Virus record (IMG/VR): IMGVR_UViG_3300037323_000212
Span: 6,227 to 70,226 of that record
DNA: 64,000 nt
Strand: one strand, 5' to 3'
DNA from: a virus
In this document: one piece after another, positions 1 to 64,000 of the stretch
How positions within the stretch are numbered: position 1 is the stretch's first letter
Layout: each line of letters opens with the position of its first letter
Notes under the pieces: model-generated
Seen by the model: only the letters and a program-made list of their open reading frames with translations
Told to the model about the DNA's origin: nothing
The model's database searches: none
Position numbers and translations under genes: made by a program

Positions 1-815
1 AAGGAGGGGTTTTGACGCATGAGGCCGACTTTTCGGTTGCTGTTTTCCCGGGCCAAGATCTGTGCGTACACGTTGGACTTGTCCGTGACAAGCGCCTTGC
101 GGTGCTTGTCAATCAGGTCTTGGCACATGATCAGATCCTTCATGAAGCTCAAACGCCCCGCCTTCCAGCTGTGGTAACGCTCCTTCAAATCCATGTCAAA
201 GCTGTCTTTGAACGTAAAGAGGCCCACCATCGCGTTGGTGGGTAGGGTGGCCACCATCAGTCGAATGGACACGGGAATAACTGCTGACTGGTCGCCCTCT
301 TTTAGGGTGACGTTAAACAGCTTGCCCACGGCCAGGTTGGTGGCATCTCGGATGGTGGTCATGGCGTCTTTGTCGGTTGAGGCGCGCGCCTCTTCCATGG
401 CCACGGCTTGGTGGTTCTTGGTCGTGGGCAGGCGGTGGGCGTAAGAGGCCTCAACCGAGCGCCAGTCAGCGTAAGACTCAAAACCCAGTCCCCGGTTGGG
501 GTTCAACGGGCCCAGGCGACTCGCCACCGAGACGCTCCCAATGGTGCCCAGCAAATTGACCGCTTGCAAATAGTAGCCACTGAACAGGGTGTGCATGGTC
601 TGCATCACATCGGGCAAGTAGTCCAGGTTCATGCAGTCCGCATCGACCATGACTATGGGCTCTACCCGAGCGACTTGGGCGATGTCGATGAGCGAGCCGT
701 TCTTGAAATAAGACGCTGTGTGTTTCGCATCAGAATAGGTAGCTCTCAAACGACTCCCCACGCTGGAGACTACTTCGAGTGCACCGGTGGCAGCGGCAAG
801 GGTAATCGGGTCCAT
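1..815 (-). CDS. Virion head/inner-body protein, phiKZ gp89-like (partial, runs off the left edge)
   Basis: Absent from the ORF track. Hand translation from ATG at 815: MDPITLAAATGALEVV...SLIDIAQVARVEPIVMVDAD...LPDVMQTMHTLFSGYYLQAV...LGPLNPNR, which resembles recalled phiKZ-like head protein motifs. Divergent from the 862 gene. Confidence 0.7.
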   Translation of the reverse strand, partial: MDPITLAAATGALEVVSSVGSRLRATYSDAKHTASYFKNGSLIDIAQVARVEPIVMVDADCMNLDYLPDVMQTMHTLFSGYYLQAVNLLGTIGSVSVASRLGPLNPNRGLGFESYADWRSVEASYAHRLPTTKNHQAVAMEEARASTDKDAMTTIRDATNLAVGKLFNVTLKEGDQSAVIPVSIRLMVATLPTNAMVGLFTFKDSFDMDLKERYHSWKAGRLSFMKDLIMCQDLIDKHRKALVTDKSNVYAQILARENSNRKVGLMRQNPS

Positions 816-861
816 GATTGTTTTCCTAGGTTAAGATAAAGAGAAAAGAGAGATTATCAAA

Positions 862-1941
862 ATGAGCGAGAACGACAAAAAAATCAACACCACCTTGGGC
901 GATGTCTTCAAAAGCACCCCCATCGGTGATGTGGAACGTGCCATGGGTTCGGTGTTTTTTGGCATCAACCACCGCCAGCAGCCCAGCCCCATCCCGATCA
1001 ACCGGGACATGTACGGCCTGACCTTCTTCACACGCCCCCAGCTGAACCTGACCACGCAGAACGTGCGCGCCGAGCGCAGCCTCATACCTTTGCTCACCAA
1101 CGAGCCCGCGAGCATCGCGCGCATGATCCGCTGCTACTTGGACCCGCGCTTGAACTACGCCAGTTCGAATTTTGGCTGCCCCTTTGTGGACCATGAAAAC
1201 GCGTTCATCCCCTTGCTCACCAACCACCTGGTCACCTGCGCGGGCTGGCCTGACCCGACCTTGGACAGCTTTACCAGCAAGCCCGGCTCGCACAAGGAGG
1301 TGTACGGGATGGTCGACAGCACGCTCGATTTGTTTGCCGCGTTCGATCTGAGTCTTACGTTTCGCAACATGCAAGCGGACCCAATCACCGAGATGTTTCG
1401 CATCTGGACCATCTACATGGCCTCGGTTTTTAAGGGTATCATGGTGCCCTACCCCGACTTGATGATGAAAAACGAGATCGACTACATGACTCGGGTGTAC
1501 CGCTTGGTGCTGGACAAAAACAGGAACACCGTACAAAAGATAGCTTGCATCGGGGCGGGCTACCCGGTGTCGGTGCCTTTTGGCAACTCATTTAACTTTG
1601 ATGCCGACAAGCCGCTCAACGCCAACAACGACCAGCTGAGCTTTCAGTTGCGCTCGATTGGGGCATGCTACCAAGACCCGATCATCATCCACGAGTTCAA
1701 CAAAGTCGTGGGCGTGTTTAACCCCGGCATGCGAGAGGACCAGTTCTACCGCAGTGGCGACGGTACGCTTAAAAACGCCAGCGTGCAGCTCGTGCCCAAG
1801 GAGGCGCTCAGTGAGTTTAACTGCCGGGGCTATCCCCACATCGACCCCTCCACGTACGAGCTCAACTGGTACGTGCCCAAGAGTGAGTACGACTCGGTGA
1901 TGGCGGCGTACTCGCGCCACAACGCAGCGCTTGCGCGCTGA
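862..1941 (+). CDS. Virion structural protein (phiKZ gp88-like)
   Basis: 359-aa ORF with GLTFFTRPQLNL and DYMTRVYRLVLD motifs recalled from phiKZ-like structural proteins; position in the structural block. Confidence 0.7.
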   Translation: MSENDKKINTTLGDVFKSTPIGDVERAMGSVFFGINHRQQPSPIPINRDMYGLTFFTRPQLNLTTQNVRAERSLIPLLTNEPASIARMIRCYLDPRLNYASSNFGCPFVDHENAFIPLLTNHLVTCAGWPDPTLDSFTSKPGSHKEVYGMVDSTLDLFAAFDLSLTFRNMQADPITEMFRIWTIYMASVFKGIMVPYPDLMMKNEIDYMTRVYRLVLDKNRNTVQKIACIGAGYPVSVPFGNSFNFDADKPLNANNDQLSFQLRSIGACYQDPIIIHEFNKVVGVFNPGMREDQFYRSGDGTLKNASVQLVPKEALSEFNCRGYPHIDPSTYELNWYVPKSEYDSVMAAYSRHNAALAR

Positions 1942-1983
1942 GACGCTCACCACTCCCTCTCACACACCACAAGGAATTTTGTC

Positions 1984-4926
1984 ATGATTTACACGTCTGT
2001 CACCACGCGCCTGGGCGACATCGAGCAGTACAAGTACAACCCAGCCAAGATGCAGCGCGCCGCGCTGGAGGCCTTGCGCGCTATCACCAGTGGTGAGGTT
2101 GATGTGGTCGATGCGACCAACCCGTTTGTGTTTTGCATGGAGACCACGGCCGTTAACACGGCCGCGTTCATGGTGCACGCTGAGGCCCTCACGCGGCGCC
2201 AGTACGCCGCGGTGGCCATGACCAACGAGGACGTCTACTTGCACATGGGAGACAAGGACTACATCGGGCGCTTTGCACTGCCAACCAAAGCCAAGTTCAC
2301 TTTGATGTTTCGAAAAGACGAGCTGCTCCAAGCCCTGGTGCTAGACCCAGAGACAGGCGTTCGAAAGCTCACCATTCCACGCAACACGGTGTTTACGATC
2401 GCTGAGGTCGCGTTCAGCTTGCAGTACCCAGTTGATATTCGAGAGCTGGTGCACGGGGGCTTGCAAATCGTCTACGACGTGCGCCAGCTCTCGCCTTTGC
2501 AAGTGCTCCCGACCAACGTGGTCGAGTGGCAAGAGATCTACGACCCCAGTGGCACGGCGTTCTTGCAGTTCTCGCTGGAGGCCACGCAGTTTAACATCGT
2601 GAGCAAGCTAAACGACGTGAACGCCGCCTCAGGCTTTAAGACAACGTTCACGCTGAGTGATTCGTTTTACCACGCGCGCGTGTACACCCAGCTGAGTGAC
2701 GGGCACTGGCAAGAGATCCCCACCACCCACACCCAACAAGTCTACGACCCCAAGACGCCCACGGCGGTGCTCAAAGTGCTTGACAAGACCGTGACCGTTG
2801 TGATACCGGTGATTTACACGACAACGGGTCAAATTCGCAACAAACTGCGCATTGACGTCTACGAGACCAAGGGCGAGTTGAGCATGCTGCTCAGCAACTA
2901 CACCTTGGAGGACTTCTCCGTGCAGTGGCGGGTCATCGACGCCAACGACGCCACGCCCTACGTCTCGCCACTTAGTGAGTTGAAGACGATGGGGTTTTTC
3001 TCCCTAAGCGCGGTGTCTGGTGGGCGCGCCGCACTGTCTATGGCTGAGTTGCGCCAGCGGGTCATCCAAAACAACGTGGGCCCCAAGAGCATACCCATTA
3101 CCAACGTGGAGTTGCAAAGCAACATCGAGGACTCGGGCTACGAGGTGGTTAAAAACGTCGACACCATCACCAACCGCATCTTCTTGGCCACCAAACCCAT
3201 GCCCAAGCCGATCGATGAGCGGCTTATCACGCCTGCGCCCTCCAGCGTGGCCACCGTCGTGTTGGCGTTCTCCCAAATGGTGCACGCCCACGGCGTGATC
3301 GTGCACCCAACGGGGGTTACACTTACCCCCAGCGCCGTCTACGAGAGCGTGGGCGGGATCACCTCCGTTGTGAGCAAAATCAGCCACGCCGAGCTGAGCC
3401 GCCTCACCAACGCCCAACGCTGCTTGGCTGTTAACGCGCGAAACTACCTGTACAGCCCCTTTCACTACGTGCTCGATGGCGAGACGACCTCGGGCGAGGA
3501 CGCGGGCTTTGATGTGCGCCCGTACTACATGGACGCCCCCGAGGTGCTCAGCAAGAGCTTTGTGGCAGAAAACGCCGCTACGGGCTTGCAAGCATCGGTG
3601 GCGGCCAACTACAGCATCTCGCGCAGCGACACGGGCTATCGGCTCGTGCTCACGACGCGCTCGAGCAAAGAGTTTCGCGCGCTGAGCGATGACACGGTTT
3701 TTGCTCAGCTGAGCTTTCGGGTGAGTGGGGACACGGTGTCTGCCTTTATGCTGGGCGTGCAGCAAGCGCGCGCCTCTGTTGAGGACGAGCGGGTCTATGT
3801 GTTTGACATGGTCACGCGGTTCAATTTGAACCCCGCCCACCAGCTCGACCAAGCGTCCTTCACCTACAGCACAACGGAGCTTACAACGCGCTGTGAGCTG
3901 CTCCAAGACATGAGTGTCTCCTTTGCAACCACTGCTGCGCCGGTGGCCAATTTGATCAGAGGTGTCGTGGACCAAGGACTGGGTCGCTTTCAACTCCCCT
4001 TTGACGTTGTGGGGGTCACGCAGGAGAAACTGAAGATCCGCTTTGGCCACTCGCTGGACACGCTGTGGTCGCGCGGGCGCAGCGTCACCTCCTCGGTCCG
4101 CTACAAGCGCCACGCAGCAGATGTGCCGCGCTTGAACGCCCAAGACGTGTACCTGCGCGACCCACTCACCAACTCTGCGTTCTCTCTAAACGCAGGCGGT
4201 GATCTACAGTACACGCTGCTCCAAGCCGCGGGCAGTCCTGTTAAAGACGCTCAAGGGGTCGTGCAACTGCTGCACCGCGCTGGAGACCCGGTGCTAGATG
4301 CAGCAGGGCGCCCGGTTGCTGAGGCGGGCTACTTGGGGGAGCTTACGCGTCACGTGGACATCACTGTGATCGATGCGGTGTACCGCTTTGCCACCGACTT
4401 GGTGTCTTCATCGTACCGCCAGTACCTGGCCTCGTCCTTGGTGGGCTGGCTCACCGAGGACTTAACGGCCCTAAACGCAACGCTCTTGGATCAGACCAAG
4501 ATTTACTTCTACCCCAAAGTGACCCAAGGCGACATCAAGGTGATGTCTCGAAAAGGCGTGGAGGCCAGCATCCCTGCGGCGCAGTCGTTTGTGGTCACGC
4601 TGCACGTGCCCAAGGCCACGATGCAAAGCACAGAGCTGATTGGCGCCATCAAGAAGAGCACAATTCGAACGATTGATTTGGCCATCAAGGGCGTGACAAC
4701 TTCGGTGTCCTCCATTGAGATGGCGCTGCGCAGCCAATACGGCAGCGATGTGATCGATGTTAAACTAAAAGGCCTGGGCGGTGAGATGGACTACAGCGCA
4801 CTCAGTGTGCTGGACAAATCCACTCGCCTAAGCATCAAGAAGCGACTCGTCTCCTTGCCCGATGACCAGTTGATTGCTGAGGAGGATGTGGAGTTTGTGA
4901 TCATCGAGCACAGCGTGGCCATCTAA
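1984..4926 (+). CDS. Large virion structural protein (phiKZ gp87-like, possible baseplate component)
   Basis: 980-aa ORF with upstream AAGGA RBS; synteny with the preceding structural gene. Confidence 0.7.
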   Translation: MIYTSVTTRLGDIEQYKYNPAKMQRAALEALRAITSGEVDVVDATNPFVFCMETTAVNTAAFMVHAEALTRRQYAAVAMTNEDVYLHMGDKDYIGRFALPTKAKFTLMFRKDELLQALVLDPETGVRKLTIPRNTVFTIAEVAFSLQYPVDIRELVHGGLQIVYDVRQLSPLQVLPTNVVEWQEIYDPSGTAFLQFSLEATQFNIVSKLNDVNAASGFKTTFTLSDSFYHARVYTQLSDGHWQEIPTTHTQQVYDPKTPTAVLKVLDKTVTVVIPVIYTTTGQIRNKLRIDVYETKGELSMLLSNYTLEDFSVQWRVIDANDATPYVSPLSELKTMGFFSLSAVSGGRAALSMAELRQRVIQNNVGPKSIPITNVELQSNIEDSGYEVVKNVDTITNRIFLATKPMPKPIDERLITPAPSSVATVVLAFSQMVHAHGVIVHPTGVTLTPSAVYESVGGITSVVSKISHAELSRLTNAQRCLAVNARNYLYSPFHYVLDGETTSGEDAGFDVRPYYMDAPEVLSKSFVAENAATGLQASVAANYSISRSDTGYRLVLTTRSSKEFRALSDDTVFAQLSFRVSGDTVSAFMLGVQQARASVEDERVYVFDMVTRFNLNPAHQLDQASFTYSTTELTTRCELLQDMSVSFATTAAPVANLIRGVVDQGLGRFQLPFDVVGVTQEKLKIRFGHSLDTLWSRGRSVTSSVRYKRHAADVPRLNAQDVYLRDPLTNSAFSLNAGGDLQYTLLQAAGSPVKDAQGVVQLLHRAGDPVLDAAGRPVAEAGYLGELTRHVDITVIDAVYRFATDLVSSSYRQYLASSLVGWLTEDLTALNATLLDQTKIYFYPKVTQGDIKVMSRKGVEASIPAAQSFVVTLHVPKATMQSTELIGAIKKSTIRTIDLAIKGVTTSVSSIEMALRSQYGSDVIDVKLKGLGGEMDYSALSVLDKSTRLSIKKRLVSLPDDQLIAEEDVEFVIIEHSVAI

Positions 4927-4949
4927 GACAAAAAAAATAAGCAGCACAC

Positions 4950-4985
4950 CTGCCCCAGGCCCTCATCGATGAGGGCCTGGGGCAG
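4950..4985. terminator. Perfect 36-bp palindrome, probable bidirectional terminator
   Basis: CTGCCCCAGGCCCTCATC-GATGAGGGCCTGGGGCAG between convergent genes, preceded by an A-tract. Confidence 0.7.
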
Positions 4986-5286
4986 TATGGCGTCTCAGTG
5001 CGCTGGCAACTGCAGGGCTGCCCTGAGGGGCGTTGCGTTCTCAGAGCTGCCCGCTTAGACTCAGCGGGCACTGGATGTCTTGGATGTCTTGGTACACCGA
5101 GCCCATCCAATTGCCATCCTCCACCTGGCATCCATTGTAATAATCGGTGCTTGGTGAGCCGCTTTGCTGCAAGCCCAGTGGCCAGTCCTTTTTGGTGTAC
5201 ACACGCTCGGTGCTGCTGGCTTGGGGGTAAGTGAGCTGAAGGGCACTGAACGACTTGCTGGGGTCGTTAGGATGCATGCTGATGCC

Positions 5287-5820
5287 TTAGTTTGACAAGG
5301 CCATTGAACCCACACGTGCCTCTGGCACAAAGGAGCGTTTGCCAAAGGGGTGGGGATGCACGGACACTGGCTCAGCAACTGTCTTCTCAGCAAGGACGGG
5401 TGAGTTGATCGACACCGCACTGACCTTGTCAATCTCGCTTAGCTGCAGCTGCAGCTGCAGCCGAGCGATCCTGGCGGCATACATCACCGCAAGCGCTCTG
5501 TGGTGCTCCTCTTGACTTGCACTGAGCAGTTGCTCCAGGTGATTTTGATGCACCTGATCGGCAATTAACTTGCCGATGCTTACTCGGCGAAACAATCCCC
5601 TTTTCTCAACCGTAAACGCCGCGCACGCGCGCAGGTCGCCACCGAGACGGTGCGCGCGCTCAATGCACAGACCGACCATGCTGGCGTACTGCTCGGCTGC
5701 CGAGGTGTGAATCAGGCACAGGCGGCGCGCCTCGTACTGGTGGTCCGAGAGCTGAGACTGAATGCTGGCCATTGAGGACTGTGCCTTGAAAGGCATAAAT
5801 TTAGACAGGTTAAAACTCAT
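5287..5820 (-). CDS. Hypothetical protein with an internal two-fold repeat
   Basis: 177-aa ORF; two similar helical segments (QLSDHQYEARRLCLIH..AAEQYASMV / LIADQVHQNHLEQLLSASQEEHHRALAVMY). Preceded by the putative early promoter motif at about 5920. Confidence 0.6.
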   Translation of the reverse strand: MSFNLSKFMPFKAQSSMASIQSQLSDHQYEARRLCLIHTSAAEQYASMVGLCIERAHRLGGDLRACAAFTVEKRGLFRRVSIGKLIADQVHQNHLEQLLSASQEEHHRALAVMYAARIARLQLQLQLSEIDKVSAVSINSPVLAEKTVAEPVSVHPHPFGKRSFVPEARVGSMALSN

Positions 5821-5961
5821 GATTTTCTACTCAGGTTAAGTGATGAAATTGAACACCTGTAAGATCAAACAAACCCAAGGCAAGTGACTTGGGCGGTGTA
5901 GCAACTGGGGTTCAATAGGATGATAAGTGATTAATTAATTCTGCAATCTTTGTCACTAGCG

Positions 5962-6000
5962 GCATACCACCCGGGTCCTTTAAAAGGACCCGGGTGGTGC
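5962..6000. terminator. Stem-loop terminator
   Basis: ACCACCCGGGTCCTTT/AAAGGACCCGGGTGGT inverted repeat just downstream of the 6007 ORF. Confidence 0.65.
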
Positions 6001-6006
6001 AGCGCT

Positions 6007-6483
6007 CTAGCAGGACTGAGATTTGCTCAGGATCTGTGTGATCCGGTTGGCCAGCACAATCACCACTTGCGAGTGGTTTTGGCAAAACGCTTGGGTGTCT
6101 GGGTTCACGTAGCGCCCCGCTCCGGCCAGCTTGGTCAAGAAGCAGTACTCACCCGAGGCCATCATCGGCACGCTGGCATCGGGGTAGGCGTTGGCGTAGC
6201 GAATGAGCCAGTGCGCGCGCACCGTCTCATTGACCAGTTCAACGTCCACGACAACCGCTTCGTTGAAGTGTGCCATCATCTCAGACGCAGTGGTTTTTAC
6301 GTTAAACAGAAAATGAGACTCAGCAGCATCCACCGCTGAGGACGGGATGGGCAGCATGCGCGACAAGGCAATGCCCAGCGCGATGCTGGTGGCCTTTTTG
6401 TGCACGTTGATGTCTTTGACCCGCTCGCGCAGGAAAGCTTGCAAGCTCAGGCAATCAAGTTGGTTCATGGTGGTCTCTTTCAA
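6007..6483 (-). CDS. Hypothetical, probably virion-associated protein
   Basis: 158-aa ORF directly downstream of the HEXXH gene; true start may be the Met of MNQLD. Confidence 0.6.
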   Translation of the reverse strand: MKETTMNQLDCLSLQAFLRERVKDINVHKKATSIALGIALSRMLPIPSSAVDAAESHFLFNVKTTASEMMAHFNEAVVVDVELVNETVRAHWLIRYANAYPDASVPMMASGEYCFLTKLAGAGRYVNPDTQAFCQNHSQVVIVLANRITQILSKSQSC

Positions 6484-6489
6484 AAGGGT

Positions 6490-7779
6490 TCAAGCAAGGG
6501 TGAATTTGGTAGCGCTGTCAAACAATGAATTGTTGCCCAGCAGCTCCAGGTCTTTTTGCAGCAACTCAAACTTGTAGGCGTTACGGTAGCTGGGTTTCAG
6601 GTAGTACACCACTTTTCCGATAAAGTGCAAGTTGTCGTCGTGGAACTTGGCGATGGTCTCGATGGCTGCGTTTGCATCGAGCAGTGCTTGTTTCTCTTTG
6701 GCTGACAAGCGCTGGTTTTTCAAGCGCTGTGTGTTCTGCGCTTTGATGCGCAGAATACGAGATTTATCACTGTCGTAAGCGGCCGAGCGATTGGCGTCAA
6801 ACAAAATGACAATCCAGATCAAGCCCAGCGTATAGTAAGTGAGTGCTAAAAACCCCAAGATGAGAAACACCACCTGACAGGCCTGCACCAACCAGCTGCC
6901 CAAACCCGCTTCTCGCCACTCAACGCGCGCCCACAATTTGTCCAGTGCTGTGACGAGGTCTTTGCCCGCGCCACAGCGGGTGGCAAATTGGTCGGCCAAG
7001 TACTCACACGCCGTTGTGTCGTACACGTTAAACCCCAGCTCACTGACTGACAAAGTAATGCTGGCGTCCAGCACCACGCAACTTACCACCTTGGCGTCTT
7101 TGGCATTCAAAAGCGCTTTTTGTTGTTCCTCGGTCATACGCAACAAATCAGATCCAGCTGCAAAGACGATTTTGCGGCTTTCTTCAGGCACTGTTTTGTC
7201 CATGGCCCGTGTCATCCCAGCCAGCACTTGGTTGGTGCTGACCGAGCGCGAGATGAACTCGATGAGCGTAAAGGTGTGGCCAACCTCATGCAACACGATA
7301 GCGGCCACCTCGCTGGCAGTGAATCTGCTTTTCAGGGTCAGCATGTCGCGCGGCATGTACAGGTCAAACTGCATTTTGGCAAAGACGCCGTTCACTTTGG
7401 CTGTCTTCAAATCAAAACCACCATCGATGACCTTCTTCTTCATCGCCAGCGTGAGTGGGCGGATGTCTTTTTGCAAATCAAAGCCCATCAGGTCTTTGAA
7501 CGTCTCTTGCTCCGCTCGGCTAAAGAGAACGTTGCTGCCCGTGAGCATGGGGAGTTGCGTGGCGGGTCCACTGTTGCGCCCGTCTAGCATGGCGTACTGC
7601 AAGTCGGTGTGCTTTTTGATCACAGCCAATACCTTGCCCACGCTCGGTGAGGTAAAGTAGGCCTCGTCCAACAGATTGTCATCAGCGCCCTTGCAGGCTT
7701 CTATGCTGCGCGTGAGCTCCTCGAAGAAAGCGGGGCCTTGAAAAGAGATTGACTCAAGGGCTAAGATGCCTTTGCGCAT
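6490..7779 (-). CDS. Zincin/M48-like metallopeptidase-domain virion protein (phiKZ gp83/84-like)
   Basis: EVAAIVLHEVGH (HExxH), downstream EYLADQFATRCG (ExxAD), a hydrophobic segment, and an N-terminal ALES motif resembling the S/A/G-x-E prohead protease site. Confidence 0.7.
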   Translation of the reverse strand: MRKGILALESISFQGPAFFEELTRSIEACKGADDNLLDEAYFTSPSVGKVLAVIKKHTDLQYAMLDGRNSGPATQLPMLTGSNVLFSRAEQETFKDLMGFDLQKDIRPLTLAMKKKVIDGGFDLKTAKVNGVFAKMQFDLYMPRDMLTLKSRFTASEVAAIVLHEVGHTFTLIEFISRSVSTNQVLAGMTRAMDKTVPEESRKIVFAAGSDLLRMTEEQQKALLNAKDAKVVSCVVLDASITLSVSELGFNVYDTTACEYLADQFATRCGAGKDLVTALDKLWARVEWREAGLGSWLVQACQVVFLILGFLALTYYTLGLIWIVILFDANRSAAYDSDKSRILRIKAQNTQRLKNQRLSAKEKQALLDANAAIETIAKFHDDNLHFIGKVVYYLKPSYRNAYKFELLQKDLELLGNNSLFDSATKFTLA

Positions 7780-7876
7780 GGGGTGAGCTTTCGCGGGTTA
7801 AAGTTATTGTGGGGCGGCATGGAGTAGCGAGCCAGCAAGTCGCTCGTCAAACCATTTACCGGAGCAAGCCGCCTTT

Positions 7877-10299
7877 ATGACCATCCCTGCCCCCACCCCC
7901 TCGCCGCTGGAATGCCGATTTGCCGTCTACAGCAAATCGAAAACCGATGACACCGACATGCACCTGATCAAAGAGGCGGTGCACAACCCAGACGGCACCA
8001 TCACGCCTCACGTGCGCATGGTCAAGCAATACACCCGAAACTTCTACGTGACCAAGAAGGGCATGCAAAACCACGTTGACCGAAAGGAGTGGGAGCTTAA
8101 AAGCAACCTGACCGAGTTCAAGTGTACCCAGACCAACTTGGTCAACTCGGTGGCGCGCGCCTTTGGAAACGCAGGCTTTAGAGGCACGCTGCGCGACTTG
8201 CCCGAGTCGCGCTTCGTGTACGGCTCAGACATCACATCGACGGCGATGATCAAGCAAAGCTACAAAGACCGCTGGGACTTGCTCACGCCCTACTCCTACG
8301 CGGTGTTTGACACAGAGACCGACATGCTGCACGGCACCGACGCCATCATGATGGCCACGGTGAGTTTTAAAGACCGGGTGTTTACCGCTGTGCAAAAGAG
8401 CTTCGTCGCCGGCTACACCGACCCCATTGGGCGCATCCACGCGCTGGCTGAGAAGTACTTGGGTACAACGTTCAAAGCGCGAAACATCAAGATGGAAGTG
8501 GTCCTGGTCAACACAGAGATCGATGTCGTTCGCGCCACGATGGCCAAGTCCCACGCGTGGAAGCCCGACTTCCTAGGGGTGTGGAATTTGGACTTTGACA
8601 TGACCAAGGTCATCGAGGCGTGTGAGCGCGCCGGCATAGCACCCGAGGACTTGCTCTGTGACCCCGGCGTGCCCACTAAGTACCGAAACTTTCGCTATAA
8701 AAGGGGTCTGGCCAAGAAGGTGTCTTCCTCGGGCAAGGTGATGAGCTTTACCCCCGCGCAGCGCTGGCACACCGTGTTTTGCCCCTCGTCCTTTTACTGG
8801 ATCGATGCGATGTGCGCTTACCGCCAGGTGAGAACGGGCCAGTCCGAGGAGCCCAGCTACGCGCTGGACGCCATTTTGAACAAGGACTTGAAGATCGGCA
8901 AGCTGAAGTTCAAAGAGGCCGATGCGTACAAGGGCGCGGAGTGGCACATCTTCATGCAAAAGAACTACCCGCTGGAGTACGTCGTCTACAACCAGTTCGA
9001 CTGCATCTCCATGGAGCTGCTCGATGAGCTCAACTTGGACTTGCAGCTCTCGCTCCCCGCGTTCTCTGGGTGCTCGGATTTTAACAACTTCAACTCCCAG
9101 CCCAGGCGCTCAGTGAACGCGCTGCACTACTTTTTGCTCAAGCACGACCATGTCATTGGGAGCACGGCTTCTGAGATGACGGATGACTTGGACACGGACA
9201 CCTTGGGAATTGACAAGTGGATCAACTAACAGGTCCCCTTGCGCAGGAACGCGCAAGTGATAAGATGCTTAATTGACTGGGACACCCTGAGAGCCTCTTC
9301 ACCACAGCGCAGCGCGAAAGCGCAGACGTCACGGTTTAAAAACGAAGAGGATTGGGCAATCAGCAGCGAAGCTCCTACGTATCGTCGGGAGACGAGACAC
9401 GGAGAACGTTCAACGACTATTCCGTCAGGGAAGTAGGGGCACGAGCCCCGAAACAGCATCTGCCCTACCTCCCTCGGGACCGGGCAGTGATATAGTCTGT
9501 TCCCGAGGGAAACCACGGGCAGGTGTCATGCAGCACACCGGGCACGCTAGCAGAGCGTGCTGGACAACAAGCGTGATGTTAGACGCGCACCTCGTGACCG
9601 ACACGGGGCTGCAGCTGATCAAGGAGATACCCGGCATGCCCACAAACATCCGGGTCGATGTAGCGGATTGTACAATTGACACACCTCAATTAAGTCCGGC
9701 CGTGGCGTAATTCATGGTATAAAGTTATTTAATTGCTGGGAACTCTCGCAAAACCACTGGGCTAAATCGGCGTATGAAAATACAGACGCAAATGCTTGAA
9801 AACACAGTGGGTAGAGACAATCAGCAGCCAAGGCCCTAACCGCTTGACCACCAAGCGCACGGGCAAGGTTCAACGACTATTCCGCACACACTGCAGCGTC
9901 CCCCGACGCTGCAGTCAGGAAGTAGGGGCAAGTGCTCCGAAACAGTAACCACCCCACCAGGTAACACTGAGGGTGAAGATATAGTCTCGTCTGCATGGAG
10001 ACATGCAGCAGTCCTTGCGGTCGTGAGACCCCGAGCAAACGGGCACCACCTAACGAGTGGTGTTGAAGATATCGTTAGACGTAACCGCCAGCTACCCGAC
10101 CACCGAGAAGGTGATGAACGTGTCCAAGGAGACCACCTCCAAAGAGATCATCTCCATTGCCGGGGTCGAAGAAGACGTCCAGCGCAACCAGACCATCAAC
10201 TGGGCCGCTGGGCGCAGCAACGCCGCTGAGATTGCCAACCAGTTGTTTGGCCTGCCAACGCTGGACGGCATGCTCGCTGCGTTCTTAAAGCAGCACTAG
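7877..10299 (+). CDS. DNA polymerase B, exonuclease/N-terminal subunit (phiKZ gp82-like), spliced from 3 exons
   Basis: join(7877..9222,9572..9668,10075..10299) = 1668 nt, 555 aa. ExoI FDTETD and WNLDFD present. Splicing restores DKWIVMLDAHL and the polymerase motif-A-like VADLDVTASYP. Confidence 0.88.
9223..9571 (+). ncRNA. Group I intron 1 in DNA polymerase subunit (349 nt, no ORF)
   Basis: P AATTGACTGGGAC, Q AATCAGCAGC, R GTTCAACGACTA, S GATATAGTC. Exon end GGAT pairs with IGS GTCC (U.G); terminal G at 9571; frame restored. Confidence 0.9.
9669..10074 (+). ncRNA. Group I intron 2 in DNA polymerase subunit (406 nt, no ORF)
   Basis: P AATTGCTGGGAA, Q AATCAGCAGC, R GTTCAACGACTA, S GAAGATATAGTC. 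Exon end CGGAT pairs with IGS GTCCG; terminal G at 10074. Confidence 0.9.
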
Positions 10300-10317
10300 A
10301 CCAAAAAAATAAAAAAG

Positions 10318-10360
10318 CATATCAGCTCAGAGTCCTCAACGGTACTCTGGGCTGATATGA
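10318..10360. terminator. Stem-loop between convergent genes
   Basis: CATATCAGCTCAGAGT...ACTCTGGGCTGATATG, preceded by an A-tract. Confidence 0.65.
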
Positions 10361-10364
10361 CAGC

Positions 10365-11414
10365 TTATGTCTTGGACGCTTTTTTGTACTCAGCGGCCAG
10401 CTTCAGGTGGTATCCACCGGCGGCGAAGTTCGGGCCATTGTAAATGCGCGCAACAGTCGACCACTGCCTGGCCTGCAAAGCCTTTAGGAGCGCGCGGTCA
10501 AACTTGATGAAGGACACGACCGCTTGGAGCTGCAAGCGCTCTGAGGTCTGCATGGCCAACACAAAGGCGCTCACGGTGTCATAACCACACGCCTTGTGGT
10601 TAAAACCCATGCACTGGCCCAGGCCGTAGCTGGCTGAGCGCAGGGCGCTGTTTTTCTCAATGGCCATCGCATCGTTCAAGCGCTTGACCTCGTGCTGCCC
10701 GCCCAGGTAGCCCCCGGGCACGGGGTTGCAGATGTCTCGGTGGCTCACGCTCGTGGCCAGCGCAAACGCCTCACCGCGCGTGCGTATCAGGTCTCGGTAG
10801 AACTTGTGGCGCTCAAACAACACGGTGGTGTGCCCACTGGGCAAGAAGCCAAACTCCTTGGTCTCCACGACCAAGATGGCCTCGACCGAGGCCACATCCA
10901 CGCCCAAGGAGCCCGCCGCGTCCACGATGTCCCCAGGCATCAAAAAGCGCGCGGTGATGTGCGCGCCCAGTGCCGCTTGGGTCTTTGGGCCGTAGTAGGC
11001 CCCGCGCACGTCACTCTCTTTTACCCCTATTGAGGCTTGGTAGGTGCTGAGGGCGGCTTGCGTGGTCCTGCCAAAATCCCCATCGCACTTCATTGCCAAG
11101 CCCATCTTCTCGTTGAGGGCTCGCTGCATCAGTTTCACAGCGGGGTCTTTGCTCCCCAAGCTGTGGGTGCCCTCAACCACCAGCGCGGTGGTGCGAGAGA
11201 ACAAGGACGCCCGGGTCAGTGGGCCGTAGCAGGCACCAGCGGCGTTGGTCTCTTTAATCCCAACCGATGCTTGGTAGGCTCTTAGAGCGCCTTGGGTGAG
11301 TTTGCCAAAGACGCCGTCGGCGCTCAGTGACGTGCCCAACCTCTCGTTGAGCGCGAGTTGCATCAGTTTGACGGCGGGGTCCTTGCTTCCCAGGCCATGC
11401 GTTTTCTCGGTCAT
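10365..11414 (-). CDS. Modular endolysin: two peptidoglycan-binding domains plus an N-acetylmuramidase (DUF3380-type) domain
   Basis: Two repeats LGSKDPAVKLMQ.ALNE..G....DG.FG..TQ.AL..YQ; catalytic region AILVVET...LFERHKF...SASYGLGQCMGFNH...ARIYNGP. Start chosen at ATG 11414 after AGGAG. Confidence 0.88.
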   Translation of the reverse strand: MTEKTHGLGSKDPAVKLMQLALNERLGTSLSADGVFGKLTQGALRAYQASVGIKETNAAGACYGPLTRASLFSRTTALVVEGTHSLGSKDPAVKLMQRALNEKMGLAMKCDGDFGRTTQAALSTYQASIGVKESDVRGAYYGPKTQAALGAHITARFLMPGDIVDAAGSLGVDVASVEAILVVETKEFGFLPSGHTTVLFERHKFYRDLIRTRGEAFALATSVSHRDICNPVPGGYLGGQHEVKRLNDAMAIEKNSALRSASYGLGQCMGFNHKACGYDTVSAFVLAMQTSERLQLQAVVSFIKFDRALLKALQARQWSTVARIYNGPNFAAGGYHLKLAAEYKKASKT

Positions 11415-11736
11415 CAAATAAACTCCTGTGTTGTAGACACAGGATGTCGGCTTTGGGTTTACTGGTTCACCTGCACAAGACCAGACTCGGGCGTGTTCAA
11501 ACAAAAAAAAGAAAGCACAAATGCCTGGGCTTCGGCCCAGGCATTTATGCACATTCAAGTTACCGCATTATACCGAAAGCGGCTGCTTTGGACAGCTTTG
11601 CGTAAGCGGTGTGCGGCAAACGCGGCGCGTCTTTGGCCACAGGCCCACGCAGGCCAGAGCGCCCGTTGCTCACCAACATGTACCAGTCGTCTGGGTCGTG
11701 CTCGGCAACATGTGCCTGATTATTTTGCAGTACAGC

Positions 11737-11772
11737 ATACAGCCCAGGAAGTTTTGACTTCCTGGGCTGTAT
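11737..11772. terminator. Stem-loop terminator
   Basis: CATACAGCCCAGGAAG/CTTCCTGGGCTGTATG. A second hairpin lies at 11519-11546 (AAATGCCTGGGC-TTCG-GCCCAGGCATTT). Confidence 0.65.
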
Positions 11773-11797
11773 GAAACAGGGTAAAGACCGATTCGGT

Positions 11798-12478
11798 TTA
11801 CTTGTTAAAGAACGACAGCACCTTGCGCTTGCCCTCTTCGCTGAAGCTGAACTCCAGCGTGCGCGAGAAGTCCACTTGCTTGATCGCCACCGAGCGCCCA
11901 GCCACGGGCGCAGCCGTCGTGATCAGGTTCATGATGCGCACAAACGCTTGGCGGTCCACTGGATTGAGCGTAATCTCATCGGTGAAGCGAAAGATGTAGC
12001 GCGCATTGAACACGCCGTCCTTGTTGTCATCAACCAGCTTCAGAATGGTTGCAAACAGCAGGGGGAAGTCTTTGTCCACCGTGTTGATGGCACTTTGGAT
12101 CGTGCGAAACAGCAAGGACTGCTGGCGAGCACCGTCCACGGGCAAAATCATCTTGCCCGGCGCCATGGCCAGCATGTACGCTTTGAGCGAGTGGATCACG
12201 TTGACCGCTGCGTTGTTGCCACCGGCCTCAATCTGTGCGAGCAGCTCTTGGACGGTTGGACTGTAGACTTGGCCCGTGGCGTTCACCGCCTTTTGAGCAG
12301 CCACGACACTCACCTGCTCAGGCGTGGCGACCTTGCCCACCGGTGCGGTGGTCGAAGAGGCCACCGTGCCCGACTGGCTCGCTGGCGCAGCAGGCGCCAC
12401 CGGTGCTGGGGATGCTGGTGCTGTGCTTACAGTAGCAGCGGGGGCAGTGGGCTCTGCTTTGGTTGGGTTTTGCGACAT
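11798..12478 (-). CDS. Conserved jumbo-phage protein (phiKZ gp79-like) with Ala/Pro-rich N-terminus
   Basis: ORF from MSQNPTK; YMLAMAPGK...GARQQSLLFR motif; near the vRNAP beta' gene. Confidence 0.65.
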   Translation of the reverse strand: MSQNPTKAEPTAPAATVSTAPASPAPVAPAAPASQSGTVASSTTAPVGKVATPEQVSVVAAQKAVNATGQVYSPTVQELLAQIEAGGNNAAVNVIHSLKAYMLAMAPGKMILPVDGARQQSLLFRTIQSAINTVDKDFPLLFATILKLVDDNKDGVFNARYIFRFTDEITLNPVDRQAFVRIMNLITTAAPVAGRSVAIKQVDFSRTLEFSFSEEGKRKVLSFFNK

Positions 12479-12559
12479 GTTCGTTTTTTTCAGGTTATGA
12501 GGAAGAAGGCAGGCCACCGTGCAGCGCGCGGGGGTCAAATCATTGAGGGGTTTGTGTTT

Positions 12560-13963
12560 TTAAACAGGTGGGGTTGGCTGCACGTCTTTGAACACGTAGC
12601 TGCCGCACACGCCGTCCAAGAAACCCATCGCGTAGCGAATTTTAGCATCAGTGATGCAAAGCCGCTTGCCAGCAATGGCGCGACTGGGGTAGACGGTTAC
12701 TTCGCCAGTCTCCCGGTTGGTGACTTCAACTGGGAGGCTGCCGATCCATTTGGGCTTGTAGCGCTCTGGCAGGTTTGCCACGCGGTCTGCCGTAGGCGCG
12801 TCGTCGTAGACAAAGATCCAGCCCGCGTACGGCTTTGCCTTGTGGTGAACGACGTGGTGTTGCAAGCCCGTGTAGCTGAGCTTTAGCGCATCTGCCATTT
12901 GGTCTAATGTGTTTGCGGTGATCATGATGCTGGTGCTCTCACTCATTGCCAACCAAATGCCAAAGGTAGAGTCCCAAGAAGACTCACTGTCCTCTTCGCG
13001 CTCTAAGGTGGGCCAAGGCACGGGGTTGTCGTATTTGAACACCTGCCAGTCTTTGGTGACCCGGCCCACCCGGGGGCTGTTCAGGTGCTTGTTGAGCCGC
13101 TTCTCGCTGATCTTCAATGTCAATGCCAGCTCTTTGGCCGTGCTGTACTTTGCCACAGCACCAGTGCGCACATCGCGCGTGAGCACTGCTTGGTGGGAGG
13201 TCAGGCCCGTTTGAATGGCGTGCACGTTGTTCTCCTTTGTGCTCACCCACTCCAAGTTGCCCAGCCAGTTGTGGTGTTTGACCCCATCGATGTGGTTAAC
13301 CACCAACTCGTGCAGTGGGACATCGGCGTGGCGGGTGGGCTTGGCAACAAAGATCTTTGCCAAAAGGCGGTGAACGTAATTGCTCACGTACTTGCCACCA
13401 ATGCGAATGGCCACCAGCGTGTAAGTATCTGTCTTGAAGACCGGTACTTCTTTGTCAGCAGCCAAATTGAAAAACACCCCGTCTCGGTTGACCACCACCG
13501 GCAAGTCAGACTCTGGCATGAAGAAGTAGCCTGGCTTTGCGGCGCACTCCACCGCATGGGGATAGTAGCCATCAAACACTTGGCTGAAATCGGGGGTGCT
13601 GAATTTGACCTTGTTCTCGGTGAGCGCTTGAAGGGTCTTCAGTGTTTTTGCGTACTGGCGCCCTCGCCACTCCAAGTTGCTCAGGGTGTGGTTTGCTGGG
13701 TTGGCGTCTTTGTGAAAGACCCGAGCAGTTGCCACCGTGAGCGGTGGCTCAATCGGGATGAACGTACAGGCGAGCAAGTAGGCCACCGACAAGCTGCGCT
13801 GGGTTTTGCCCAGCGCCACGTTGGTCATGGTTTTGTCGTTTTTGTCCGAGACCCACTGCGCGCCGACTCGCGCGTCTCGGATGCGTCGCACGCATCCGTT
13901 AGGCGCTATCTCGTAGTCGGGAAACGTCGGGATCTGGGTGAAGGCTAGGGGTGAGGTGGTCAT
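12560..13963 (-). CDS. Free-standing HNH homing endonuclease with two HNH-like motifs and NUMOD/IENR-like DNA-binding repeats
   Basis: N-terminal IPTFPDYEIAPNG; HKDANPANHTLSNLEW and VHRLLA...VNHIDGVKHHNWLGNLEWVSTKENNVHA; C-terminal TGEVTVYPSRAIA repeat. No intron elements seen on either side. Confidence 0.88.
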   Translation of the reverse strand: MTTSPLAFTQIPTFPDYEIAPNGCVRRIRDARVGAQWVSDKNDKTMTNVALGKTQRSLSVAYLLACTFIPIEPPLTVATARVFHKDANPANHTLSNLEWRGRQYAKTLKTLQALTENKVKFSTPDFSQVFDGYYPHAVECAAKPGYFFMPESDLPVVVNRDGVFFNLAADKEVPVFKTDTYTLVAIRIGGKYVSNYVHRLLAKIFVAKPTRHADVPLHELVVNHIDGVKHHNWLGNLEWVSTKENNVHAIQTGLTSHQAVLTRDVRTGAVAKYSTAKELALTLKISEKRLNKHLNSPRVGRVTKDWQVFKYDNPVPWPTLEREEDSESSWDSTFGIWLAMSESTSIMITANTLDQMADALKLSYTGLQHHVVHHKAKPYAGWIFVYDDAPTADRVANLPERYKPKWIGSLPVEVTNRETGEVTVYPSRAIAGKRLCITDAKIRYAMGFLDGVCGSYVFKDVQPTPPV

Positions 13964-14033
13964 GGCAACAGCAGGTGGTTAAGGCTATATCTTATAGGAA
14001 CCTGATTTATTTTATCACACCCACCCGTTATCT

Positions 14034-15347
14034 TCAAGTAATTGCCGTGTTTAGGTCCATTTTAGCGAGGATAAGACTTTTTGCGTGTGCACCACTAAGA
14101 AAGATGTACAAAAAGGAAGATCCATAGGCAGCGACGGCAATAGACAAAGCAGTGGGGTTGACAATCAGCCTTTCGCCCAAGCAGACTTTGCAGTAATCGG
14201 TCAAGGTGAGTTTGCAGTACATGGGGTTGCGCATCATCAAGCGCTGACCCAAGTAGGTGCCTGCCTTCTCAAGGGTTAAGATGCGCTCACTCCCTTTATC
14301 CGTGATCACGCTAAAGCCAACCAGCTTGTGCTGGTTGGCTACTGTCACGTCTGTCACACCACCCAAGCGAGCGCCACAGTCGTCCTCAGTCACGTTTAGG
14401 TTACTGGACGCTCTGAGCAGCCATTTGACTGACACACCCCCCAGCACCGTCTCGGCACCTCGGTTAAAGGAGCCTGCGCGAAGGGAGTTGTTCATGTCAG
14501 GGAACTTGCTCACGTCCCAGCCTTCACCAAGCGAATTCGTGATCAGCTTGGCGTTCACCGTGTTGTTGTCCAAACTCATCTCAGCGCCATGCATCAAGAA
14601 CAACTTCTTTCTCACGATGTTTCTGCTTTTGTTGCTGGACATGAAGTACTTGCCCCCTGGGTCGTCCTTTAGCCACTCGTTGTCGTAGTCCACGAGTGCT
14701 TTGTCGATCTTGGCGATCGTGGCCATTTGGTTTAAGGTGCCTGCATTGTCTTGGAGCAGTTTGGCTCGGTACTCTACAATGCCTGGGGGTGCGGTCATGG
14801 TTTTGGCAGTGGCTGCCCACACGCACAACTGGGTAAAGCCCGTGAGGTAGTACAGGGCCTTGGCAAAGAGCAAGTACTCATCGACGTAGAACGTGTCGTC
14901 CTTCCTCACAGCGCCCTCGGGTGGGGTGTCTTCAAAACGCACCAAGATCATCTTCTCCAGCTTGTTGATCTTAATCGGGCCTGCTTGGAAAGCCATCTTG
15001 GTGCCAAAGGAGTACACCAGCACGCACCAATTGAACAACAAGTCCCCATACGTACTGGCCAGTGAGCTGGCCAGGTTGGGGCAGTCTGTTGGGCTCAGCT
15101 CAATGGGGTCTCGAAAGCGGTAGGGTGGCTCGCCTGCGGGTGCGTCTTCTATTTTGACCAGTTCACCGGCTTTGGTGGGGTCGCAGTAAAACACCCCGGT
15201 CTGGGTTTGCACCAAACGGTAGGGGTAGGGGTCTGCCTTGTAGGCATTTTCGCTCTCTCGGGTGATGGAGAAAGCACTCACGACCCAGGCCAGTCGCTTG
15301 TAGTGGCCCGCGTGCATTGAGGCGATGAATAGCTCGCGTTTGTTCAT
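14034..15347 (-). CDS. Virion RNA polymerase beta' C-terminal subunit (phiKZ gp80-like)
   Basis: SLRAGSFNRGAETVLGG...EDDCG and RNPMYC....YCKVCLG Zn motifs of the beta' C-terminal half. Confidence 0.85.
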   Translation of the reverse strand: MNKRELFIASMHAGHYKRLAWVVSAFSITRESENAYKADPYPYRLVQTQTGVFYCDPTKAGELVKIEDAPAGEPPYRFRDPIELSPTDCPNLASSLASTYGDLLFNWCVLVYSFGTKMAFQAGPIKINKLEKMILVRFEDTPPEGAVRKDDTFYVDEYLLFAKALYYLTGFTQLCVWAATAKTMTAPPGIVEYRAKLLQDNAGTLNQMATIAKIDKALVDYDNEWLKDDPGGKYFMSSNKSRNIVRKKLFLMHGAEMSLDNNTVNAKLITNSLGEGWDVSKFPDMNNSLRAGSFNRGAETVLGGVSVKWLLRASSNLNVTEDDCGARLGGVTDVTVANQHKLVGFSVITDKGSERILTLEKAGTYLGQRLMMRNPMYCKLTLTDYCKVCLGERLIVNPTALSIAVAAYGSSFLYIFLSGAHAKSLILAKMDLNTAIT

Positions 15348-15488
15348 GGTGAGGGGCTCTGTCCTGTGAGGTGAGTGAGGATGATAGTGGTGGGTAACTG
15401 CCCAGTATCACAGCGTGCAGCAGGCTCCCAAGAGCCTGCTCGTGTGCTGTGCTGTTGTGGGGCAGTGGTGGGGTGTTTACAGTGGGGG

Positions 15489-15604
15489 AGGAGCCTGTCA
15501 GGGCTGGGGGTAGATACCCCCAGCTTTTGCTTACAGTAATATTTGGAATATTTTCCTCCTCCTCTTATAATAAATGCAACTGATATTTTTAGTTGTATTG
15601 GGGT
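15489..15604 (-). repeat. Non-coding element shared with 63392-63507, downstream of a propeller gene
   Basis: AGTAATATTTGGAATATT(T/C)TCCTCCTCCTCTTATAATAAATGCAACTGATATTTTTAGTTGTATT is near-identical at both loci, next to a G5/C5 hairpin. Confidence 0.9.
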
Positions 15605-16513
15605 TTAGAAGCCACCTGGGGAGGAGGAGGTGGCGGCCAGTCCGATTCGTGCTGTGCTCAGTGCCGTGCCCGGTGCCACCGCGTTGCTTGCATACGTGTA
15701 GCAGTCGGTGGCAGCGATGACAGCGTTGCCCGTGTGCCCACCCCTAAACACCCCGAGCGTTCTGTTGCCGGTGGCTGCCAACTGGTACCGTGCAATTCCC
15801 AGCGAAGTACCAGCAGCTCTTGCGTTACTTGCGTACGTGTAGAGCTCGGTGACAGCGGTGCTAGCACTGTCCGTGTACCCACCCCCAAACACCCCGAGTG
15901 TGCTGTTGCCCGTGGCCGCCAGAGAACGCCGTGCTGTGCCCAGGACCGTGCCCGCTGTTCTCGCGTTTCTCGCGTACGTGTAGAGCTCGGTGACAGCGGT
16001 GTTGGTGGTAGTGTACCCACCCCCAAACACCCCCAGCGTGCTGTTGCCCGTGGCAGCCAGATAGGCCCGTGCTGTGCCCAATGCCGTGCCCGCTGCCACG
16101 GCGTTGTTCGCGTACGTGTAGAGATCGGTGACAGCGGTGCTGGTGGGAGCAGCCCCACCCCCAAACACCCCGAGTGTGCTGTTGCCCGCAGCAGCCAAAC
16201 CGTGCCGTGCTGTGCCCAGTACAGTGCCAGCTACTCTCGCGTTACTCGCGTACGTGTAGCGGTCGGTGACAGCGGTGATAGCACTGTCCGTGTGCCCACC
16301 CCCAAACACCCCGAGCGTTCTGTTGCCGGTGGCTGCCAACTGGTACCGTGCTGTGCCCAGCGCCGTGCCCGCTGTTCTCGCGTTGCTCGCGTACGTGTAG
16401 CGTTCTGTGGTAGCGGTGATAGCACTGGTAGTGACCCCGCCCCCAAACAACGCAAATCCCGAGACATTACCCAGCGCCGCTGAGCGACCACTCATCAACA
16501 AAAATTCCAACAT
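15605..16513 (-). CDS. Kelch-like six-repeat beta-propeller protein, copy 1
   Basis: Six 46-47-aa repeats GT.LGTAR..LAATGNSTLGVFGGG.....TAVT.RYTYASN; the GG and Y pattern is Kelch-like. Confidence 0.85.
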   Translation of the reverse strand: MLEFLLMSGRSAALGNVSGFALFGGGVTTSAITATTERYTYASNARTAGTALGTARYQLAATGNRTLGVFGGGHTDSAITAVTDRYTYASNARVAGTVLGTARHGLAAAGNSTLGVFGGGAAPTSTAVTDLYTYANNAVAAGTALGTARAYLAATGNSTLGVFGGGYTTTNTAVTELYTYARNARTAGTVLGTARRSLAATGNSTLGVFGGGYTDSASTAVTELYTYASNARAAGTSLGIARYQLAATGNRTLGVFRGGHTGNAVIAATDCYTYASNAVAPGTALSTARIGLAATSSSPGGF

Positions 16514-16592
16514 GGGTTTCTTCTCCAAAGTTTAAAAACAACAACACCAAAACGCCAAAGCGAATTGACCCAGTGGGTCACACCATTTCGAC

Positions 16593-17465
16593 TCACCTCG
16601 CTCCCGTGGTCTTGGTGGCACCCCAAGCCAAAATCACCTTTGTTACTGCCACATCGAGTTTGCCGACCTCGGTCAAGTCACTGAACAAGCTGCCCAGTGC
16701 GTGGCGAATGACAATCAAGGGGAGCGCGCACCCGTCGCTGGACAAGCACGCCAACCCCACCAAGTCCAGTGCGATCTGATCCACCGAAGTCGTGCTGAGG
16801 TCGGGGTGATCGTGCTGGTAGCGCTTTAGGTACTCGGTGAATTCTAGCCCTATGGCCCCCAGGTGCTCAAAGTACTGGTCGGCATAAAGTGCCCTCTGAT
16901 CGCAGTAGGCCTTAAAGCTGGCGTAGGCCTTGATCTGAGCGCTCACCGCATCTGCGTGCCCCATGTCGCCTGTGCTCAGGCCTTGGATCACCTCGCTGAA
17001 ATTGCTGATAAAGGAGTCACTCACCTCCAGCAGTTTCGACAGCGTCTCCTCCGCGCTGTACGAGGTCATGAAGACCATCAGCTCGGCGAACTTCTCAATG
17101 ACAGGCAGCTCGGCGTTCAAGACGCCGAGCATGGCCGCCCTGTCCTCATAGTACGCCAGCTCAAACATGGCATCCGTGTACAAGATCTTCTCAGACGTTG
17201 GGGTGTCGTCGTCAAACTCAATGCCCTGGAGTTTTAGCAAGTAGTCCAAGATGGTGTTGAGTGTCACCACCAGCTCATCGAGCACATCTTGGTGCCCGCG
17301 CTCAGCGGCCTTCTCCAGCACCGTCTCAAAGACTGCCATGTACTCGGGCACCTCGTACTTCTCCAGCACGACGACTGCGTCATCAAACAACTGGGTCGAC
17401 TCGGGTGCGGACTGCTGCAAGTAGTTTTGCAATTCGGCGTAGATCATGGGGGTAAGCCTTTTCAA
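16593..17465 (-). CDS. Hypothetical conserved jumbo-phage protein
   Basis: About 290-aa acidic helical ORF; start may be MTPM or MIY. Confidence 0.65.
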   Translation of the reverse strand: MKRLTPMIYAELQNYLQQSAPESTQLFDDAVVVLEKYEVPEYMAVFETVLEKAAERGHQDVLDELVVTLNTILDYLLKLQGIEFDDDTPTSEKILYTDAMFELAYYEDRAAMLGVLNAELPVIEKFAELMVFMTSYSAEETLSKLLEVSDSFISNFSEVIQGLSTGDMGHADAVSAQIKAYASFKAYCDQRALYADQYFEHLGAIGLEFTEYLKRYQHDHPDLSTTSVDQIALDLVGLACLSSDGCALPLIVIRHALGSLFSDLTEVGKLDVAVTKVILAWGATKTTGAR

Positions 17466-17625
17466 TGGGTAAGGAGTGGGTGAGAGAGAAAGCGTTGCTT
17501 AAAATTTAACGCCAAACCTTATGATTTAGCGCAGTGTCCTGCTGCTTGAGTTGGGTCAAACAATTGGTCTGCAACCGCCGTTTGTGCCACCTCTTTCTCT
17601 TATCTTCACCCACCTGTAAAACACC

Positions 17626-18204
17626 ATGGTCAAAGCCACCAAAACCCTCTCCAAGATTCACCAACGTGTGAACGCCACGGTAGACGCCCGCACCCCCTTG
17701 GGCCAAGAGATCTCTGTTAAGCCCAACACCTTTTGGGACGACGCCACCGAGGTGTTCGAGGGCAGCATGAACGCCATCGAGGCCACCAACGGCCAGCTGG
17801 CGGGTATCTTGCAAGCGGTCGTGTCCGATGCGGATCGCATGAGCCGCATCACCGACCCCAAGACGCTGGTGACCAACATCAACTTGCTCACGCGAGACAT
17901 CAGCGAGCACACCGCTCGCTTGCACGCCATTCACGCCAAGCACGTGACCCGCTCGGGGGGCACGACCGATGCGGACGACACCATGATGGTGGTCAGCATC
18001 AACGGCGAATACGCCGATGCGCTCGAGGTTTACCAAACGGTGGTCATGCCCACTGTCTCTCACATCTTGGAGCAAATTGGCGTGATCGAAGAGCTGATTG
18101 CAAGCGAGCAGGCCGCCAAAGATGCGGCCAAAGAAGCCGCGCTGCTGGACGTCAACATCGTCTCTGACGCAGACATCAAAATCAAGGAAGACGACCATGC
18201 TTGA
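17626..18204 (+). CDS. Hypothetical helical protein
   Basis: 192-aa ORF overlapping the next start codon. Confidence 0.7.
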   Translation: MVKATKTLSKIHQRVNATVDARTPLGQEISVKPNTFWDDATEVFEGSMNAIEATNGQLAGILQAVVSDADRMSRITDPKTLVTNINLLTRDISEHTARLHAIHAKHVTRSGGTTDADDTMMVVSINGEYADALEVYQTVVMPTVSHILEQIGVIEELIASEQAAKDAAKEAALLDVNIVSDADIKIKEDDHA

Positions 18205-19720
18205 GCAAACCCCAGCCACCCCCGTGCCCGAGCAGGCAAGCGAGACCGCCCAGCCCAGCCAGCCAGCACCGCTTGCTGAGGCGCAAGCACCCAACGCGCC
18301 CACCCCAGTCAGCACCCCAGTGGACACGCGCATTGACAACTTTCGCCAAACCGACCCCTACTCAGCCGCTTGGCCAGAGGGCACCGAGCCCGTGGGCGAA
18401 GTCGCGTTCATGCCGTCTGCCTCCATGGCGCTTAGCAAGAAAGCCATTGCTGACACACCCTCATCTCCTTTGGGGGACAACAAGAAAAGCCAAGAGTGGG
18501 TGGGCACGCTCAACAGCGGCTTGGCCAACTTGGCGTACGCCGATGGCCTGACTAGCACGGTCAAGCGCGAAGACGCTGTCTTTGAGCAAAAGGTCACCTC
18601 TCCAGAAGGCCCACTCACTGGCCTGACGCCACCGCTCAAGATGCGGGAGGGCATTCGCTACACGGGCGAGTCTGCGCGCCTGCGCATCCGAAGCGCGTTG
18701 AACATGGGCACCTTGTTCTCGCTCCCTCTGTGGCACAGTGGCTTTTGGATCACGCTCAAAGCGCCCAGCGAGGGCGCGCTCTTGGAGCTCTTTCGGCGCA
18801 TCGACACCGAGAAGGTGACGCTTGGGCGGGCCAGCTACGGCTTGATGTTCTCCAACGGCTCGTCCTACACGACCAAGCTGCTTTTGGACTTTATCTTGGA
18901 CCACCAGTACGAGACATCGGTCAAGCTAAAAGAGGGCGAGGACCTGCGCTCGCTGATTCGGGTCCCGGATCTGTCTTTGCTCATCTGGGGCATTGCGTGC
19001 GCCATTTGGCCCAGCGGGTTTGCGTACCAGCGCTCGTGCATTGCCAACCCCGACAAGTGCAAACACGTGATTCGTGAGAAGCTAAACCTGACCAAGCTCT
19101 TGATGACAGACACCACAGCACTCACCCAGCGCCAGATCAGCCACATGACCAAGCGCCAACGCGGCTCGGTTGACTCCGACGACGTGGGGCGTTACGTGAG
19201 TGAGTTCATCCGGGGGCAAAAATGCAAGGTCGCCTTGACCGAGGAGTTAAGCGTCGTGCTGCGGGTACCGACTGCAGCTGAGCACATCGATGCGGGCTAC
19301 CGCTGGATCAACGCCATTGAGGAGACCTATGGCGCGAGCATGACGCAAGCCGAGGGCACCCGAAACGACTACCTGATCAGCCAGGGGAAGGCAACCGTCA
19401 TGCGCCAGTACGCGCACTTCGTGCAAGGCATCGAGGTGGCAGGCGAGCTCTACGATGAGCTCGAAGACATCGAAGAGGTGCTCAACGAGCTCACCGCAAA
19501 CGACGCCATTCGCAACACCTTCTTGGACAAGACGGCCGTGTTCTTGGACGACTCTATCGTGTCGCTCGTTGCCATCCCCACGTTCAAGTGCCCCAACTGC
19601 GCAGGCGAGCAGCACTCGCACAAAGAGATGGCGCGCTACCCCAGCTTGATCCCGCTGGATGTGAGCCAGACTTTTTTTACACTGCTCGTGCAGAGACTGA
19701 TGAAGATCGAGGAGAGGTGA
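18197..19720 (+). CDS. Conserved protein (phiKZ gp77-like) with C-terminal CxxC
   Basis: ATG 18197 after AAGGAAG; LPLWHSGFWITLKAP motif; AIPTFKCPNC. Confidence 0.7.
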   Translation: MLEQTPATPVPEQASETAQPSQPAPLAEAQAPNAPTPVSTPVDTRIDNFRQTDPYSAAWPEGTEPVGEVAFMPSASMALSKKAIADTPSSPLGDNKKSQEWVGTLNSGLANLAYADGLTSTVKREDAVFEQKVTSPEGPLTGLTPPLKMREGIRYTGESARLRIRSALNMGTLFSLPLWHSGFWITLKAPSEGALLELFRRIDTEKVTLGRASYGLMFSNGSSYTTKLLLDFILDHQYETSVKLKEGEDLRSLIRVPDLSLLIWGIACAIWPSGFAYQRSCIANPDKCKHVIREKLNLTKLLMTDTTALTQRQISHMTKRQRGSVDSDDVGRYVSEFIRGQKCKVALTEELSVVLRVPTAAEHIDAGYRWINAIEETYGASMTQAEGTRNDYLISQGKATVMRQYAHFVQGIEVAGELYDELEDIEEVLNELTANDAIRNTFLDKTAVFLDDSIVSLVAIPTFKCPNCAGEQHSHKEMARYPSLIPLDVSQTFFTLLVQRLMKIEER

Positions 19721-20169
19721 GTCGCGTGCATGTGAACGATTTGGATTTTGGCTTGAGCATTCCCGAGGACTCTTTGTTCCTGCGGGTGTTGCGAGAGGCC
19801 AAAAAGACCGACCCGTTCACAGGGCGCGCTTACCTGCACCAGGCCTACGAGACCAGCAACGCCATCTTTGATCACCTGCAACAAGGTATGCTGGATGACT
19901 CACCTGGGATTGAGCCCGATCAGAAAAGACCGCTGTCTTCGGTGGCAATGCACTTTGCCGAAGACACCTCCAGCACGAGCGTACTGTACCAGCGCATTCG
20001 CATCTTCAAAGACAGAAAAGTCTACGCACTGATGGGCCTGAACCTGACTGAGTTTTTGGAGCTTCCCCGAGACCTGTGTGACTTTATCTTGAGTGAGTGC
20101 GGCAAACACCAAGACCGAGAGGCCACAGCCACCGATGAGGTACTGAAAGACTTGAACCGGGTTCGATAA
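19717..20169 (+). CDS. Hypothetical conserved protein (phiKZ gp76-like)
   Basis: GTG start overlapping the upstream stop (GTGA); MGLNLTEFLELPR motif. Confidence 0.6.
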   Translation: MSRVHVNDLDFGLSIPEDSLFLRVLREAKKTDPFTGRAYLHQAYETSNAIFDHLQQGMLDDSPGIEPDQKRPLSSVAMHFAEDTSSTSVLYQRIRIFKDRKVYALMGLNLTEFLELPRDLCDFILSECGKHQDREATATDEVLKDLNRVR

Positions 20170-20312
20170 CCTCAAAAAAGCACCATACACCCCCAGCGCC
20201 TGTAAGAGCGCTGGGGGGTGTATGGTGCAAATTGGTATGAGGGGCAGCTTCGGTTGACGTGGGTCAATCTTGTGCAGCCTTGTTTGTTTTTAAACTTTGG
20301 ATAAGAAACACC

Positions 20313-21218
20313 ATGTTGGAATTTTTGTTGATAAGTGGTCGCTCAGCGGCGCTGGGTAATGTCTCGGGATTTGCGCTGTTTGGGGGTGGGCGCGCTGCCA
20401 CCAGCACCGCTGTCACCGACCGCTACACGTACGCGAGCCACACGGTGGCAGCGGGTACCGCACTGGGCACGGGACGGTACAGTTTGGCTGCCACGGGCAA
20501 CAGCACACTCGGGGTGTTTGGTGGCGGGCACACGGGCAGCGCTATCACCGCTGTCACCGACCGCTACACGTACGCGAGCCACGCGAGAACAGCGGGCACG
20601 TCATTGGGCACAGCACGGAACGCTTTGGCTGCCACGGGCAACAGCACACTCGGGGTGTTTGGGGGTGGGGCTGCTGCCACCAACACCGCTGTCACCGAGC
20701 GCTACACGTACGCGAGCCACGCGGTGGCGGCGGGCACGTCACTGGGCACAGCACGGCACGCTCTAACTGCCACGGGCAACAGCACGCTGGGGCTGTTTGG
20801 CGGTGGGCGCGCTGCCACCAGCACCGCTGTCACCGACCGCTACACGTACGCGAGCCACGCGGTGGCAGCGGGCACGGCATTGGGCACAGCACGGTACTAT
20901 TTGGCTGCCACGGGCAACAGCACACTCGGGGTGTTTGGGGGTGGGTACACGGACAGCGTTTTCACCGCTGTCACCGACCGCTACACGTACGCGAGCAACT
21001 CGACAGTGGCTGGCACGTCACTGGGCACGGCTCGATCTGATCTGGCTGCCACGGGCAACAGCACACTCGGGGTGTTTGGGGGTGGATGGACTGGCAGCGC
21101 TAACACCGCTGTCACCGACCGCTACACGTACGCGAGCAACACGGTGGCAGCGGGCACGGCACTGATCACGGCACGGCACCGTTTGGCTGCCTCCTCCTCC
21201 TCCCCAGGTGGCTTCTAA
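20313..21218 (+). CDS. Kelch-like six-repeat beta-propeller protein, copy 2
   Basis: Same MLEFLL.SGRSAALGNVSGFALFGGG start, six repeats and SSSPGGF end as copy 1; flanked by hairpins at 20180-20228 and 21262-21303. Confidence 0.85.
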   Translation: MLEFLLISGRSAALGNVSGFALFGGGRAATSTAVTDRYTYASHTVAAGTALGTGRYSLAATGNSTLGVFGGGHTGSAITAVTDRYTYASHARTAGTSLGTARNALAATGNSTLGVFGGGAAATNTAVTERYTYASHAVAAGTSLGTARHALTATGNSTLGLFGGGRAATSTAVTDRYTYASHAVAAGTALGTARYYLAATGNSTLGVFGGGYTDSVFTAVTDRYTYASNSTVAGTSLGTARSDLAATGNSTLGVFGGGWTGSANTAVTDRYTYASNTVAAGTALITARHRLAASSSSPGGF

Positions 21219-21305
21219 GCCCCTCAATGAAATAAGAAATTTACAACACAAAATAAAAACAGCATAAAACCCAGCGCCTATCAGGGCGCTGGGTTTTATA
21301 TGCCG

Positions 21306-22832
21306 TCAAACCACAGCACCCGTGAAGATGTCGTGGTAGGACTTGGCGCGCTCTTTGAGCATCGTGACTTTCTTGCCGTGGTACTCCAAGTGCTTGGGGA
21401 TGTCGGTGCACACAAAATAGTAAAACGTCGTGGGGTGGTCTTTCAGGTCTCTGAGGCGCCCCAAGCCCTGCACGTTGGACTGCTCGCTTGCAATGGCGGT
21501 CGTTAAGATCACGGTCGTTAAATCCGGGATGTCAACCGCCGTGCCCGCTGACAGCAGGGTCGTGAAAACGATGTCCGAGTCAAAGAGGTTTTGATAGTCA
21601 TCGTCTTCTACGTAGCGCCTTACCCGAAGCGCACCCAAGCGGTGCTCAAAGTGCTCGGTGAGCAGCGTGCACATGGCAATGGAGGCAGCAAACACCAGCA
21701 GCTTTTTCTTGGGTCGGGTGATGCTCAAGAAGCTCATCTCAATCAACTGCTCAATCAGCTTGAAGTAGTTGGCCTTGGTGGGTGGGTGGCGCATAATGGA
21801 TTTCTCCAGCGCCCCGTGAGAATACCCCCGACCACCGTACTCCTCGGTGCGTATGCTCTCAGGCTTGGCCAAGCGGTAGTGCACCGCGTAGGCATCGATG
21901 TAGCGGTGCAGCGCCATCCCCGCGTAGCGCTCGCTGCGTGGGAACACCATCTCGTACATCTTGACCAAAAACGGGTCGCTGTTGATCAAGGTGGCTGAGA
22001 GCGCAATGGAGCGCGCCACGTTGGAGTACAGCTCGAGCTTCACGTTAAAATGCCAGTCCAAATGAATCTCGTCAACCAGTTTCACCCCCACCCCGAGCAG
22101 CTCAAAGAGCTGCTCGGGCACGCACGCATAACCCATGTCCAGTGTGTCGTTGCGGTACTTCTCGTACAACTTGATCCAGTTCTGGTGCGTCTTGTTGCTG
22201 AGGATGATCACCTTTTGCGTGACCAGTCCTTCTTTGGCCAGCATCAAAAGCGCCATCAGTTGGCTGGAGCCCCGAATGACGACAATGTCTTTAGGCTCGA
22301 TGTCGTAGGTCTTGATCACATCATCGACCCATTTTTCGATGTACATGGGCTTGATGATGATGGCAAAGCGCTTGCCGTAAGCGGCCAGCGCTTGGAGAGC
22401 CACAAACGATTTGCCTTTGCCTGTTTGCAGGTCCACGAACTTGCTCACAGGCAGCGGTGTGGCCAAGTAGTCCAGAACGGGCAGCTGGTAGTCCCTGGGG
22501 ACCCACTGGGGCTTGACGACAAACTCAGCGTCCACACCCTCTGGCGTGGGGAGTGTCTCCCAAGACACCAAGCCCCGGTCGATTTGGTTCTCAATTAAGA
22601 ACTGCTTGAACTTGGGCAGGGTGTTGATGTGAAAGCGAAACTCACCCCTGTCCTCGGTGGCCACGGCAAACACCCGCAGGCCCACGCGTTGGTACTGCCC
22701 GCGCTGCTGAACAAACCCGTACTGCACAAAGTTGCGTGCAAACTGAGAGCACAACCACTTGCCTCTGGCAGACAGGTTAAAGGCGCAGTAGCCGTGGGAA
22801 TACACTTTGACACTCAGGTGCTGTGTGCTCAT
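21306..22832 (-). CDS. SF2 DEAD/DEAH-type helicase (phiKZ gp75-like)
   Basis: RDYQ Q-motif, LQTGKGKS Walker A, VDEIH, LSAT, QGLGRLR. Confidence 0.9.
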   Translation of the reverse strand: MSTQHLSVKVYSHGYCAFNLSARGKWLCSQFARNFVQYGFVQQRGQYQRVGLRVFAVATEDRGEFRFHINTLPKFKQFLIENQIDRGLVSWETLPTPEGVDAEFVVKPQWVPRDYQLPVLDYLATPLPVSKFVDLQTGKGKSFVALQALAAYGKRFAIIIKPMYIEKWVDDVIKTYDIEPKDIVVIRGSSQLMALLMLAKEGLVTQKVIILSNKTHQNWIKLYEKYRNDTLDMGYACVPEQLFELLGVGVKLVDEIHLDWHFNVKLELYSNVARSIALSATLINSDPFLVKMYEMVFPRSERYAGMALHRYIDAYAVHYRLAKPESIRTEEYGGRGYSHGALEKSIMRHPPTKANYFKLIEQLIEMSFLSITRPKKKLLVFAASIAMCTLLTEHFEHRLGALRVRRYVEDDDYQNLFDSDIVFTTLLSAGTAVDIPDLTTVILTTAIASEQSNVQGLGRLRDLKDHPTTFYYFVCTDIPKHLEYHGKKVTMLKERAKSYHDIFTGAVV

Positions 22833-22994
22833 AAAAAGAACTCCTTAAAATCCCTCAATCCAAGGGTACACCCCATAGCGCGGGACACTTATTTTACCCG
22901 CCAATCAATCCACTGTTTAAGCTCCTTGTAAAAAACAAAATAAAGCCCCACACCCCCTTCGGCTTGATTGCCTAAGGGGGTGTGGGGCCAGGGG

Positions 22995-25679
22995 TTAAAG
23001 GGTGCTTTGACCCAGTACCTCGTAGGGCATCAGCACCGCGTCCATGATGTGGTCGGGGCGGTTTTTGTTGCAAAAGTTGCTGGCTGAGGTAAACGCCACC
23101 AAGTGACCTTGGTAGCCCATTGTGGCCGACATGCTGCGGCACTCCAAGATCTTTCGCATGACACCCACGCCTGACTCCGTCCAGGGCTTGGGCAAGCTGT
23201 AGTCGCCCTTGGTGGCAGACACCACCATCGAGCTGTACAAGATCACCTCCAGAATAGCCAAGTTGATGCTCATTCGGTGGTTGACCAAGTCGTAGAACTC
23301 AATCAGCATGGAGCCTGGGTGCACAACCTCGCTTCGGGTCTCCAACTCATCGACCGTGGCCTCCAGCATGGCGGCGATTTCCGATGTGTTCAACACCGCG
23401 CGTTAAGCGGTGCCCGTTTGCTCGAGGTCTCACGACCGGGAGTACTGCTGCAGGGTTTCCCTGCATGTCCAGACTATATCTTCACCCGTCTCGTTAGAGC
23501 GAGGGTGCTTCCTGTTTCGACTCACTTGAGTCTACTGACCCCACGGTCATAGTCGTTGAACCTTTCCCATGCCTTTCGGTTTAGGGACTTGGCTGCTAAA
23601 GGGGACCTTAGGTCCCACGGTTGCCCATTGTAACATCCACTCTTTGTTAGACTGTCGACGCCTGCTTTCGCAACGCCTGTAGTAGAGCAGCTTTAGGGGT
23701 TTCCAGCAGTTAAAGAAGTTACACTGCCGCATTTCGGCGGCAGGAAGCATGATTACAGTAACGTTAAGTTCTCTTTCAATTCCCAATCCCCTAATGGAAG
23801 ACTGTTTTCAATCCTAGACTTAACTATGTGGTACGACGTATTAAAGGTTGACATAACCGCCTCCAATGAAGGAAACATCATCGTCTCGCCAGTTATTGTT
23901 AAGTCGCTAGGGGTTCCATTGCTTTTGCAAAGTTGGGAATTGAGAGAAACGATATAGTTGTGGTTTCCAGGGATTTTTTTGAACATGTCAATCCTTTAAG
24001 AGTTACTCCCACTATATCTCAAAACATCACAATAATTCTTTACTTTGGTGCTGGGACATGTTAAAGTGGCGCATGGGCAGCACCAAAATGGGCTGGGTGT
24101 AGTCCCAGCCCTCCATGTCAAACTCGTAGTTGTTCTCCTTTGTCACCGTCCAGCCCACCTCCTTGATGTGTTTGAGCAGCCGGTGGGTCATGCTCGCTTT
24201 GCGCTTGTTGACCTGCACCGTGAGCGGCTCCAGCCTGTCTTCCTTGTCTCCGCCCACAAACAGATACACCTCATCGAACTCACTGATGCGAGCCAAGTTC
24301 AGGCTGCTCACGTCATCGACGACTTTTAGGTCCGCCAAGCCCAGCACCTGGTCTGCTTGGACGATCAGGCGCACGCGCTTTTTCTTAAGCGACTCGTGCA
24401 AGCAGTACGCGTTGCCGTTGCCCGCCACCGTCAGGTACTTCTTGGCGTTGCTGTCGAGCGTAATGCCCACGACCGTTGAGCTGCCAATAAAGTGCTTGGT
24501 CGACAAGATGATCTGGCCCAGCGCAGACGTCATGGCCACGCACGTGATGTGTCCCAAGTTGGAGTTGACCGGCACAGCTTCACTCGCTTGCCCGAAGCAC
24601 ACCTCACAGATGCCGTAAGGGTCGGGGTGCGCGCACCCCGCCACAACACTGCGCAGCTTGATCGTCTTGCCCAAGAGGTGCGTGTCGTCTTCGCTTACGA
24701 TTTTAAGGGTGTCTGTCTCCTCATCCAAGTAGTACTTGCCCGCGATGTTTTTCAAGTCACTGTCACCCACCTTGGCACCCGACTCGTCACAGCGCAGCCC
24801 GCGCACGTTCCACAGCAAATACTCCTTGCTCCCGCAGTCCCCCAGGTGCAAGTTGCGAACGTTTTGACACACGAGCTGCTGGCGCCGTGAGAAGTACTCG
24901 GACTGCTGCAGGGGCTCCGTTGAGTTGATCAGTGCGATGGCGGCTGTGCGCGACTCCAGCATGGAGTCGTACAAACTGCGCAGGCCCTGGATGAAGCCGC
25001 GCTTGACAGGCTGCTTGAACAGCTCTGAGTCGATGTCGGTTAAAAACCCCCTGGTCGCCAAGCAGTTCAGCGCCTGAGCGGGACGAGCCAGTCCAGAGCG
25101 AATGGTCTTCACCAGGGAGTTGCCGGGCAGCTGGTCGTCCTCTGAGATCAGCTGCAAAATAGCGTCACTGACCGAGGAGATGCCTTTCTCGGTGGGCACC
25201 AGGGCGGCAAAAGCCGCCTTCACGCGGGGGTGGGTGGAGATTTGGATAAAGTCCATAATATCCAAACTCGTCACGTACGCCTCCAGGCGGTACGAGAGGT
25301 CGTTGTAGATCGTGTTGGTGATCTCATACGACATGCGACTCAGCACATCGAGCAGCTCGGTGCGGTTGGCGCACTGGTGTTTGTAGGTGTCGTAGACGCT
25401 CAGCCTGGCGTTGTTGATCAACTCCAGGTGGGTGCCAACGCCTGAGCGCCCCTCTTTGATGATGCTTTTGACGTGATGGCGCATCAGCAAGGGCGCCTGT
25501 GGGTACGCCCGGTGGTAGTCCCAAGCGTACGAGGAGTAGAGTGTCTCCTTGTCGTTGGTTGCGAATTCGCCGTCATCCATCACGAGGGCAAAGTTGCTCT
25601 GTGGCAACTTTGCCCACAGCTGCTCTGTGGTGAAGGCCAGGAGCGCGCGCGCGGGAATGCGTTGCAAGGTGGTGATCAA
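22995..25679 (-). CDS. Non-virion RNA polymerase beta' C-terminal subunit (phiKZ gp74-like), spliced from 2 exons
   Basis: complement(join(22995..23381,24042..25679)) = 2025 nt. SEYFSRRQQL, GDCGS, GICEVCFG and QIILSTKH motifs; splice restores HFNMSQHQSEIAAMLE. TTG start after AGGA. Confidence 0.85.
23382..24041 (-). ncRNA. Group I intron in nvRNAP gp74-like gene (660 nt) carrying an endonuclease remnant
   Basis: Minus strand: AACTGCTGGAAA (P), GTTCAACGACTA (R), GAAGATATAGTC (S). Exon end CAAAGT pairs with IGS GTTTTG; terminal G at 23382. Confidence 0.85.
23753..23986 (-). pseudogene. Internally deleted homing endonuclease remnant inside the intron
   Basis: AT-rich 77-aa ORF after AAGGA. MFKKIPGNHNYIVSLN resembles HNH-HEG N-termini and ITGETMMFPSLEAV resembles an IENR-like C-terminal repeat; no HNH motif. 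Confidence 0.6.
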
Positions 25680-25737
25680 GATTGGTTCCTCTATGGTCTT
25701 GTTGCACAGGCGGTCGGTTGATCGACCGCCTGTGTGT

Positions 25738-28343
25738 TTACTGAGTCACGTGCCCGAGCCCGCGCACCGTGTAGTTCACATTGGGCTTGTACGCCTCGTA
25801 GCGAAACCGAAAGCCACTCACACTCAAGAAGTGGTGGCACAAGGACACGGGCTTGGAGCCGCCCAGTGGAGTGAGCCTTCGGTCAATCAGCCTGGGTATG
25901 TTGCACGGCTTGTTGCTTACCAAGATGGTCCTCACAATGCTCTTGTGGGTCTTGGGGTTGTTGTTGCGGTCCATCAACTCCGCCACAAAGAGCGGGCCCA
26001 CGTAAGACACGTAGATGCGCACCTCTGCCTCACCCGCTCCTCGAACGGGCTGGGGTCGGTAGGGCTTGGAGTACTTATCAGCCTTGGTCACAGGTGCCAG
26101 CACGCCAAAGTGCTGCAGCTTGCCCGAGGACACGGCACTCCAGTCGTCTCCTGTTTTCTCCAGCAAGATGAAGTACATGCCCGCGATGCGCACCTTGTCT
26201 TTGGTCACCACGCGCGCGCCTGAGTTGCCCACGTAGCTCACCGGCCCCCACAGGGGCTGGTAGTGCTGCTCGAGCTGCAGCACAATGTCCTCGGACTCGG
26301 GTTGGTTGTTGGTGGGCAGGAAAATCGTAATCCCTCTCTCTACGATGTGACTCAGGTACTCAATGGGTTCTTCTCGGATGTTCTCCGGGGTGAACCAGTT
26401 GTGCATCCGAGGCGACAAAATGGCGTAGTAGCCCATCAGGTAGTCCCAGGCCTGGCTCACCAGCACGGGAGACAGGTTTTGCAGGTGCGTGAGCGCCTTG
26501 TGTGCGCGCATGCTGGTGGAAATGCTCAGCGTTGCGCACAGGCGCTTGTAGGTGTCTCGGCTGCACGCGTTGTAGTACTGCTCGTACAGGCGGCCCAAGT
26601 TCATGCGACCAATCGTTGAGTTCGGGTCGAACACAACGTCAGCTCGGTTGCCGTGCTCATCGATGGGCATTTGGTCCTCATCGACGACTTGACAGATCAC
26701 GGCTTTCCTGTTGTCCAGTGAGTTCTGCTAACTCACCCGGTGTGCTGATTGACACCCGCCTGTGGCTTTCCCACAGGAGCAGACTATATCTTCATCCCCG
26801 GTTGTTGCGTCTAAGCAACTCGCGGTAGGATGCTTCCCATTTCGGGGCTCATGCCCCTACACCGTGGTAAGCGGTTAGTCGTTGAACCTTACCCGTGCGC
26901 GCTGTGTATCACTGCGCGCGTGCGGGTCTTGGCTGCGGATTACCCACATCTTTATCTTTGTTACCGTACCTGAATGATTGGTTCAGCCGCCAAAAGGTTT
27001 CCCAGTTTGGTTTGGTAGATAAAGCGCTAGAGGATTTTCCCGTCAGTTAAAGAAGTTTGTCTTTGGCCATTACTGGCCAAAGAGGCTGGCTTAAGTGAGT
27101 GCTTGGGCGCCGGTGCGAGGTGAGTCGCTCGGCACAAAGTCTCCACTCAATTTCAACCACCATGCAGGTCAGTGAGCTTAAAGCCCGTGCCTGGTATTAC
27201 GTCGTACTCAATGATGAACTCCACCCAGTAGTCATCGAGTGGGGTCTTGCGGTACATTTTGCTGACGCCTTGGCCCGTGGCCAACTCGCTCACAACCGAC
27301 TGGGCTTCTACCACCAAACGGTGAAACTCAGGCGTTATTTCCAGCGCCTCTCCGCGCTGGCGGTGCAAGTCCGTCCAGATCTTCAAGATGCGCTCAAAGT
27401 ACACCCGACGCGCGTCGTCGTACTTCTGGGACTGCTCGTCCATGTGATGCCCAGCGAAGTTGCGCCTGTTTAGGCCATGGTGAATCTTGATGTCCACGAC
27501 CCGCCCGCCCGGGCCGTTGGCGTAGAGGGTCGTGTCAAACGCAAAGTCCACCTCACTCAAGTCGTGCACGCCTTGCTCGACAACGGCCAGCTCCAGCGGG
27601 TCGTAAGAGCGGGTTGCCATCAGCAACCCGTCGTCTCGAATGATTTGGCCGATGTCTGGATAGGCCTTGTAGTTGATGAAATTGCCCTGCTCGTCTTTGT
27701 CGCCATACAAGTTGAGCGCCAGCTTCTTGCTCCCCCACTCCGAGATGCGTGTCTCGTAGGTGCGAAAGCCCATCTTGGGCAAGAAGTTGCGGTTCACCAG
27801 CACGCCGTCCTCGGACGTGGCAGGGAGTGACATGAACGCCACGTTGCCTTGCAAGCCGTACTTGTAGTCGCCCTCATCGCTGATGGAGGGTGACTCCAGC
27901 AGCACGGAGTCCTTGGCCAGCTTAGCGCCCACCGCCACCTTGGACAGGTCTTTGCCCGCCACGTACTTAAAGCCAAAATACTGGTGATTGCTGCAGTGGT
28001 CGGTGAGGCTCACCATGCCCACGACTTTGGTGTCCACGTCCTCGTAGATGACAACCGTTTGGGGATTGACCTCGATGCGATCTGGCCCACCCGTGTTGGC
28101 GTAGCGCTCAACCAAGTGCAGAACTTCTGCATCCACCGGGATTTTCACGTTGAACGTGTACTCACCGAACTTTCGCTCCATGCCGGTTTGAAACCGCCGC
28201 GCGGTCGAGTGGTTCAAGGTGAGCATCTGGCCCAGATGGTTTGACATCATGTGGGTGCGCGACGCGGTGTTGTGCTCCAACCAGGGATTCAAACCACACA
28301 GACCCAAGAGGTACGGGTTTAGTTGATTTTCGTTGTCTGACAT
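25738..28343 (-). CDS. Non-virion RNA polymerase beta C-terminal subunit (phiKZ gp71-73-like), spliced from 2 exons
   Basis: complement(join(25738..26706,27156..28343)) = 2157 nt. SEDG motif; splice restores GFKLTDLHGGKAVIC (equivalent of GDKxxGRHGNKGV); RMNLGRLYE; GAGEAEVR. Confidence 0.9.
26707..27155 (-). ncRNA. Group I intron in nvRNAP beta gene (449 nt, no ORF)
   Basis: Minus strand: AACTGACGGGAAA (P), AATCCGCAGC (Q), GTTCAACGACTA (R), GAAGATATAGTC (S). Exon ends GGT; terminal G at 26707. Confidence 0.9.
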
Positions 28344-28410
28344 AATTTCCTTTGAATTAAACGCCTGGGAGCTGTGTCAATAAAGACATGTATTGCTCAG
28401 CGCCAAGAGG

Positions 28411-28434
28411 GTAATGTGTGACTGAAAGATTTTT
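28411..28434 (-). promoter_or_regulatory. Putative phage early promoter motif (TCAGTCACACATTAC)
   Basis: Related CAGTCACTTATTAT copies at 33338-33359 and 57833-57846, and a weaker copy at 5920-5934, each upstream of a minus-strand gene. Resembles the phiKZ early TATATTAC motif. Confidence 0.55.
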
Positions 28435-28455
28435 CAAATAAGACAGAGGCAACCT

Positions 28456-28806
28456 ATGCGAATAGACCGAGATATGATCAGCGCGGGCGCAGACATCCAC
28501 TACGACAAGGCGTTTCGAGACATGCTCGAGTCGCACTTGGAGTACCTGCGCGAGCACCCCAAGACCCGTACCATCCAAGTGGACCCCCAGCGCGCGCTGG
28601 TCTATGAGGGCGACCTCTTTGGCTTCTTTCTTGAAGCGAGAATCGAGATGCAGTTGCACTGGGTGAGCATGCGGGTCAGTGGACTCTTCTCCCCCCATGA
28701 CTTCACCCCCGAGACGGGCAACCTGCTCATACCCGACTCCGGTGAGCTGGAGTCGCTTCGCCAAGCACACACTGCCACGGGCCTCACGAGCCAAGGAGTG
28801 CTTTAA
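28456..28806 (+). CDS. Small conserved hypothetical protein
   Basis: 116-aa ORF after GAGG; YEGDLFGF...LHWVSMRVSG motif. Confidence 0.7.
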   Translation: MRIDRDMISAGADIHYDKAFRDMLESHLEYLREHPKTRTIQVDPQRALVYEGDLFGFFLEARIEMQLHWVSMRVSGLFSPHDFTPETGNLLIPDSGELESLRQAHTATGLTSQGVL

Positions 28807-28867
28807 AAAACAAGCACCTCCAAAAACCCCTAGCGCGTGGCGGCGCTAGGGGTTTTTATGCCGTGCT

Positions 28868-30220
28868 TTAAATACCAGAGCGCCCAGGCACGTAGACTTG
28901 GGGTGCGGGCCACTGAGGCGAGCCTTGTTGGCCCTGTGGGTGCTGCTGGTTGGGCCACTGAGGCGGGTAGTATCCCGGTGCAGCGTTGGGGCGGTCCCAG
29001 ATGGGTGGGGCCAGTCGAGCGGACATGGGCCCTGGGGGCAATTGCTGGGGTTGCTGGCCGTAGGCCGAGTGCATGGATGCGGCCAGCTGGGGATTGGCTC
29101 GCATAGATGCCTCGAAGTCAACTTTGCCAGAAGCGTCTTTCACGCCTCCTAGGACAGGCTGTTGTTGCTGCGGGTGCTGATACGCGGGTTGTTGGGGTTG
29201 CTGGTAAGCGGATTGTTGGGGTTGTTGGGGTTGCTGGTAAGCGGATTGTTGAGGTTGTTGGGGTTGCTGGTAAGCGGGTTGTTGAGGAGGTGTGTTGGGT
29301 GCTGGCGTTTGAAGCGCTTGCGCTTGCGTTGTAGGTTTGTCATCGGGTGCGCCTTCGTTGCCCGACTGCATGGGGATCATGCGGATTTGCGGCAGCATTT
29401 GTGCCAGGTTATCAAACACCTCAATCCACTGGTCGTTGTAAATGTAAAGCTCTGGCTGATCGATGAACTGCTCGTACTCAGAGACCAGCGTGTTCACGTT
29501 GCCCGCCAAGCCCAGCAGACCCTTCATCAGCGCGTCCAAGAAGGGGGCCACATCGGACTCACTTCCGCGGTCAAAGCTGTTGGCCTTATCGATGCCGGGC
29601 ACCACAAACTTCAGCAGCTGCTGCAGGGCCAGTTTGTCTTTGGGCCTCACCTTCACGCCAAACACCTGCTTGCCCTCGCCTTTTAACTCAGCGTACAGGG
29701 GAAAGCTCACGATTGCTGCGCGCGTGTACGTGCGACTACCGATCTTGCCGTTCTTTTTGAGAAACATGTGCGCAAAGCACTTGTCTTTGTTGCCAATGCC
29801 CATAGCGGTCTTGATCGCGTTGAACGTCGTGAACGTCTGCTCATCAGCGCCCGTGATGCACGAGAGGATACCGGCCAAGTCTGGGGGGATCTTGGCGTGC
29901 ATGGGCTGGCTGGTGACCAAGTGCAGCAACTCGCTGCACAGGCCACCGAGCACCCAGTTGAGATTGGTGTTGATCGCCATCCTGAATTTCTCCAAGACCG
30001 AGCTCTCGTTGCGCCACACGTTCTCGCTCAAGGGGTGAAAGAGCACGATGGCCGTCTTGTCCTCACTGGCCATGTTCTCGCGGGTGGGCAGCACCATGCG
30101 CTTGCCGTCCACGGTGAATGGCACGGTGATGCCCTGCATGCTCGCAGAGATCATACCCTCCTCGTCTGCCGATAGGCTGCCCGTTGCGAGCAGGTGTCGG
30201 TAAAGCTCAATGATTTTCAT
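28868..30220 (-). CDS. Conserved protein (phiKZ gp70-like) with Gln/Pro-rich C-terminal region
   Basis: GKRMVLPT...LFHPLSENVWRNES motif; syntenic between picA and the nvRNAP beta gene. Confidence 0.7.
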   Translation of the reverse strand: MKIIELYRHLLATGSLSADEEGMISASMQGITVPFTVDGKRMVLPTRENMASEDKTAIVLFHPLSENVWRNESSVLEKFRMAINTNLNWVLGGLCSELLHLVTSQPMHAKIPPDLAGILSCITGADEQTFTTFNAIKTAMGIGNKDKCFAHMFLKKNGKIGSRTYTRAAIVSFPLYAELKGEGKQVFGVKVRPKDKLALQQLLKFVVPGIDKANSFDRGSESDVAPFLDALMKGLLGLAGNVNTLVSEYEQFIDQPELYIYNDQWIEVFDNLAQMLPQIRMIPMQSGNEGAPDDKPTTQAQALQTPAPNTPPQQPAYQQPQQPQQSAYQQPQQPQQSAYQQPQQPAYQHPQQQQPVLGGVKDASGKVDFEASMRANPQLAASMHSAYGQQPQQLPPGPMSARLAPPIWDRPNAAPGYYPPQWPNQQHPQGQQGSPQWPAPQVYVPGRSGI

Positions 30221-30241
30221 GATAAATTTCCTTTACTTAGG

Positions 30242-31714
30242 TTACAAGTAGCCCAAGCTGCTGGCGGTGAGCGCACCGCCTGGGTCTTGGTTGTCTGAGA
30301 TCTCACGCATGAGTGAGCTGAAATCGCTTGCGATGCCATTCAACAGCGTGTTGCTGTTCGTGCTCATGGGGGTGAGCAAGCTGTCGCAAAACGACGGGGT
30401 CACGTAGTCAATCAGCGGGTCGCCATTCAAGGACACCCGAACCAGCGTGTCGCCCAAGAGGTCGCAGCAGACCTCCACGTTAAACGAGACCTGGCCGTTG
30501 TGCGACAGGTCTCTGAGCAGCTCGTGCTCCAAGCGGTAGCACAGCGAGGTGATCGCGTTGGTCATGTCCACGTTCTCTGAGAAGCTCTTCCAGTTGGAGG
30601 GCTGGATGTTGATCGCCCCCGTCGTATCCAAATTGGTTGCAAACAGGTGCAACTTGTTCAGACCACACGCCAGCATGTAGCCCGGCATGGACTGGCTGAT
30701 TGTTGTGGCAAACAGCGTTGTGTAGTCTGTGCCCGCCCAGCTGGAGGTCTGGCCAGCTTGGTGCAGGTTCGATTGCCACAGGGGCTTGATGGGCACGGTG
30801 AGCGTGACGCTTGGATGACTCACGTTTGGGTCCAGTGCCAACAAGTCACCGTAGGTGAACCTGTAGTTCGTCCCCGTTTGGCCCTTGGACTGGAGGAACG
30901 CCATGAAGGGGTCTGCGCTGCTCTGCTGGCTCGTGACCGTGCAGCGCGCTGACTCGTACAGCTCTGAGGGCCCAGAGGTCGTGTCTGCTCGGGTTGTCTG
31001 CAAATACGAGTTCAACACTTTTGCGATGTACACGGGAGCAATCGCGTTGGAGCGCTGCGATTTGATTGCGCGCGTCGTGATCAAGTTCCTCGCGTTGGTG
31101 AGAAACGCATCCTCGCCCAACCCCTCCTGAATGATCTGGTTGTCCAGCTGGTAGTACACGTCCTCGGGTCTGAGGCCATACATCTGGTTTGGCTTTATCG
31201 CCCCATCGTACTGGTCGTGCACCAAGATGGACGAGGCGTCCACAAAGCTCTGGTGCGTTTGGTTGCCATGGGTCTGTGAGAACTGTGTCTTGCTGCGAGT
31301 TGAGTTGATTGCGTTGATCGTAAAGGTCATGGAGGGGTCCAGGTGCCCGGCCATTGACAGGCCTGCGTGGTCGGTGTAGCCGACCACGTACTCTGAGGTG
31401 ATGTTGCCCATCATGTCTTGAGACTGGATCTCCATCATGAAGCGCAGGCGCTGCGTGCCCCAGCCGTTGGCAATGCCAACGCTGCACTCAGGCGTGGCTT
31501 GAGGTTTGATGAACTGGTTGCTCACGCCTGCCATCGTGCTCGGTGTAATCGAGCTCGACCGCTCAATTGTCTCCAGTATCCTGTTGTGGCTTTGACCATC
31601 CAGCGAGCTGGTGTAGGGCCTCCTGTACTGCTCGTTGTAGGTGCCGGTCTGCGCGATGATCAACCGGTGGATTCTCATCGCCTTCATGGCGAACTGTTGG
31701 GCGTTGAGGTTCAT
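30242..31714 (-). CDS. picA: Phage-nucleus import factor PicA/Imp1 (phiKZ gp69-like)
   Basis: QTGTYNEQYRRPY and IANGWGTQRLRFMMEI motifs; directly downstream of the gp68-like gene as in the chimallivirus core block. Confidence 0.72.
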   Translation of the reverse strand: MNLNAQQFAMKAMRIHRLIIAQTGTYNEQYRRPYTSSLDGQSHNRILETIERSSSITPSTMAGVSNQFIKPQATPECSVGIANGWGTQRLRFMMEIQSQDMMGNITSEYVVGYTDHAGLSMAGHLDPSMTFTINAINSTRSKTQFSQTHGNQTHQSFVDASSILVHDQYDGAIKPNQMYGLRPEDVYYQLDNQIIQEGLGEDAFLTNARNLITTRAIKSQRSNAIAPVYIAKVLNSYLQTTRADTTSGPSELYESARCTVTSQQSSADPFMAFLQSKGQTGTNYRFTYGDLLALDPNVSHPSVTLTVPIKPLWQSNLHQAGQTSSWAGTDYTTLFATTISQSMPGYMLACGLNKLHLFATNLDTTGAINIQPSNWKSFSENVDMTNAITSLCYRLEHELLRDLSHNGQVSFNVEVCCDLLGDTLVRVSLNGDPLIDYVTPSFCDSLLTPMSTNSNTLLNGIASDFSSLMREISDNQDPGGALTASSLGYL

Positions 31715-31743
31715 TTGCTTTTCCTTTGGTGTGAGAGATTGCG

Positions 31744-33261
31744 TTATCGGCGTTGAGCGATTCGGATGACCAAATCGGCCAAGAGCACCTTGATGTTGCC
31801 CGGGCAGCTGTAGCGCCGCTGGGTCTCCTTGTGGGTCACGTGCGTGGCCATGTCATCGGGCACGGTGAGCACCCAGTCTCGCTGGCCCAGCATGGCAGTT
31901 ACGGAGTCAATGGCGAGCGCGGCCACGTTGGCGGGCTTGGTGACTTTCCTCGTGGACAGCGCGCGCCCATAGGGGTAGAGCTGGGTCAGCAGGTCCATCT
32001 GCGCCTTGGTGATCTTCGCCCTGGAGTCCGTGCCCCCCAGGGCCATGGCGCTTTCGTTGTTGCTGGCCACCGCTGTGAGCAAGCACGCAAGCTCTGCGTG
32101 CCCGTTCTCCCACAGCACCGTTTGGGCAACGGCAACGGCTGAGATGGTTGCCTGTTTGCTCAGGTGCAAGAGCCCTCGGGGTGGAAACACCGGCTTGAGC
32201 ACCCACTGGGTGAGCACGATCTGGGGCTTGCAGATCGTCTCGCTTTGCAGCGTCTGGGCGTGTTGCAGAAGTTTCTGAAAGCGCGCCACATTGGCATCGG
32301 GCTTTAGCAGCAGCAGCACCTTTAGGGGATCATCCATGAAGTACTCCAGCACCACCATGTCACCAATGGGGGCTTCTTGCTTGAGCTTGTAGCCCTCCAA
32401 GCGAGACACGTTCATGTCACTGGCCACGTTGCTGGACTCAAACTCCTTGGACTTGACCATGCCCCCAAAAGAGCCGTTGTTGCTGCCCGTGACTTTGTTG
32501 GAGACGTAGTTGAACACCAAAGTCACCAAGTGCGTCTTGGGGTTGGTGATGGTCACATCGCCCATGGACAGGCGCCTGACCACGACAAGGCCCAGCAGCC
32601 AGCTGGGGTAGGCTTGAGAGCCCACGCCTGCCATGATCGAGCTGGCCATCGGTTTGTCCGCTTGGATGTTGCGCCCTACGTACATGCGCAGCTTGTCCAT
32701 CGCCTCTGAGTTCATCAAAGGCGTCTGACTGATCAGCTGAAACGCATAGAACTCCTTGAAGAGCGTGCCGCTCTCGCGAGAGGTGCGCTTGATGAACTGC
32801 CCCCACACCGGGAGCATGGAGCGCAGGCACATCACCAAGGTGAGTAGGTGCTTGTAGTCCGATTGGATGTAGGTCTTCTCGCGCGTGCCGGTCTTCTCCT
32901 CGGAGTCGATGTACTCCGCGTGAAACGCCGAGGGCACCGCGATGTCTGAGAAAAAGCTGATCCAGTGGCTCATCTCCTCAATGGAGTGCTCCGCGTACAG
33001 CTCACTCATCAGCGGGAGCATCGCTGCAATCAGCGGGTGCACATCGGTGTGGGTGTCCAGCGCCAGGTGAATCTTGGCGTAGATGCCGTAGACCTTCTCT
33101 TGGCGGTGCCCAGGCAAGCGCGCCCAGTACTCGTTGATGTGCTTGGTCACATCGTACAACTCCCCCAGGTATTTCTTATCGAAGTTGGAGACGTCCCAAC
33201 TGAGCTCCGCGCCAGCGTGCTCGATTACGAGCTCCTTGGCGTTTTTGGACTGCATTTGCAT
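31744..33261 (-). CDS. Non-virion RNA polymerase promoter-specificity subunit (phiKZ gp68-like)
   Basis: INEYWARL, TREKTY..DY..L..LV..LR...PVWGQFI and SRLEGYKLKQE motifs; start at MQMQSK after AAGGAAAG. Confidence 0.8.
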   Translation of the reverse strand: MQMQSKNAKELVIEHAGAELSWDVSNFDKKYLGELYDVTKHINEYWARLPGHRQEKVYGIYAKIHLALDTHTDVHPLIAAMLPLMSELYAEHSIEEMSHWISFFSDIAVPSAFHAEYIDSEEKTGTREKTYIQSDYKHLLTLVMCLRSMLPVWGQFIKRTSRESGTLFKEFYAFQLISQTPLMNSEAMDKLRMYVGRNIQADKPMASSIMAGVGSQAYPSWLLGLVVVRRLSMGDVTITNPKTHLVTLVFNYVSNKVTGSNNGSFGGMVKSKEFESSNVASDMNVSRLEGYKLKQEAPIGDMVVLEYFMDDPLKVLLLLKPDANVARFQKLLQHAQTLQSETICKPQIVLTQWVLKPVFPPRGLLHLSKQATISAVAVAQTVLWENGHAELACLLTAVASNNESAMALGGTDSRAKITKAQMDLLTQLYPYGRALSTRKVTKPANVAALAIDSVTAMLGQRDWVLTVPDDMATHVTHKETQRRYSCPGNIKVLLADLVIRIAQRR

Positions 33262-33337
33262 AATTCGATTCTTTCCTTTGAATGCCTTACAAACATCAAC
33301 TCGCGTACAGCGGCATCCAGATGCGGGATACACTTTT

Positions 33338-33359
33338 ATAATAAGTGACTGAAAAAATC
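33338..33359 (-). promoter_or_regulatory. Putative early promoter upstream of the gp68-like gene
   Basis: GATTTTTTCAGTCACTTATTAT on the minus strand. Confidence 0.55.
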
Positions 33360-33420
33360 TTGAACGTCACAATCCCCCAGCGGCACCCCTGGCTAAGAGG
33401 CGCTTGGCTGGGAGGGGTGA

Positions 33421-34128
33421 TTAGAACGCCAAATCGTCCATGTTCTCGTTTGCGCCATGGGCGGGCGCTGCGTACTGAGGGGCTCGGTTGCTGCTTGGTG
33501 CCCCGCGCGGGGCACCAGGCACAAAGGGCGGGGGCTCGATGTGGTTGTGCACGAGCAAGGTCGTGATCAGATGGCGCAGCATCCAGCTGTAGGAGCGTGC
33601 GTAGGCCGTTGACATGTCCGCTTTGGTAAGCTCCGTGCCATCGGCTCGGTAGATTTTGTGATAGCGCCCGTCTGGGCCGCTGAACACAAACTTGATCACC
33701 GGCCAGCCCTCTTTGGCATCGATCACAGAGATGAACACGCACCCGTCTTGGTCTCTACCCACCCACAGGGTGTTGTCCAGCACGAGTGCGGCGCTGGGGC
33801 TGTACTCGGTGCCCTTGGGTGGGCGAAAGTTCTCGATTTTTTGCTTGGTGGGCGTGCTGCAAGCAATGGCTGCATCCAAGTTGTCTAGGAAGATACCGAA
33901 CGCAGGCGTGTCCATCGCCGCTGTGATGCGCCCCCAATTGCGCTCGGTGTTGGCGTACTCTGGGTCGTTTAGGTTCACAACCACGCGCGGGTTGTTGCCG
34001 TAGATGTCCCACTGCAGCGTGACGGGCTTGCCCGCAGCGCTGTTGGGCGGGCCCTTTAGGCGCAGTTTGGCGTGGTTCAGCGCCATTTTAGGAGGTTTGT
34101 CTGCTCTGGGGGTGTTGTAGTCAGCCAT
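33421..34128 (-). CDS. Conserved protein (phiKZ gp67/Imp6-like)
   Basis: NNPRVVV and LWVGRDQDGCVFISV motifs, acidic tail; synteny. Confidence 0.6.
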   Translation of the reverse strand: MADYNTPRADKPPKMALNHAKLRLKGPPNSAAGKPVTLQWDIYGNNPRVVVNLNDPEYANTERNWGRITAAMDTPAFGIFLDNLDAAIACSTPTKQKIENFRPPKGTEYSPSAALVLDNTLWVGRDQDGCVFISVIDAKEGWPVIKFVFSGPDGRYHKIYRADGTELTKADMSTAYARSYSWMLRHLITTLLVHNHIEPPPFVPGAPRGAPSSNRAPQYAAPAHGANENMDDLAF

Positions 34129-34183
34129 GATGGTATTTTCCTTTGTCATTTAGGGAGTGCACTTACTTGATGGTTGGGGGTGG

Positions 34184-35065
34184 TTATTTTTGTGCGAGCA
34201 TGGTCCTTAGGATGTTGGCAGTGAATTTGTCTTGCATCGTGTCGATGCAGTACCGCTGGCGGTCCACTGTCGTGGTGGCACTCGTCCACTTGTACTCATC
34301 GGCGAGCGCCAAGAGCTGCTGGCGCACGGGCAGCTGCAGGGCAAAGAAGCTGTTGGAGTCCCCCCACACCTGCAGCGCCAGGGCGTTAAAGGGGATTCGG
34401 TACAGGTCCTTGCCCCCGGTGAGTTTGGTGAACCAAGCTGCCCGGGGCTTTAGGGCCCCGGTGTGCGACTCAATCAAATCGAGCTGGCTAAAGCTGGGCC
34501 AGCTGAGCAGGTCGTGCGCGTAGTGCGTAAGAACGAGTCCTTTTCTTTTGTCGGTGGTTTTGATCAAGAGGTCAAACAGGTGCAGTGTGCCACCCAAGGC
34601 GTGTGTCTTGAAGTAGGCTTTCACCACCTCTTGCATCGTCTTCGTGTAATCCACCTGCTTGGGGGTGGAGTCCACACGCAGTTTGGCGTGTGGGTAGCGC
34701 AGGGCCATGAGCTTGTAGTTGCTGGCATAAAAATGCACCTTTGTCTTGTGGTGCGTGGCCTCAGCGACCACGCTTTTGATCAAATCGACCTCAAAGATTA
34801 GGGTCTCTAGCACATCCCCAGGCGAGACACTGGGCTCGTCTCCCTTGACGAGCGCGCTCAAGATGTTTCGGTACAGGGTGAGCAAGTTCACGTAGAGCAC
34901 CTCGTAGCTGGCCAGCTCCACGCGCGGGGGTGCCACCCGATCGGGGTCGTGTGTGGGTAGTGGCCCGTCCACCAAGGCCTCCAGCGCCAGCGAGCTGGCC
35001 AAGGAGATGGGAAACGCGCTGGTGAGCCTGCGGCTCAGCGCAGCAGTGGAGTTGTCCATCGTCAA
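34184..35065 (-). CDS. Conserved protein (phiKZ gp66-like)
   Basis: FPISLASSLALE, YVNLLTLYRN and LIESHTGALK motifs. Confidence 0.7.
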   Translation of the reverse strand: MTMDNSTAALSRRLTSAFPISLASSLALEALVDGPLPTHDPDRVAPPRVELASYEVLYVNLLTLYRNILSALVKGDEPSVSPGDVLETLIFEVDLIKSVVAEATHHKTKVHFYASNYKLMALRYPHAKLRVDSTPKQVDYTKTMQEVVKAYFKTHALGGTLHLFDLLIKTTDKRKGLVLTHYAHDLLSWPSFSQLDLIESHTGALKPRAAWFTKLTGGKDLYRIPFNALALQVWGDSNSFFALQLPVRQQLLALADEYKWTSATTTVDRQRYCIDTMQDKFTANILRTMLAQK

Positions 35066-36201
35066 AGCCTTTCAATTTCTTTTAAGTGCTCCATGCACCG
35101 AGTGATAGTGATGGCATCCAAATCGAGTCGGCCCAAGCGCGTGAGCATCAGCTCAGCAATATTGTCTGGGCGCACGTTAACGGGGACGTACGCGAAGTGC
35201 TCCAAGGCGCTTGTTGTCGCTTGCTCGTCTTGGTCTTTGTTGCCCTTGGGCAAGATGGACCACACGAGCAGGGGCCAGCGCAGCTTGAGTGTCTCCACGC
35301 TGCTCAAGATGGGGTTCAGGTGATCGGCCTCAATGCGAACGCACGACAAAGCGGGTAGTTTCTTCACTGCCCTGTCCAGCACCCGGATGTTGGCCTCGAC
35401 CTCCAAGTGGCGGCATTTTACGGTCAAATACTTCCTGGCGCCTGCGTTCTCGATGAACCTTAAGGTGTGCTCCCCGTTGGGCTGCACGATGGCTGAGACA
35501 AACCCCTTGGGGCCCTCCTCACCGTGGCACAAGCGGTCAAAGGAGCCTTGGGCGATGATTTTGCCCAAGCGCGAGTGCAGGTGAATGTGCCCAATGAAGA
35601 TCAGGTGCCTAACCAGTGCGCTGTACGCCTGCTCGCTGTGGCGGGGCACGCCCTGGATGTGCGCGGGAAGCTGGTGGTGAAAGTTGCCGTGCATGATGGC
35701 AAAATCCACTTGAGTCAAGCCCTTGGCGCCCAGCAGCTCTTGGGCTTGCTCAAGGGTTTTGTCCGTGCAGTGGTTCCACTCATCTGGCACATACAGCACA
35801 TCGATGTCAAAGGCGTCTAGGTGCTCAACGGACAGCGCTCTCACGTGACGCAAATCAACCCCAAAGCCGTGCTGCTCGTGAATGGCGTTGATGATGGTGA
35901 AGCGCTCAGACTGCCCCCTGTCGTGGGACGGGGTGCCCTCTAAGACCCGAATAACAACACCGTACTTGTGGCACAGGCGCAAGACGCGCGCCACCCAAGC
36001 GTCAATATGCGCCACGTGCTCGCACGCCAGCCCCAGGGCCTCATCGAACACATCGCCCGCCAGCACCACCAAGTCGAGTTGACTGAAATGAGCCTCACAG
36101 CTGAAATGCTTGTTCAGGTTGGCCACAATCATCTCAGCGGTGTTCCTTTTGTGCCCCAAATGGATGTCAGAGATGACTGAGAGGCGAAGTTCTTTTTGCA
36201 T
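35062..36201 (-). CDS. Mre11/SbcD-like metallophosphoesterase nuclease (phiKZ gp65-like)
   Basis: SDIHLG, LAGDVFD, EGTPSHD, MHG and FIGHIH metallophosphoesterase motifs. Confidence 0.88.
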   Translation of the reverse strand: MQKELRLSVISDIHLGHKRNTAEMIVANLNKHFSCEAHFSQLDLVVLAGDVFDEALGLACEHVAHIDAWVARVLRLCHKYGVVIRVLEGTPSHDRGQSERFTIINAIHEQHGFGVDLRHVRALSVEHLDAFDIDVLYVPDEWNHCTDKTLEQAQELLGAKGLTQVDFAIMHGNFHHQLPAHIQGVPRHSEQAYSALVRHLIFIGHIHLHSRLGKIIAQGSFDRLCHGEEGPKGFVSAIVQPNGEHTLRFIENAGARKYLTVKCRHLEVEANIRVLDRAVKKLPALSCVRIEADHLNPILSSVETLKLRWPLLVWSILPKGNKDQDEQATTSALEHFAYVPVNVRPDNIAELMLTRLGRLDLDAITITRCMEHLKEIERL

Positions 36202-36211
36202 ACGCGTGCGC

Positions 36212-36757
36212 TCACCAATCCAAGTCTGACTCTTGGGCGCGCGCGTCTTTGACGCTGGGCACCTTGGGGCCCTTGCCGTAGTGTGCCATCAGCGCGGCCC
36301 AGTCTACTTTTGCCTGCTCGGCCTCAGCGAGCGAGGCGCTTGGGGTGTAGCGGGCTGTGATCTGGTCCTCAATCATGCGCGAGGCCAGGCGCGGGCTCAT
36401 GGCCGAGCTTTGCCGGGCTATCTCAAAGGCGTGAGCAAGCGAGCCGCCCACCTTGGAGTCGGGAAACGCAATGTCCCGACTCAAGATGGGTGGGACGACA
36501 GCGACCGTTTGACCAAGCGTGTTGACCACGTTGACAGGGCTGTAGGGCGTGCCCGCAATCAAGTACCACGCGCTCAGCAGCTCAGGGGCGTTTTCCGTGG
36601 CCTCTCCACTAAAAAACGGGAGAAAGTCGCGCACAAAGATCGCCTCGGGCACGGCGGGGGTGGACTGCTCAGCGAGCCTGGCAAAGCCCTCTTTGAGGGC
36701 TTTTGTCTTCATCTTCATGTTGAGCAAAATGTTGTCAGCTATGGGGTTGGAGGCCAC
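36212..36757 (-). CDS. Conserved hypothetical protein
   Basis: VPEAIFVRDFLPFF...WYLIAGTP...VPPI motif; core-block position. Confidence 0.65.
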   Translation of the reverse strand: MASNPIADNILLNMKMKTKALKEGFARLAEQSTPAVPEAIFVRDFLPFFSGEATENAPELLSAWYLIAGTPYSPVNVVNTLGQTVAVVPPILSRDIAFPDSKVGGSLAHAFEIARQSSAMSPRLASRMIEDQITARYTPSASLAEAEQAKVDWAALMAHYGKGPKVPSVKDARAQESDLDW

Positions 36758-36807
36758 GGTGTGTTCCTGTGTAGGTTGATTGCAGTTGATGGGTGGGGTG
36801 GGTGTTT

Positions 36808-37218
36808 TTAGTAGTTGTTCAGCTTGACGATATCGGTGAGCTTGGAGTTCTCCGAGCGCAGCAGGCGGCCAAACACCGTTTGCTTGCCGTCTTCGGCCAC
36901 GCTGATGATGACCCGCAGCTCCAAGTCAGTCCTGGGGTCCCTGACGATATCGGTGGTGGTATTCACATCGACTGAGACGCTGTCATAGTACTTCGCCAAG
37001 TAGTCAAAGAGGTTTTGCTTTAAGTCGGTGAGCAAAGCGCCGATGTCTGAGCCCGAGCGCTCGATGATCCGGGGGAGCGAGGACACTCGCCCGTAGTACA
37101 GGTACGTCTGGTTGTAATCGGACAAAAAATAATGGGACAGCAAGAAATCGAACTTGCCTGAGGAGTCCCGAACAAAGCCCTGGGTGCTCAGGGTGGGAAC
37201 AGGTATGATGGTGGCCAA
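36808..37218 (-). CDS. Conserved hypothetical protein (phiKZ gp62-like)
   Basis: PVPTLSTQGFV...SDYNQTYLYYGRVSSL; probable TTG start at 37218. Confidence 0.6.
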   Translation of the reverse strand: MATIIPVPTLSTQGFVRDSSGKFDFLLSHYFLSDYNQTYLYYGRVSSLPRIIERSGSDIGALLTDLKQNLFDYLAKYYDSVSVDVNTTTDIVRDPRTDLELRVIISVAEDGKQTVFGRLLRSENSKLTDIVKLNNY

Positions 37219-37331
37219 AGGACGCTTTCTGTTGAGGGTCAAACACACGTGCGCCCAAGTTGATTGACTTGGGGGCGCATAGAATTTGAAACCCCGGCGT
37301 TTGAGCCGGGGCAAACCGAGGGGTAAGCGCT

Positions 37332-37763
37332 TTAGTCCACGGGTCCTTCGCTCATCGTGCCGTTCGGGTAGTGCAAGTAGCCGTTGTTGTCTTGCCAGAC
37401 CTTTTTGTTTTTGCGCTTCTTTGCCTCGATAGGACCGTTTGGAACGTACTCCTCAATCTCCTCAACTGGTGCAGGCATTGGCTTGGCACTCACCTTGATA
37501 GTCTTGGCGCACTTTTGTATGAATTCACCAAATGTTGCTGCACTGACCCCTTGGTCGTAACCCAGCCGTTTTTGCTCAGCAATGGTTGCATCGGCGCGCT
37601 TGATCACGCAGGTTATTACCCTGGGGTTTTTGTCCAGCCACGCTTTGGCCTTAGGCCCGAAGGCGTCGTTGATGATGTCTGAGGACTGTGCATAAGCAAC
37701 CGAGGACAGGGCCACAGCAGCTGAGGCCAAGGCGATGATGGAGAGGCGTTTGAAGTGTTTCAT
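37332..37763 (-). CDS. Signal-peptide-bearing hypothetical protein
   Basis: MKHFKRLSIIALASAAVALSSVAYA is a classic Sec signal with an AYA cleavage site; two Cys. Confidence 0.7.
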   Translation of the reverse strand: MKHFKRLSIIALASAAVALSSVAYAQSSDIINDAFGPKAKAWLDKNPRVITCVIKRADATIAEQKRLGYDQGVSAATFGEFIQKCAKTIKVSAKPMPAPVEEIEEYVPNGPIEAKKRKNKKVWQDNNGYLHYPNGTMSEGPVD

Positions 37764-38058
37764 GATTTTTAACAGTCACGTTCAGTGACCGTCCTTTGTT
37801 TGGATTGAATTACTTAGCGACTTGAAACAAATTCAAGCTGGGATACTGGTTTTTGCAGAACTCTGCTGAATGCGCCTGGTAGGTTTTGACCGCCAATTGG
37901 GGCAGAACACTGGCACTCAAGAGGACTCCGTCCGGTGCAACAACGCCGTCCATCAATTTGACGGCATCGTTCATTTTACTGTACGTGTAAGCAATGGGAG
38001 ATATAGATTTCCTAACAAGTGAATAAAGCCCCGGGAAATCCGGGGCTTTTGTGCTGTT

Positions 38059-38682
38059 TTACAGCGAGCCGCCAGACGCGGAGGTGGGGTCGTCTTTGCC
38101 AAGCTGCAAGATGAGATCCATGGCCGTCCAGGTCTGGCGGATGTCCACTTGCTCCTCGTGCAGCAAATCTCGGTCGCCCTCGTGCAGCCGGTCCAGGTAC
38201 TGCTTGCACTGCCAGTCACCTGCCTCATCAAACACAAACGCACCATCCATCACCCGGCGGTAGTCGTAGTGTGCGTCTGCGATGTCTTGAGGGCTTACAT
38301 CGATGTACGTGTCGCTGTAGCCGTCGAGCCGCTGCTGGTGGTACTGCTCGCGCACCACAGGGTTGGCCATGGCCCAGCGCTGCATCAGAAGAGAGGCGCT
38401 TTGCATTTGCTTTAGGCCAAAGAGCGTGCTGATGTAGGGCGCCGCTGCGGTGCCTTGGACGCTTTGCACGACTTCTCGGACAAAGCGAATGGCCGCGCTT
38501 CCGTTGTAGTGCTCAAAGGCCTCTCGGCTTTGCTGCATGAACGCTTTGCCCGCATCCATCAAGGTGCTGCTGAACTGGCTCCCTTGATGACGCAGGTACG
38601 CCACCGTGCCTTGGTGCTGAGCGGGGTAGGCGAGCGCATCGAACGCGTCGCCCGAGTCAAAGGCATATGTCGACATGCTCAA
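38059..38682 (-). CDS. Conserved core protein (possibly phiKZ gp59/Imp3-like)
   Basis: MQRWAMANPVVR..YHQQRLDGYSDTY...HYDYRRVMDG...DDPTS; assignment by synteny only. Confidence 0.6.
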   Translation of the reverse strand: MSMSTYAFDSGDAFDALAYPAQHQGTVAYLRHQGSQFSSTLMDAGKAFMQQSREAFEHYNGSAAIRFVREVVQSVQGTAAAPYISTLFGLKQMQSASLLMQRWAMANPVVREQYHQQRLDGYSDTYIDVSPQDIADAHYDYRRVMDGAFVFDEAGDWQCKQYLDRLHEGDRDLLHEEQVDIRQTWTAMDLILQLGKDDPTSASGGSL

Positions 38683-38972
38683 TCCTCATTGTAAGACTTT
38701 CTCTCAAAGTCGGGTGACGCCAGAGCCAACAAACCCTTCATTTCCTTCAAAGACGCGCTCATCACTTTGAGCTGATCTCCGACTGCGCGGTGCTCGGCCT
38801 TCATGGCCTTGTGCTCTTTCTTTATTTCTAGCAACTGATCGCAAAGCTGCTGTAGCTGTGTGGGGGCGAGGTCAAACGGACCTTCTTTTGTTGTTGTGAT
38901 TGACATTGACGTTTTCCTTTGGTGATGACGACGGCTGTCAGTGTTGTAATATGCGACTGACTCTTTCTTCAA
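38679..38972 (-). CDS. Small coiled-coil hypothetical protein
   Basis: 97-aa ORF overlapping both neighbours by 4 nt. Confidence 0.5.
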   Translation of the reverse strand: MKKESVAYYNTDSRRHHQRKTSMSITTTKEGPFDLAPTQLQQLCDQLLEIKKEHKAMKAEHRAVGDQLKVMSASLKEMKGLLALASPDFERKSYNED

Positions 38973-39637
38973 TGCTCGCTGAAATCGGCCTTGACAAAGC
39001 GAGACTCAATCTTCAGTAGCAGCTCCTTGTGAGCGGCCACGCGCTTGGTCACCTTGGCGTTGGCAATCACCTTTTTGTCATCGATGCCAGCGGCCTTCAA
39101 GGCCACTTCCACGCCCTCGGTCTGCACCTTCACCTCAGCGGAGAACGCGGAGTTGGCAGGCACCTCCACGCCCTCGGCGTTCTTCATGCTAACCGCGTGG
39201 TTGATGTACTGGCGCCCTCCGCGCTCAATCATTGTGGGCCACGCGGACACACGGATGTGGTCTCCGGGCTGGCAGTTGTCGAGCTTGACCATCAAGCGCT
39301 GGGCCACATCGCCCTTTAGGTCCACCGACATCAAGAGCTCCTCGGTGGCGTTTCTCACGCCCACCCGCAGCTTGGGGTAGGTGTTACCCGCGCCGTCCTT
39401 GTTCTCCACAAAGCCCACGTGAATCAACTCGCCCTCGAACTGCACGGGCTCAATGTTTGCTTGTTTCAGCTCCAAGTTTGCCGCTGCCGTGGCCCCCGTG
39501 GCCTCTTTGGCCGAGTAGCCGCGCTTCCACGTGTCACCACCAACGCGCACGCGTGCGGCAGCGATCGCTTTGTCCAGTGTTTCGTTTTGAGCGTAGAAGC
39601 CCCCAACGATGGTCGAGTACAAGATCAATGATTTCAT
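38969..39637 (-). CDS. Hypothetical protein
   Basis: 222-aa ORF with host-like codon usage; no motif recognised. Confidence 0.7.
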   Translation of the reverse strand: MKSLILYSTIVGGFYAQNETLDKAIAAARVRVGGDTWKRGYSAKEATGATAAANLELKQANIEPVQFEGELIHVGFVENKDGAGNTYPKLRVGVRNATEELLMSVDLKGDVAQRLMVKLDNCQPGDHIRVSAWPTMIERGGRQYINHAVSMKNAEGVEVPANSAFSAEVKVQTEGVEVALKAAGIDDKKVIANAKVTKRVAAHKELLLKIESRFVKADFSEH

Positions 39638-39721
39638 AAGCTGTCACCACCGCCACACCACCCAGTTGGTGTTCTAGACCGACCAAGGGCGTGAGGTGGT
39701 TTTCCTTTCTTTAAGAGGCAG

Positions 39722-50018: not shown

Positions 50019-50418
50019 TTTGATTTTGCACCAGTAATGCATCGTGTTTGCCTCTTTTTTGAATGTACGACCACCCCGCGTGGCCCCCGATATACGGGTC
50101 GATGTGAATCAGCTCTGCTTGCACGGCAAACAACACACTTATCATTGCGCTGTGCACCTCTTCGAAATCATCAAAGCGCGTTTGCTCCTCTTGGTCGGTC
50201 TCGTTGTCTTTCTCATCAAGCAGTTCGGTGCTTTCTGATAACCACTCAAACAAATCAGATACACAGTCGCACTCATCATCACACAGGTGATTGGAGAAAG
50301 TGTTCACAATCACCTGAATGATCCCTTCTTGATTGACTGCGGTGGGTGCCATCAATGCCGCGAACTTTCTCAAACCGCTGTAGGCCTCGCTCAGGTCAAG
50401 CAGCACGTAGTTTGTCAT
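50005..50418 (-). CDS. Hypothetical protein, paralog array member
   Basis: NYVLLDLSEAY...WSYIQKRGKHDALLVQ. Confidence 0.7.
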   Translation of the reverse strand: MTNYVLLDLSEAYSGLRKFAALMAPTAVNQEGIIQVIVNTFSNHLCDDECDCVSDLFEWLSESTELLDEKDNETDQEEQTRFDDFEEVHSAMISVLFAVQAELIHIDPYIGGHAGWSYIQKRGKHDALLVQNQSECT

Positions 50419-50451
50419 AGCGATAATCCTTTGGGTTAAGGCCAAACCGCT

Positions 50452-50871
50452 TCACGCTTGGGTGTGCACCAGCTTGTCTTGGCGCGCTGTTTGCACCAGC
50501 AGTGCGTCGTGCTTGCCTCTTTGTTTGACGTAAGACCAGTTGGTGTCCTCAGTGAAATTGGGGTCAATATGCGAGACCTCTGCTTGCACAGCCATCAACA
50601 CGTCTTGCAGTTCTTCTAGGAGACAAAGACGGGCGTCTTCTTTCTCCTCACTCTCGTTTTCCTCAAGCTGGTTAAACAAGGGGTCTGTTGAGATCCACTC
50701 AAACAACTCCTGGGTGCACCCACAGCCGTCCTTGCAGTGGTGATCCGAGAAGTTATCTACAATCACGCTCAACACATACTCCTGATCGACCACGTGGGGT
50801 GAGGCAAGAGTGGCAAACTGATTGAGTTTAGCGTGCGCCTGGGGTAAGCTGATCAGCAGGTAGTTTGCCAT
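50452..50871 (-). CDS. Hypothetical protein, paralog array member
   Basis: NYLLISLPQAH...WSYVKQRGKHDALLVQ; close paralog of the 50005 ORF. Confidence 0.7.
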   Translation of the reverse strand: MANYLLISLPQAHAKLNQFATLASPHVVDQEYVLSVIVDNFSDHHCKDGCGCTQELFEWISTDPLFNQLEENESEEKEDARLCLLEELQDVLMAVQAEVSHIDPNFTEDTNWSYVKQRGKHDALLVQTARQDKLVHTQA

Positions 50872-50899
50872 AAATTAAGTCTCTCTTTTCGTTAAAGAC

Positions 50900-51271
50900 T
50901 CAGGAGGTTCGCCTGAGGAGTGCCATACCGCCCGAGCAGCGCCTCGAGTAGCGCCAAGACGCTTGGTGCTCAGTGTAGGGGTTTAAATGACAGAGCTCGG
51001 CTTGCATACCCAGCAGTGTGTTTTGCAGGCGCCTCCACAGCTCAAGGATCTTCTCGGCTGAGACGTCCTCGCCACAGGCAAACCCCTCGTACTTGAAGAT
51101 CCACTGCAGCGTCTCGTGAATCTGGCACGCCCCATCGACCTCATCAATGAACGTGTCAAACATCACACTCATCAGTGCCTCCGTGTCCAAGGTGGGGAGT
51201 GAGTCGTCCTTGCTCAAGCAGTCCAGTGTGGCGTAAGCTGCTGAGAAATCAACCAACAAATACTGCACCAT
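50900..51271 (-). CDS. Hypothetical protein, paralog array member
   Basis: QYLLVDFSAAY...DTEALM...WRYSRR. Confidence 0.7.
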   Translation of the reverse strand: MVQYLLVDFSAAYATLDCLSKDDSLPTLDTEALMSVMFDTFIDEVDGACQIHETLQWIFKYEGFACGEDVSAEKILELWRRLQNTLLGMQAELCHLNPYTEHQASWRYSRRCSGGMALLRRTS

Positions 51272-51292
51272 CGTTTTCTTTGTGAAGATAAT

Positions 51293-51661
51293 TCAATTGA
51301 CTTGCTTCAAAAGCGCAGTGTCCAAGTCGTGCCTGCGCACGTAGCGCCACGCGGTGCACCGCACCGCGTGCGGCTCAAGAAAGCTCATCTCAGACTGCAT
51401 CTCCGTTAAAGCCACATACAAAAGCTGCCACAGCTCAAGGCGTTTTTCAGCCGAGACGCTCGCGCTGGCTGACAGGTGGGCGATTGAGAAAATCCACCGA
51501 AGTGTTTTTCCAATTTGGTGCTCGTGGTCTGGCTCCCTGAGCAGTGTTTCAAACAAAATGCCCATGAGTGCCTCCGTGTCAATGCGCGGCAGTGTCTCGT
51601 CTTGATCCAGTCGGTCCATGACGGTGTAGGACAAAGACAGATCAGCCAGCAAGTACTGCAT
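51293..51661 (-). CDS. Hypothetical protein, paralog array member
   Basis: QYLLADLSLSY...DTEALM...WRYVRR; close paralog of the 50900 ORF. Confidence 0.7.
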   Translation of the reverse strand: MQYLLADLSLSYTVMDRLDQDETLPRIDTEALMGILFETLLREPDHEHQIGKTLRWIFSIAHLSASASVSAEKRLELWQLLYVALTEMQSEMSFLEPHAVRCTAWRYVRRHDLDTALLKQVN

Positions 51662-52061
51662 CACACGCCTCCTCACTCAGCTCGACCAGTACGCTTGAGC
51701 AAAGCCGGTAAGACAGCACGCGCACCAAGCGCATGGGCCGATTTGCAAACAACGGGGCAATCAGGTCCGCGTAGTGATCGTAGAACAAACGCAGGCTGAG
51801 CTCAAGGACCTCGTTGTGCGTGCGCGAGCTCAGGCAGTGCGCGTAGGCAAGCTGTTCGTGCTCGGGCAGCGCGTGCAGCGCGCACTCCATTGTGCTTAAG
51901 CACGCGCTCACAAAATACTCTTCACTGTCTTGATTTTCCAAGAAGCACACCACCAGCTCGTGCGCGCCATTGGGCATGAGCGCGCGTGGGATCAGTTGCT
52001 CGTAGAAGATGCGCTCGCCCAAGTCCAGTAGGGGCAGGGCCATTTTAATGTTGCGCGCCAT
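51642..52061 (-). CDS. Hypothetical protein
   Basis: Start at MARNIKMALP, just after the upstream stop. Confidence 0.6.
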   Translation of the reverse strand: MARNIKMALPLLDLGERIFYEQLIPRALMPNGAHELVVCFLENQDSEEYFVSACLSTMECALHALPEHEQLAYAHCLSSRTHNEVLELSLRLFYDHYADLIAPLFANRPMRLVRVLSYRLCSSVLVELSEEACDAVLAG

Positions 52062-52065
52062 GCCC

Positions 52066-52479
52066 CTACGCTCCCCAAAAGCCGCGCTTGGGTGAGAAAA
52101 ACAAGTCCACCTGCAGCGCGTCCAGCTCAAGGAGCAGCGTGGAGCGCGCATGCATGCGCGCTCTGAAAACGCGCGCGATGTGCTGCTGGTTGTGCGCGGC
52201 GTAGCCCGGCAAGTACAAGCGAGTGGTGTCCATGATGGCCTCGATGATGTGCGAGCCCACCTCGGAGTACTCAAAGTTAAGCAAATTGTTCTCCTCGAGC
52301 AGATGCTGGTAGTGTCGGCTGTGGTTCTCCCCATTGTCCTCAAAGCCGTGGGTGCTGAAGAACGACAGCACAACTGCGCCAAAAAGCTCCTCGGCCTCAG
52401 GGTTTCGCTCGCTAAGTGCGATGCCTCGGTGGCGGTGCAAAATCTCGTAAGCCTGGTCGTACTCAATGACCAGTGCCAT
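52066..52479 (-). CDS. Hypothetical protein
   Basis: Start at MALVIEYDQAY. Confidence 0.6.
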   Translation of the reverse strand: MALVIEYDQAYEILHRHRGIALSERNPEAEELFGAVVLSFFSTHGFEDNGENHSRHYQHLLEENNLLNFEYSEVGSHIIEAIMDTTRLYLPGYAAHNQQHIARVFRARMHARSTLLLELDALQVDLFFSPKRGFWGA

Positions 52480-52489
52480 TGAGGTGCGT

Positions 52490-52897
52490 TTAGTCAAAGC
52501 ACTGGGCGTGCACGGTGAGCTGCAAGCACGATGAGCTGCGAATGGTGTACTCATACTTTCCCTTGTACCGACCAATGCCAAAATTGGGAATGGCCTCTGT
52601 GATAACGGTGCAGATGAGGTCAAAGAGCTCGTTGACCAGATCTACGGCGCTTTGCTCTGTAAAGCCCACCCCTTCGAGCTCGAAAATGGCGCTGTCAAGC
52701 CCATCGATGCACGCGCCCTGAGCGACATCGTCCTTGTTCAACGCAACTGAGGTGAGCAAGGTGAGCACGCGCTTAATCCAGCTCTCCTTGGCACCTCCCA
52801 GCGCCAAGCGCTGCAGCAGGTGGTCTTTGGCCTCTTGCAAGGAGATCACCAGGTGCACGTACTGGATGCTACGAGCGGTATTCATGCCCATGCTCAC
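52490..52897 (-). CDS. Hypothetical protein
   Basis: 135-aa ORF in a tightly packed operon. Confidence 0.6.
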   Translation of the reverse strand: MSMGMNTARSIQYVHLVISLQEAKDHLLQRLALGGAKESWIKRVLTLLTSVALNKDDVAQGACIDGLDSAIFELEGVGFTEQSAVDLVNELFDLICTVITEAIPNFGIGRYKGKYEYTIRSSSCLQLTVHAQCFD

Positions 52898-53531
52898 TCT
52901 CCCACTCGATGATTCGTATGTCTCCCGCCTTCTCGATGATCAGTTGATTTTGGTTCAATTTTAGGTAGTGCAGGTGCATGTTGTCGTCGTTTAAGAACAG
53001 CATGATGTCTCGGCTGATCTCTCGGTACGCGTTGTCCAAGAGTTCTACCAGTTCTTGGAAATCTGACTCGCTGATGCCAGGCACCAGCTGGGTGAGCAGT
53101 TTGTCCGAGCAACTGTGTCGGTGTTTGCGGTAGCGCAAAAACGCATCGAGCTGCTCACCGGCGAGTATCTCCACGATCTTCAGTCCCCGGTAGGGCAAAA
53201 AGGAGTTGTTGCTCAGGTACTTGGCCTTGTTCATCATAAACAGTTTGGGGACCACCCGTTTGTCAAACTGATCGTACACCGATTGGCTAACAGTGTTTAG
53301 GTCTTGCACGGGCACCCTGCCCAGTGCTTGGTCGGTGCGCACGTAGTACGCGTGGCCCGCTCGCATGACTGGCTCCAAGCGGTTCATCAGGTACACGCCC
53401 TTGGGCGCGGGCAAGAGGTGGTCTGCGCACAGCAGCTCAATGTGAGCAGCACAGCTCTCAGCGTTCAGCTGCAAACGCCCCTGCAGGGGCGAGTCGGTGA
53501 ACTTGGCATACAGGTCGGTGGACATGGGCAT
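52869..53531 (-). CDS. Conserved hypothetical protein (phiKZ gp42-like region)
   Basis: GVYLMNRLEPV and IIEKAGDIRIIEWE motifs; downstream of phuZ. Confidence 0.6.
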   Translation of the reverse strand: MPMSTDLYAKFTDSPLQGRLQLNAESCAAHIELLCADHLLPAPKGVYLMNRLEPVMRAGHAYYVRTDQALGRVPVQDLNTVSQSVYDQFDKRVVPKLFMMNKAKYLSNNSFLPYRGLKIVEILAGEQLDAFLRYRKHRHSCSDKLLTQLVPGISESDFQELVELLDNAYREISRDIMLFLNDDNMHLHYLKLNQNQLIIEKAGDIRIIEWESEHGHEYRS

Positions 53532-53665
53532 AGGCTTGTTTTAAGAATAATCGGGCTGCTTTGTTTGAAAAAAGAACGTGTACAGCAAAAATCCTCACGC
53601 CCTTCTCAAAATATGAAGCGTGAGGATTTTTTAGATGCACAGCGAATTAAGCCCTGTTGTGTGCC

Positions 53666-55084
53666 TTACAACACCAAGCCGATGGCGGTGGCCGTGTCGT
53701 CTTTGCCCAAGATGGAGGTGCGAGCGATCTGGGAGGCAAAGCTGGCATCGACCTCTTTGAGCGTTGTGGTAAGCGCGTTGGAGGCGCGCTGCACAAAGTC
53801 ACTGCTGATCGTGAAGTGCAAAGGCTCCTCAGAGATCATCTGCAAGCTCCCTGGGGTGCCCACCCGCCACGCAGCAGGCGCGTAGCCCACGCACTGGTAG
53901 GCCGGTGTGCTGTTCAGTCGGGTGTTCATGTCTTGGAGTGCCAGCGTGGCCACTGAGACGACGGTACCCACCTTGTCCAGCTCGTGCTGGTCCATCACGA
54001 AGTTGAGCGACGACAGCTGGGCGGGGCCGCCCGAGAACTTCAGGTACTCCAGCCAGTTCTTGATGTCTGCGGTATCAAGCTCTTCGTTTTGTCCGGAGAA
54101 CAAGCCCAGCAGCATGGTGAGCGCGTACTTCACTTGCTTGTTCACCTCGAAGCGCGACTTGTCGCGCGTGTTCTCCACGTAGTGCATCACCACGGGTGAG
54201 TTGCGCACGTTGGCAATGCCCTCGTAGCTCTTTAAGGTCTTGATGGTGTTCTCAATCTCGATGCGGGTGTCCGTAGAACCCACCACCACGACCACCACGT
54301 TTTCTCCCCGGGCTTTGAGCTCGGACACCAGCACTGGGCCGATCACGGAACCACTCGTTATGTTCGAATAAGTGCGTTAGGCTTATCCCGCGCCATTACG
54401 CGCAGCTGCAACTTTCACTGCAGACCAGACTATATCTTCATCTTGACAGGCCGCCACTGCTGCGCTGTTAAGACACTCTCCATTTCGAGGCACTTGCCCC
54501 TACACCGTGGTAAACGGTTAGTCGTTGAACCTTCTCCGTGCCTGCTTGAGGGTTAGGAGCTTGGATGCTGATTGCCCAATCTTTGTACTTTTCAAACCAC
54601 TCCATCGGACAATGGAGTCTCTTCGAGAAGAGTCGCTTTGCCTTTCGGCTCGCAGTGGTAACAAAGCTCTAAGGGGATTCCAGCAGTTAAAAGAGATTCA
54701 CTGCAGTGTCACCACTGCAGCGGGCTATCCCATCGTCCCTGAGGGACGATGGGGTTAACCACCCGAGGCGGTGTGCACCACGACGTTGAACATGGTGGGC
54801 TTGAACTTTTGCAAAATGCCCAGCACGTTCTTGGAGATGGCCTCGTAGTTGGCCGAGCGCACTTTGCCCGAGCCATCGATGTCGTTGAACAGGTAGATCG
54901 CCTCTTCGGGCAACTTCTTGTTGTGCAAGTTGGAGCGACTCGTGTCGATGTAGCACGGCACCATTGAGGCGAATCCCACGTCGCTTTGGTTGCGCAGGCT
55001 CTCCATGTCGGCTACGATGTTGACCCCGCCGCCCCCGGCGGCGTACACGTTAACTTGGGCGCGGGTGATGTTGGATGCGGTCAT
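53666..55084 (-). CDS. phuZ: Phage tubulin PhuZ, spliced from 2 exons
   Basis: complement(join(53666..54355,54758..55084)) = 1017 nt, 338 aa. YAAGGGGVNI, IDTSRSN, DGSGKVR, restored HTASGGSGSVIGP, ELDTADI, and a PhuZ-type C-terminal tail ending GLVL. Confidence 0.92.
54356..54757 (-). ncRNA. Group I intron in phuZ (402 nt, no ORF)
   Basis: Minus strand: AACTGCTGGAA (P), AATCAGCATC (Q), GTTCAACGACTA (R), GAAGATATAGTC (S). Exon end GGT pairs with GCC; terminal G at 54356. Confidence 0.9.
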
Positions 55085-55135
55085 GTGATAAAAATCTCAA
55101 ACAGTTGAATAACAAGAAAAACAAGTTCAGCCAAG

Positions 55136-55573
55136 TCAAAGGGTTAGGCTAAACAAGGGCGAGGTCAGGTCGACCTCAAACTCTGGCCGGTAGGCCTCGG
55201 TATACGATATCAGGAGCTCGTACTTCAGCTCCTGGGGTGATAGACTGGTGTGGTTCAGGCGTTTTCTGAACCAGTACTTCTTGGTAAAGACCCAATCGAT
55301 CCCGACGTTTATCAGCACGTACTCGCCCAGTGCTGGCAAGCTCTTGTAAGCCTCCACGCGGGTAGTGCGCAGCTGAGCGTCTGTGTGCATCACCAGCACC
55401 GTGTCTGGGCGCTCAAGCAAGCAAAGGCTGCCCGCAGGGAGCCTTTGCTCCAAAGTGGCCAAGAAGGCGCGCACCGAATCGGTCAGTCCGACTTCTTGAG
55501 GTGTCGCTTGATTATGGTGTTCAAACAAGCACCCTTGTTTGAAGACGGGTGCGTGCGTTTGCAGTCGAGTCAC
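55136..55573 (-). CDS. Hypothetical protein
   Basis: 145-aa ORF upstream of phuZ. Confidence 0.6.
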   Translation of the reverse strand: MTRLQTHAPVFKQGCLFEHHNQATPQEVGLTDSVRAFLATLEQRLPAGSLCLLERPDTVLVMHTDAQLRTTRVEAYKSLPALGEYVLINVGIDWVFTKKYWFRKRLNHTSLSPQELKYELLISYTEAYRPEFEVDLTSPLFSLTL

Positions 55574-55585
55574 GGATTGGGTCCT

Positions 55586-55963
55586 TTAGATGGATTTGCT
55601 GAGGATTGTCAAATCATTGCCAGCCTGATAGACAGTGGTCGTCTGGCCTATAACGCCGTTGCTGATCTCCACGCAGGGCACACTCAACTGGGTACCGGGC
55701 AGTTTGGCGACATTTACCTTGATGTTCAGGTAAGTGTTTAGGTGACCTTCGACCGAGCCGATCTCGACGGTTAAGCATCCTTTGGTTTCGCACTCATCGG
55801 TCACGTCGATTTGAAAGGCTTTTGCAATGTCACTGGCAATAGCGTCTTGGACAGACCCGCCCGACTTGTAGCAAGGCGAGTCAACATCGAGGATGACTTG
55901 ACTGAACGAGAAGTCCTCGTTTTCATCGATGAGATCATCCAGCGGTGTTTCTTTGGAAGTCAT
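55586..55963 (-). CDS. TPLDDLIDEN-family hypothetical protein, copy 3
   Basis: MTSKETPLDDLIDENEDFSF; AAGGA RBS. Confidence 0.7.
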   Translation of the reverse strand: MTSKETPLDDLIDENEDFSFSQVILDVDSPCYKSGGSVQDAIASDIAKAFQIDVTDECETKGCLTVEIGSVEGHLNTYLNIKVNVAKLPGTQLSVPCVEISNGVIGQTTTVYQAGNDLTILSKSI

Positions 55964-55988
55964 TTCTTTTTTCCTTTTGCTTAAACTT

Positions 55989-56315
55989 TTAAAAATGGCC
56001 AACTGTCCACGTGTGAATCTCTTGACCAAGGGCGCCTGCGTTTACTGTCACTCGATTGGTTTGCGCGCCTTGCTTCATGTTGACTTCAAGTATCAACATC
56101 TTATCTTCACCACCACCGTTGGGGGTAATGCAAATGCGCACCCGCTCCTTGGAGAGGGATTCATCGATTACATCGATTTTGAAAGCCTGCTCAACCCGCT
56201 CCTTGGTTGCATCTGGCAAAGGGTGACACGAGTAATCCCCAAAGATGTTCTCGGTAAATGAGAAGTCCCCGTTCTTGTCGATCAGCTCGTCCAATGGTGT
56301 TGCTTTGGAGGTCAT
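55989..56315 (-). CDS. TPLDDLIDEN-family hypothetical protein, copy 2
   Basis: MTSKATPLDELIDKNGDFSF; AAGGA RBS. Confidence 0.7.
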   Translation of the reverse strand: MTSKATPLDELIDKNGDFSFTENIFGDYSCHPLPDATKERVEQAFKIDVIDESLSKERVRICITPNGGGEDKMLILEVNMKQGAQTNRVTVNAGALGQEIHTWTVGHF

Positions 56316-56325
56316 CTTGAGTCCT

Positions 56326-56703
56326 TCAATTTTCTTCATTCAAAATCGCAAATCCGTCTCCGGCCCGATGGATGGTGAGTCTCTGACCACTTAGCTCATT
56401 TGTGATCACCACGCGCGGCGCACTCAAACCCCCACCCGGGGGTTGAGCAGCACTTATCTCAACGGAAATAGAGTCATCAAGGTGGCCTTCAGTGGAGCCA
56501 ACCTCGACGATCACACATCCCTTGGTTGAGCACGCATCAATCACGTTGATCTCAAAGATCTGCTCGGAGATGCCTTCAGTGTCACCCCCAGCGTTGCCCG
56601 CGTTTAACGAGTAAAAAGGTGAGTTGGTATCAAAGATCGTTTGTGTAAACGAGAAGTCCTCGTTTTCATCGATGAGATCATCCAACGGTGTCTCTTGGGA
56701 CAT
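56326..56703 (-). CDS. TPLDDLIDEN-family hypothetical protein, copy 1
   Basis: MSQETPLDDLIDENEDFSF; GAGGA RBS. Confidence 0.7.
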   Translation of the reverse strand: MSQETPLDDLIDENEDFSFTQTIFDTNSPFYSLNAGNAGGDTEGISEQIFEINVIDACSTKGCVIVEVGSTEGHLDDSISVEISAAQPPGGGLSAPRVVITNELSGQRLTIHRAGDGFAILNEEN

Positions 56704-56734
56704 GGTGATTTTCCTCTTGGTGAGCGGGTTTACT

Positions 56735-57178
56735 TCAGTACTCCGCTGCGATGATGTCGTCTTCGGATATGCCAAAGACCTCAGCGGCTTTGGCATAGAT
56801 GTCGTACAGAGATAGGTGCACGGCACTGACATCATCTCCTCGGCGAACAAAAGCCGTTGCCGAGCCACTGATGTACCTCAGTTTCTCAGCACCCGCTTGC
56901 ATGACCACCAGCACTTGGCCCTCTTTGACCAGCGGCATCACGTGCTTTCTGAAATCAAACTCCACCGGTTCAAGCACATTGTCCTCATCGTCGGTGCACT
57001 GGGTCTGGGTGAACTCAGAAGGCCAGCACCCGTCACCGGAGAAATCATTGGGGGCCAGACCGAACTTATCGCCATCGGTGAGCACTTGGAGCGAGTTGCA
57101 CTCGGCCATCTTCTTAAATGCCTCAGCGTCGGTCACCTCGACGTAATTGGTGCGGCTGGTTGCGTAGTAGTTTGCCAT
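56735..57178 (-). CDS. Hypothetical protein
   Basis: 147 aa, MANYYATSRTNY...GAEKLRYISG; AAGGA RBS. Confidence 0.7.
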   Translation of the reverse strand: MANYYATSRTNYVEVTDAEAFKKMAECNSLQVLTDGDKFGLAPNDFSGDGCWPSEFTQTQCTDDEDNVLEPVEFDFRKHVMPLVKEGQVLVVMQAGAEKLRYISGSATAFVRRGDDVSAVHLSLYDIYAKAAEVFGISEDDIIAAEY

Positions 57179-57202
57179 GGTATTTTCCTTTAAATCAACA
57201 AT

Positions 57203-57739
57203 TTATTTCAAAACTTCAACGACTTGCAAGGTGCCGTCGCTTGGGTGTTTTTTGAGCGCAAAGAGCTCGAGCTTAAACGACAGGCTCGCGCCGTCTTCGG
57301 TGCGAAAGACAGAACCAGTGACCACAATTGCCACGCCCAGATCAGCACCCAAGAGGTGGGCGTACTCACCGGCGGGCACGAGCAGCTCTGTTGCCCAAGC
57401 CGAGCACAGGGTGCTTGGCTGGCTCTCGCGGTTGCGGTGCACCGTCACCTCGCCCGGCAAGCTTAAGTCCAGCACGGCCACAACGGCCAACTTCTCCAAA
57501 GCTTCGTAGTACTCTGTGTAGTGCTCGGTGTAGCGCAGGCGCACCTCGTTGGAGTCAGCAGGGGCACTAAACGTGGCGTTGTCTGAGAAGGCGTACAGCA
57601 AGTCCGGGTGGTCCAAGCTGGTGTTTTTGGTCCACCTGAATTTCTTCAACCCCAGCAACAGCGGGTTCGCTGTTGCTGGGTCTCTTTTGTCTAAAGTGGC
57701 GATTTGCCTTAGAAACTCTTTTCTTAAAGAGGTGGCCAT
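57203..57739 (-). CDS. Hypothetical protein, first gene behind a putative early promoter
   Basis: 178 aa; AAGGAG RBS; promoter motif at 57833-57846. Confidence 0.7.
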   Translation of the reverse strand: MATSLRKEFLRQIATLDKRDPATANPLLLGLKKFRWTKNTSLDHPDLLYAFSDNATFSAPADSNEVRLRYTEHYTEYYEALEKLAVVAVLDLSLPGEVTVHRNRESQPSTLCSAWATELLVPAGEYAHLLGADLGVAIVVTGSVFRTEDGASLSFKLELFALKKHPSDGTLQVVEVLK

Positions 57740-57880
57740 GAAAGCTCCTTTTTGATAAAGTAAGGGCTTGGGTCCGAAATGGTGTGACCCAAGCGAGACG
57801 GCGGCTTGCTGGCAAGCACTGTTCTCACACTAATAATAAGTGACTGTTTTTTTCTACAAACCACCTGAAGGCCCTGCTAA

Positions 57881-58714
57881 ATGAACGCCATCCAGTTTGC
57901 CCTGAACAATGTGAAGTACAGCATTCCGCGCCCCATCTTGGAGAAGGCCTTTTTGAGCACCGGGGTGGCTTGGCGCCAAACGGCCAACACCAACGTGGAT
58001 GAGCAAATTGTGAACAACGTGATCAAAGCGCGCGTGCTCGTGGACTGCAACGTGATTGGGGGCACGCAAGTGCTGATCCCCCTGGAGGGGCTCACGCTGC
58101 AAAAGCCGTCGGCCTACACAACCGTCATCCACATACCCAAGACTCTCACCCAAGGCAGAAGCATCAACTCGGTGCTGAACCTGTCGTTCCTAACCCCTGG
58201 CTCGCTGGCGTCTTGGGGTGGTGGGGCCACGGGGGGCTCGGTGGGCGCCTACGCCCTCAAAGAGAACAACGCCCTCATGAACGCAGCCCAAGGCGTGATG
58301 GCCGCGCACGACACGATCCCCATGACCTCCACCGCGCGGGTGCAGCTGATCGCGGAGAACACCATTTTAATCAAAGACACGATGAGCTTGCCGCCCAACA
58401 CGTTTTTGCGCTGCGTCGTGGCCAACGACGAAGATCTAAACAACCTGCAGCTGCGCAGCTACCGCAAGTTCTCCAAGCTGGTGGAGTACGCGGTCAAGTC
58501 CTACATCCACAACGAGCTGATCGTAAGCTTAGACCAAGGCGAGCTGCAAGGCGGCCAGGCGCTTGGGGTGATCAAGGACACGATTCAAAGCTACGCCGAA
58601 GCTGAGCTGAACTACCAAGACTACTTGACCGACTTCTTTGAGGCGATTTTGCTCATGTCTGACCAAGAGAGTTATCACCGCTTGATCAAGATGACCATTG
58701 GCGGGCACCGCTAG
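57881..58714 (+). CDS. Conserved virion structural protein
   Basis: MNAIQFAL..VKYSIPRPILEKAF...VIKARVLVDCNVIGG motif recalled from phiKZ-like phages. Confidence 0.7.
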   Translation: MNAIQFALNNVKYSIPRPILEKAFLSTGVAWRQTANTNVDEQIVNNVIKARVLVDCNVIGGTQVLIPLEGLTLQKPSAYTTVIHIPKTLTQGRSINSVLNLSFLTPGSLASWGGGATGGSVGAYALKENNALMNAAQGVMAAHDTIPMTSTARVQLIAENTILIKDTMSLPPNTFLRCVVANDEDLNNLQLRSYRKFSKLVEYAVKSYIHNELIVSLDQGELQGGQALGVIKDTIQSYAEAELNYQDYLTDFFEAILLMSDQESYHRLIKMTIGGHR

Positions 58715-58766
58715 AGCGTGCCCAGCCCCCTTTTTTTGTTTGACTTTTATAGGATGCTACTTTTCC

Positions 58767-59306
58767 ATGGACAACGCAACCCACCCCGCCCCCCTGGGCT
58801 CCACTTTGTCTCAGCTGGTCTCGCTGAGCAAGGGCCAAAGCATCGAGGTCGACGGGCCCCTGAGCCAGATATACGCCAAAACCCTGAACGCCATGTACGC
58901 CAAAGAGATCGACCCCGCCACCGGGGTGTGTTTGGAGTCCCAAGCCAACGACGCCACCAACGCGGCCAACTTGCTAAAGGTCCAACAAGGCACTCCTCGC
59001 CAGTACGCTGGCCAGGGTGTCGCCGTGGGCTTTCTGTACGGCCTGAGCAAGGGGCGCGCGGGCGTGTCTGATGTGATCCAAATAGCAGACGCGCTCAGCA
59101 AGTCCAGCCAAATGCACAAAGGCAACTCAGCGGTGATTGTGGACGCCGCCATCGGCTTAGGCCCAGACGGCAATTACGCCCCACTGCCCCTGGGTGGACA
59201 GGACTCTTTGTTTGAGCGCGCTGTGCTCGCCGTGGCCCAAGACCACGGGGTGGCGGTGTTTGAGAGCTTGCAAGGCTTCTTGGACGCCAAAGGCGCGAGG
59301 CACTGA
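58767..59306 (+). CDS. Probable head protein
   Basis: GPLSQIYAKTLNAMYAK and a CLESQ motif reminiscent of prohead-protease-processed head proteins. Confidence 0.6.
   Translation: MDNATHPAPLGSTLSQLVSLSKGQSIEVDGPLSQIYAKTLNAMYAKEIDPATGVCLESQANDATNAANLLKVQQGTPRQYAGQGVAVGFLYGLSKGRAGVSDVIQIADALSKSSQMHKGNSAVIVDAAIGLGPDGNYAPLPLGGQDSLFERAVLAVAQDHGVAVFESLQGFLDAKGARH

Positions 59307-64000: not shown

What the first reader, a model, noticed from the sequence alone, without database searches (positions are those of the whole stretch)
9223..54757. Eight endonuclease-free group I introns with shared peripheral modules and biased target sites: possible intragenomic spread
Seen: 8 introns in 5 essential genes, 7 with no ORF. 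Three introns in unrelated genes (9223, 26707, 40320) share a 3' module AGCACACCGGG-stem-TAGCAGA-stem'-CTGGACAA(C/T)A(A/G)G with covarying stems (CACGC/GCGTG, TGAGT/ACTCA, TCGAT/ATCGA). All carry a related hairpin after R (for example GGGGCACGAGCCCCGAAA, GGGGCAAGTGCTCCGAAA), typical of subgroup IA P7 extensions. Five of eight 5' exons end in GAT, two in GGTGGT and one in AAAGT. Inference: a related ribozyme family colonised new sites by guide-directed reverse splicing or with endonucleases in trans. Interrupting the most conserved motifs could also shield them from rival phages' homing endonucleases, as in the known PhiPA3 gp210 versus phiKZ interference.
Basis: partly seen in the sequence, partly recalled or inferred. 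Interest (0 to 1): 0.8.

Follow-up and report, generated by a model that had tools for sequence, protein, structure and literature searches.

The report
Eight endonuclease-less introns in jumbo phage
A fragment of a nucleus-forming jumbo phage carries eight self-splicing group I introns without endonuclease genes, set inside the catalytic motifs of its DNA polymerase, RNA polymerase and tubulin genes; they belong to an intron family already widespread in such phages, so the load is unusual but the kind is known.

Summary
Rfam finds exactly eight group I introns. Splicing at U|...G| junctions restores five open reading frames colinear with intronless homologues of Burkholderia phage FLC9. Seven introns hold no sense ORF of 50 aa or more. 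The shared 3' module, the P7.2 hairpin and the GAT/GGTGGT/AAAGT exon ends are all present.

Both 3' tail types, the GUC(C) guide with a GAU exon end, and the GAT/GGT bias recur in introns of PhiPA3, phiKZ-like, Klebsiella, Aeromonas, Xanthomonas and Serratia jumbo phages. At least three sites (I4, I5, I6) are occupied elsewhere, some by introns with HNH genes, and two more lie 1 or 6 nt from occupied positions. The NADFDGD motif is an intron hot spot in 19 of 80 uncultivated relatives. Monophyly of the eight introns is rejected or nearly so, and pairwise identity is only 70-80%. This argues against a recent intragenomic burst.

Two points favour some exchange within the genome or lineage. The 3' halves and tails cluster by genome, and three sites (DNA polymerase I1, gp74-like I3, PhuZ I8) were not seen elsewhere.

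I read this as a new member of a known kind, with moderate interest.

The parts
9223..9571 (+). Intron I1 (349 nt) in the DNA polymerase gene, between codons of DKWI|VML. The 5' exon ends in TGGAT and the guide is GTCC. Class A 3' tail.
   Evidence: Rfam 67.0 bits; junction scan against FLC9 polymerase; tail pattern.
9572..9668 (+). DNA polymerase exon 2 (97 nt), lying between I1 and I2.
   Evidence: Colinear with FLC9 residues 473-504.
9669..10074 (+). Intron I2 (406 nt) in the DNA polymerase gene, inside VAD|LDVTASYP. The 5' exon ends in GCGGAT and the guide is GTCCG. Extended class B tail.
   Evidence: Rfam 84.6 bits; best junction score 148; tail.
12560..13963 (-). Free-standing HNH homing-endonuclease gene (467 aa). 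It lies outside any intron and FLC9 has no homologue of it.
   Evidence: phrog_59 E 9.8e-34 and phrog_959 E 1.7e-26; Pfam NUMOD1 23.5 bits, HNH_3 19.1 bits, which is below its cut-off; similar to the intron-borne HNH ORFs of 2050HW, PA7/fnug and PhiPA3 at E 1e-13 to 1e-7; no FLC9 hit.
23382..24041 (-). Intron I3 (660 nt) in the phiKZ gp74-like RNA polymerase gene, at SQHQS|EIAAM. The 5' exon ends in CAAAGT. Extended class B tail.
   Evidence: Rfam 53.8 bits; junction scan.
23756..23986 (-). 77-aa ORF in the 5' part of I3, probably the remnant of an HNH endonuclease gene.
   Evidence: No Pfam or PHROG hit. Its first 19 residues align with the first 19 residues of the HNH ORF in the PhiPA3 DnaB intron (score 52; 3 of 500 shuffles reach it). 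The ribozyme of that intron is I3's closest relative.
26707..27155 (-). Intron I4 (449 nt) in the phiKZ gp71-73-like RNA polymerase beta gene, at DLHGG|KAVIC. The 5' exon ends in GGTGGT. Class A tail.
   Evidence: Rfam 66.8 bits; junction scan; same site occupied in PA7, fnug, PhiPA3 and phiKp_32.
39950..40307 (-). Intron I5 (358 nt) after FDGD| of the beta' NADFDGD motif. The 5' exon ends in GGTGAT.
   Evidence: Rfam 64.5 bits; junctions; same site occupied in PA7, fnug and PS119XW.
40308..40319 (-). 12-nt micro-exon TTCGATGGTGAT, coding FDGD.
40320..40721 (-). Intron I6 (402 nt) after NAD|. The 5' exon ends in GCTGAT. Class A tail.
   Evidence: Rfam 58.6 bits; junctions; Aeromonas phage PS1 has an intron at the same position.
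40722..40732 (-). 11-nt micro-exon TCAACGCTGAT, coding (F)NAD.
40733..41091 (-). Intron I7 (359 nt) inside the codon that precedes NADFDGD (KG T|TC). The 5' exon ends in AAGGAT and the guide is GTCC. Extended class B tail.
   Evidence: Rfam 83.6 bits; junctions.
54356..54757 (-). Intron I8 (402 nt) in the PhuZ tubulin gene, inside the glycine-rich nucleotide-binding loop HTASGG|SGS. The 5' exon ends in GGTGGT. Class B tail.
   Evidence: Rfam 72.7 bits; junction scan score 104; Pfam TubZ_C_2 and phrog_4733 on the exons.

Best explanation
The window holds eight self-splicing group I introns of the phage type that has P7.1/P7.2 and P9.1/P9.2 extensions. By recall this is subgroup IA2-like.

How each intron works (inferred from anatomy): the last exon base, U, pairs with G of a short internal guide. 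The guide is GUC(C) for exons ending in GAU and GCC for exons ending in GGU. An external guanosine attacks at that U. The terminal G of the intron then takes its place and the exons are joined. This restores the DNA polymerase, the beta subunit, the two beta' parts of the non-virion RNA polymerase, and PhuZ.

Where they come from (comparative, shown): the introns are not a private family of this genome. They are drawn from a pool of related introns that circulates among nucleus-forming jumbo phages and sits preferentially after T-ending Asp and Gly codons of catalytic motifs.

How they got here (inferred): some arrived, or were inherited, at recurrent hot-spot sites (I4, I5, I6, and nearly I7 and I2). 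Others sit at sites not seen elsewhere (I1, I3, I8) and must have moved ectopically, to places where the conserved guide can still pair. Their endonuclease genes were later lost; I3 keeps a stub. The 3' domains of the copies in this genome have probably exchanged sequence by recombination.

Present state (inferred): without their own endonucleases the introns are immobile unless an enzyme acts in trans. The free-standing HNH gene at 12560-13963 is a candidate. By splitting the target sequences, the introns would make these genes immune to the intron endonucleases of rival phages.
For: SHOWN
- Eight Rfam matches above threshold.
- Spliced frames are open and colinear with FLC9, which has no RF00028 match.
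- All eight introns have the P7.2 hairpin.
- The two hairpins of the class A tail are supported by covariation across 9 introns from 5 phages: 98% of cells paired, 8 of 12 pairs with compensatory change, 0 of 500 shuffles as high.
- Family-wide features: class A tails occur in PhiPA3, phiKp_32 (3 introns), PS1 (2), LucasX and AgentSmith. Class B tails occur in fnug, PhiPA3 (3 introns), 2050HW and PA7.
- External 5' exon ends are again GAT (PA7/fnug/PS119XW, PhiPA3 polymerase, 2050HW, AgentSmith; RTH11 and LucasX by eye) or GGT.
- Shared sites: I4 = PA7, fnug, PhiPA3 and phiKp_32. I5 = PA7, fnug and PS119XW, where the intron is 1,524 nt and holds an HNH ORF. I6 = PS1. I7 is 1 nt from the LucasX position. 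I2 is 6 nt from the PhiPA3 position.
- Hot spot: 19 of 80 IMG/VR gp55-like loci have intron hits at or after the motif. The two nearest relatives (58% and 53% aa identity) carry three introns each, at RN|P, NA|D and FDG|D.
- Endonuclease loss: the N-terminus of ORF77 matches the N-terminus of the PhiPA3 DnaB-intron HNH ORF. That intron is I3's best DNA match, 80.5% over 151 nt and 125 bits.
- No burst: internal similarity is 68-95% over short segments, best 96 bits.
- 3' clustering.

INFERRED: splicing activity, ectopic movement, recombination between copies, action of an endonuclease in trans, and immunity.
Against: - No RNA data: no RNA run is listed for this sequence, so splicing is not shown.
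- The core alignment has only 241 columns and no node joining window introns exceeds 71% support. The placement of individual introns is therefore weak. The whole-core test of window monophyly is only borderline (p-AU 0.052).
- The external sample is 26 introns from 11 isolated phages plus IMG/VR loci of a single gene. The closest sequenced relative is only about 50-58% identical in protein. Clustering of the 3' halves by genome could therefore reflect lineage history that the sample cannot resolve, rather than recombination.
- 'Not seen elsewhere' for I1, I3 and I8 rests on 60 sampled rows out of 297, 311 and 210 records.
- The junction scans required T before and G at the end of each intron, so those two features are partly built in.
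- The guide of I3 is uncertain.
- Only 26% of the genome is held.
Confidence: 0.6

Rival explanations
1. One reading: one ribozyme lineage multiplied inside this genome, colonising new sites by guide-directed reverse splicing (RNA insertion, reverse transcription, recombination) or with endonucleases supplied in trans.
For: - Five introns share GUC(C)/GAU, and two share GCC/GGU.
- Tails and 3' halves cluster by genome.
- The TAGCAGA loop variant and the GGTCGTGAGACC hairpin were found in no other phage intron: 0 true hits in IMG/VR scans and 0 among 16 external tails.
- Three sites are unseen elsewhere.
- The PhiPA3 polymerase intron sits 6 nt away from I2, behind another GGAT. The nearest relatives have introns one codon away from I5 and I6. 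Both fit placement limited by guide pairing.
- A free-standing HNH gene is present.
Against: - Monophyly of the eight is rejected in both halves of the core (p-AU 0.0078 and 0.0044).
- 5' halves have external nearest neighbours in 7 of 8 introns.
- Identities are only 68-95% over short segments. The tail stems differ at all five positions while loops and flanks are kept, which points to old copies.
- The guide, the tails and the site bias are family-wide.
- No RVT_1 match in the 70 kb held, though 74% of the genome is missing.
Confidence: 0.2
2. Purely site-faithful history: each intron was acquired by ordinary endonuclease-driven homing at its present site, from a phage with the same site occupied. 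It was then inherited vertically and lost its endonuclease gene (the homing cycle). No ectopic moves and no exchange between copies occurred.
For: - Sites I4, I5 and I6 are shared with other phages, and I4 shares its tail type with the same-site PhiPA3 and phiKp_32 introns.
- The PA7 intron at the I5 site holds an HNH ORF.
- I3 keeps an endonuclease stub.
- Contigs of a second sample carry I6 and the I7 junction without any difference (run X2), so the introns are stable in the population.
Against: - Same-site introns do not form a clade: gp71-73 site monophyly is rejected at p-AU 2.5e-5.
- I5's core is not closest to the PA7 same-site intron.
- I3's closest relative sits in a DnaB gene, and I1's in the gp55-like gene.
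- No intron was seen at the I1, I3 or I8 sites in the sampled records.
- The nearest relatives have their introns one codon away, not at the same positions.
Confidence: 0.15
3. The intervening sequences are decayed, non-splicing relics, and the five genes are pseudogenes or are expressed as split polypeptides.
For: Passages of PMC10914365 report that long-read transcriptomes gave no evidence of splicing for the predicted phiKZ introns under the conditions tested. No RNA data exist for this contig.
Against: - All eight score above the curated Rfam threshold over the whole model, positions 1-253.
- All paired elements I checked are intact and show compensatory change.
- Exons of 11 and 12 nt that code parts of NADFDGD cannot work as separate polypeptides.
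- Every spliced frame is open and colinear with FLC9.
Confidence: 0.03

Closest known systems
PhiPA3 and phiKZ-type introns in chimallivirus RNA polymerase, DNA polymerase and DnaB genes. This includes the PhiPA3 gp210 HNH intron (Birkholz et al. 2024, PMC11620839; passages read) and the predicted phiKZ gp56/gp72/gp179 introns (named in passages of PMC10914365).
   Same: - Same ribozyme family: RF00028, P7.1/P7.2, and class A or class B tails.
- Same host genes.
- Identical sites for I4 (HGG|K) and I5 (FDGD|Q).
- Same GAU/GUC and GGU/GCC pairing.
   Different: - Many of those introns carry HNH genes. The PA7/fnug intron at FDGD|Q is 1,524 nt, fnug's at RN|P is 1,244 nt and 2050HW's is 1,371 nt. 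None of the eight here does.
- The isolates I scanned hold 0-4 RF00028 matches per whole genome. This contig holds 8 in about a quarter of a genome.
Intron-rich Bacillus jumbo phages of the genus Takahashivirus (AR9/PBS1-like): vB_BspM_Internexus and vB_BpuM-BpSp.
   Same: - Many short group I introns in essential genes, including runs of introns separated by short exons.
- Internexus has 21 matches at E <= 0.001, with four in a row at 596-1942. BpSp has 12.
   Different: - Their introns form a separate clade in my tree.
- The hosts are Gram-positive.
- These phages are not nucleus-forming by my recall.
Staphylococcus phage Twort orf142, with three group I introns in one gene (Landthaler and Shub 1999). 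Recalled; only seen in the reference lists.
   Same: Three self-splicing introns of the same subgroup in one phage gene, mostly without ORFs.
   Different: Here all three lie within 24 coding nucleotides of a single catalytic motif, with exons of 11 and 12 nt. I did not compare the sequences.
Collaborative homing: a free-standing endonuclease targets the insertion site of an ORF-less intron (cyanophage psbA and T3-like examples, as reviewed in PMC3984707; passages read).
   Same: ORF-less introns together with a free-standing HNH gene of the same family as the intron-borne enzymes, in one genome.
   Different: No evidence that the 12560-13963 enzyme recognises any of the eight insertion sites. 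It lies 2.3 kb from the polymerase gene, not next to a target.
Proposed reverse-splicing spread of nuclear rDNA group I introns (Bhattacharya et al. 2005, PMC1299323; abstract seen in the listing).
   Same: Related introns at different sites whose only common feature is a short match to the internal guide.
   Different: Here the targets are protein-coding phage genes, no reverse transcriptase was found, and DNA-level routes explain the data as well.

Membership tests
Group I intron (Rfam RF00028) | Sequence and secondary structure match the covariance model above the curated gathering score. | tested here: met
   8 of 8, at 53.8-84.6 bits against 50, covering model positions 1-253.
Group I intron (Rfam RF00028) | The 5' exon ends in U, paired with G of an internal guide (P1); the intron ends in G. 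| tested here: met
   U and terminal G in 8 of 8, although the scan demanded them. A guide directly 5' of P2 can be read in 7 of 8: GTCC, GTCCG, GTC, GTC, GTCC, GCC(A), GCC. I3 is uncertain.
Group I intron (Rfam RF00028) | Removal restores a continuous host reading frame. | tested here: met
   Five spliced genes are open and colinear with intronless FLC9 homologues.
Group I intron (Rfam RF00028) | Self-splicing with guanosine in vitro or in vivo. | not testable with these tools
   No RNA run is listed for this sequence.
Subgroup IA2-like phage introns (definition recalled) | Two extra hairpins, P7.1 and P7.2, between P7 and the 3' strand of P3, plus P9.1/P9.2 after P9. | tested here: met
   Both hairpins can be read in 8 of 8, with different paired sequences. 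P9.1/P9.2 of the class A tail are supported by covariation. No comparison was made with a curated subgroup library.
Mobile group I intron (intron plus its own homing endonuclease gene) | A homing endonuclease ORF inside the intron. | tested here: not met
   No sense ORF of 50 aa or more in 7 of 8. The I3 ORFs have no family hit, and ORF77 looks like a stub.
Collaborative homing pair | A free-standing endonuclease gene in the same genome. | tested here: met
   467-aa HNH protein, phrog_59 E 9.8e-34. No GIY-YIG match in the contig.
Collaborative homing pair | The endonuclease cuts the intron-less allele at the intron insertion site. | not testable with these tools
   Needs a cleavage assay.
Reverse-splicing transposition | Related introns at unrelated sites that share only a match to the guide. 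| tested here: met
   GAU/GUC(C) at five window sites and at several external sites. The same pattern is expected if DNA-level insertions are filtered for ability to splice.
Reverse-splicing transposition | A reverse transcriptase is available. | tested here: inconclusive
   No PF00078 match in the 70,226 bases held, which are 26% of the genome by CheckV. The host is unknown.

The most novel reading that the evidence does not exclude
In this phage lineage, introns without endonuclease genes spread to new T-ending Asp and Gly codons of catalytic motifs. This includes the first intron seen in a phage tubulin gene. The only constraint on placement was that a conserved 3-5 nt guide can pair, whether by reverse splicing or by DNA insertion filtered for splicing. 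The copies then homogenised their 3' domains by recombination within the genome. They are kept because each one destroys the target of a rival phage's intron endonuclease. On this reading the eight or more 'plugs' form a standing immunity array in intron-mediated interference competition between nucleus-forming phages.
Probability: 0.2. Interest if true: 0.7.

Novelty: new member of a known kind. Interest (0 to 1): 0.45.

Why it matters
Group I introns in jumbo-phage polymerase genes have recently been shown to act as weapons through their endonucleases (PMC11620839, passages read).

This contig shows the other side of that contest. It is a chimallivirus in which at least eight conserved motifs are occupied by introns that have lost the weapon but still split the target. 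These motifs include the Mg-binding NADFDGD of beta' (split three times), the polymerase motif VAD|LD and the glycine-rich loop of PhuZ.

The comparative data also show that one 27-nt stretch of the beta' gene has been entered at six or more different positions in different phages, always behind a T-ending codon. This makes it a natural system for asking how group I introns choose new sites, a question for which the reviews I read cite only circumstantial rDNA evidence (PMC3984707).

Practically, gene callers will mis-annotate all five genes of this phage as fragments.

Tried and rejected
- Megablast of 7800-12000 against phage isolates found no match.
- The search for related loci with polymerase exon 1 in IMG/VR found no relative.
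- Exact scans of IMG/VR for the class A and extended class B tails gave 0 hits each. These patterns demanded this genome's own loop letters, so they could not see the family-wide forms that I found later by reading tails.
- A relaxed class A scan of IMG/VR gave 5 hits. All lie in coding sequence with no ribozyme upstream, so they are chance matches.
- The search for related loci with the 529-aa protein of 31744-33333 in metagenome contigs found no relative.
None of the 80 loci returned has an intron core nearby. The pattern was too short for that collection, so this tells nothing.
- Sequencing runs: no RNA holder is listed.
- Laying contigs of four DNA runs showed no intron-less allele. Contigs cannot show rare variants, and parts without cover say nothing.
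I replaced it by reading the frames and by one-intron-at-a-time scans.
- Alignment A2 of the P7.1/P7.2 region was spoiled by two badly chosen external stretches and I did not use it. The hairpins were read directly.
- Pfam on the ten large exons gave only TubZ_C_2. PHROGs named the genes.
- I considered that GGAC in the class A tail pairs with the GTCC guide. I rejected this because I4 has the same tail but a GCC guide.
- I considered that the similarity of I8's end to I2's 'ACGAGTGG' marks a shared tail. I rejected it because in I8 those letters are partly exon.
- The second gap in the PhiPA3 polymerase match, and the two-piece polymerase matches of phiKZ-like phages (excess 156-171 nt), were not examined.
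- Supplementary files of papers were not opened. Those of PMC11620839 and PMC10914365 may list intron positions that bear on the 'not seen elsewhere' statements.

Full report
WHAT THE WINDOW IS. The window is 64 kb of a 70,226-base IMG/VR contig that CheckV rates 26% complete. Its genes are syntenic with Burkholderia phage FLC9, the closest isolate. The DNA polymerase is 50.6% identical in protein. It encodes a PhuZ tubulin and the split multisubunit RNA polymerase typical of nucleus-forming jumbo phages. One subunit gene matches PHIKZ074 and another lies in the position of PHIKZ055.

THE OBSERVATION. Rfam finds eight group I introns and nothing else. I fixed the junctions by scanning every T|...G| pair near each match and scoring the spliced translation against the intronless FLC9 protein. 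For the three clustered introns I read the frames and then varied one intron at a time. The chosen junctions were the best in each scan (191 against 186, 179 and 188).

- The introns are I1 9223-9571 and I2 9669-10074 (+), and I3 23382-24041, I4 26707-27155, I5 39950-40307, I6 40320-40721, I7 40733-41091 and I8 54356-54757 (-).
- All five spliced genes are open.
- The insertion points lie in conserved motifs:
  - VAD|LDVTASYP of the polymerase (I2)
  - DLHGG|KAV of the beta subunit (I4)
  - KG(T|TC) NAD|FDGD|Q of beta' (I7, I6, I5, leaving exons of 11 and 12 nt)
  - HTASGG|SGS of PhuZ (I8)
- Only I3 has sense ORFs of 50 aa or more, and neither hits a family.
- All eight introns have GTAG-hairpin-GAAA after P7.
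- The exon ends are GAT five times, GGTGGT twice and AAAGT once.

The only correction is that I2 begins 9 nt later than the Rfam match suggests.

ANATOMY. In seven introns a short guide sits directly 5' of P2 and pairs with the exon end: GGAT/GTCC (I1, I7), CGGAT/GTCCG (I2), GAT/GTC (I5, I6) and GGT/GCC (I4, I8). In I4, I5, I6 and I8 a hairpin is inserted between the splice site and the guide.

After P9 there are two kinds of tail.
- Class A (I1, I4, I6) has a hairpin GGTGT...ACACC, then a second hairpin with a variable stem, then CTGGACAAYARG.
- Class B (I2, I3, I7, I8, and more loosely I5) ends in a hairpin with a YTAACGM-like loop followed by TGAAGATATCG-like letters. I2, I3 and I7 share an extra GGTCGTGAGACC hairpin.

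ARE THESE FEATURES PRIVATE TO THIS GENOME? No. I collected RF00028 matches from 17 phage records.
- FLC9, RP12, Ea35-70 and SA002 have 0.
- RTH11, PS119XW and AgentSmith have 1.
- PA7, LucasX and 2050HW have 2.
- fnug, PS1 and HHBS8_1 have 3.
- PhiPA3 and phiKp_32 have 4.
- The Bacillus phages BpSp and Internexus have 12 and 21.

Reading the flanks of the 26 introns from the non-Takahashivirus phages and fixing junctions for 12 of 13 attempted gave three results.
- Class A tails occur in PhiPA3, phiKp_32, PS1, LucasX and AgentSmith. Class B tails occur in fnug, PhiPA3, 2050HW and PA7.
- An alignment of nine class A tails supports both hairpins: 98% of cells paired, 8 of 12 pairs with compensatory change, and 0 of 500 shuffles as high, with slid controls at 26-54%.
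- The external exon ends are again GAT or GGT, with matching guides. Examples are GGAGAT|..GGTCTCC in PA7, CTGGAT|..GTCCC in PhiPA3 and GACGGT|..GCCGTC in 2050HW and HHBS8_1.

What is private to the window is the TAGCAGA loop and the extended class B hairpin. Neither appears in the 16 external tails or in IMG/VR scans.

SITES.
- The I4 site is occupied in PA7, fnug, PhiPA3 and phiKp_32. The PhiPA3 and phiKp_32 introns there have class A tails like I4.
- The I5 site is occupied in PA7, fnug and PS119XW by an intron of 1,524 nt that holds an HNH ORF.
- The I6 site is occupied in PS1.
- LucasX has an intron 1 nt from I7.
- PhiPA3 has a polymerase intron with a class B tail 6 nt downstream of I2, behind another GGAT.
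- Among 80 IMG/VR loci of the gp55-like gene, 19 have intron hits next to the motif and 58 have the motif intact.
- The two nearest relatives (58% and 53% aa identity) each have three introns, at RN|P, NA|D and FDG|D. The last two are one codon away from I6 and I5. One of these introns is followed by an ORF with an HNH-type N-terminus.
- Another locus, L247, has four hits.
- So at least six positions within 27 nt, plus RN|P upstream, have been entered in different phages.

Evidence that some sites are unoccupied elsewhere comes from samples only.
- In a spread of 60 of 210 PhuZ records, every match is one unbroken piece across the motif.
- In 60 of 311 records of the gp74-like gene, all matches are one piece, and 48 of them cover the I3 site.
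- In 60 of 297 polymerase records, only Viktualia has an intron-sized excess. PhiPA3's polymerase intron is known.

RELATEDNESS.
- Between window introns the best local matches are 96, 93, 88 and 86 bits, at 68-95% identity over short segments (provisional bounds).
- Against all phage isolates the best matches are:
  - I3, 125 bits to the PhiPA3 DnaB intron
  - I1, 120 bits to the PA7 gp55-like intron
  - I4, 102 bits to AgentSmith
  - I8, 91 bits to the PhiPA3 DnaB intron
  - I2, 87 bits in a single piece to phiKZ-like phages
  - I7, 87 bits to LucasX
  - I5, 82 bits to Klebsiella phages
- A maximum-likelihood tree of 56 cores (241 columns) mixes window and external chimallivirus introns, with support of 71% or less. 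The Bacillus phage introns form their own clade.

Approximately unbiased (AU) tests:

| Hypothesis tested | Data | delta lnL | p-AU |
|---|---|---|---|
| Eight window introns monophyletic | full core, 56 introns | 48.2 | 0.052 (p-KH 0.036) |
| Same-site gp71-73 introns monophyletic | full core, 56 introns | 95.1 | 2.5e-5 |
| Class A carriers monophyletic | full core, 56 introns | 28.4 | 0.169 (not rejected) |
| Eight window introns monophyletic | 5' half, 32 distinct non-Bacillus introns | 51.1 | 0.0078 |
| Eight window introns monophyletic | 3' half, 32 distinct non-Bacillus introns | 34.7 | 0.0044 |

There is nevertheless a pattern. The nearest neighbour is external for 7 of 8 introns in the 5' half, but another window intron for 7 of 8 in the 3' half. 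In the 3'-half tree all window introns but I3 lie in one part of the tree (no support values). Tails follow the same rule. The cores therefore follow neither genome nor site, while the 3' domains lean towards the genome.

ENDONUCLEASES.
- A 467-aa HNH protein is encoded at 12560-13963, outside any intron. FLC9 has no counterpart.
- It is related to the HNH ORFs that sit inside the external introns.
- No GIY-YIG or reverse-transcriptase match exists in the contig.
- The 77-aa ORF of I3 begins like the HNH ORF of the PhiPA3 DnaB intron, N-terminus to N-terminus (3 of 500 shuffles reach the score). It sits in the same place, upstream of the ribozyme core. I read it as a stub left by deletion.

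POPULATION DATA. No RNA run is listed. Contigs of a second DNA sample match the inside of I6 and span the I7 5' junction without a difference. In the likely source sample two other contigs of equal depth carry intron-like pieces, so the complete genome probably has more than eight introns.

CONCLUSION. The thing is real, and it is an unusually heavy load for a chimallivirus: 8 in a quarter of a genome, against 0-4 per genome in 15 scanned isolates. A triple split of NADFDGD and an intron in PhuZ are its most striking points. The ribozymes, their modules, their guide and their site preference all belong to a known and widespread family.

- Multi-intron clusters at the same motif exist in the nearest uncultivated relatives.
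- Much heavier loads exist in Bacillus jumbo phages.
- The data argue against a recent intragenomic burst and equally against purely site-faithful homing.
- They fit a long history of homing at hot spots, occasional ectopic moves limited by guide pairing, loss of endonuclease genes, and some exchange between the copies' 3' domains.

Noticed in passing
window 12560-13963 (-): A free-standing HNH homing-endonuclease gene (467 aa; phrog_59, NUMOD1). It is absent from the syntenic FLC9 region and related to the intron-borne HNH ORFs of other jumbo phages.
   Followed up: partly
window 15605-16528 (-) and 20259-21218 (+): Two ORFs without an FLC9 homologue both match phrog_19111 (E 2e-29 and 2e-30). 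One has a weak Kelch_3 hit. They look like a pair of paralogues on opposite strands.
   Followed up: no
contig bases 3-4373, upstream of the window: Three consecutive ORFs of 468, 486 and 489 aa on the minus strand with no FLC9 homologue. They were not annotated.
   Followed up: no
run X1, records 2 and 7: Two other contigs (8.9 and 15.6 kb) at the same depth as the phage carry pieces like I5's P9 joined to an I3-like tail, and like I7. The complete genome probably holds further introns of the same local type.
   Followed up: no
Bacillus phage Internexus, record positions 596-1942 (loci L064, L072, L076, L086): Four RF00028 matches in a row separated by about 70-130 nt, and 21 matches in the whole genome. 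BpSp has 12.
   Followed up: partly
L051/L046 (Aeromonas phage PS1, record 48240-48924): Two introns separated by a 9-nt exon, TTCGACGGT (FDG), in the same beta' motif.
   Followed up: partly
L013 (PhiPA3 DNA polymerase), locus about 2240-2568: A second gap of about 330 nt in the protein match at residues 338-340, with no Rfam match. It may be an undetected intron or an insertion. phiKZ-like polymerases also match in two pieces, with about 160-170 extra nt.
   Followed up: no
L247 (IMG/VR contig, 4791-6092): Four separate intron hits after the gp55-like gene of an uncultivated phage, the largest cluster seen at this motif.
   Followed up: no
window 1-64000 compared with FLC9 loci L032-L034 then L018: The contig is colinear with the last 55 kb and then the first 20 kb of the FLC9 record, so it runs across that record's arbitrary ends.
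   Followed up: no
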